From positions 60,001 to 92,000 of the forward strand of contig JAUWGH010000007.1 in assembly GCA_030606485.1 (NCBI GenBank): a stretch of DNA of 32,000 nucleotides. Reading direction: 5' to 3'. Both the position numbers and the translations under genes were made by a program. Within the stretch, counting starts at the first letter, position 1, and every line of letters starts with the position of its first letter. The stretch comes from Promethearchaeota archaeon (GTDB taxonomy: Archaea; Asgardarchaeota; Lokiarchaeia; Sigyniarchaeales; SOKP01). This document shows positions 1 to 32,000 of the stretch, one piece after another. The notes below the pieces were generated by a model. The model was not told the origin of the DNA and ran no database searches. It was given only the letters and a program-made list of their open reading frames with translations.

Positions 1-128
1 AACCGACTTTTGGTAAGATTACAATTGTCAATAAAAAATCAAGTAAATGAAAAAATAATAATATTAAAAAATTAAAAATTTAATATATTTTAACAAATTT
101 ATTTTTAATATAAACAAAAAAATAATTA

Positions 129-743
129 TTGATTTTTATGTCTATTGATTATGATGGAATTGTATCTGAATTGATGCAAAGAGATCCATCTATAATTGCC
201 GTTGCGGTTATAACAGGAGCTCAAGATATTGTTTATTCAACAGATAATTGGGATATTAGCTCAGATATTAGTAAGGTTTCATCTGCATGGAGTTCAATGA
301 ATGCTCAGTTTGTAATAATTTCTGGTGTAAAATACTCAATGTTACAATGTACTATTGAAAGAATGGTATGTACTAACATAAAAGGGCAGGGACACATTGT
401 TGGGGCTAAGGATGACGAGCATAAAATTATTGCATATGTCGAACCCGAAGCGGATATAAATGGTGCTTATATGGATACAGCTCGAATCTTAGATAAAATG
501 AGTTCAAAAACCCCTTATTTGGATGAAAATGCCCAATTAGGAACTTCCCAACCAGTAGCTCCCGTTTCTGGAGGAGTAGCTATCGATCCCCAACTAAAAA
601 GTGAAATTACGGCTTTTCTTGATTGGATAAAAGCCGAAGATGGCCTTTCGGGATATCTAAATTATTATCTTCAACAAAATAATGCAAATATCATGAGCGA
701 ATTGGCAAAAATTTATAGCGATTTACGCAATATTTGTCAATAA
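129..743 (+). CDS. Profilin-like protein (Asgard type) with a C-terminal helical extension
   Basis: The first ~125 aa follow the profilin pattern (IIAVAVITG..IVYSTDNWDI; ISGVKYSMLQCT.ERMV.TNIKGQGHIV). A Pro/Gly linker and a ~55-aa helical tail follow. Likely start is ATG at 138. Confidence 0.7.
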   Translation: MIFMSIDYDGIVSELMQRDPSIIAVAVITGAQDIVYSTDNWDISSDISKVSSAWSSMNAQFVIISGVKYSMLQCTIERMVCTNIKGQGHIVGAKDDEHKIIAYVEPEADINGAYMDTARILDKMSSKTPYLDENAQLGTSQPVAPVSGGVAIDPQLKSEITAFLDWIKAEDGLSGYLNYYLQQNNANIMSELAKIYSDLRNICQ

Positions 744-967
744 TTGGTATTTAACGCAATTTTTTAAATGAATATACTTGTATTTTCTTTTTTCCTTTAA
801 AATTCTTTTTTAACAATTTCTAATTTTAAATTTTAACTATGAAAATAAAAAATTATTTTAATCTCATTGTTTCTTAAATTAATAAATAGTAATGAAAACA
901 AATTAATTGGTGAAATCAAATAAAGCTATATTTAATTCAAGATAAAGAAATCATATCTTCTAAAAAA

Positions 968-2101
968 TTGTCTTATGATAATTTTATATTTATATTTGAT
1001 GCTCAAAATAAAATTGGGGGTTTTTGGAAAGGTGAATTTGCTGAAGAATTTGATGAAATTTTTGCTAAGGAAATTATAGAAAAAATTATTAAGAAATTTG
1101 GTGACTTAGATTTTAGGATTTTCGATACATTAGATCCAAAAAATGAAGAAGATAATAATAACAAAATCTTAAAAATTGAAATCTTAAAAAGATTACCTAA
1201 TAAGACCCTTTGGAAAATTAAAAGAAGGATTTCGTCCTTATTTGTATCTAAAAAAATTAGGTCTAAAATTGGAGAATTTCGCACATTTGATAGTTCATGG
1301 AAATGGCGTAGAGACTTATTAAATTTAGAAAATATTAGTAAATTGTCAATTACAAATATATTAATTATGTTTATTACCATAATCTTTATTTATAATATAG
1401 GAATTTTACAATTGTATGATGGAACTCTTTCTTTTTTGTTTATTATTTTTCTTTTATTAGCTTTAACTATAGTTAACTTAATATTTGTTTTATTTCCAAT
1501 GAGATTTCCTGGAGTTATAAAAAAAATAATTAATTTAGAAGATAAGGAACATGAAGAGGAAGAAGTCCAGACAAGAAAAATTGAAGAAATAAAGGTCATT
1601 AAAGAACCTCTTAAACCATCTATCCCTATCTTACCTTCAGAGCAGAAATCAGAAGAATCGTCAAAACTTCGATCTTTAATTAAATCTACTACTCCATTAA
1701 AAAAAAATGAAAATGAAAAAACAAAAAAAGAAAAAGAAAAATCATTAGAATCTCTTAAAGATGGAAAATCTGACCTAAAGATCCCAGAAGTTCCAGTAGC
1801 TCCTCCAAAACAGATAATCAAACTCGATTCCCCCGAAGTTTCTCCCGAACTCTTAAAAAAAATAACTAAAGGAGAAACTAAAGAACTAAAATATGTGCTT
1901 GTTAAATGTGATAGATGTAATAAAATAATTGCATTTCCTGTTCCGAAGAAAAAAGTTCTTAAATCAGAATTACCTGTTGTTCCCATTTCATATATTCATG
2001 GAAAGGGAAAGGAAAGACATTGTTTAACAGCTCATGTTGATCATGATTTTGATATTAGACGACGGCGGGTTTCTGATGTTGTATTTGAAGAATTGGAGTA
2101 A
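968..2101 (+). CDS. Membrane protein: two TM helices, charged/Pro-rich linker, C-terminal CxxC...H...H domain
   Basis: 377-aa ORF with a TTG start. Two hydrophobic stretches lie at about aa 128-177. The C-terminus reads VKCDRC...PISYIHG...HCLTAHVDHDF. Confidence 0.7.
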   Translation: MSYDNFIFIFDAQNKIGGFWKGEFAEEFDEIFAKEIIEKIIKKFGDLDFRIFDTLDPKNEEDNNNKILKIEILKRLPNKTLWKIKRRISSLFVSKKIRSKIGEFRTFDSSWKWRRDLLNLENISKLSITNILIMFITIIFIYNIGILQLYDGTLSFLFIIFLLLALTIVNLIFVLFPMRFPGVIKKIINLEDKEHEEEEVQTRKIEEIKVIKEPLKPSIPILPSEQKSEESSKLRSLIKSTTPLKKNENEKTKKEKEKSLESLKDGKSDLKIPEVPVAPPKQIIKLDSPEVSPELLKKITKGETKELKYVLVKCDRCNKIIAFPVPKKKVLKSELPVVPISYIHGKGKERHCLTAHVDHDFDIRRRRVSDVVFEELE

Positions 2102-2136
2102 TTATGGATTATATATTATACCTTATAATTCCTTCT

Positions 2137-2352
2137 CTATAAAAAGTAAATAAATATTAATGCAATCGAAATCGGTACAATACATAAAATAAGAAGAAAT
2201 AATAACCAACTCTTGGTCCAATTTATGAAACTATTTGGATATAAGATTGCGTTACATTCTGGGCATCGCTGAATACTCTTATCAATAATTTCTAATTTAC
2301 AATTCCAACAAAGAGTCTTTTTAAAATCTTCTTCTTTCTTCAATGATAACAA
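2137..2352 (-). CDS. Small zinc-ribbon membrane protein
   Basis: CWNC-x11-CPEC followed by one C-terminal TM helix; fills the intergenic gap. Confidence 0.65.
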   Translation of the reverse strand: MLSLKKEEDFKKTLCWNCKLEIIDKSIQRCPECNAILYPNSFINWTKSWLLFLLILCIVPISIALIFIYFL

Positions 2353-2437
2353 TCTTAAATTTATTGAATATTAATTAAAACCAATAAACATTAATACTTA
2401 TATTATTGGAATAAAATATTTTATTTAAAAAATTTAG

Positions 2438-3268
2438 TTGTTGATAATGTCTGGTTATTTTGGTAAATCAATTAGACTTGAAAGAATCATGGATAGAAAT
2501 ACCAGAAAAACAATTATTATACCCTTAGATCACGGTTTAACTGTAGGACCAATTAAAGGATTAGAGAGTAATTTAGGAGAAATTGTGAATAAAATTGCTG
2601 AGGGGGGTGCTAATGCTGTTTTAGGTCATATCGGCATACCACTATATGCCCATAGAAAATATGGTCAAGATATTGGTCTAATACTTCATTTATCAGGGTC
2701 AACTAATTTAAGTCCTAATCCGAATTATAAGGTTTTGACCAATAATGTTCAAGATGCCATGAAAATGGGTGCTGATTGTGTTTCAATTCATATTAATTTG
2801 GGAACAGATACAGATCCAGAGATGCTTCAAACTTTGGGGACTCTCTCAAGAGAATGTAGAGAATGGGGAATGCCACTTTTAGCAATGATGTATCCTAGAG
2901 GTGAAAAAATAGTAAAAGATGGAAAAGATGAATATGATGTTGATGTTGTTAAAATTGCCGCAAGAGTTGCTGCTGAACTCGGTGTAGATATTGTAAAAAC
3001 AAATTGGACCGGTGATATTGATTCTTTTAAAGAGGTTGTGAAAGGATGTATGGCTCCCGTGATTATTGCTGGGGGTGAAAAGCGAGGACTTTGGGGGATT
3101 TTAGAAATAACTAAAGCATCAATAGACGCGGGGGGTTCAGGTGTTGCTTATGGTAGGAACGTTTTTCAAGCAGATGATCCAACGGCAGTTGTAAAAGCAT
3201 TAGCCCTGATCGTCCATCAAGGGTACGAGGTGGAAGAAGCGGTAAGAGAAACAAATCTTTCAGTATAA
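2438..3268 (+). CDS. aroA': 2-amino-3,7-dideoxy-D-threo-hept-6-ulosonate synthase / archaeal class I aldolase (MJ0400-like, DhnA family)
   Basis: Motifs [34 protein letters not shown] (Schiff-base Lys), AGG and GRNVFQ. Probable start is ATG at 2447. Confidence 0.85.
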
Positions 3269-3305
3269 ATTTAAATAGAAACGAAATGAATAGAGAATAA
3301 AAAAA

Positions 3306-3674
3306 ATGAACATAATTGCTGAAAAGAATATACAAATAGATAATATTACTATTTACCTTACTTTAGTAAAATTATATCGAGGCTATGTTCTTTTTATATC
3401 TGATCAAGTAAATTTTGGATTAGGTTCTATTACTTTAAGCACACCACCTTTAAATGATGTTCTAAAATCAACATCTGTTTCGTATCAACTTTTTGGAATG
3501 GAACATAACTTATTATCTAAAATGATTGTTGAAAAAGCAGCGAGCTATTTAAAAGAACCAGTTATATTATTATTTTTTTTAAAGGGAAAAGAAATGGAGA
3601 ACAAGCTTATTAAGCCAATTATAACATTATTGAATCAAATTTTAGAGGAATACAAAAGGAAAATAAAAAATTAA
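3306..3674 (+). CDS. Small protein resembling proteasome assembly chaperone PAC4/PAC3 fold
   Basis: Strand/helix pattern (IYLTLVKL.RGYVLFIS..LGSITLSTP...LFG...LSKMIVEKAASYLKEPVILLF) resembles PSMG4. Recognised by eye only. Confidence 0.4.
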   Translation: MNIIAEKNIQIDNITIYLTLVKLYRGYVLFISDQVNFGLGSITLSTPPLNDVLKSTSVSYQLFGMEHNLLSKMIVEKAASYLKEPVILLFFLKGKEMENKLIKPIITLLNQILEEYKRKIKN

Positions 3675-3705
3675 TAATTTTATTTCATTACGAGGATTTC
3701 CTAAA

Positions 3706-4014
3706 TTGAAAAAATTCATTCTTACAAATATTTTTGGTAATACGGTTCGAATAAAAATTCTTGAACTTCTTCTTGATAACATTTTGAAAAAAGAGGTTGA
3801 ATGGGAGTATATCTCTAAAATTGCTAAAGAAGCTGGAATCTCTACTTCATCTTCAAAACGGGTTATTGATTCACTCGTAGAATCTAATATTGTCGATGAA
3901 TTACCCATTAAAACTCATGCAAAAAATCCAAAAAGAAGTATTCGATTAAATTTAGATAATAAAATCGTTAACGAGCTAATCTTTTTTTATCGGAAAATCC
4001 GAGCCTTTAAATAA
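3706..4014 (+). CDS. Winged helix-turn-helix protein (putative transcription regulator)
   Basis: RIKILELLL...ISKIAKEAGISTSSSKRVIDSLVESNIV, followed by a wing hairpin. Confidence 0.75.
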   Translation: MKKFILTNIFGNTVRIKILELLLDNILKKEVEWEYISKIAKEAGISTSSSKRVIDSLVESNIVDELPIKTHAKNPKRSIRLNLDNKIVNELIFFYRKIRAFK

Positions 4015-4030
4015 ATATTCATTTTTTAAA

Positions 4031-4195
4031 TGCAGGGAGTGGGATTCGAACCCACGAAGAGCTATCTCACCGGATATCTCATCTGAAATTAGTGAGATCA
4101 ACGGAAATCATATTAATTAGATCTTGAGTCGAGCTAATGAGAAAGCTTTTTTCCCAAAAGAGTCCGGCACCGTTGACCAACTTGGTTATCCCTGC
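4031..4195 (-). tRNA. tRNA-Leu(CAA) with two introns (34 nt, probably 32/33; 47 nt at canonical 37/38)
   Basis: Acceptor GCAGGGA/TCCCTGC, anticodon stem CCGGA/TCCGG, long variable arm and T-arm GTGGG-TTCGAAT-CCCAC. Removing both inserts gives the loop CT-CAA-GA and an 84-nt tRNA. Intron 2 (4076..4122) has a perfect CTCA/TGAG BHB helix. Confidence 0.9.
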
Positions 4196-4329
4196 TTGAA
4201 GAATTTTTAAATAAAATAATATTTCAATAAATAAAAATCATTTTATAATCACTTTAACCAGACTTAGTCTTATAAATAATTAATAGTTTAACATAGTTTT
4301 AAAATCAAGATCAATTGAAAAAAGAAGAT

Positions 4330-4374
4330 ATCCTGTGGCGTAGACCTACAGGGGTTCAAATCCCTCCTCCTACA
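4330..4374 (+). pseudogene. Orphan 3' half of a tRNA-Leu (split-tRNA half or relic)
   Basis: A-TCCTG-TGGCGTAGACCTAC-AGGGG-TTCAAAT-CCCTC-CTCCTAC-A aligns with the 3' half of tRNA-Leu(GAG) at 28906..29018. I found no matching 5' half (GTAGGAG...CAGGA) nearby. Confidence 0.75.
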
Positions 4375-4402
4375 TTCCTGAAATTATTTTATTTATAAAA
4401 AA

Positions 4403-4630
4403 TTAGCCTCCCCCCATTAGGAACATGACAATGAACATTACAACCATCATACCAATTAGAAAATACATCTGAATTTTGGATTTTTTTTTCTTTTTTTTCT
4501 CGTAAGATATTGCAGAATCCTTACAATCTTGGCCACAATATTGCTTACCTTCTGGTATAGCCCTTCCACAGATAATACAATGTTCATGAGGACCATATTT
4601 TTTTTGTATTTTATCTTTCCAACTTGACAA
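4403..4630 (-). CDS. DUF2116-like Zn-ribbon membrane protein
   Basis: PHEHCIICGRAIP...YCGQDC plus a C-terminal TM helix. Confidence 0.8.
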   Translation of the reverse strand: MSSWKDKIQKKYGPHEHCIICGRAIPEGKQYCGQDCKDSAISYEKKKKKKSKIQMYFLIGMMVVMFIVMFLMGGG

Positions 4631-4690
4631 TAACTTAGACTCCTAATAATAATTATTAATAAATAATAAAATAAAATTAAAAAGTTTTGT

Positions 4691-5407
4691 TCAATTCTGA
4701 TCTGACTTAATAACCGTACCAATTCCAGATGGATTTCCATCTAAAATTTTTTTTAACTGAGTTAAATCCTTTCCCGAAAAAATTCTTACATTTAAATTAC
4801 TTCTCTTTAATATTTGTAGGGATACAGCATCAAATATACGATATTCACCTGCTGCTGCTTGATTATTGCTGGATGATTCAAGAATAAGATTTTGAAGTTG
4901 AATTTCTGTTAATTCATCAAACTTTGTAGCATCTGGGAATTTCTTTGGATCTTTATTAAAAATACCTTCAACATCGGTCATAATTAAAATCTCATCTGCA
5001 TTTAAAAATTCTGAGACTTCTAATGCAACTGAAGTAGTAGATTGACCTGGTTGTAATCCGCCAAGCACTAAAATTTTTTTAAATAACATATTTTTTGCCA
5101 AATCTTCTATTGTTTTTAATGCCATTGGAAAAGATGCATTTCCCAAACCTTCAATTATCAATCTAGCATTTAATCTTGATATGTAAATACCCATCATATC
5201 GCATTTCGATTCATTTACACCAAATTCCCTAAGTGTTTGAATATATTTTCTAGCAATAATTCCCCCCCCGCAAACAATAGCTAAAATATCATCTCTGGGC
5301 CTAATTAACTCGCAAAATTTTTTGATTTTCGTCGAATTAATCTGATCTCCTTCAAATAAAAGGGAACCTCCAATTTTTATAACTCTTTTAAGAGACATAA
5401 ATTTCAC
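4691..5407 (-). CDS. pyrH: UMP kinase (archaeal)
   Basis: VIKIGGS, VCGGG.IAR.YI, GGLQPGQSTT, TDVEGIFNKDPKK. Probable start is ATG at 5398. Confidence 0.95.
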   Translation of the reverse strand: MKFMSLKRVIKIGGSLLFEGDQINSTKIKKFCELIRPRDDILAIVCGGGIIARKYIQTLREFGVNESKCDMMGIYISRLNARLIIEGLGNASFPMALKTIEDLAKNMLFKKILVLGGLQPGQSTTSVALEVSEFLNADEILIMTDVEGIFNKDPKKFPDATKFDELTEIQLQNLILESSSNNQAAAGEYRIFDAVSLQILKRSNLNVRIFSGKDLTQLKKILDGNPSGIGTVIKSDQN

Positions 5408-5472
5408 AATAACTTATTTAGATTATTAAAACCTTGTAATATTAATTAGATAATATATAAAAAAAGCTTTCT

Positions 5473-6432
5473 ATGTCATTAAATACCTCAGAAATTTTAA
5501 TTAAAGTACCTCACAGAATTTCTGGATTCTTTCAAATCGTTGATGAAATTAACGGAATCAAAATTGGGAACCCAGAGAAAATTGGTTCTCGAGGAGCAGG
5601 TTTTTGTATTACAGCATTTGGATATACAAAAATCTCAATCCAAGATATTAAAACTTCTAAGGAGAATAAAGTTCAGATTTTAATTAATGGACAAGAGCAA
5701 ACTAAGAATGCAAAGACTACAAACTATATCTTCTTATACCTAAAGGAATTTTTTAAGAAAAAAGTGAAAATGAGAATCGATCATAATTTTGATCTTCCTG
5801 TTGGCTGTGGTTATGGGGCAAGCGGTTCAGGAGCTATTGGCACAGCATTAGGGATTAATTTTCTTATGGATTTAAATTTACCCTATGATGAACTTGGAAA
5901 AATTGCCCATATTGCAGAAGTAGAGAATAAAACAGGATTAGGTACTATAGCAGGTCTATGGCATGGAGGACTTAGTATAATTTTAAAGCCTGGATATCCA
6001 TTTATTGTAGATAAAATACCCTATCCCAAAAACTTAAAGATAATTTCTGGTACATTTGGTGAAATACAGACAAAATCAATTTTATCAGATCCCTTATTAA
6101 GCTTAAAAATAAAAGATGCCGGAAAAAAAGCCATGATAAGGATATTAAAATCTCCCGATATTTTTATTTTTTTGGACGAATCTATTAATTTTGTAAAACA
6201 AACAAATCTCTTAAACCGTCTAAACCTTTCAGAATGTCAGGATTTAATGAATTCTCTCAATAAGCTGACAAATGTGAAAGCAAGTATGAATCAATTAGGA
6301 AAGTCAATATTTGCAATATGTTTCCCTGAAAGGGTTAATGATGTTATTGAAGTATATGAATCCTACAAACCACAAGTTAAAATTTTTAATTTAGAAATAT
6401 GTCCTAATGGACCGGTAATTTTAAATCAGTAA
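5473..6432 (+). CDS. pok: Pantoate kinase (GHMP family)
   Basis: VPHRISGFF, GSRGAG, LPVGCGYGASG, AHIAEV...TGLGT; clustered with PPS and KPR. Confidence 0.9.
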   Translation: MSLNTSEILIKVPHRISGFFQIVDEINGIKIGNPEKIGSRGAGFCITAFGYTKISIQDIKTSKENKVQILINGQEQTKNAKTTNYIFLYLKEFFKKKVKMRIDHNFDLPVGCGYGASGSGAIGTALGINFLMDLNLPYDELGKIAHIAEVENKTGLGTIAGLWHGGLSIILKPGYPFIVDKIPYPKNLKIISGTFGEIQTKSILSDPLLSLKIKDAGKKAMIRILKSPDIFIFLDESINFVKQTNLLNRLNLSECQDLMNSLNKLTNVKASMNQLGKSIFAICFPERVNDVIEVYESYKPQVKIFNLEICPNGPVILNQ

Positions 6433-6463
6433 TTACTATAATTTGACTTAAAAATTATATTTT

Positions 6464-7735
6464 TTAAAAATCAATTATATATCTTAATAATCCTACAACT
6501 CCACCAAAAGTGTGTAAAACCATTTCACCATCTTCTGTGTTTGTAGATATAATTTCAATATTTGTTCCCGAAGCCTCGGCCAATTCGCCTAATTCTTCTA
6601 TTAATGATTCTTCTTTAGTAATATTAAACAAACTAGATTGGCATTTTGGACATGATGTATTTTGAATTTCTTCCCTTACTTTTGCTAACTCGTCTAATTT
6701 CACAGTTCTTGTTTCTGAATATTTACATGCCTTGCATTCAATCTTTACAGCAATAAGATCTAAATCCTCTGAAAATATTAAATATTCTAACGCTCCATAA
6801 TTTAAAGCTTTTCTAATTTCCTCTTCACCATAAACTGCCTTACCTGTTTCTCTTGCTAATTCCCCTAAAAATTTTTGAACAATTTCTTTTTCGCGTATAT
6901 ATTTTACATTTTTAATATCATCTTTTATTTTTAAAACTAAAGGTCTTATTCCTTCCTTACCACCATAGCCGAGATCGACGGTATTTATGATTTTTTCTCT
7001 TAGTCGATAATCTAAACTCCCATCCTTTACAAATTCATTTTTTGTAAAACCTGGACCACCTATAAAGATCCCTTTTAATTCATCTACATTTAAAAAAACT
7101 TCGTTGCAATAACTAGCAACACGTCTAATAAATCTTATTTTTCCTTCTTCTATAAGCCGAGAGAATCTTACCGATGATTGACCTCCAGCTCTATGTTTAC
7201 TATGCGTTCCAGAGGTAAAATCCTTTAGTATCTTCATATAACTTCCTTTCAAATATCCAACGGCTGCCTCCCCTCTATCAATAACAATCAAACCATATAC
7301 ATCATGTTCCTCTAACATATATTCTAATGGTTCTAAAAAAAATTCACTAGCACAATGATACTTGAAGATTGTAACTTTTTCAGGAGGTTCTAATATATAA
7401 ATTTCATTTTTTTCTGTACCTGGAGCATTTCCTTGTGGTATTGCTCCAGAAAATATAATTAATCCATTTTCAGGAACTTCTTTAAAATTTTTTAACTGCC
7501 CTTGCAAACTTGCAATGCTATCTAAAACATTCTTTCGAGTTAATTTTGATTTGATATTTTGACTTTCAGCAACCTCATTTTTAAGATAATTAGTAACATC
7601 AGAAAGTTTTTTATCATGAGGAATATACAAACTTATTAATTCGGTATGAAATCCTTTCTTTTTACGCAAAAAATCTAATAATTTTTTTGTCTTAAATTTT
7701 TTTAAGTCTTGACTCTTTTTTGATCTTTCTGACAT
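6464..7735 (-). CDS. prf1: Peptide chain release factor aRF1/eRF1
   Basis: TELISLYIP, NIKS, YHC (YxC), KHRAGGQS (GGQ), GPGFTK and a C-terminal Zn minidomain. Confidence 0.97.
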   Translation of the reverse strand: MSERSKKSQDLKKFKTKKLLDFLRKKKGFHTELISLYIPHDKKLSDVTNYLKNEVAESQNIKSKLTRKNVLDSIASLQGQLKNFKEVPENGLIIFSGAIPQGNAPGTEKNEIYILEPPEKVTIFKYHCASEFFLEPLEYMLEEHDVYGLIVIDRGEAAVGYLKGSYMKILKDFTSGTHSKHRAGGQSSVRFSRLIEEGKIRFIRRVASYCNEVFLNVDELKGIFIGGPGFTKNEFVKDGSLDYRLREKIINTVDLGYGGKEGIRPLVLKIKDDIKNVKYIREKEIVQKFLGELARETGKAVYGEEEIRKALNYGALEYLIFSEDLDLIAVKIECKACKYSETRTVKLDELAKVREEIQNTSCPKCQSSLFNITKEESLIEELGELAEASGTNIEIISTNTEDGEMVLHTFGGVVGLLRYIIDF

Positions 7736-7801
7736 TTAATTCTCTTACCTAAAAAAATCTGTAATAAAATTAATATTTTTTTATATTTTTTTATATTTAA
7801 G

Positions 7802-8593
7802 ATGAACCAACCGAATGAAAATATTGACCTCATCCCAGACTCACATCCGCGTGCAAAATCTCTTAGAGAAAGACACAAATTAATAATAGGAATGAAAAAC
7901 TTAGTAGTTGCAGAAGCGGGATTAATTGCTCATGGTAGAGGTGAAGCTTTTGATTACATTCTTGGAGAAAAAACAAATCCACCGGCGATAAAAGCAATGA
8001 ATGCTGCTGTAGCTATGTTAATGCTTGCTAAACATCCAATAATAAGTGTAAATGGAAATACAGCTGCCTTGGTTTCTAAAGAATTAGTTAAATTATCCAA
8101 AATACTCAATTCTAAATTAGAAATAAATTTATTTTATAGAAAAGAAGGACGAGTTGAAGCAATTAAAAATATGTTAGTAAAGGCAGGTGCAGAAGAAATT
8201 TTAGGAATAAACGAAATAGAAATGGTTGAGATTGAAGAATTGACCAGTAATCGTAGAAGAGTTGCCCCTAATGGAATAAAAATAGCAGATGTGGTATTTG
8301 TTCCCTTGGAAGATGGTGATAGAACAGAAGCATTGAAGAAATTAGGAAAAAAAGTGATTGCAGTTGATCTTAATCCATTAAGTCGAACATCCATTAATGC
8401 TGATATTACCATTGTAGATAACATAATCCGAGTAGTACCTAAAATGATTGAGATCGCCAAGAAATTAAAGGAATATACCAAAAAAAGATTAAATGAAATA
8501 ATATTGAAATTTAATAATAAAAAAAATATTTGCACTATGTTAAATTTAATAAAAGAATATATAGAAACACAAAAAGAAGTCTCTTTTAGATAA
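7802..8593 (+). CDS. pps: Phosphopantothenate synthetase (4-phosphopantoate--beta-alanine ligase)
   Basis: SHPRAKSL..R, GLIAHGRGEAFDYILGE, ISVNGN, VPLEDGDRTEAL, DLNPLSRT. Confidence 0.95.
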   Translation: MNQPNENIDLIPDSHPRAKSLRERHKLIIGMKNLVVAEAGLIAHGRGEAFDYILGEKTNPPAIKAMNAAVAMLMLAKHPIISVNGNTAALVSKELVKLSKILNSKLEINLFYRKEGRVEAIKNMLVKAGAEEILGINEIEMVEIEELTSNRRRVAPNGIKIADVVFVPLEDGDRTEALKKLGKKVIAVDLNPLSRTSINADITIVDNIIRVVPKMIEIAKKLKEYTKKRLNEIILKFNNKKNICTMLNLIKEYIETQKEVSFR

Positions 8594-8690
8594 TAGAATT
8601 ATTGCCTAATATTATGTAAATAAAAAAAAAATAATTATTTAAATTAAAAAAAAATTTTATATCTAGTAAATCTTTAAATATATTAAGAAT

Positions 8691-9239
8691 ATGGTTATTG
8701 ATAATAAATTTTATTTACACACATTATATCACGATAAAGAAGATAACTTCTTTAAAGTAGTTCCATGTCAAATAAATGATATACATGAAGTAGAAAAAAT
8801 AAATAAGGAGACATTACCTGAAAACTATCCTTATTTCTTCTATAAAAGTATATTAGACTCATTTTCTGATTCCTTTTTAGTAGCTAAGTTAAAAGGAGAA
8901 ACAAATAAAATTATTGGATATATTATGTGGCGTATCGAAAAGGGAATTTCTAATTTTGGGCTTAAGGTTGTAAGTAAAGGGCATTTAGTTTCTATAGCAG
9001 TTAACAAAAAATTTCAAAGAAGAGGAGTCGGAACGATATTATTAGCAAAAAGTTTACTTCAAGTAAAAAAATTTAATGTTCAAGAATTTGTTCTTGAAGT
9101 GAGATTATCTAACTTTAAAGCCATAAATCTTTATCAGAGTAAATTGCATTTTGAAAAACAAAAAATATTAAAAAATTATTACAAAGATGGGGAAAATGCA
9201 TATTTTATGGCTCTTCAAGCAGATTTAATTGAGGAATAA
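8691..9239 (+). CDS. ard1: Ard1/RimI-family N-terminal acetyltransferase
   Basis: LPENYPYFFY, GHLVSIAV...QRRGVG, LEVRLSN..AINLY, YYKDGENA. Confidence 0.9.
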   Translation: MVIDNKFYLHTLYHDKEDNFFKVVPCQINDIHEVEKINKETLPENYPYFFYKSILDSFSDSFLVAKLKGETNKIIGYIMWRIEKGISNFGLKVVSKGHLVSIAVNKKFQRRGVGTILLAKSLLQVKKFNVQEFVLEVRLSNFKAINLYQSKLHFEKQKILKNYYKDGENAYFMALQADLIEE

Positions 9240-9247
9240 ATTAATAG

Positions 9248-10273
9248 CTAGTTATTAGCTTTTTCTAATCCATGAATCAAATATGATACAACTTCATTAA
9301 TACTAACATCTACACCTAATTGCTTTCCATAAGATACTATTTTTTCATTAATAAAAGAGATTTCAGTTTTATTCTTACCACTTAAAATATCCTGAAGCAT
9401 AGAATTTTTATTCATTGATGTTTTTTTAGCAACCTCTAACATAATTTTAACATAATTTTTTGCCTTAAGCTCAATCCCCTTTTTCTTAGCGACTTTCACT
9501 GCTTCTATAACGGCTCGTTTCATAATATCCCTTAACCCTTTAATTTTAAGCAATTCTCCATTTCTTAAACCAGTTAAAGCTCCAAATGAATTAATTCCAA
9601 CATTGATAAAAATCTTTTCCCAACAGACACTTTCTATATTATCAACAATTTCTGTTTCTAAATTAGCTAAATTTAGAATTGTTTTCAAGGTTTCAAGATT
9701 TTTCTTGTCTTCTTTATTTATTTTAACCGTTTCTTTTTCTGAATTCTCTGTTTTTATGAAGCCAATTTTGGTAATACCTTCCCCCGTACGAATTATATAA
9801 CCATCTCTTTCCATTAATGCACCATTACTTGTGACTGCCCTCAAAATTTTAAAATGTGAGATTTTTTTTTTAACTATTTCGACGTTTCCTATCCCATTTT
9901 GAAGTATTATAAAATATTTGGAATTTTTTATAAGCTCACAATATTCATCTATTGCAGATTCAAGATCATAAGTTTTAGTTGTTAAAAAGAGATACTGAAA
10001 TGGAAATTTATCATTAATATTTGGACGATTTGGATATTTTGGTTCAGTAAAAACATTTAGGTTTAATAGGTTCTCTTTTTTACCGTTTTGTTCAAGTATT
10101 AAACCATTATCTCTAATTGCTTTTTTATGTCTTTCTCGAGTGTATAAAGTTACATTTATTGTGATATTATTATATTTTACCTTGGAAATATTCCCTCCAA
10201 AAAGACATCCAATTGCTCCAGCTCCAATAATTCCAATATTAATAACATCTATCATAAAAAACAGTCTTACCAA
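9248..10273 (-). CDS. panE: Ketopantoate reductase
   Basis: GAGAIG, TKTYD, LQNGIG, WEKIFINVGIN, NKNSMLQD, TEISFIN. Probable start is ATG at 10255. Confidence 0.92.
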   Translation of the reverse strand: MVRLFFMIDVINIGIIGAGAIGCLFGGNISKVKYNNITINVTLYTRERHKKAIRDNGLILEQNGKKENLLNLNVFTEPKYPNRPNINDKFPFQYLFLTTKTYDLESAIDEYCELIKNSKYFIILQNGIGNVEIVKKKISHFKILRAVTSNGALMERDGYIIRTGEGITKIGFIKTENSEKETVKINKEDKKNLETLKTILNLANLETEIVDNIESVCWEKIFINVGINSFGALTGLRNGELLKIKGLRDIMKRAVIEAVKVAKKKGIELKAKNYVKIMLEVAKKTSMNKNSMLQDILSGKNKTEISFINEKIVSYGKQLGVDVSINEVVSYLIHGLEKANN

Positions 10274-10283
10274 CTTTAATAAT

Positions 10284-11150
10284 TTATTTTTTAAAAAATT
10301 TGTTTAAGTCTGTTTGATTTTTAGGAATAGCTCCAGATTTTTTTTTAATTTTAGTCAGTTTAATACTCCTAGGAGGATTTCTGGGATTAATTTTCAGCTC
10401 TTTCATAAGAACTAATGAGTTTTTAGCTGCATATCCTGAAAAATGGTTATTAAAATAAATACCAATTTTTTTAACTTTTCCATCTAATTTCTTAATTTCT
10501 TTAGCCCATTTTTCAATCTCTGCATTCGAAAAATTATAATTAAACCATGGTTTGGCCCCATATCCATGAAATCTAATATAAGACAAATTTGGATTCGTTA
10601 TGTCCATTCTAGGAGGTAAAAGTGGTTCTATCACTCCACAATATGTTATTTGATTTTCTTTTAAAAATGAAAAAATTTCATCATCCATCCAAGATATATG
10701 TCTAAATTCGATTACTCGTTCATATTTTTCTGAACGATCCCAATACTCAATAAAATCTTTTAAATCTTTAAAATTATCATTTTTATTAAATGAAGGAGGC
10801 AATTGTAATAAAAGCGCCAAAAGTTTATTTGATTCAATTAAAGGTTCCATTACGTCTAAAAATTTTTTTAATATAGATGAACATTTATCTAAATTTAACT
10901 TAAATTGATGAGTGATGTCTTGGGGTATTTTTGCAGAAAAAATAAAATCTTTGGGTGTATTTTCAACCCATTTCTTGATTGTTTTTTGAAGGGGGATTTG
11001 ATAAAATGTAGTATTAATTTCAGTTGTAAAATAAATTTCAGAATAATATAATAAATACTCATTTGGTTCTATTACACGAGGATAAAAAACCCCTTTCCAT
11101 TCTGGGTAACCCCATCCTGAAGTTCCAACATATATTTTGTCCATAATCAT
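10284..11150 (-). CDS. DUF72 (YecE-like) family protein
   Basis: VGTSGWGY.EWKG.FYP, EINTTFY, KIPQDITH, LQLPPSF, EFRH.SW, YIRFHG, YFNNH. Confidence 0.93.
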   Translation of the reverse strand: MIMDKIYVGTSGWGYPEWKGVFYPRVIEPNEYLLYYSEIYFTTEINTTFYQIPLQKTIKKWVENTPKDFIFSAKIPQDITHQFKLNLDKCSSILKKFLDVMEPLIESNKLLALLLQLPPSFNKNDNFKDLKDFIEYWDRSEKYERVIEFRHISWMDDEIFSFLKENQITYCGVIEPLLPPRMDITNPNLSYIRFHGYGAKPWFNYNFSNAEIEKWAKEIKKLDGKVKKIGIYFNNHFSGYAAKNSLVLMKELKINPRNPPRSIKLTKIKKKSGAIPKNQTDLNKFFKK

Positions 11151-11625
11151 TAAAACCTAAAAACTATTTATTTTATTTTTAATAATATTAAAAACATAAA
11201 ATTTATAATTTCAATGATCTTTTAATACTATGTTGGTATTAAATTTGTAAGTTATTGGGAGCAAATTATTTCATCCTCGCCCCAAAACAGGATGCAATAT
11301 CCTAATAACTAGCACAAACATTATGGAAGAAAATCAAAAATTTTGGGGCATTTGATTTTTCGGGAAATGATGTTTAAGCTAGGCACAAGAAATTTAAAAT
11401 TTTTATAATTACATAATAATTAACTTGGAAACACAATCCAGAATTTCAATAATTTCAAATTTCATTACATTTAAGCTTTCCATGTATCTCTTGATCTTGT
11501 GCTCATAGGAATATATTTTTCCAAACAGGTAAACGTCTTAGGTATTTAAATATCTAAAAAATTAAAACAAACAAACTAATTCTAAATATAAGCACTCTAA
11601 ATCTTCCTCTGAGTAGTATCCAATA

Positions 11626-14792
<3,167 letters not shown>

Positions 14793-15107
14793 GGATATGA
14801 AAAGTGGATTATAGATTTAGGCTTAGAATATTTAGGATTGGAAATGGTTTAAAGACGTTTCTGTTGGGAGAATATATTCCTAAATTTTTTTTTTATTTCT
14901 ATTTTTTTAATTCAATTATTATCAATTTTCCGAGAAATTTAATTAAAATCCTAAAATAAATTTTCTAAATAATAAATTTCAGGAAAACGTCAAAAATTTT
15001 TAAGTAATATCATAAATACAAACCGACAAAATACTTTTACACTAATCTTTTGGGGACTTTTTAATAATATAATAATAAAAATAAGAAATAAATGAGGATT
15101 TTATTTT

Positions 15108-15872
15108 ATGACGGATATTCACAATAAAAGTTTTTTTGGTCAAAAAGTTGGAATGATATTATCTAGTAGATCAAAAACAGATCCATTTATATTTCTTAAG
15201 TTTCTGAAGAAAAAGGCTAATAATGAATGGGAAAAACCATCAAGGGGAGAAGGAAAGACAATAAAAATCTCAATCGAAGAAATGATTACAATTCTAAGCG
15301 TACTTTATAGGAAACTTCCTAAATGGAGTGGTTTTCATTCATTTAAAGAAGAGAAAACTTCAATAAACCTGAATTGGGATGAAAAGAATGAATTATTATG
15401 GATTAGAGTTGATGAATATGCAAAAAGTTTAAAATTTCCACAAACCGAATTTTTAAAGTTATTAATTGAACATTTAATAAAAGAAAAAATTTCATTTGCA
15501 ACTTCTGGAAATACAACTTTTAACAAAAAAGAATCATCAGCTAAGAATTCTGAAAATTATCTTGAATCTTTTGAAAGCGAATCTTTTTTTGAAAATATTA
15601 ATAATTTTAGTAATATCAAAGACAAGAAGGATATTATCGAACGATACACAAATAATGTTCAAAATAATAAAATAAAAAATAATTCTAAACAAATAATAAA
15701 AGCAAGAATTAAAAAATTGACAGATAAAGCAGTCCTTCTTATATTTGGGAATGGTTCTGAAGTTTGGTTTCCTAAAAGTACAATTCACTGTGAGTTCGAT
15801 CCCAAACAAAATTCATATCAACAGGAGTTCCTTCTAGATAGTTGGATTCTTGAAAAAAATCATATTTTATAA
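15108..15872 (+). CDS. Two-domain hypothetical protein; N-terminal domain possibly Whirly/PC4-like ssDNA-binding
   Basis: 254-aa ORF with ATG and an upstream GAGG. N-terminal globular domain, Asn/Ser/Glu linker, C-terminal TDKAVLL...VWFPKS...DSW domain. Fold assignment is by eye. Confidence 0.75.
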   Translation: MTDIHNKSFFGQKVGMILSSRSKTDPFIFLKFLKKKANNEWEKPSRGEGKTIKISIEEMITILSVLYRKLPKWSGFHSFKEEKTSINLNWDEKNELLWIRVDEYAKSLKFPQTEFLKLLIEHLIKEKISFATSGNTTFNKKESSAKNSENYLESFESESFFENINNFSNIKDKKDIIERYTNNVQNNKIKNNSKQIIKARIKKLTDKAVLLIFGNGSEVWFPKSTIHCEFDPKQNSYQQEFLLDSWILEKNHIL

Positions 15873-15918
15873 TACGTAAATCAAAATCTTTTTTTTTAAA
15901 ATTAGCAATACTTTATTT

Positions 15919-16713
15919 ATGAAGAAATTAGTTTGTCTCAAACCTTCTCAAAGTAAAAGATTAATTGCGATATTAATAGCACGCCTTCCAATGATTCAAG
16001 AAAAAATGCAAAAGGGAAATATTTTTATAACAAGAGGAACAACTCAAGGATACATTCTAGAGGAGTTAATAAAAATTTCAAAAAGTGAATATTCATTTAA
16101 AAAACCTAACTTTGTTGCAGGACAAATAATTCCAGCTCAAGATCATAATGGCATTGGATCACTTACTGTAAATACGATATCATGGCCAGAAATTTATTTT
16201 AAAGATGGGGAAATCAAAGAAGTTATAGATCGTGTAAAATGTGTTCAACGATTCAAAAAAGGAGATATTATCATCAAAGGTGGTAATGCATTAGATTATA
16301 ATGGACAAGTTGGTGTGTTTTTAGGAAGTAAAACTGGAGGAACAATTGGAAGCCTATTAGGATCAATAAAAGCACTCGGACTCAAACTTTTAATTCCAAT
16401 AACACTTGAAAAATTAATAGATGGTGATGTTGTTGAATTATCTGAAATTATGGGTATATGCGAGATTGATGATCCAGGAAAAAACAGTCTAAAAATTGGT
16501 ATGATGCCAATATCTGGCACAATAATGAATGAAGTCACTATTTTAGAGTCAATTTTTGATATTAATGTTTATCATATAGGGAGTGGCGGAGTAGGAGGAA
16601 TGGAAGGCGCAATCACTTTATTAATTGAAGGAAGTGAAAGTATAATAGAAGAAATTTCAAATCTTTTAGAAAAATTAGAGAATGAGCCAGATTTTAAACC
16701 AAATCGACCTTAA
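15919..16713 (+). CDS. Conserved uncharacterised anaerobe protein (possible RpiA/CoA-transferase-like fold)
   Basis: RGTTQGY, IIKGGNALD, GGTIG, IPITLEKL, GSGGVGGMEGA. Confidence 0.7.
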   Translation: MKKLVCLKPSQSKRLIAILIARLPMIQEKMQKGNIFITRGTTQGYILEELIKISKSEYSFKKPNFVAGQIIPAQDHNGIGSLTVNTISWPEIYFKDGEIKEVIDRVKCVQRFKKGDIIIKGGNALDYNGQVGVFLGSKTGGTIGSLLGSIKALGLKLLIPITLEKLIDGDVVELSEIMGICEIDDPGKNSLKIGMMPISGTIMNEVTILESIFDINVYHIGSGGVGGMEGAITLLIEGSESIIEEISNLLEKLENEPDFKPNRP

Positions 16714-16804
16714 ATAAAGGAAATATTTATTTCTTATTTTTTTAAAGTATGTTTCAACAACCATCTATTAAAAAAAAAAGGAGTTTATAATTGTAACTGT
16801 AGAT

Positions 16805-17311
16805 TTGATAATAATTTTGACAATATCGGATAATTCAAATTGGGTTGAGGCTGTTTTTTTTAATCAAAAAGTAAACGTTAGAAGTATTATTAGAAATGAA
16901 GAAATAAAGTATATGAAATTTTTTATGTCTAAAACTAATATATGTTGCGAAAATATAATTCATTATAAAAATTACATCTTTTTTTTTGTTAAGCCTTCTC
17001 TTTTTCAGAAAGCAAATAAATATTTAGCACAATTAAGATATGCCCTGATCGGAAAAAAGATTCTTATTATTAAACAAAAGAGACGAATTATTGATTTAAT
17101 TTATACTTTCTTTCCAAATGTAAATATTCGAAAACTAGAATTATTAATAAAAAACAATACTGGAGATTTAGAATTGCTCATATTTATCCCCCACTTTAAA
17201 GAGAGAGGTATTGCTGTCGGCAAAGCAGGAAATTATATAAAAATTGTTAATGAGATATTTGAAGAATTTATATACCCGGTTAAAATCTCTTGTTTATATT
17301 TAAGGGACTAG
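16805..17311 (+). CDS. NusA-like KH-domain protein (divergent paralog)
   Basis: Second KH motif RGIAVGKAGNYIK is intact; the first KH lacks GxxG. TTG start, exact start uncertain. Confidence 0.7.
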   Translation: MIIILTISDNSNWVEAVFFNQKVNVRSIIRNEEIKYMKFFMSKTNICCENIIHYKNYIFFFVKPSLFQKANKYLAQLRYALIGKKILIIKQKRRIIDLIYTFFPNVNIRKLELLIKNNTGDLELLIFIPHFKERGIAVGKAGNYIKIVNEIFEEFIYPVKISCLYLRD

Positions 17312-17330
17312 AAATTTTTTTACAAAGCGC

Positions 17331-18119
17331 TTACCAAGGAACATTTTTTAAACCAATTAAATAAGCTATTGTATTGGCTAATATAGCTACAGATGGAGTT
17401 AAGATAAATAAAAAACTTATTATTAAAATATCTAACGGCAAAAAAATTTCTGGCAAAATAAACGAAGGAATAGATGCCATAATCATAGCAAACATCGCGA
17501 AGTCAAGTTGGTCTATAATCCACAATGGATTTCCTCTACTGACATTTAATCGTCTTTTAATAAAAGAACCGATTAAATCTCCAAAAGCTGCACCGTAAGC
17601 ACACAAAAAAATTCTTATAATTATTGTTAAATAACCAAAAATTAAATTATCATCAGGTCTGCCACCAATAAAATAATATCTAAAATAAATCATACTATTA
17701 TAATATTTATATACACCATTCATAATTCCTTCAGAAGGAATTGGCTCAATAACGCCCCATAAAAAAATAAAAAGAAGAGAAATTGCTGCAGAAATTGGAA
17801 TTCCTATTAATAATGGACCTCTAATTAATCCCTTCCAAGTTTTTCCAGGTCCAAAAATTCGTCTTCCATCAATAAAATTTTTTCCTCCATCAACTGGCTT
17901 TCCTCCGCCTATTAAAACCATACCTGCATTTGCTAAATAAGCGGGAACTATAAATAATAATGAAAAAATTAATAATGCAACCCAATCAGTCCATGAAAAA
18001 ATTAATGAAATTATTAAAAAATCGATAAAAATTAAAAAAATGCACACTAAGGCAAGTATAAATGCGATTTTCTTGTTTATATTTTCCTTCTCATTTAGTT
18101 CATTTCTTATATTTCGCAT
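17331..18119 (-). CDS. carS: CDP-archaeol synthase
   Basis: PAYLANA, GGGKPVDGG...DGRRIFGPGKTWKG, GDLIGSFIKRRL, DQLDF; multi-pass membrane protein. Confidence 0.93.
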   Translation of the reverse strand: MRNIRNELNEKENINKKIAFILALVCIFLIFIDFLIISLIFSWTDWVALLIFSLLFIVPAYLANAGMVLIGGGKPVDGGKNFIDGRRIFGPGKTWKGLIRGPLLIGIPISAAISLLFIFLWGVIEPIPSEGIMNGVYKYYNSMIYFRYYFIGGRPDDNLIFGYLTIIIRIFLCAYGAAFGDLIGSFIKRRLNVSRGNPLWIIDQLDFAMFAMIMASIPSFILPEIFLPLDILIISFLFILTPSVAILANTIAYLIGLKNVPW

Positions 18120-18339
18120 AAAATTACTTCTATGAGATGATTGATTAACTTTAATTTAATATTAATAAATGTTTTAATTAACATAAATTAATAAATTGTC
18201 TATATTAAAAAATATCAAATAATTTTCGATTTAATATTTTTTTTATTAATTACACAATCGTTGTTTAATAATATCTCTTTATAACTAATTGCCGACAAAA
18301 ATATAATTATTGTTTATTGATAATTCTTACTTATAAAAT

Positions 18340-18534
18340 ATTTCCTTTGGAGTAAAAAACAAAAATAAAAATTTATTAAGATTTTTCGATTTTGGAAAAT
18401 AATAATTAATTAATAAAAAATATTAAAAACCTAATAAAAGATATTAATGAGTTCTTAATTTTCTTTTGATTAATAGGAAGATTTAAATATTCTCTCCAGA
18501 TGAAATTTTTTATTGAGGTTAATTTCAACTGGAA
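18340..18534. promoter_or_regulatory. Candidate replication origin: three mini-ORB-like elements around an AT-rich tract
   Basis: CTCCAAAGGAAAT (-, 18340..18352), CTCCAGATGAAAT (+, 18494..18506) and TTCCAGTTGAAAT (-, 18522..18534), immediately upstream of or overlapping the start of cdc6. Confidence 0.65.
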
Positions 18535-19894
18535 AACAATCTTAGAATTTATATTAGCTAGGGAAAAAGTTTTGAAAGAAAATAATGAATTGAATTATAA
18601 ATTTGATATTTCACAATTTTATACAGATTTTTTGAAAAGTCCTAAAATATTTAAAAATAGGGATGCGTTAAATCCAACTTACATTCCAAATAACCTACCT
18701 CATCGTGATATACAGATAAAAAAAATTGCTGAAATTACAGCTTGCCTGTTAAAAGATGGAGTTCCTTTTAATCTTTTAAGTTATGGAAAGACAGGAACAG
18801 GAAAAACTTCAGTCATAAGGTTTGTTAGCAGGAAACTTGATGAAAAATGTAACGAAATTCAAAGAAATAGACCTTGGTGGATTTATAACAATTGTCAGCA
18901 AGTTAATACTCCGTATAGAATTTTAGCAAATATTTTTAATACTCTTTCCATAGAGGAAAAAATCCCGCCAACAGGTTTGCCAAAAGATATAATTTTTCAA
19001 AAGCTTTTAAATTTGTTAGATGATGTTGTTGGCAACTCTGTATGTTTTATAGTTTTGGATGAGATCGATATTTTGATTAAAAAAAAAGGTGGAAATGAAA
19101 TATTATATGATTTAACTAGATTAAATGAGAAATATCAATTAAAAAAATGTAGGGTTTGTTTAATTGGAATATCAAATATCTTAAAATTTAAAAGTTTTCT
19201 TGATCCTCGAGTTTTGAGTAGTTTTGGTGGAGAAGAATTAGTTTTTCCCGCTTATAATGCTGAGGAATTGACAGATATTTTACAAGAAAGAGCTGAAATT
19301 GCTTTTTTTAAAAACGTGATATTGGAAGAGACAATTCCATTATGTGCAGCGCTTGCGGCAAAAGAACATGGAGATGCTAGAAAAGCTCTACAATTACTTA
19401 GAAAAGCAGGTGAATTAGCAGAAAGAAGTCATAATAAAAAGGTGTCATCAAAATTTGTTTATAAAGCTCAAAAATCTTTAGAACAAGATAATACGGAACA
19501 ATTCATAGAGAGCTTACCAAAGCAAATTCAATTAGTTTTATGTTCTATTTTTCTAATTACAAAACATCTTCCTAACTTAAAAATAATTACTGGTGATATT
19601 TATGATGTTTATCTTGAAATTTATGATAAAATTCCTGGTGTTAAGAAATTAACACGAAGGAGAGTAAGTGATTTAATAAATGAGCTGGCATTAGCAGGTA
19701 TCATAAAAGCTGAAGTAGTATCGATGGGTTACTATGGTCGTTCAAAAATCGTAAAATTAGATATGCCATTAGATCAATTATTTAAAATTTTAGAAAAAAT
19801 TGAAAATATAAAACACATCCTTAATTATAAACCCATTATTGCACAAAAAGGAAAAGCAAAATTAAATAAAAATACTTTTAAAAAATTATTTTAA
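18500..19894 (+). CDS. cdc6: Cdc6/Orc1 replication initiator
   Basis: YIP..LPHRD, Walker A GKTGTGKT, Walker B LDEID, EHGDARKAL.LLR, C-terminal wHTH. True start is probably a downstream TTG. Confidence 0.97.
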   Translation: MKFFIEVNFNWKTILEFILAREKVLKENNELNYKFDISQFYTDFLKSPKIFKNRDALNPTYIPNNLPHRDIQIKKIAEITACLLKDGVPFNLLSYGKTGTGKTSVIRFVSRKLDEKCNEIQRNRPWWIYNNCQQVNTPYRILANIFNTLSIEEKIPPTGLPKDIIFQKLLNLLDDVVGNSVCFIVLDEIDILIKKKGGNEILYDLTRLNEKYQLKKCRVCLIGISNILKFKSFLDPRVLSSFGGEELVFPAYNAEELTDILQERAEIAFFKNVILEETIPLCAALAAKEHGDARKALQLLRKAGELAERSHNKKVSSKFVYKAQKSLEQDNTEQFIESLPKQIQLVLCSIFLITKHLPNLKIITGDIYDVYLEIYDKIPGVKKLTRRRVSDLINELALAGIIKAEVVSMGYYGRSKIVKLDMPLDQLFKILEKIENIKHILNYKPIIAQKGKAKLNKNTFKKLF

Positions 19895-20565
19895 ATAAAT
19901 TCCCAATTATCAAGTTCTTCAATAATATTCGTTAATATCTTTTCAGTTTTTGATTCATTTTCTGATTTTAAAATTATAAATAATTTTACTAAATGTTTAC
20001 ATAACTTTTTTTGTCTACTCTTGCGAGTTAAATAATCATGGCAATCATGAATGATTTTTTTTTTATTTAATTCAACTTCAAATTTATAACGCTTTTCTTT
20101 AGTACCACTAACCTCTCCTCTTATTATTCCTTGATCAATATTAAGTTCGTGAAATGTAAAAGAATTTTTAGAAACTGATACTGACCTATTTAGAGTACTT
20201 TCATCTGATAATTCTTTTAAAAGCATATTAAAAGAACCTTTTCTTTCTTTAGAAAGATCATTCAGACTAATTGCTTTTAAACTAATATCTTCTAGCGCAT
20301 TTTTCACTTTTTCATTCTCTTTTTTTTGCAAAGTAATGAAATCTTCTCGTAATTCTTTAGAAAGTAAAATTTTACCACTTTTTTCAACTAAAAAACCTTT
20401 TTTTATTAATTCATTGACTAATTGAACTGATTTATTTGGTTTTAAAAGAAATAATTCAAAAGAAATATAATAAATTAGCTCTTCCCTCCCAATTGAAGGA
20501 AGATCTAAGCTCCTCCAAATATATATTATCAATTCCTTATGATTTGAAGGTGTTTTATTAATCAT
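19891..20565 (-). CDS. DUF2240-like N-terminal domain fused to SWIM-type Zn finger
   Basis: N-terminal helical region (ELIYYISFEL..LKPNKS..LV..LIKKG) plus HDCHD...LCKHL. Its stop overlaps the cdc6 stop in TTAA. Confidence 0.7.
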   Translation of the reverse strand: MINKTPSNHKELIIYIWRSLDLPSIGREELIYYISFELFLLKPNKSVQLVNELIKKGFLVEKSGKILLSKELREDFITLQKKENEKVKNALEDISLKAISLNDLSKERKGSFNMLLKELSDESTLNRSVSVSKNSFTFHELNIDQGIIRGEVSGTKEKRYKFEVELNKKKIIHDCHDYLTRKSRQKKLCKHLVKLFIILKSENESKTEKILTNIIEELDNWEFI

Positions 20566-20598
20566 TTTTTTTACAAAAATTAGTTATTATTTAATAGA

Positions 20599-22467
20599 TT
20601 AACTATTTAAATTGATTTCTGTTATTTTCCTTTTATCTAGTTCAACAATACCAATCCTACCTGGAGTTGGATTGATTCCGAAAGATTCCATATATTTAGT
20701 TTTATTTTGAAAGCATCCACTATTTACTAATAAAATATTACGATAATTCCCAAAACCACTTATATGAATATGACCGGTATGAAAAATATCAGGAATAGTA
20801 TCAATTACTAACCAGTCTTTTCTCATTGGAGCAATTAGATTTTTTCCTCCGTATGAGGGCGCTAAATGTCTAAATCTCAATATTTCTTTCATTGATTTTG
20901 TGGGTTGTTCGTGAGATAAACCTGGAATTGACATATTAAGATCAATTAAACTGTCACCATGAAATGATAATGTTTTTACGCCTTCAGTTTGAATTAAAAC
21001 TGGATCTCCCACACAAATAACACCCAAATCAAACAAACCATCAATATATTTTTTTGGAACAGCGGGTTGAGGCAATGCCTTATGCACGGGCTCATGAGAT
21101 CCAGGTGAATAAAATATCTTTATATAAGATGGGATCTCTCTTAATAACTCTGCTGCTTTCTCATATTGTTTATAAATATCTGAAATTTCTAAATTTTCTT
21201 TTTGATTGGGATATATCCCAATTCCATCAATTAAATCTCCTGCTATCATAATATATTTAATTTTACCTGCAAAATCTCTTGTTTTTTGGTTTCCAAACTT
21301 TCCATTCAAAAATTTAATGAATCTTTTCCATAATTTTGGAATAAATTTTTTACTTCCAATATGCAAATCGGAAATTAATGCAATAGATAAAGGAGTATCA
21401 GAATATGCTGGGTTAAAAGAAACTGGTATATCTATTTCTGTAAGATTTCGAACAAAAATTATTCCAGGTCTATTATTTTCCCCAGGTCTATAAAAACCTT
21501 CGACGTAAATCATTATATCATTTACTAAATAATTCGTTTTTTGGAACAACTCATAATTAATTGAGTCATTTTTTACTAAAAGATTTATTCGTCCAGTTAA
21601 ATCCTCAATTTGTATCATTTTATTGTCAGATGATGTTGTTTTAATGCTTATGATTAATCCTATTACTTTTACCTCGCCTACTTGATTTAACCTTAATATA
21701 TTTGCAATATTATTTGCCGCTGAAATATTTTCTCGTTTTCTCATTAATTTTTTAAATGAATAAAATCTGTCTTTAAAAAGTTCCATAAAATCTTCGTATG
21801 ATCCCGAAGTATGCATCTTTCCGGTTGGATCTTTTAATATCTCATAGTTTGCATTATATTCTTTAGCTAACGGACAATATCTTTTTATACTAGAAGAAAT
21901 TTGATTTATTTTTATTTTATCAATTTCAACCTTACTATCTTGGCTATTATCAATTTTGGAAGAATTTTGAATTTTCGTCTCGTAAGCTGATTCAACATCA
22001 TAATTTTCAGAAAATAAATCGTCTTGATAAATTTCGGGAGGTGAAATTTTCTCGTTAATTTCATTATCTTCTTGCTCACGAATGGTTTCAGATTCAGCTT
22101 TAATGTCGTCACTTTCTTGTTTTTTAATTAAACCTTCTGAAATGTCTGAAATTTTCTCAATTTCAACAACTACATTTTTAGTTTTTATGATATTTTTAAA
22201 TTTTTGATATTGATTAAGATAATTCGTAAAAATGTTTGGTCTTTTATTATTTGGAATCTTTAGTATCTCATCTACTGTAATATGATTGTTAAAAGAAGGT
22301 AAGAAACTTGTTTCTTTTATTAATATATCAATATTTATATTTGGATCATCTGACTCCAAAATTAAAGTAAATAGTTCTGGTGATATGTTAATACCAGATT
22401 TTAATAATTTCTTAATTAAAAACTTTCTGATCTCTATTTGATTATAACGTGAGTGATTTCTTTCCAT
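20599..22467 (-). CDS. polB: DNA polymerase D small (proofreading) subunit DP1
   Basis: OB fold followed by phosphoesterase motifs SDLHIGS, AGDLIDG, PGSHE, FHG, HTGHIH. Confidence 0.96.
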   Translation of the reverse strand: MERNHSRYNQIEIRKFLIKKLLKSGINISPELFTLILESDDPNINIDILIKETSFLPSFNNHITVDEILKIPNNKRPNIFTNYLNQYQKFKNIIKTKNVVVEIEKISDISEGLIKKQESDDIKAESETIREQEDNEINEKISPPEIYQDDLFSENYDVESAYETKIQNSSKIDNSQDSKVEIDKIKINQISSSIKRYCPLAKEYNANYEILKDPTGKMHTSGSYEDFMELFKDRFYSFKKLMRKRENISAANNIANILRLNQVGEVKVIGLIISIKTTSSDNKMIQIEDLTGRINLLVKNDSINYELFQKTNYLVNDIMIYVEGFYRPGENNRPGIIFVRNLTEIDIPVSFNPAYSDTPLSIALISDLHIGSKKFIPKLWKRFIKFLNGKFGNQKTRDFAGKIKYIMIAGDLIDGIGIYPNQKENLEISDIYKQYEKAAELLREIPSYIKIFYSPGSHEPVHKALPQPAVPKKYIDGLFDLGVICVGDPVLIQTEGVKTLSFHGDSLIDLNMSIPGLSHEQPTKSMKEILRFRHLAPSYGGKNLIAPMRKDWLVIDTIPDIFHTGHIHISGFGNYRNILLVNSGCFQNKTKYMESFGINPTPGRIGIVELDKRKITEINLNS

Positions 22468-22801
22468 GCCCTATTAGCAAATTCCATAAATTTTTTAAAT
22501 ATTAACTTATAAAATCCAACAATTTTAATTCTATTTGAATATTTTTTATATTTTTTTAATAACCTCTTAAGATATAAACAAAAGAAAATAATAAATGAAA
22601 ACTCCATTTTACTTTATTAATTTTTACAATTAATCAAAGTAATATAATAAATTTTTTATATTTTTATAAAAAATAATAGCACTGTATATCGCTTTAACAG
22701 ATATTGAATATCTCCTTAATAATAGGAATAAAATATAATATGGTACTATATAGTTTTACATTACAGATTTTACAACTATAAAAAAGAATATTTGGTTTAG
22801 T

Positions 22802-25800
22802 ATGGTAGTATTAAGTAAACGGCAAGAAGAATATTTTAATGAGCTAGAACAACGAATAAATCAAATTTATGATATTGCAAAAGAAGCGAAAAGTAGGGGG
22901 TTAGATCCATCAACAGATGTAGAGTCTCCTATTGCTAAGGATCTTGCTGGGAGAGTAGAAACTTTAATTGGACCAAAAGGAATTGCTAAACGCATTAGAG
23001 AGTTAAAAGCGAATGGATTAAATGAAGATGAAATTGTATTTGAAATTGCAACAGAAATATTAGATAAAAAATTAGGTAACATTGAATCAAAGGATGAAAG
23101 AGTTGATAGAGCAATTAGAGCAGCATTAGCGATTAAAACACAAGGTGTTGTTTCAGCTCCATTGGAAGGAATTTCAAGAATTCTTATCCGAAAAGACAAT
23201 TTAGGTAACTCTTATTTATCTTTGTACTTTGCTGGACCTATACGAGCCGCTGGTGGAACAACGACTGCATTATGCATATTACTTGCTGATATGGTAAGAA
23301 AAAAAATAAATTTAGCTAAATATAAGGCTACTGAGGGAGAAATTGGGCGAATGGTGGAAGAAATAAAACTTTATAATCGTATTTTAAATTTGCAATATCC
23401 TGCATCTAATGAGGAAATTAGATTTGCAGTTAAAAATTTACCTGTAGAAATTAATGGAGACCCAACAGAAAAAGAAGAGGTATCAGCTTTTCGGGATCTC
23501 CCTCGAATAGATACTAATAGAATTAGGGGTGGTGCATGTTTAGTTTTAAATGACGGAATCCTTTTAAAAAAAAGCAAACTTCAAAAGATTACCAAGGAAA
23601 TGAATTTAAGTGGATGGGAATGGCTGGATGAGTTAATAAAAGTATCTGAATCAGGTGAATCGAAATTAAATAAAGAGAATATAATATCTAAGCATCAAAA
23701 AATTGTGAAAAATGAAAAATTCATTGCTGATATTATCGCTGGAAGACCAGTCTTTAGTTATCCTTCAGAAACTGGAGGTCATCGAATTCGCTACGGTAGG
23801 TCACGCAATAGTGGATTGGCTGCATGCGGGATGCATCCAGTAACAATGACTCTTTTAGATAATTTTGTAGCCATTGGCACTCAAGTTAAAATAGAAAGAC
23901 CCGGAAAAAGTGCCTCTATTGTTCCAGTTTCTAGTATTGAAACACCAATTGTTCTGTTAAAAAATGGAAACGTAGTAAAGATAAAAACCAAATCTATGGC
24001 TAATAAATTATACAAAGATATTGAAAAAATTCTCTTTTTGGGAGATATTCTTATTAGTTTTGGAGAATTTGTTGAAAATAATCATATTTTAGTCCCATCT
24101 GGATATTGTGAAGAATGGTGGGCTCTAGATTTAAAGAATTCATTGGAAAAGAATAAAGAAAAAATTAAAAAATTTCCCATTGAGGAAGAGAGATTAAAAT
24201 CTTATCATACGGACTTCTTTAAAAAGATACCTTCTGCGGAAGAAGCAATTGCTATTAGTAAAATTCTAAATATTCCACTTCATCCGGTTTATACTGATTT
24301 TTGGAATAACTTAACATTAAAAGAAATCATCTCATTAAGAAAGTTCTTTATAGATAATTATAAAAATGGGATTTTAACTTTGGATATAATTCCAGAAATT
24401 AAATCTATCCTAGAGAAAGCTTTTATCCCGCATAGAATTATTGACAATAAAATTGTATTTAGCAAGGCAAAAAATAAAATCTATGAGGAAATTTTCGGTT
24501 TAAAATCTAAAAAAGATATTGATCTCTCTAAAATATCAAATATCTTTGACTTATTCAATTCATTATCTGCCATGAAAATCAAAAATATGTGTTACCATTA
24601 TATAGGATCCCGGATGGGGCGACCAGAAAAATCTGAAGAAAAGAAAATGAAACCTCCAATTCATGTATTATTTCCCTTAAGTAAAAAAGTAGGCAGCTCT
24701 CGTACTATTCAAAAAGCAATTGAATTGGGTAAGATCAAAATTGATATTTGCAGAAAAAAATGCCCTAATTGCAATACGATTACTATTTTTAATAAATGCA
24801 ACACATGTGGAACTCACACAAATTTCCAAAAATTTTGCCCTAATTGCAAGAAATTCGTTGATGCAAAAAATGTATCTTGTCCATATTGTAACGGAATGCT
24901 GAAAAACTCAACTCCAGCATTATTCAATTTTAAAAAATATGTTAATTCAATTATGAAAGAGATAAATCATTCTCTTCCCAATGTCAAGGGTGTATATGGG
25001 CTTACAAATTTAATGAAAGTTGCAGAACCACTCCAAAAAGGAATCTTGAGAGCATTACACGGAGTTTTTGTATATAAAGATGGCACAATTCGTTATGATG
25101 CAACTGATCTCCCATTGACACACTTCAAACCAAATGAAATTGGTACTTCTATAAAGAAACTAATTGAATTTGGTTATTTATATGACATTTATGGGAAACC
25201 TCTTGAAAACAATGAACAAATTCTTGAATTAAAAGTACAAGATATTCTTTTATCTGAACATAGTGCAAAATATTTTGTAAAAGTTGCCAATTTTCTTGAT
25301 GATGAATTGAAAACTTTCTATAATATAAATCCATTTTATAATATTAAGAATACATCTGATTTAATAGGCCAAATCTTTATAGGCTTAGCACCCCATACTT
25401 CCGCAGGAATAATTGGGAGAGCTATTGGCTTTTCATCAGCTAGAGCTATTTACGCACACCCTTTCTGGCATGCTGCGAAACGTCGAAATTGTGATGGGGA
25501 TGAAGATGGATTGATGCTATTAATGGATTGTTTACTTAATTTTTCACTGCATTATCTTCCAAGTAAAATTGGAGGAAAAATGGATGAACCACTTGTTATA
25601 TCAGTAAGGCTTGACCCAAATGAAATTGATTCAGAGGCCCATAACATTGATACTCTTTATCAATATCCCTTAGAATTTTATGAAAGTACAGAGAAATATT
25701 TGGATCCTATTGAAATAATAGATAAAATGGAATTGGAAAGCACACGTCTCGGATCTGAACTCCAATTTGAACAACTTGGATTCACTCATCCCACTGAATC

Positions 25801-26245
25801 AATTAATGCTGGCCCTCTTACTACGGCTTATAAATTATATGAAACAATAGATGAAAAAATACATGCTCAATTATATTTGGCAAAAATCATAAAGTCTGTA
25901 AATGTCCAAGATGTTGCCAGAAGAATTTTAAAAACTCATTTTACTCCTGACATTCTTGGAAACCTGCGTTCATTCACCAATCAAAACTTTAGGTGTGTTA
26001 AATGTAATGAAAAATATAGAACCCCACCTTTATACACAGGAGGAATATGTAAGTGTGGTGGAAAAATCATCTTAACAGTGAATCGTGGTGGGATCGAAAA
26101 ATATATACCCCGGTCATTAAAGATAATAAAAGAATTTGATTTAGATAATTATACTAAACAAAGAATGGAATTAATTGAGTCATACGTAAAATCCGTAGCT
26201 AACAATCCAAAAATAAGGCAACATCATTTATCAGACTTTTTCTAA
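22802..26245 (+). CDS. polC: DNA polymerase D large subunit DP2 (no intein)
   Basis: GVVSAPLEGI, YFAGPIRAAGGT, RIRYGRSR, RMGRPEK, DGTIRYD, catalytic KRRNCDGDED, Zn modules. Confidence 0.99.
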   Translation: MVVLSKRQEEYFNELEQRINQIYDIAKEAKSRGLDPSTDVESPIAKDLAGRVETLIGPKGIAKRIRELKANGLNEDEIVFEIATEILDKKLGNIESKDERVDRAIRAALAIKTQGVVSAPLEGISRILIRKDNLGNSYLSLYFAGPIRAAGGTTTALCILLADMVRKKINLAKYKATEGEIGRMVEEIKLYNRILNLQYPASNEEIRFAVKNLPVEINGDPTEKEEVSAFRDLPRIDTNRIRGGACLVLNDGILLKKSKLQKITKEMNLSGWEWLDELIKVSESGESKLNKENIISKHQKIVKNEKFIADIIAGRPVFSYPSETGGHRIRYGRSRNSGLAACGMHPVTMTLLDNFVAIGTQVKIERPGKSASIVPVSSIETPIVLLKNGNVVKIKTKSMANKLYKDIEKILFLGDILISFGEFVENNHILVPSGYCEEWWALDLKNSLEKNKEKIKKFPIEEERLKSYHTDFFKKIPSAEEAIAISKILNIPLHPVYTDFWNNLTLKEIISLRKFFIDNYKNGILTLDIIPEIKSILEKAFIPHRIIDNKIVFSKAKNKIYEEIFGLKSKKDIDLSKISNIFDLFNSLSAMKIKNMCYHYIGSRMGRPEKSEEKKMKPPIHVLFPLSKKVGSSRTIQKAIELGKIKIDICRKKCPNCNTITIFNKCNTCGTHTNFQKFCPNCKKFVDAKNVSCPYCNGMLKNSTPALFNFKKYVNSIMKEINHSLPNVKGVYGLTNLMKVAEPLQKGILRALHGVFVYKDGTIRYDATDLPLTHFKPNEIGTSIKKLIEFGYLYDIYGKPLENNEQILELKVQDILLSEHSAKYFVKVANFLDDELKTFYNINPFYNIKNTSDLIGQIFIGLAPHTSAGIIGRAIGFSSARAIYAHPFWHAAKRRNCDGDEDGLMLLMDCLLNFSLHYLPSKIGGKMDEPLVISVRLDPNEIDSEAHNIDTLYQYPLEFYESTEKYLDPIEIIDKMELESTRLGSELQFEQLGFTHPTESINAGPLTTAYKLYETIDEKIHAQLYLAKIIKSVNVQDVARRILKTHFTPDILGNLRSFTNQNFRCVKCNEKYRTPPLYTGGICKCGGKIILTVNRGGIEKYIPRSLKIIKEFDLDNYTKQRMELIESYVKSVANNPKIRQHHLSDFF

Positions 26246-26435
26246 TCCTATCCTAAATCAAATTTTTTACTCACTTCTATTAAAACGCGATTATAAAAAA
26301 TCTAAATTAATATTACAATTGATTTTTTAAATAAGCAAAATTATGTTAAAATTATAAGAAACAGTAAATGTAATTAATATTTTACTTAAGAATCCACAAA
26401 AAAAATAGTGTTTAAAGAAAGGTATTGGTTTTAGA

Positions 26436-28835
26436 TTGAGTACTGAAAACCCACTGCAAAGAACCATCAAGTTAAAAATGGATCTTCTTTCAAGTGATTA
26501 TGATTTATGCATAGAACGTATTAAATTCTTTACCGAAATATATAAAGAAAACAAAGAAGACCCTGAAATTTTGAAAAGAGCTAAGGCACTTGCACACACT
26601 TTAAAGAACATGACTATTTTTATTAGAAATGATGAATTGCTTGTCGGAAATGAAACGAGTAAAAATTTAGGTGAGAAAATCAATTTTGATTTACTTTCCT
26701 ATGATGATAATTTTAGTAAACGTAGTAGTATTTTAAAATTCGGAAAAAGAAAACTTCAACCTTTCCAAATTGAAGATCATGAAATTGATGATTTATTAGA
26801 GATTGTTCCATTTTGGAAGGGAAAAGCTTTATATAGTGAAATTATATATCAACGATTGGTTGATGAAAAGCTTATCAGTAGCTCTAGAAAGTTAGCTGCT
26901 GTTGTTCCTAATATCGCTATCCAAATAGGAACTTCTGAAGGTCATTTATCTGCTGGTTATGAAAAATTACTAAAACTAGGTTATGCTGGAATAATTAAAG
27001 AAGCTGAATCATATCAAAAACTACTAGATAAGAATGATCATAAATATCAGGAAAAAAAAGATTTTTATGAAGCTGTAAAGATATATTATAAAGCAGCCAT
27101 TGATTTTTTATTACGTTATTCAGATCTTGCTTATGTAAAAGCATATAATGAAAAAAATGACCAGCGAAAAAATGAACTCGAAACCATTGCAGAAATGATG
27201 AAAAAATTTGGTCAAAAGCCTCCTGATTCCTTCTATGAAGCGATTCAGTATATATGGTTTACTCAAAATATAATAAACATCATTTATAATAGAAGTGTTG
27301 TCGCTTTAGGAAGATTAGATCAAATCTTATGGCCCTATTATCAAAAAGATTTAAAACAAAATAAGATTACTCACGAATTTGCTTTAGAATTAATAGAAGA
27401 ATTAAATTTAAAATTAACTTGGAATGTTACAATATTACCAACAGATTATACAATGATTGCCAATGCACTAGGTCAAAACACTCAAACAATAACTATTTCT
27501 GGGATGGATAAAAATGGAGTTGATGCCACAAATGATCTTTCTTATCTCTTTCTTGAAGCTTATAGAAATCTAAAGATTTTTACTACGGACTTATCGGTAA
27601 GAATACACAAAAATACACCAAAAGAATTTTTTAAAGAAACAATAAAAGTTTTCAAATACACCTCAGGAATAGCATTTTATAATGATGATATAATAATCCC
27701 ATCATTGGTTAAAGCAGGATATTCTTTAGAAGATGCTCGAGATTATGTTTTAATTGGATGCGTTGAACCTACTGGGCAAGGTAACAGTTTTGAAGCAACT
27801 GCTCGAATGTTTCTGAATTTACCTGGTGTTTTAGAATTAACTTTGAATAATGGGTATAGTAATATGTCAAAAATTGTTGATGGATTACAGACTGGAGATC
27901 CAACAATCTTTAAGACTTTTGAAGATCTTTTAGTAGCATTTATTCATCAATTAAAATTTAATATAAATAAGTCAGTAAAAATAGCAGAAGTGGGTGATAT
28001 TGAAGTAATGAAATACTTTCAAGATCCATTCATTTCAGCTACATTAAAAGGATGTATGGAGAGTGGTAAGGATTATGTTTGTGGAGGTGCAAAATATAAC
28101 TTTTCTTCCATAACCGGGTATGGTTTTGCAACATTAGTTGATTCATTATTTAACATTAAAAAAGTAGTATATGAAGAAAACCTAATATCGCTTCCTGAAT
28201 TCATTCAAATTATGAATTCTAATTTTAAAGATAAAGAATTATTTCGACAAAAATTGATTAACAACTATGATAAATGGGGAAATGATAAAAAAAATATTGA
28301 TTCCCTTGCAATAGAGTTATGGGATTTATATAGTTCTGAAGTTGCTAAATATGTATCACTCAGAGGAGGTAGATATAATGCCGGAGCATATTCAATGGGT
28401 ATACATGTTATGGAAGGTTTTTTTACCAGACCTACTGCTGATGGAAGAAAAGCAATGGAACCGATATCAAATAGTTTATCTCCCGTAAATAAAGTTGAAA
28501 AAAATGGAATTACAGCAATTTTAAATTCTGTAGCAAAATTAAATTATGATTACGCTACAAATGGAGTTGCAGTTAACATTAGAATTCATCCGCAAAATCT
28601 TGAAAAGGAGGAAAACGTAGACAAATTTTATTTCTTATTAAAATCCTACTTTGATTCAGGGGGTATGCAAATTCAACTAAATGTAGTTTCAACAGAAACT
28701 CTTAAAGATGCTCAGAAACATCCTGAAAAATACATTGATTTAATCGTAAAAGTAGGTGGATATAATGCAACATTTATTGATCTTGGAACACCAATTCAAA
28801 ATGACATAATTAACAGGTTAGAAAATATTTTTTAA
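26436..28835 (+). CDS. Glycyl-radical enzyme (PFL2/PflD-like, single Cys), substrate unknown
   Basis: GRLDQILWPYY, GCVEP, YGFATLVDSL, GGMQIQLNV, radical-Gly loop VKVGGYN. TTG start. Confidence 0.92.
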   Translation: MSTENPLQRTIKLKMDLLSSDYDLCIERIKFFTEIYKENKEDPEILKRAKALAHTLKNMTIFIRNDELLVGNETSKNLGEKINFDLLSYDDNFSKRSSILKFGKRKLQPFQIEDHEIDDLLEIVPFWKGKALYSEIIYQRLVDEKLISSSRKLAAVVPNIAIQIGTSEGHLSAGYEKLLKLGYAGIIKEAESYQKLLDKNDHKYQEKKDFYEAVKIYYKAAIDFLLRYSDLAYVKAYNEKNDQRKNELETIAEMMKKFGQKPPDSFYEAIQYIWFTQNIINIIYNRSVVALGRLDQILWPYYQKDLKQNKITHEFALELIEELNLKLTWNVTILPTDYTMIANALGQNTQTITISGMDKNGVDATNDLSYLFLEAYRNLKIFTTDLSVRIHKNTPKEFFKETIKVFKYTSGIAFYNDDIIIPSLVKAGYSLEDARDYVLIGCVEPTGQGNSFEATARMFLNLPGVLELTLNNGYSNMSKIVDGLQTGDPTIFKTFEDLLVAFIHQLKFNINKSVKIAEVGDIEVMKYFQDPFISATLKGCMESGKDYVCGGAKYNFSSITGYGFATLVDSLFNIKKVVYEENLISLPEFIQIMNSNFKDKELFRQKLINNYDKWGNDKKNIDSLAIELWDLYSSEVAKYVSLRGGRYNAGAYSMGIHVMEGFFTRPTADGRKAMEPISNSLSPVNKVEKNGITAILNSVAKLNYDYATNGVAVNIRIHPQNLEKEENVDKFYFLLKSYFDSGGMQIQLNVVSTETLKDAQKHPEKYIDLIVKVGGYNATFIDLGTPIQNDIINRLENIF

Positions 28836-28905
28836 TCAAACTTAAATTAAGAAAACACGAAATTTTGTTTCTTAATTATTTTTATCTAAAATTAAAAAAT
28901 TTAAT

Positions 28906-29018
28906 TGGTGAAGGAGGGGGGATTTGAACCCCCGAAGGCCTACGCCAATGGAACCTCAGTCCATCACCTCTAATCTCTTGATCTATATCAAGATTTGACC
29001 ATGCTTGGCGACTCCTTC
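28906..29018 (-). tRNA. tRNA-Leu(GAG) with 25-nt intron at ~21/22; CCA encoded
   Basis: Acceptor GAAGGAG/CTCCTTC; anticodon arm ATGGA-CT-GAG-GT-TCCAT. Intron 28970..28994 has helix GGTC/GATT, bulges AA|A and AG|A, and a 7-bp hairpin. Confidence 0.93.
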
Positions 29019-29230
29019 TCGATTTAGAATTTTTTAAAGAAATAAAGTCCAATTAATTATTTTAATAAAAAATTAAAAATTTTTCCAATTTAATTAGAAA
29101 AACAAATATTTAGATTATCATCCGAATAAGTTATTAATTTTATCTAAAAAATTTTTATTAAAGTCTATTATATTTTACTTAATTCTTATATTATTTACAA
29201 TTATAACTATAATTATATTAATTCCATGTC

Positions 29231-30238
29231 ATGTCAATAGATAGAAAAAAATTAGAAGCTTTATTAAGATGGTATTTTAATACTGTTGGAGAAGATCTTT
29301 TAGCCGCAATAATTGTAGATAGAGAAGGATTGGTCCTAGCCTCACAATCTCGAGAAGATAAAATTGATGAGGAAATAATTGGTGGTTTATCTTCACTAAT
29401 CGAGCCTGTATTGAAAAGAATTACACAAGAATTTAGTTCAGGGAATTTTGGGACAGGAACATTTGATACTGAGGAATATAGACTAATTTTTTGCGAAGCC
29501 GGAGAGGATGCTGTTTTTATCTCAATCTTGGATGGTATTGCAATGATTGATCCCATTTTTCCCTATGCTTATTTAGCTGCAGAAAAAATTGCAAGAATAT
29601 TTGATGGCCGAGAGGTAAGTCCCGTTATACCAAATCTTTATAAAAAGGTTGGGTCAGAAATAATTACAAAAAAAGAAGGAAAACTTCAACAGATTGGCGT
29701 AAAATCGGAAGAGTATGCTTACAAATTAATTCTTGGCGGAGAAGGCGGTGTTGGTAAGACTTCTATGGTAATGAGATTTGTTCATGATAATTTCCAAGAA
29801 AGTTATAAAGCAACAATAGGCACAAACATTATGAAAAAAGAATGTGAATTTAAAGATTTGAATACAAAAGTTCGTTTCGTCGTATGGGATCTTGCAGGAC
29901 AAGCTCAATTCGCTCGAGTTCGCCAAACCTATCTACGAAATTCTGAAGCAGGATTACTAGTATTTGATGTAACGAGAAGAGATACTTTTGATAAAATAAA
30001 GAAATGGCATGAAGAAATATTAAAAGATTCGAAGAAAACATCTTTAATTTTAGTGGGAAATAAAATTGATTTGATAGACCAGAGGGATGTAACAAAAGAA
30101 GAAGCAGAAGCACTCGCAAAAGAATTATGTCTCTCATATTTTGAAACTTCTGCGAAAGATGGAACAGGAATAAATGATGCATTTGAAATGCTTGCATTCC
30201 AAATGATTGATAAATTTCTTACCGTTAAAGAAATATAA
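29231..30238 (+). CDS. Roadblock/LAMTOR-like domain fused to Rab-like small GTPase
   Basis: N-terminal AAIIVDREGLVLAS roadblock pattern; G1 GEGGVGKT, G3 WDLAGQ, G4 NKID, G5 ETSAK. Confidence 0.92.
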   Translation: MSIDRKKLEALLRWYFNTVGEDLLAAIIVDREGLVLASQSREDKIDEEIIGGLSSLIEPVLKRITQEFSSGNFGTGTFDTEEYRLIFCEAGEDAVFISILDGIAMIDPIFPYAYLAAEKIARIFDGREVSPVIPNLYKKVGSEIITKKEGKLQQIGVKSEEYAYKLILGGEGGVGKTSMVMRFVHDNFQESYKATIGTNIMKKECEFKDLNTKVRFVVWDLAGQAQFARVRQTYLRNSEAGLLVFDVTRRDTFDKIKKWHEEILKDSKKTSLILVGNKIDLIDQRDVTKEEAEALAKELCLSYFETSAKDGTGINDAFEMLAFQMIDKFLTVKEI

Positions 30239-30244
30239 CAATAA

Positions 30245-30341
30245 AGCCTCTGGAGGGAATTGAACCCTCGACCTTCTGATTACGACTTCTGTGCTTTAAT
30301 ACATATACATATCAGACGCTATACCACTAGGCTACAGAGGC
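30245..30341 (-). tRNA. tRNA-Thr(CGT) with 25-nt intron at 32/33
   Basis: Acceptor GCCTCTG/CAGAGGC with U73. Intron 30286..30310 has a perfect TCTG/CAGA helix and bulges AT|A and AG|T. The spliced loop is TT-CGT-AA. Confidence 0.92.
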
Positions 30342-30429
30342 ATTTTTATAAATACCTTTAAAAATTAAATAATAATAATTTTAAAGTAGTTATAAATTTT
30401 TTTTCAGAAAAGCATACTCAAGAAAAGCA

Positions 30430-31464
30430 ATGAAAAGATTAACTCTCAAAGAACTTGGGGAATCAAAAATCATTGAGATTATCGAACAATTAATTTTTGA
30501 AAAGACCGGTGAAAAAATACAAAATGATGATGCTTTTTTTATGAATTTGAAAATTAAAGGTAATTTAAATCAAAATTACGTTGTTATTAATACCGATATG
30601 CTCGTTTCTACTTCAGATATTCCCCAACAAATGACCCCCTTTCATATCGGACGAAAATCAATTATTATGAATATTAGTGATCTACTAGTAAAGGGAATCA
30701 CACCGGTGGCAGTAATTATCTCTTTAGGACTTCCAAATGATATGCTACTAACCGATTTCAAAGAACTTATGAAGGGAATAATTGAGACTTGTAAAAAATT
30801 TAATTTGAAGTATCTAGGAGGAGATCTTAATGAAACTAAAGAGGAGATAATTATAAACCCGACTGTATTTGGATTCGGACAAAAAAACAAAATAATCTAC
30901 AGAAAAGGAATGAAAGTTGAGGATCTTTTATGCATAAATGGGTGTTTTGGTCTTACTGGAGTTGGTTTTAATATTATTTTAAATAAATTTGGAGATTTTT
31001 CTAATCTAAAGTATAAAAAAGCAATCGATTCTGTTCTTAATCCTTCGGTTAGCAAAATAGAAGGTAAAATTCTGGCAGAAAACAAATTAGCAACGTCAAG
31101 TATTGACTCTTCTGATGGATTAGCAAAATCTCTAAAAGAACTTACTAAAGCAAATAATAATTTTGGTTTTGAAATTAACCTCAATGATGTTCCAACAGAA
31201 AACTTTGTTAAAGAATATTCTGAAAAATTTAATATCCCATTTGAAAAATTAATTTTTAATGGTGGGGAAGAATTTATCCACCTTTTCACTATTGATCCCA
31301 ATAATTTTAACAAAGCCGCAAAATTAATTAAAGAAAAAAATGGTTATCTTATTCCAATAGGAAAAGTAATAGCAGAAAATAAAATTTATATTATAAAAGA
31401 TGATAAAAGAAATGTCCTAAAAGATTTTGGATATGAGCACTTTATAACGGTGCATGATAAGTAA
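30430..31464 (+). CDS. thiL: Thiamine-monophosphate kinase
   Basis: LGESKII, DDA, TDMLV, NISDL..KG, GGDLNE, IDSSDGLA, GGEEF. Confidence 0.93.
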   Translation: MKRLTLKELGESKIIEIIEQLIFEKTGEKIQNDDAFFMNLKIKGNLNQNYVVINTDMLVSTSDIPQQMTPFHIGRKSIIMNISDLLVKGITPVAVIISLGLPNDMLLTDFKELMKGIIETCKKFNLKYLGGDLNETKEEIIINPTVFGFGQKNKIIYRKGMKVEDLLCINGCFGLTGVGFNIILNKFGDFSNLKYKKAIDSVLNPSVSKIEGKILAENKLATSSIDSSDGLAKSLKELTKANNNFGFEINLNDVPTENFVKEYSEKFNIPFEKLIFNGGEEFIHLFTIDPNNFNKAAKLIKEKNGYLIPIGKVIAENKIYIIKDDKRNVLKDFGYEHFITVHDK

Positions 31465-31543
31465 AAGAATTAATAAAATTTTTATTTTATTTAATATTAT
31501 ATTGAAATCAAATCTATAATTTTTAAAGAAAAAAATAATATAA

Positions 31544-31616
31544 GGGCTTGTGGCGCAGTCAGGTAGCGCAACGGGCTTTTAACCCGCAGGTCGGGGGTTC
31601 AACTCCCCTCAAGCCC
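31544..31616 (+). tRNA. tRNA-Lys(TTT), intronless
   Basis: Acceptor GGGCTTG/CAAGCCC, D stem GCGC/GCGC, anticodon loop CT-TTT-AA, T loop TTCAACT. Confidence 0.95.
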
Positions 31617-31703
31617 GTTTAAAATCATTCTTCTAATTTAATGAAAGGTTTTTACTAGGTTCATAAAATAATTAAATGTGTATAATTTAAACAATAATAA
31701 GGC

Positions 31704-32000
31704 ATGAAATTTCAAGATCAGCTCTTAATTAAATCGGAATCACCAATAAACGAAGATTATGGTTGTAGACCTGAAGATCGGGATATTGAAACATATATAA
31801 ATTATGGAATTATCAATCTTGATAAACCAAAAGGACCCACAAGTCATGAAGTGGTAACTTGGGTACGAAAAATTTTAGGAGTACAAAAAACTGGGCATGG
31901 TGGGACTTTAGACCCAAAAGTAACCGGGATATTGCCTTGTGCCATAAATAAATCAACAAAAGCAGTTTCTTACTTATTAAATTCAAAAAAAGAATATGTT
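31704..32000 (+). CDS. cbf5: H/ACA pseudouridine synthase Cbf5 (TruB family), 5' part, truncated by window end
   Basis: My translation from ATG 31704 reads ...GIINLDKPKGPTSHEVV.WV.KILG..KTGHGGTLDPKVTG.LP... This gene is not in the ORF track. Confidence 0.95.
   Translation, partial: MKFQDQLLIKSESPINEDYGCRPEDRDIETYINYGIINLDKPKGPTSHEVVTWVRKILGVQKTGHGGTLDPKVTGILPCAINKSTKAVSYLLNSKKEYV

Follow-up and report, generated by a model that had tools for sequence, protein, structure and literature searches.

A tRNA-Leu(CAA) gene with two predicted introns in the anticodon loop and a five-nucleotide anticodon exon in a Promethearchaeia genome

The window analysed here (the whole stretch of DNA, 32,000 nt) carries a 165 nt sequence on the minus strand that is very likely the single functional tRNA-Leu(CAA) gene of the genome, with two bulge-helix-bulge (BHB) introns in the anticodon loop (at 32/33 and 37/38) that would be removed by the splicing endonuclease EndA and the RNA ligase RtcB in a proposed order of cutting and joining. 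The gene lies in a gap between genes, with a TATA-like A/T-rich stretch upstream and a T-run downstream. Its parts are as follows:

4031..4195, minus strand: the whole tRNA-Leu(CAA) gene, 165 nt, with a match to the Rfam tRNA model and 66 orthologues
4162..4195, minus strand: exon 1, tRNA positions 1-32 (5' strand of the acceptor stem, D arm, anticodon-stem strand CCGGA, C32)
4164..4167, minus strand: exon strand CCGG (positions 27-30) of the central helix of the intron-1 BHB, which doubles as the 5' strand of the anticodon stem
4128..4161, minus strand: intron 1 (34 nt), which separates positions 32 and 33, with an inner hairpin (4160..4134) and the 3' end CUCG-AC
4130..4133, minus strand: intron strand CUCG of the central helix of the intron-1 BHB, with C4131 opposite C4166 (mismatch)
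4123..4127, minus strand: micro-exon UCAAG, comprising U33, the anticodon C34 A35 A36, and G37
4076..4122, minus strand: intron 2, 47 nt, at the canonical position 37/38, with the UGAG strand at 4081..4078
4098..4104, minus strand: CCGUUGA in the loop of intron 2, perfectly complementary to 4176..4170 (UCAACGG, shared by D loop and D stem)
4031..4075, minus strand: exon 3 (A38, stem strand UCCGG, long variable arm, T arm, 3' strand of the acceptor stem, A73)

The Rfam tRNA model matched 4195..4031 from end to end with 42.2 bits (cut-off 29) when this region was searched alone, and the alignment placed an 85 nt insert in the anticodon loop. Rfam missed the gene in the whole window at the gathering threshold; a genome-wide Rfam scan missed it as well, and default ARAGORN did not call it in the whole window. 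Without both inserts an 84 nt sequence remained, which ARAGORN called as tRNA-Leu(CAA). Read from 5' to 3', the gene begins with the acceptor strand GCAGGGA, a D arm of the Leu type and CCGGA. The spliced anticodon loop, CUCAAGA, has 7 nt with U33, the anticodon CAA and a purine at position 37. We collected 66 orthologues from related genomes of the same class and aligned 46 of them. The variable region of 14 nt has a 3 bp stem that covaries, GAG/CUC being replaced by CUC/GAG in 14 of the 46 aligned orthologues, and the T arm was invariant in all 46. The consensus fold of this alignment recovered the acceptor stem, the anticodon stem, the variable arm and the T arm; pairing in the D arm appeared in another register than the standard D stem. 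The discriminator base of the predicted tRNA is A73, and the CCA end is not encoded. A long variable arm and discriminator A73 are identity marks of archaeal tRNA-Leu. The assignment to Leu(CAA) with two introns was borne out by the ARAGORN call on the spliced form and by the orthologues, seven of which lack intron 1 and match the predicted product.

Four other tRNA-Leu genes (UAA, UAG, GAG and CAG) are present in this genome, which has 3.75 Mb, a G+C content of 29% and an estimated completeness of 100%. A genome search for a second CAA gene revealed neither a further intact anticodon arm with CAA nor a paralogue. The tRNA-Leu(GAG) gene at 28909-28983 (minus strand) has an insert in the D arm and reached 20.9 bits, which is below the Rfam cut-off. 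Inserts in the D region are likewise present in the genes for Leu(UAG) and Leu(UAA) at other sites of the genome. A tRNA at 30245-30341 (minus strand) has a 31 nt insert in the anticodon loop (54.1 bits), and its call by ARAGORN as Thr(CGU) with an intron at position 32 looks unreliable in its placement. For a tRNA-Lys(CUU) gene (G000 C6:164858-164892) with an insert in the T loop the Rfam match was partial. Taken together, these cases suggest that default tools miss or mislabel a share of the genome's tRNA genes. The opposite (plus) strand carries, at 4321-4374 and some 130 nt away from the Leu(CAA) gene, the orphan 3' half of a tRNA of the Leu type, which comprises A38, a stem strand, a long variable arm, a T arm and an acceptor strand. 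A pattern search of the genome for the matching 5' half gave nothing convincing. The window also harbors an archaeal 23S rRNA gene (11617-14798, plus strand), which exceeds the Rfam model in length by about 200 nt. The Rfam scan detected no 16S gene in the window, and the rRNA genes may be unlinked in this genome.

Intron 2 has a perfect central helix CUCA/UGAG, the bulges AG|A and AU|A, and an inner helix UCU/AGA. It shows the strict BHB form with both outer helices, and its 4 bp helix uses positions 32-35. The helix, which had been predicted to be perfect for a 47 nt insert at 37/38, is indeed perfect here and was 97.3% paired across the orthologues, with A-to-G changes that preserve pairing. 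All but one of the 66 orthologues (65) were found to bear intron 2; in G012 the anticodon loop contains no intron. An additional hairpin, AUCUCA/UGAGAU (4098..4093 with 4081..4076), could, according to the original prediction, sequester the UGAG strand. It is present in this genome, but it is limited to the genus, and with 55.8% pairing across the orthologues it did not exceed the shifted controls.

The position of intron 1 was initially ambiguous between 29/30 and 34/35, with 32/33 as the favored junction. Exon 1 shows no variation as far as C32 in the 46 aligned orthologues, whose first base after C32 may be U, A or C. The second-to-last base of intron 1 is C in 38, U in 17 and A in 4 of the 59 orthologues that bear both introns, and U33 is invariant. 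Since only the junction 32/33 yields C32-U33 in every species, the ambiguity is settled: conservation breaks exactly at this point, the CCGG/CYRG helix covaries, and the orthologues lacking intron 1 have the predicted product. The BHB rule agrees with this placement, as positions 27-30 form a 4 bp helix with the four intron bases that precede the last two. The same alignment upheld UCAAG at 4123..4127 as a micro-exon, because the five bases are invariant in all 46 sequences and both flanks are variable. Mean column identity was 72% for intron 1, which has a length of 24-34 nt in the orthologues bearing it, and 96% for the exons.

In this genome, CCGG (4167..4164) faces CUCG (4133..4130) with the pairs C:G, C-C, G:U and G:C and with AC|U bulges on both sides, exactly the pairing with one C-C mismatch that the original prediction had described. 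The geometry of a BHB is thus present, with a 4 bp helix and two 3 nt bulges (A31-C32|N and A-N|U33 across the orthologues), and one pair is C-C here. The central helix was fully paired in 47 of the 59 orthologues, and 96.2% of the cells were paired among the 46 aligned sequences, where the second pair is C:G in 39, U:A in 5 and U:G in 1. Covariation was also seen at the first pair of the inner hairpin (U:A in 24, C:G in 13). The whole tested structure was 91.6% paired, compared to at most 44% with shifted partners. The internal C-C mismatch occurs in this genome alone among the 59; the intron strand is CUGG in three relatives of the same genus and CCGG, CCAG or CUAG in others. The predicted minimum-energy fold of the precursor of this genome has a shifted 3 bp register instead of the intron-1 helix. 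On the exon side, an outer helix (G26:C34 and U25:A35) can form here but is broken in relatives. Since a conserved outer helix was not seen on this side, the motif of intron 1 is a relaxed BHB.

The 34 nt insert is bounded by a direct repeat, GACTC, as noted in the original prediction. The repeat does not stem from a duplication: CCGG is self-complementary, and both bulges read AC|U by chance. Among 8 cases from lineages with a CUGG stem, 6 have the intron strand CCAG or CUAG, which complements exon 1 and mismatches the 3' strand of the stem. An intron strand that is the complement of exon 1 and not a copy of the stem argues for pairing and not for duplication.

Both introns are present in 59 of the 66 orthologues. 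Intron 1 is precisely missing from the other 7, which were counted as carrying only the 37/38 intron, and the sequence at this site, GGAC-UCAAGA, is identical to the predicted product of intron-1 splicing. A gene tree was built from the exons and intron 2, with a sister family lacking intron 1 as outgroup. The groups without intron 1 were nested with strong support among sisters that bear it (G014/G060 with G085, and G092 with G057/G104). Together with the outgroup, which lacks this intron, the nesting points to one gain and at least two exact losses of intron 1. One Leu(CAA) gene from a sister family has a 37/38 intron, and one from another family of the class has no intron in the anticodon loop. 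A search of the genome for copies of the two introns, which would indicate transposition, gave as best matches stretches of 13-15 nt at chance level. Ten orthologues (G056, G072, G073, G076, G083, G065, G084, G106, G090 and G022) have a third intron, which interrupts the T loop and is about 30-35 nt long; such three-intron genes (e.g., L105 and L098) are 187-197 nt long.

Chance and a misassembly at this locus were ruled out, as the two inserts are kept in 59 related genomes and the stretch occurs in other DNA runs. At least half of the words of the stretch were found in each of 15 DNA runs, and at least part of it in a total of 20 runs from 14 studies. In an independent DNA run of another study, a 143 nt contig matches 4053..4195 without a single difference, including the base of the C-C mismatch. 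The mismatch is therefore not an assembly error. The only contigs from RNA libraries that touch the locus are unspliced and derive from relatives; they cover exon 3 and the start of the relative's intron 2, and contain no joint.

The genome encodes two genes of the EndA family, with products of 199 aa (alpha) and 206 aa (beta-like), and the RNA ligase RtcB (579 bits). The alpha subunit gave a gap-free alignment with the catalytic subunit of Aeropyrum pernix EndA and retains Y140, H148 and the Lys. Its residues K57-P58-R59 are opposite K44-P45-R46 of the A. pernix protein, which belong to the Crenarchaea-specific loop (CSL, L1). The 206 aa protein has Pro in place of the catalytic His, as expected for a structural beta subunit. 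The nearest named relatives of the EndA gene are from MAGs of Promethearchaeota/Promethearchaeia (Asgard or Loki-type archaea). K44 of the A. pernix enzyme lies in the loop, which was shown to confer a broad substrate range, and one good bulge in a relaxed motif is enough for cleavage by endonucleases with the CSL loop (PMC3241643). An endonuclease of relaxed specificity had been postulated for this precursor, and the two subunits expected of it, an alpha with the CSL Lys-Pro-Arg and a beta-like protein without the catalytic His, are both encoded.

The gene, its exon boundaries, the helices that are conserved and covary, and the encoded enzymes are the observations from which we infer how cleavage and ligation would proceed and in which order. 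The alpha/beta EndA would cut each bulge after its second base, and RtcB would join the ends, resulting in the loop CUCAAGA. The BHB of intron 1 would use strand 27-30; the BHB of intron 2 would need either strand 27-30 or its look-alike in intron 1, the other strand of the intron-1 helix, for the adjoining stem. Because both BHBs compete for strand 27-30 or the look-alike, they cannot form together, and mutually exclusive BHBs imply a stepwise course of cutting, joining, refolding, cutting and joining. Such an order would keep UCAAG covalently bound to one neighbor throughout; four simultaneous cuts would free the pentamer.

Intron 1 is probably removed first. Its BHB is transcribed about 55 nt ahead of the 3' strand of the anticodon stem, the substitute stem formed by the look-alike is broken in several lineages and cannot form at all in some relatives, and 21 species have A or U as base 32', so that the intron-2 helix lacks a proper first pair as long as intron 1 is in place. 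Intron 2 would become a strict BHB after the joining of C32 to U33. The same gene and product would result if intron 2 was removed first or if the order was random, and we regard this as rather unlikely but worth serious consideration. In this genome, four of the five bases of the look-alike CUCGA pair with UCCGG, and constrained folding gave about equal energies for the conformer with the intron-2 BHB and the look-alike (-42.2 kcal/mol) and that with the intron-1 BHB (-41.9 kcal/mol). In 21 of the 59 orthologues the look-alike pairs perfectly with the 3' strand of the stem, and intron 2 could go first there; a fully paired alternative stem was counted in 38 of the 59. Against this order, lineages with CCAGA or CUAGA have one or two mismatches in the alternative stem and an intact intron-1 helix, an A or U at 32' abolishes or weakens the first pair of the intron-2 helix before removal of intron 1, and the intron-1 BHB is the first to be transcribed. 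The conformer with a closed anticodon stem reached -46.7 kcal/mol in the same analysis, so a BHB is not favored by thermodynamics alone. Multi-intron pre-tRNAs of Cyanidioschyzon merolae are spliced in a set order, as seen from intermediates in RT-PCR, and the 37/38 intron was removed last in the three tRNAs examined for order (PMC3728597). These precursors also contain several BHBs, but they are eukaryotic and their BHBs fold independently, while the motifs in tRNA-Leu(CAA) compete.

Intron 2 agrees with canonical 37/38 BHB introns in its strict form and differs from them by the D-arm complement in its loop. CCGUUGA is exact in 58 of the 66 orthologues, and its columns have 94% identity, compared to 64% in the remainder of intron 2. 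Its pairing with UCAACGG was kept in 98% without covariation and is present in the predicted minimum-energy fold. As the target UCAACGG is invariant, covariation cannot test this pairing. The UUGA of the motif could alternatively pair with U33-A36. CCGUUGA is absent from two Leu(CAA) relatives outside the family, including the one from a sister family with a 37/38 intron. When 19 other tRNA genes of the genome (18 of them intron-bearing) were searched for a complement to the D arm, the longest had 3-5 nt and did not exceed the level of shuffled sequences. To our knowledge, canonical 37/38 introns are not known to carry a conserved 7 nt complement to the D arm.

The intron of Haloferax volcanii tRNA-Trp houses a box C/D guide that pairs with its own exon and targets positions 34 and 39 (cited in PMC4090602). 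Intron 2 likewise contains a conserved element that pairs with an exon of its own tRNA. It differs from the H. volcanii guide in the lack of conserved C/D boxes, in its length of 47 nt, which is too short for a complete guide, and in its target, the D arm. We rejected a box C/D guide in intron 2, since inspection of the alignment by eye revealed no conserved boxes and none after CCGUUGA. UGAUGA or CUGA is found near the 3' end of intron 2 in some lineages only, and this genome has CAGAUGA.

Our best guess is that CCGUUGA holds the D arm open in the precursor. A wider proposal, which we make with considerable doubt, is a built-in folding switch: the competing motifs would never free the 5 nt exon, each ligation would trigger the next cut, and the pairing of CCGUUGA with the D arm would keep the precursor from adopting the cloverleaf until the last intron is removed. 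If this was true, the switch could, for example, stop charging with Leu of the precursor or of a mis-spliced CUU form. A search of the literature found no description of a switch or of a role in holding the D arm for archaeal tRNA introns.

That the gene is decaying or non-functional, with the 34 nt insert retained and the C-C mismatch marking lost splicing in this genome, is very improbable. In its favor, the mismatch is unique among the 59 orthologues, no spliced RNA was found in the runs compared, and wobble pairing would in principle allow tRNA-Leu(UAA) to read UUG. The search for the joined form covered the contigs of four runs, three of them RNA, and is uninformative either way. Against it, the exons are identical to those of relatives of the same genus, with 96% column conservation across the aligned orthologues, and the gene is the sole CAA isoacceptor in a genome of estimated full completeness. 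The entire change in the intron-1 BHB is one base, and the relaxed motifs with a single good bulge that CSL-loop endonucleases accept (PMC3241643) speak against a loss of splicing.

The reading of the locus as tRNA-Lys(CUU) with one canonical intron of 81 nt, which ARAGORN returned when introns were allowed and for which CUCU of exon 1 matches UGAG in three of four pairs adjoining a fully paired anticodon stem in the more stable closed-stem conformer of the constrained folding, can practically be dismissed, as it is contradicted by the orthologues: the putative CUU loop bases vary in relatives (CUUUUUU, CAUUUUG with A33, CCACUGC) and UCAAG does not, and orthologues without intron 1 have the loop CUCAAGA. 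In addition, the product would bear U37, a long variable arm of the Leu type and A73, and an ordinary tRNA-Lys(CUU) is located on the same contig beyond the window. Both tRNA-Lys(CUU) and tRNA-Lys(UUU) are present separately in the genome.

The gene with two introns and the micro-exon UCAAG has its closest parallels in the Thermoproteales. Sugahara reportedly described the multiple-intron tRNA genes of this order in 2007 and 2008. Ordered removal of nested crenarchaeal introns, with one motif forming only after another intron had been removed, is said to have been observed by Tocchini-Valentini and colleagues in 2009. Up to three introns occur in tRNA genes of the Thermoproteales (PMC4033280; PMC4090602). 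As in that order, the tRNA-Leu(CAA) gene combines a canonical with a non-canonical BHB intron, and its host has the type of enzyme that cuts the introns there, an alpha/beta EndA bearing the Crenarchaea-specific loop. It differs in its host lineage, the Promethearchaeia, in the position of both introns within a 7 nt loop and only 5 nt apart, and in the use of the palindromic 5' strand of the anticodon stem as central helix of intron 1.

The original prediction had held that multi-intron tRNAs are established mainly in Thermoproteota and a few other lineages, which overstated their rarity. An alpha/beta EndA with the L1 loop together with non-canonical and multiple tRNA introns has been reported for Asgard MAGs (Loki, Thor, Odin and Heimdall; PMC5829648), as have several introns in over half of the tRNA genes of Atabeyarchaeia and Freyarchaeia (PMC11291895). 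The passages of these two papers that we consulted do not describe the Leu(CAA) gene, the micro-exon, the pattern of presence and absence or the covariation. The tRNA-Leu(CAA) gene belongs to a known kind of multi-intron gene, and its particular points are the 5 nt anticodon exon and the shared-strand arrangement.

Since standard finders miss the gene or read it as Lys(CUU), this genome and dozens of related Promethearchaeia genomes would seem to be without tRNA-Leu(CAA). An anticodon exon of 5 nt tests how protein splicing avoids losing or skipping a tiny exon, and skipping of this micro-exon would make a leucine tRNA that reads a lysine codon. The 66 orthologues, with one gain and at least two exact losses at one intron position and a covariation that separates pairing from duplication, bear on the spread of tRNA introns in the closest archaeal kin of eukaryotes.

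Follow-up and report, generated by a model that had tools for sequence, protein, structure and literature searches.

In Nanoarchaeum equitans, the halves of split tRNA genes are encoded separately and joined in trans through a BHB, and in Crenarchaeota a BHB intron is present in the cbf5 pre-mRNA. Multi-intron tRNAs of Thermoproteales were reportedly described by Fujishima in 2010, and they are also the subject of earlier work (Sugahara, 2008, as cited in PMC11291895). Intron-rich tRNAs have been described in Asgard archaea as well (Valentin-Alvarado et al., 2024, PMC11291895; Goswami et al., 2026, bioRxiv 10.64898/2026.10.13.758758). A BHB in the pre-rRNA stem and circularisation of rRNA have been attributed to Tang (2002) and Danan (2012), both as cited in PMC12918454. 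For Asgard archaea, pre-rRNA circularisation (PMC12918454) and an (alpha-beta)2 EndA with an L1 loop (PMC5829648) have both been published.

The window analyzed here is a 32,000-nt stretch of contig JAUWGH010000007.1 (positions 60,001 to 92,000) from the genome of a Promethearchaeota archaeon (GCA_030606485.1). The host aRF1 shares 94–98% identity with that of Promethearchaeota/Promethearchaeia MAGs, in agreement with an earlier assignment to the Asgard archaea that was made from the DNA letters only (hereafter the sequence-only reading). Five introns were identified within 27 kb: four in tRNA genes, of which three out of four are interrupted, and one in the 23S rRNA gene. We conclude, with a probability of about 0.85, that short BHB introns interrupt the majority of tRNA genes, and also the 23S rRNA gene, in this Promethearchaeia (Loki-type) Asgard genome. 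The sequence-only reading had listed tRNA introns at positions 21/22, 32/33 (twice) and 37/38, a 23S intron and a pre-23S BHB, and had described the inserts as short and AT-rich. All of these were recovered where it had placed them, and the five inserts are 25–47 nt long with a G+C content of 28–38%. Their identity as BHB-type introns is borne out by the agreement of register geometry, covariation, and presence or absence among relatives (labelled G001, G002 and so on). Together with the enzyme genes, these observations make up the direct part of the case.

BHB geometry and interrupted tRNA genes

The BHB core consists of two 3-nt bulges on opposite strands with a 4-bp helix between them. The central helix is perfect in four of the five inserts, and in the fifth, at position 32/33 of tRNA-Leu(CAA), it contains one C-C mismatch that is repaired in relatives. 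In four inserts, a central helix with 3 bp or more of inner stem was found in the exact register that restores the mature RNA. For a random (a,b) pair of borders in the window, chance yields a 4-bp central helix in 2.6% of cases, and the same helix with 3 bp or more of inner stem in 0.17%. The Thr(CGU) 32/33 and Leu(CAA) 37/38 motifs have the strict hBHBh' form. The other three (Leu(GAG), 23S and Leu(CAA) 32/33) are relaxed and HBh'-like, with outer helices of 1–2 bp, or 1 bp in the Leu(GAG) and 23S motifs if contiguous pairs are counted. Removal of the inserts at the bulges restores two 7-nt anticodon loops, CUCAAGA and UUCGUAA, as well as a normal Leu D-loop, and it gives a 23S exon junction identical to that of intronless relatives.

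The tRNA-Leu(CAA) gene (4031–4195, minus strand) is 165 nt long and matches the Rfam tRNA model with 42.2 bits and an 85-nt insertion in the anticodon loop. It carries two introns. The intron at the canonical position 37/38 (4076–4122, minus strand; 47 nt) has a strict BHB, CTCA/TGAG. The second (4128–4161, minus strand; 34 nt) was scored in all six registers and fits at 32/33 only, where it forms a relaxed BHB with the mismatched central helix CCGG/CTCG and 2-bp flanking helices. The corresponding helix is perfect in G001–G003 (CCGG/CTGG) and shows a compensatory change in G009 (CTGG/CTAG). G009 also has a 48-nt intron at 37/38 with an unchanged helix, and the two-intron layout recurs in G001, G007 and G009. 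Given its mismatch and 2-bp flanks, the 32/33 copy in the present genome could be processed poorly.

The tRNA-Leu(GAG) gene (28909–29018, minus strand; 28906–29018 with the encoded CCA at 28906–28908) escaped both ARAGORN and the Rfam tRNA model, appearing only as a tmRNA-like partial match, and was recovered by an acceptor/T-arm search. Its D-loop intron at 21/22 (28970–28994, minus strand; 25 nt) has a relaxed BHB with the central helix GGTC/GATT, which includes two G-U pairs, a 7-bp inner stem and a 1-bp outer helix. A compensatory T-A to C-G change is seen in the inner stem in G001, and in G008 the same site is occupied by a different, 30-nt insert. The tRNA-Thr(CGU) gene (30245–30341, minus strand; Rfam tRNA, 54.1 bits) contains a 25-nt intron at 32/33 (30286–30310, minus strand) with a strict BHB, TCTG/CAGA, and 3-bp outer and inner helices. 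In G001 this intron is 20 nt long with a better, 5-bp stem; the G021 gene has no intron, and in G005 an insert sits in the variable region instead. The fourth gene, tRNA-Lys(UUU) (31544–31617, plus strand), is compact and intronless and was found by both ARAGORN and Rfam (67.9 bits). ARAGORN detected one of the four tRNA genes in the window.

The 23S rRNA gene and its processing stem

The 23S rRNA gene (11617–14798, plus strand) matches Rfam RF02540 over model positions 1–2987 with 2601 bits. It stands alone, with no linked 16S gene. The BHB intron (13445–13474, plus strand; 30 nt) has the central helix CGAC/GTCG, bulges ACA and ATA, both divided before the final A, and a 5-bp inner stem. In the Infernal alignment to the Rfam archaeal LSU model, 31 nt stand against one model position after model position 1754. 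The intron is carried by the present genome, G002 and G009, and is missing from G001 (of the same genus), G008, G019 and G023. Where present, its helices show compensatory changes: in G009 the central helix reads TGAC/GTCA, and the inner stems vary in sequence yet still pair. Further BHB inserts occur at four other 23S sites in G002 and G009. The 23S BHB inserts contain no ORF and are 30–38 nt long, apart from one of 133 nt in a relative.

The remaining excess length of the gene (3182 nt against 2987 model positions) is expansion segment and not intron. A hairpin extension of about 55 nt (12363–12417, plus strand) was considered as a second 23S intron and rejected; it lengthens an existing helix, is common to the family, and its borders have no BHB. 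This ES9-like expansion segment is longer in G008 and G009 and absent in other families. ES9 of Lokiarchaeota has been described (PMC7594248).

The presence of true expansion segments in the same gene, along with the mismatched helix of Leu(CAA) 32/33, could suggest that the five inserts are never spliced and are tolerated insertions, expansion-like in the 23S gene, or marks of pseudogenes. However, among about 44 tRNA genes no others were found with the anticodons of the interrupted Leu(CAA), Leu(GAG) and Thr(CGU), and a tRNA that kept an insert in its D-loop or anticodon loop would lose its function. The insert borders also lie in exact BHB register with compensatory changes, and the 23S insert sits within a conserved hairpin loop and is cleanly missing from close relatives. 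Retention of the inserts is therefore very unlikely, and we regard them as BHB introns.

A further BHB was identified where the 23S flanks pair into a long stem. Its 5' strand lies at 11576–11604 (plus strand; predicted cut after 11595) and its 3' strand at 14813–14841 (plus strand; predicted cut before 14827); the distance to the mature 23S ends is 21 nt on the 5' side and 28 nt on the 3' side. The central helix AAGC/GCTT lies between an outer helix of 14 bp and an inner helix of 8 bp, and the flanks cofold with -92 kcal/mol.

Splicing enzymes and proposed processing

Genes for two EndA subunits and RtcB were identified. EndA alpha (C10:67064 region; 199 aa) retains the Tyr/His/Lys triad and aligns end to end and without gaps with the Aeropyrum pernix catalytic subunit 3P1Z_B, with INKPR opposite VEKPR. 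The lysine in INKPR falls at the position of K44, the crenarchaeal-loop lysine of the A. pernix enzyme (reportedly described by Okuda/Hirata in 2011). In the EndA beta paralogue (C10:670301 region; 206 aa), Pro replaces the catalytic His. RtcB was recognized with 579 bits. From homology to the crenarchaeal enzymes and the published Asgard EndA (PMC5829648), the two subunits would be expected to form an (alpha-beta)2 heterotetramer with a broad substrate range. The relaxed-specificity EndA/RtcB system proposed earlier agrees with what the genome encodes, namely RtcB together with an EndA of two subunits, a type with broad specificity, and with the relaxed form of three of the five motifs.

From motifs and enzymes we infer the steps of cleavage, ligation and circularisation. 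The exon next to the 5' junction would pair with the final bases of the intron, forming a 4-bp helix between two 3-nt bulges. Both bulges would be cut by the heterotetrameric splicing endonuclease, and RtcB would join the exons, with the intron released, probably as a circle. The same EndA/RtcB pair may cut the BHB in the 23S flank stem, so that pre-23S would be released and circularised.

Intron load and intron age across the genome

About 33 of some 44 tRNA genes in the genome are at least 91 nt long; about 75% are too long. This corresponds to roughly one intron per tRNA gene; the census rests on gene length, and the number of introns per gene is approximate. ARAGORN in intron mode gave unreliable calls on the whole genome. 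Automated deletion of BHB candidates followed by an ARAGORN rerun produced wrong isotypes, such as Leu(CAA) called as SeC, and was therefore used for gene lengths only. The high intron density that had been claimed is thus upheld, but the idea of a window-wide splicing programme is not: with about 75% of tRNA genes over-long genome-wide, the window reflects the genome average and has no local programme.

The crowding of four introns in four tRNA genes and one in the 23S gene within 27 kb, and the polymorphism of introns among relatives, would also fit a local hot spot at which introns are copied from site to site, by transposition as proposed for Thermoproteales. Against this, the over-long share of the genome equals the three of four seen in the window. 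In a blastn-short search of the whole genome, no similar copy was found for any of the five introns or for the three mRNA introns described below. Since each intron is unique in sequence, site-to-site copying is not supported. Moreover, the Leu introns hold their position across genera, and a 2026 preprint (bioRxiv 10.64898/2026.10.13.758758) likewise found no general copying route. A hot spot of this kind is highly improbable, and the window is better read as a sample of an intron-rich genome.

The sites of both Leu(CAA) introns and of the Leu(GAG) D-loop intron are conserved across genera, and on this comparison these introns and sites are judged to be old. Other introns, including the 23S micro-intron, come and go among close relatives. 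Of the earlier suggestion of active intron gain and spreading, turnover among relatives stands, and spreading within the genome is not supported.

An orphan tRNA-Leu half

A Leu-type tRNA 3' half is located at 4331–4374 (plus strand). It comprises the 3' strand of the anticodon stem, a long variable arm, a T arm with an A49-C65 mismatch and the 3' strand of the acceptor stem, and it starts where a 37/38 intron would end. This start, together with last intron-like bases (GAT, followed by ATCC) that resemble those of Leu(CAA), an AT-rich, promoter-like upstream sequence and an orientation divergent from that of Leu(CAA), might indicate a working split-tRNA half that is joined in trans through a BHB to a separate 5' half, as in Nanoarchaeum. 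However, no isoacceptor is missing: complete Leu genes for UAA, CAA, UAG, GAG and CAG are all present elsewhere. Searches of the 3.75 Mb with acceptor-strand patterns, Leu-type D arms and the leader complement found no partner 5' half, and no sixth Leu-type D arm or matching acceptor 5' strand is present in this genome, which is 100% complete by markers. The T stem carries an A-C mismatch. In the counterparts in G001 and G002, the T-loop has a mutation at the invariant C56 and the acceptor strand is divergent, while the neighboring Leu(CAA) differs by only a few bases; on the opposite strand, both genomes also retain a 5' Leu-like fragment in a decayed state. A functional split tRNA is hardly credible here, and we read the half as the remnant of a broken second tRNA-Leu gene, a pseudogene without a role. 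The orphan half that the sequence-only reading reported at a splice junction thus exists and begins at 37/38, but it is debris and has no part in an active system.

BHB inserts in protein-coding genes

A search for mRNA introns had been recommended. In the window, an ORF-joining BHB scan returned only low-complexity matches. Two ORF pairs (3306–3674/3706–4014 and 15108–15872/15919–16713) were considered as intron-split and rejected; in both pairs the ORFs are distinct genes, and G001 has an identical arrangement. The cbf5 gene is an uninterrupted ORF of 325 codons, consistent with the earlier observation of no intron in its visible portion.

Elsewhere in the genome, BHB inserts were found in three protein-coding genes. 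An AAA+ ATPase gene has a 31-nt insert inside the Walker A motif, between GEPG and TGKT, a GH38 mannosidase gene has one of 30 nt between HWDRE and WY, and dnaG has one of 32 nt. The AAA+ ATPase and GH38 inserts (C1:76174–76204 and C7:23173–23202) are exactly missing in relatives of the same genus, and the GH38 exon codons covary with intron presence. These patterns make it likely that EndA/RtcB is not limited to stable RNAs and that a handful of protein-coding genes also need BHB splicing. Genome-wide ORF-joining BHB counts showed no overall excess over register-shifted decoys, suggesting that mRNA introns are few and not pervasive. The sole excess was in GC-rich central helices (52 versus 27–39).

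Significance and comparison with known systems

Prior publications cover intron-rich Asgard tRNAs, the (alpha-beta)2 EndA of Asgard archaea and their pre-rRNA circularisation, so the novelty had been overstated. As to how eukaryotic tRNA splicing originated, a question on which the window had been said to bear, the window by itself changes nothing that is known. With it, the published account of heavily interrupted tRNA genes in Asgard archaea gains a further well-documented Loki-type genome. Clean examples are also provided of D-loop introns that evade standard finders, of old introns as against those gained or lost recently, and of 30-nt BHB micro-introns patchily distributed within one family, where they occupy at least five sites in 23S. 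Such examples can serve as test cases for the origin of archaeal introns and for correct annotation of Asgard rRNA and tRNA. In the literature searched, no paper describing 23S micro-introns in Lokiarchaeia was found; their patchy distribution is a small addition to the published picture.

The orphan half shares with the split tRNAs of N. equitans its start at the 37/38 junction, but it has no partner, replaces no missing isoacceptor and decays in relatives, and so is not a member of that class. The BHB inserts in the AAA+ ATPase, GH38 and dnaG genes place within coding sequence the same motif as the crenarchaeal cbf5 intron, whereas cbf5 itself is uninterrupted here; in the literature searched, crenarchaeal cbf5 is the only case for which BHB introns in coding sequences were described. 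Crenarchaeal rRNA introns, such as those in the 16S rRNA of Thermoproteales (PMC4496867), are likewise BHB-bounded inserts in conserved rRNA regions with a patchy distribution among close relatives, but the Asgard inserts lie in 23S rRNA, are very short and contain no ORF. The pre-23S stem has the same long inverted repeat and canonical BHB as described pre-rRNA circularisation systems (PMC12918454), with no notable difference.

In the multi-intron tRNAs of Thermoproteales, too, introns lie at non-canonical positions and have relaxed BHB motifs, and the EndA is likewise an (alpha-beta)2 enzyme carrying the crenarchaeal loop. The Thermoproteales introns form sequence families, suggesting transposition, whereas no intron paralogues were found here. 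The published intron-rich Asgard tRNAs also have short BHB introns, many of them at non-canonical positions, genes with several introns, recurrent gains on the tree and D-arm introns that escape standard finders. The load of roughly one intron per gene is near the 0.91 of "other Asgard families" and well under the 2.2 per gene of Freyr-/Jordi-/Atabeyarchaeaceae.

tRNA genes and the geometry of their introns

The tRNA and rRNA genes in the window were searched with ARAGORN at default settings, with Rfam at the gathering score and then at a relaxed E-value, by sequence reading, and with an acceptor/T-arm pattern search. The sole ARAGORN default match is tRNA-Lys(UUU) (31544-31617). Rfam at the gathering score identified the 23S rRNA (11617-14798) and a 97-nt tRNA-Thr(CGU) (30245-30341, minus strand), and at the relaxed E-value a 165-nt tRNA-Leu(CAA) (4031-4195, minus strand) and a partial tmRNA-like match (28906-28970, minus strand). 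Sequence reading and the pattern search showed this last match to belong to a complete tRNA-Leu(GAG) with encoded CCA (28906-29018), of which it covers the 3' part. Three of the four complete tRNA genes are interrupted by a total of four inserts, the same count as in the sequence-only reading. The tRNA-Leu(GAG) anticodon loop (28950-28960, minus strand) reads CUGAGGU in the window genome and the relative G002, and CCGAGGC in relatives G001, G003 and G008, where C would occupy the position of U33, which is normally invariant. A Ras-family small GTPase carrying a Roadblock/LC7 domain at its N-terminus (29231-30238, plus strand), a fusion typical of Asgard archaea ("eukaryotic signature"), is encoded between two intron-bearing tRNA genes.

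Every candidate insert was scored by the canonical bulge-helix-bulge (BHB) rule. In the central helix, intron bases -6 to -3 pair with the four exon bases that precede the last two; one bulge comprises the last two exon bases plus intron base 1, and the other the last two intron bases plus base 1 of the 3' exon. The Thr(CGU) insert (30286-30310; 25 nt at 32/33) has the central helix TCTG/CAGA with outer and inner helices of 3 bp. The first Leu(CAA) insert (4076-4122; 47 nt at 37/38) has the helix CTCA/TGAG. The second (4128-4161; 34 nt) has a GACTC repeat at its borders, which allows six registers; 32/33 is the only one that fits, with CCGG/CTCG containing one C-C mismatch and 2-bp flanks. The Leu(GAG) insert (28970-28994; 25 nt at D-loop position 21/22) shows GGTC/GATT with two G-U pairs, an inner stem of 7 bp and an outer helix of only 1 bp. 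The 23S insert (13445-13474; 30 nt) has the central helix CGAC/GTCG, bulges AC|A and AT|A, and an inner stem of 5 bp. Among random border pairs in this AT-rich window, a central helix occurred in 2.6% of trials, and a central helix with an inner stem of at least 3 bp in 0.17%. The inserts are short and AT-rich as first described (25-47 nt, 28-38% GC). We judge BHB splicing, the mechanism originally proposed, to be correct, and infer from these sequences that the inserts are probably excised.

Introns in 23S rRNA and among relatives

Infernal aligned 31 nt at the 23S insert against one model position, within a conserved hairpin loop. G002, of the same genus, and G009, of another, share the insert; their inner stems differ yet pair, and the central helix carries a C-G to U-A change. 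The insert is cleanly missing from G001 (same genus; 23S 96% identical), G008, G019 and G023. Geometry, compensatory changes and clean absence thus bear out the 23S intron claimed earlier. Four other 23S sites, empty in the window genome, carry BHB-bounded inserts in relatives: one in G002 (locus L002) at the site matching 13769 (31 nt), and three in G009 (locus L005) at sites matching 13912, 14368 and 14434 (30, 38 and 133 nt), indicating that 23S micro-introns are patchy across the family.

The tRNA introns vary likewise. The Leu(CAA) 32/33 helix is perfect in G001-G003 (CTGG) and changed on both sides in G009 (CTGG/CTAG); G007 and G009 retain both introns of this gene. In G001 the inner stem of the Leu(GAG) intron has a C-G pair in place of T-A, and the D-loop site in G008 holds a different 30-nt insert. 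Thr(CGU) has a 20-nt intron with a better stem in G001 and no intron in G021, and in G005 the interruption sits in the variable region instead. Some introns are therefore old; for others, closely related genomes differ by gain or loss. No sequence relatives of the introns were found elsewhere in the genome, so spreading by site-to-site copying is unsupported.

Processing and expansion of the rRNA

The 23S flanks fold as a long stem containing the pre-23S BHB in textbook form (AAGC/GCTT; predicted cuts after 11595 and before 14827; outer helix 14 bp, inner 8 bp). By this motif, pre-23S would be circularised in the usual archaeal way, as has been seen in Asgard archaea (PMC12918454). The rest of the 23S excess length is expansion segment. 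A hairpin extension of ~55 nt (12363-12417), longer in G008 and G009 and missing in the order's other families, fits the position of ES9 of Lokiarchaeota, and a variable region near 14646, where relatives have 94-147 nt more, fits that of ES39 (PMC7594248).

The sole 16S match (L060; G000:C2:450044-450885 in the window's own genome) covers model positions 4-828 and ends 117 nt short of the end of the contig. The assembly lacks the 3' half of the 16S, and no 16S is linked to the window's 23S. Where the match stops there may be an intron or an assembly break.

A relic tRNA half

The stretch 4331-4374 (plus strand) reads as a Leu-type tRNA 3' half, and, as the sequence-only reading had noticed, it begins where a 37/38 intron would end. 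This orphan half is what remains of a second, broken Leu gene rather than a functional part of the splicing system. Complete genes exist for all five Leu isoacceptors, and a search of the assembly, whose marker completeness is 100%, found no sixth D arm of the Leu type and no acceptor strand to match. The T stem of the half contains an A-C mismatch. Both the invariant C56 and the acceptor strand carry mutations in G001 and G002, where the adjoining Leu(CAA) gene is almost unchanged. These two genomes (loci L018 and L017) also have ~87 nt extra between Leu(CAA) and the half, missing in the window genome and G003. On its minus strand the extra sequence contains a decayed 5' fragment of Leu-like type (GCAGAGATAACCAAGC...), more debris of a broken tRNA-Leu gene.

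BHB-shaped inserts in protein-coding genes

No mRNA introns were found anywhere in the window, extending the earlier observation for the cbf5 portion. Elsewhere in the genome, the Walker A motif of an AAA+ ATPase (GEPG|TGKT) is interrupted by 31 nt with a 10-bp stem (G000:C1:76174-76204), an insert exactly missing in five relatives, same-genus ones among them. A 30-nt insert containing a stop codon (G000:C7:23173-23202) splits HWDRE|WY of a GH38 gene; it is present in G005 and exactly missing from G001 and G002, and the exon codons pairing with it differ by state (CGT vs AGG), tracking intron presence. The dnaG gene has a 32-nt, BHB-shaped insert (G000:C2:~142590-142621; GAIFGQ|TEGLL) with the same core. 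Decoy-controlled counts across the genome indicate that such cases are few. Our literature search found no papers on coding-sequence BHB introns in Asgard archaea.

Splicing enzymes and genome-wide intron load

The genome is 3.75 Mb with a G+C content of 29%, and its aRF1 is 94-98% identical to those of Promethearchaeota/Promethearchaeia MAGs. An archaeal replication gene cluster in the window (18500-26245), containing Orc1/Cdc6 (18500-19894), the PolD small subunit (20599-22467, minus strand) and the PolD large subunit DP2 (22802-26245), may lie near a replication origin.

The genome encodes RtcB and two EndA paralogues. The first (199 aa) matches the catalytic subunit of Aeropyrum pernix over its whole length and has both the loop lysine and the Tyr/His/Lys triad; the second (206 aa) has Pro in the His position. 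[quoted passage not shown]

About 44 tRNA genes were found, 33 of at least 91 nt and 11 compact. From their combined excess length of ~1 kb, the load is estimated at roughly one intron per gene. Genome-wide density is higher than in typical archaea, so that this comparison does not refute the initial claim; the "programme" described for the window is genome-wide, and within the genome the window does not stand out. The intron-rich phenomenon itself is already published. The load is far above that of typical archaea, in which roughly 15% of tRNA genes bear introns (figure cited in PMC11291895), and comes close to the published figure for most Asgard families, 0.91 per gene.

Follow-up and report, generated by a model that had tools for sequence, protein, structure and literature searches.

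A probable pseudogene relic of a displaced tRNA-Leu(CAA) allele, and evidence for cross-genus replacement of the gene, in a lokiarchaeial genome

We analysed a 32,000-nucleotide stretch of a Promethearchaeota archaeon (assembly GCA_030606485.1, contig JAUWGH010000007.1, positions 60,001 to 92,000; referred to here as the window), in which an isolated 3' portion of a tRNA-Leu lies at positions 4305–4374. We conclude with considerable confidence that this sequence is a non-functional pseudogene relic of a displaced tRNA-Leu(CAA) allele. A sequence-only reading had left it undecided between a trans-spliced split tRNA and a relic, and the second possibility is borne out by the complete parent gene, designated allele B, that is present at the orthologous site in two relatives, the metagenome contig L041 and the genome G004. 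In the window the place of allele B is taken by a gene with the same anticodon, allele A, and comparison across the family makes a well-supported case that this essential tRNA gene has probably undergone serial replacement by alleles of other genera. The features of the region are as follows, in window coordinates.

3706–4014, plus strand: small ORF forming the left flank of the insert, native to the genus and 3% divergent from L041
4029–4304, no strand: inserted segment of 276 bp that replaces 95 bp of the ancestral site (window versus L041)
4031–4195, minus strand: allele A, the replacing gene, an intact tRNA-Leu(CAA) with two introns and an Rfam tRNA match
4196–4250, minus strand: leader/promoter region (55 nt) that came with allele A, 82–86% identical to G107, G116 and G071 of genus g11
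4264–4304, minus strand: allele C leftovers, namely the end of its D-loop intron (4264–4269) and its distal upstream region (4270–4304)
4305–4374, plus strand: relic of allele B, the former resident tRNA-Leu(CAA), with positions 33–37, the 37/38 intron and 3' exon 38–73
4305–4309, plus strand: U33, CAA anticodon and G37 of allele B, at the right-hand junction of the insert
4310–4329, plus strand: canonical 37/38 cis intron of allele B, 20 nt, 18 of 20 identical to the intact L041 intron (as called by ARAGORN)
4330–4374, plus strand: 3' exon (38–73) of a class II tRNA-Leu, with four substitutions relative to the intact allele
4403–4630, minus strand: DUF2116 zinc-ribbon gene (Pfam PF09889, E 5e-16)

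Alignment of the relic with the intact gene of L041 (L041:11281-11383) is gap-free and shows 64 of 70 positions to be identical, with not one matching base upstream of U33. The match to the relative's complete gene, which has no better hit in the window's genome (88% identity, E 2e-23), is far above chance. The previous description of a 3' half beginning at position 38 is correct for the class II exon, but homology begins earlier, at U33, and the anticodon is CAA rather than the UAA or UAG that had been considered. Similarly, the splice-site-like junction is real, with GAAG-AT preceding the 3' exon at 4324–4329, but it belongs to a cis intron inherited from the parent gene; what had been taken for a leader is, on this alignment, allele B's own 20-nt 37/38 intron. 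GAAG had been counted as a point against function; because the intact allele B also carries GAAG-AT at the 3' end of its intron, the motif in the relic is not a product of decay. The four exon substitutions are A42T, a G to A change in the variable arm, G49A and G71A, each of which costs one stem pair, and the A49-C65 and variable-arm mismatches described earlier are indeed present.

L041 carries the complete allele B at the same site and on the same strand, with a single 20-nt 37/38 intron and without allele A, and its flanking genes are 0.6–8% divergent from those of the window (flanks 92–99% identical). In G004, an outgroup species of the same genus whose flanking genes are 19–36% divergent from the window, a complete plus-strand tRNA-Leu(CAA) with three introns occupies the site, and the allele B exons are nearly identical between L041 and G004. 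These data show that the genus ancestor had one tRNA-Leu(CAA) here, allele B, on the plus strand and with one 37/38 intron. The GAAG-AT end also gives the intact allele B intron a relaxed BHB with a poor central helix, two of four pairs being formed in L041 and three of four in G004 (L005:1288-1441) when counted in the canonical register. Despite this, allele B is the only tRNA-Leu(CAA) at the locus in both, which suggests that the splicing endonuclease may be very relaxed.

The 95 bp lost from the ancestral site correspond to the allele B promoter and positions 1–32. The divergent tRNA-Leu(CAA) that was correctly placed 135 bp from the 3' half is allele A, which is called Leu(CAA) once spliced in silico and is the only such gene of the genome; being the only copy, it is presumably functional. 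With its introns it is 87% identical to the gene of G107, which belongs to genus g11 together with G071, G072, G073, G079, G098 and G116. The leftovers of a third allele, allele C, abut the relic; positions 4264–4269 are the last 6 nt of its D-loop intron, and they are joined to the distal upstream region by an 89-bp deletion of the C promoter and 5' exon. G001 and G002 have an insert that is 89 bp longer and that keeps the promoter, 5' exon and D-loop intron of allele C on the minus strand. This C relic ends at the 3' end of the D-loop intron and is identical to the intact G073 gene at 51 of 56 positions, and its upstream DNA is 81–87% identical to G072, G098 and G079 up to the junction with allele B.

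The non-coding DNA of the insert is 81–91% identical to g11, although the adjacent DUF2116 coding DNA is only 52–66% identical (52–64% for G107, G116 and G071, the genomes that match the leader). Since the non-coding DNA is more alike than its coding neighbour, the comparison points to lateral transfer, with g11 or an unsampled relative as the putative source; by the same contrast between insert and flank identities, the replacement appears discordant with host ancestry. The exact donor was not found, the best matches being 87% (allele A with introns) and 91% (the C relic). No Pfam match was obtained for the small ORF at 3706–4014. Between window positions 2438 and 6432, comparison with L041, L044 and L045 shows the flanking genes to be mosaic, their divergence ranging from 0.6% to 12% depending on the gene, which points to frequent homologous recombination among these close species.

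The relic and its junction are found in G001, G002, G003 and contig L042 as well as in the window, five genomes in all, and the occurrence of the same junction in four other assemblies shows that it is not a chimeric join. A42T and one intron change are common to all five, and the relic therefore has one origin. In the window's lineage, probably foreign DNA joined at the anticodon loop of allele B has replaced the B promoter and positions 1–32 and left behind positions 33–73, the intron and B's own downstream flank. The incoming tRNA-Leu(CAA) alleles, related to those of g11, lie in the opposite orientation; allele C would have arrived first and allele A next, with A displacing the 3' part of C and now remaining as the only tRNA-Leu(CAA). 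A later 89-bp deletion in the window's lineage would then have taken most of the C relic; we infer this order of C, A and deletion.

DUF2116 is a conserved landmark beside tRNA-Leu(CAA) across the family. A script found a Leu(CAA) gene downstream of DUF2116 in 106 of 113 loci, which represent the family and include one locus from the sister family; the gene points against DUF2116 in 19 of these 106, distributed over six genera, and each large genus holds several Leu(CAA) allele types. In G107 (L089/L159) the old promoter, an inverted allele A and a decaying 3' part of allele C with both introns are found together, and the displaced allele C is still intact in G073; we read this as the layout of the window reached by an independent event in genus g11. 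In G014, G074 and G094 an A-like gene is preceded by 11–18 nt left over from the 5' end of a C-type allele, probably as the result of one event. Counting relics only where they lie beside a complete gene, and kin not being independent, we arrive at about four displacement events in all.

Several relatives carry additional DNA at this locus. G157 has a 2.4-kb insert between DUF2116 and Leu(CAA) (L142:243-2740), in which a 311-aa ORF shows a weak LAGLIDADG_3 match (E 5e-4, below the Pfam cut-off). Single lineage-specific ORFs lie beside Leu(CAA) in G114 (L150:12389-13741), G104 (L151:308-826) and G118 (L153:5273-6022), and the site appears to behave as a small insertion hotspot. In the G157 tRNA, about 16 nt of the D-loop and first intron recur within the second intron, a hint that introns may be born by local duplication. 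L125 (G108) has, at ∼490–550, a second copy of the final 7 nt of the tRNA ∼55 bp further downstream, which resembles a small att-type duplication.

With regard to the joining mechanism, we think it likely that a short chromosomal fragment was taken up and integrated by illegitimate or microhomology-assisted recombination, which would be survivable only because the fragment supplies a working gene of the same anticodon. This route is favored because the inserts consist of tRNA, promoter and spacer only, because the breakpoints differ, and because G079 suggests a 4-nt microhomology at the anticodon, albeit weakly, given that the identity to G079 is only 81%. On both sides, native sequence extends to the junction with no clear homology anchor visible, and this counts against a homology-facilitated model.

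A possible but distinctly less probable mechanism is that of an integrative element, in which a tyrosine integrase would have crossed over in the anticodon loop of allele B and brought its own tRNA-Leu(CAA), with the rest of the element being deleted later; this competes with fragment uptake on mechanism only, and not with the relic reading. It would account for the start of the relic at U33 in the anticodon loop with the host downstream flank kept, as in an attR site, and it is in keeping with the extra genes beside the tRNA in a few relatives (G157, G114, G104, G118) and with precedents in tRNA-dependent lysogeny (PMC10865867) and in Caldiarchaeum (PMC3293823). However, the break in the anticodon loop is one case that the 4-nt microhomology may explain, and there is no direct repeat of a restored tRNA 3' part, the neighbour being inverted and of a different allele. 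A duplication or att relic had been suggested earlier; the own genome holds no complete gene with this 3' half, although the parent is complete in relatives. No integrase is encoded in the window, as had been noted, none was seen in the relatives' loci that were inspected (without a profile scan), and the genome's two tyrosine recombinases (PF00589) are on another contig, C1. A scan of 2.9 million viral contigs with two patterns gave no match. Furthermore, the left half of allele B has been lost, the alleles that came in are of the ordinary chromosomal kind found in other genera, and the breakpoints fall at different places, namely at U33, near the 37/38 intron start and at the D-loop intron end. 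It is unlikely that a targeted route exists in Lokiarchaeia by which whole intron-bearing tRNA genes are exchanged among genera in the form of ∼250-bp cassettes, and which would cut the resident gene at or near its splice motifs (U33, the 37/38 intron start and the exact 3' end of the D-loop intron).

The polarity of the replacement could also be reversed. The resident would then have been allele A, or A together with B, and of B no more than the 3' part would have arrived or survived. In favor of this scheme, A-like two-intron alleles are old and widespread across the family and occupy the strand most often used, and L041 and the relic-bearing genomes have flanks that are mosaic relative to each other. 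Nevertheless, allele B, its strand and its upstream spacer are common to the outgroup G004 and L041, and A is never found by itself in a genome of the genus. The allele A leader has its nearest match in another genus, two clean losses of A would be required, and we consider reversed polarity improbable. L041 is as close to the window as G001 and G002 are, and its allele B may have been kept or may have been regained by recombination.

The relics are now decaying. Among the five genomes the relic exon is variable at 12 of 45 positions, whereas the allele A exons vary at 0 of 84 (Fisher P 1e-6, with sites treated as independent), and the variable positions of the relic include five in the acceptor or at the discriminator as well as the universal C56, which is changed in two genomes. 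The relic alone has no significant fold (z -0.44). Co-option, for example as a small RNA or to provide the convergent DUF2116 gene with a terminator-like structure, might be advanced to explain why five genomes still have the B relic when the adjacent C relic is deleted in three, and TATA-like words do occur upstream; but the region is ∼85% A+T, so these words carry no weight, and a relic that mutates freely, accumulates pair-breaking changes and lacks a significant fold makes such a role very improbable.

The genome from which the window derives (G000; 3.75 Mb, 13 contigs, 100% complete by markers) has five tRNA-Leu genes, all continuous and each called tRNA-Leu after in-silico splicing (T-arm census with follow-up). 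ARAGORN miscalls most intron-rich genes here and was applied to spliced sequences only.

C6:64031-64195: Leu(CAA), allele A
C6:88909-89018 (window 28909–29018), minus strand: Leu(GAG), with a D-loop intron
C6:9463-9564: Leu(TAG)
C10:757586-757703: Leu(TAA)
C8:130251-130335: Leu(CAG)

The Leu(GAG) gene was missed by ARAGORN, and Rfam gives only a weak tmRNA match. Other tRNA genes noticed include a tRNA-Thr(CGU) whose anticodon arm holds a 25-nt intron (window 30245–30341, minus strand) and an intron-bearing tRNA-Sec called by ARAGORN (C2:189902-190018, minus strand); non-canonical introns are present in most tRNA genes of this genome, some of them in the T loop.

A functional trans-spliced tRNA-Leu, with its 5' half elsewhere or unassembled, has the 3' splice-site-like junction at 37/38 in its favor as well as the gaps possible in a genome of 13 contigs, but is refuted by the tests that the sequence-only reading had itself laid down, because there is no free 5' half and intact Leu genes are present. 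The absence of a 5' half from the flanking sequence extends to the whole window and the whole genome; motif scans, fuzzy matching and BLAST with the intact parent gene recovered no half other than those belonging to complete genes, an nhmmer profile built on Leu 5' halves gave nothing below E 10 except the five Leu genes and Ser(GCT), and three other relic-bearing genomes likewise lack one. Intact Leu(TAA) and Leu(TAG) genes were found as had been asked, and no Leu anticodon is without a continuous gene. A search for a complement to the presumed leader at 4290–4327 stayed at chance level, the longest match elsewhere being 17 nt, in non-tRNA DNA (8 of 30 shuffles do as well, range 13–19), and that leader is the parent gene's cis intron. 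Exon decay that reaches C56, as described above, also speaks against a split gene, and we attach almost no probability to it.

Several further candidates were rejected. Trans-splicing to the allele A 5' exon would leave two acceptor pairs mismatched and break the 28-42 pair. Nor can the B and C relics pair with each other, either in G001 and G002, where C is without an anticodon arm and the acceptors mismatch, or in the window, where the C exon is deleted. In a permuted gene a 5' half should follow on the same strand, and there is only an A+T spacer and the end of DUF2116. Duplication of one of the genome's own Leu genes is contradicted by the GAG, TAA and CAG 3' halves, which are 82–89% identical over 45–55 nt and have no intron, while the match to the parent allele of relatives extends over 82 nt. 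An assembly chimera is dismissed by the other assemblies listed above.

The relic itself is without evident function, and its value is that of a fossil. It indicates that alleles with different introns, which would come from other genera, took the place of an essential single-copy tRNA gene on two occasions in one lineage and, independently, in a further genus. Replacement of whole alleles alters intron number and position without any intron insertion, and on a species tree it would look like a series of intron gains and losses. A preprint on Asgard tRNA introns (10.64898/2026.10.13.758758) deals with other families and leaves the route of intron arrival open; the routes put to the test there were within-genome copying, mobile elements and reverse transcription, and the words 'horizontal' and 'replacement' do not occur in its text. 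The targeted cassette route, if true, would be a route of intron arrival outside those tests. An incomplete literature search turned up no publication that describes tRNA alleles of Asgard archaea being replaced across genera. There is also a caution for split-tRNA searches, in that a relic keeping its cis intron mimics an exon split at 37/38.

The arrangement has partial parallels in known systems. Trans-spliced split tRNAs of Nanoarchaeum, Caldivirga, Aeropyrum and Staphylothermus (Chan et al. 2011, PMC3218864) resemble it in having a stand-alone 3' exon from position 38 behind a splice-like junction, but they have a partner half, G+C-rich complementary leaders that form a BHB and an otherwise missing tRNA, none of which is seen here. 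There is likewise a resemblance to the tRNA-dependent lysogeny of mycobacteriophages (Guerrero-Bustamante and Hatfull 2024, PMC10865867), which however needs a phage integrase and a prophage; neither was seen here, and the incoming alleles are chromosomal. Closer is the tRNA-Thr(GGU) fragment (tRNAThr-F) of Caldiarchaeum subterraneum and the heterogeneity of its locus (Sugahara et al. 2012, PMC3293823), where an orphan piece of a former allele is also found next to a complete one that has the same anticodon but another set of introns, and where close relatives also differ in the allele carried. That case involves a 5' fragment, a direct repeat and a 1.8-kb insert with a putative recombinase, whereas here there is a 3' fragment, in inverted arrangement, with a 276-bp insert of tRNA DNA only that is traceable to another genus, stacked twice and repeated independently. 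In the sequential displacement arrays of Vibrio T6SS modules (Kirchberger et al. 2017, PMC5361080), for which homology-facilitated illegitimate recombination is the proposed origin, successive horizontal modules similarly displace part of the resident and orphan pieces remain. The Vibrio modules are protein genes under diversifying selection whose orphans may be useful; here the gene is that of an essential RNA, some of the insertions are inverted, and the orphans decay.
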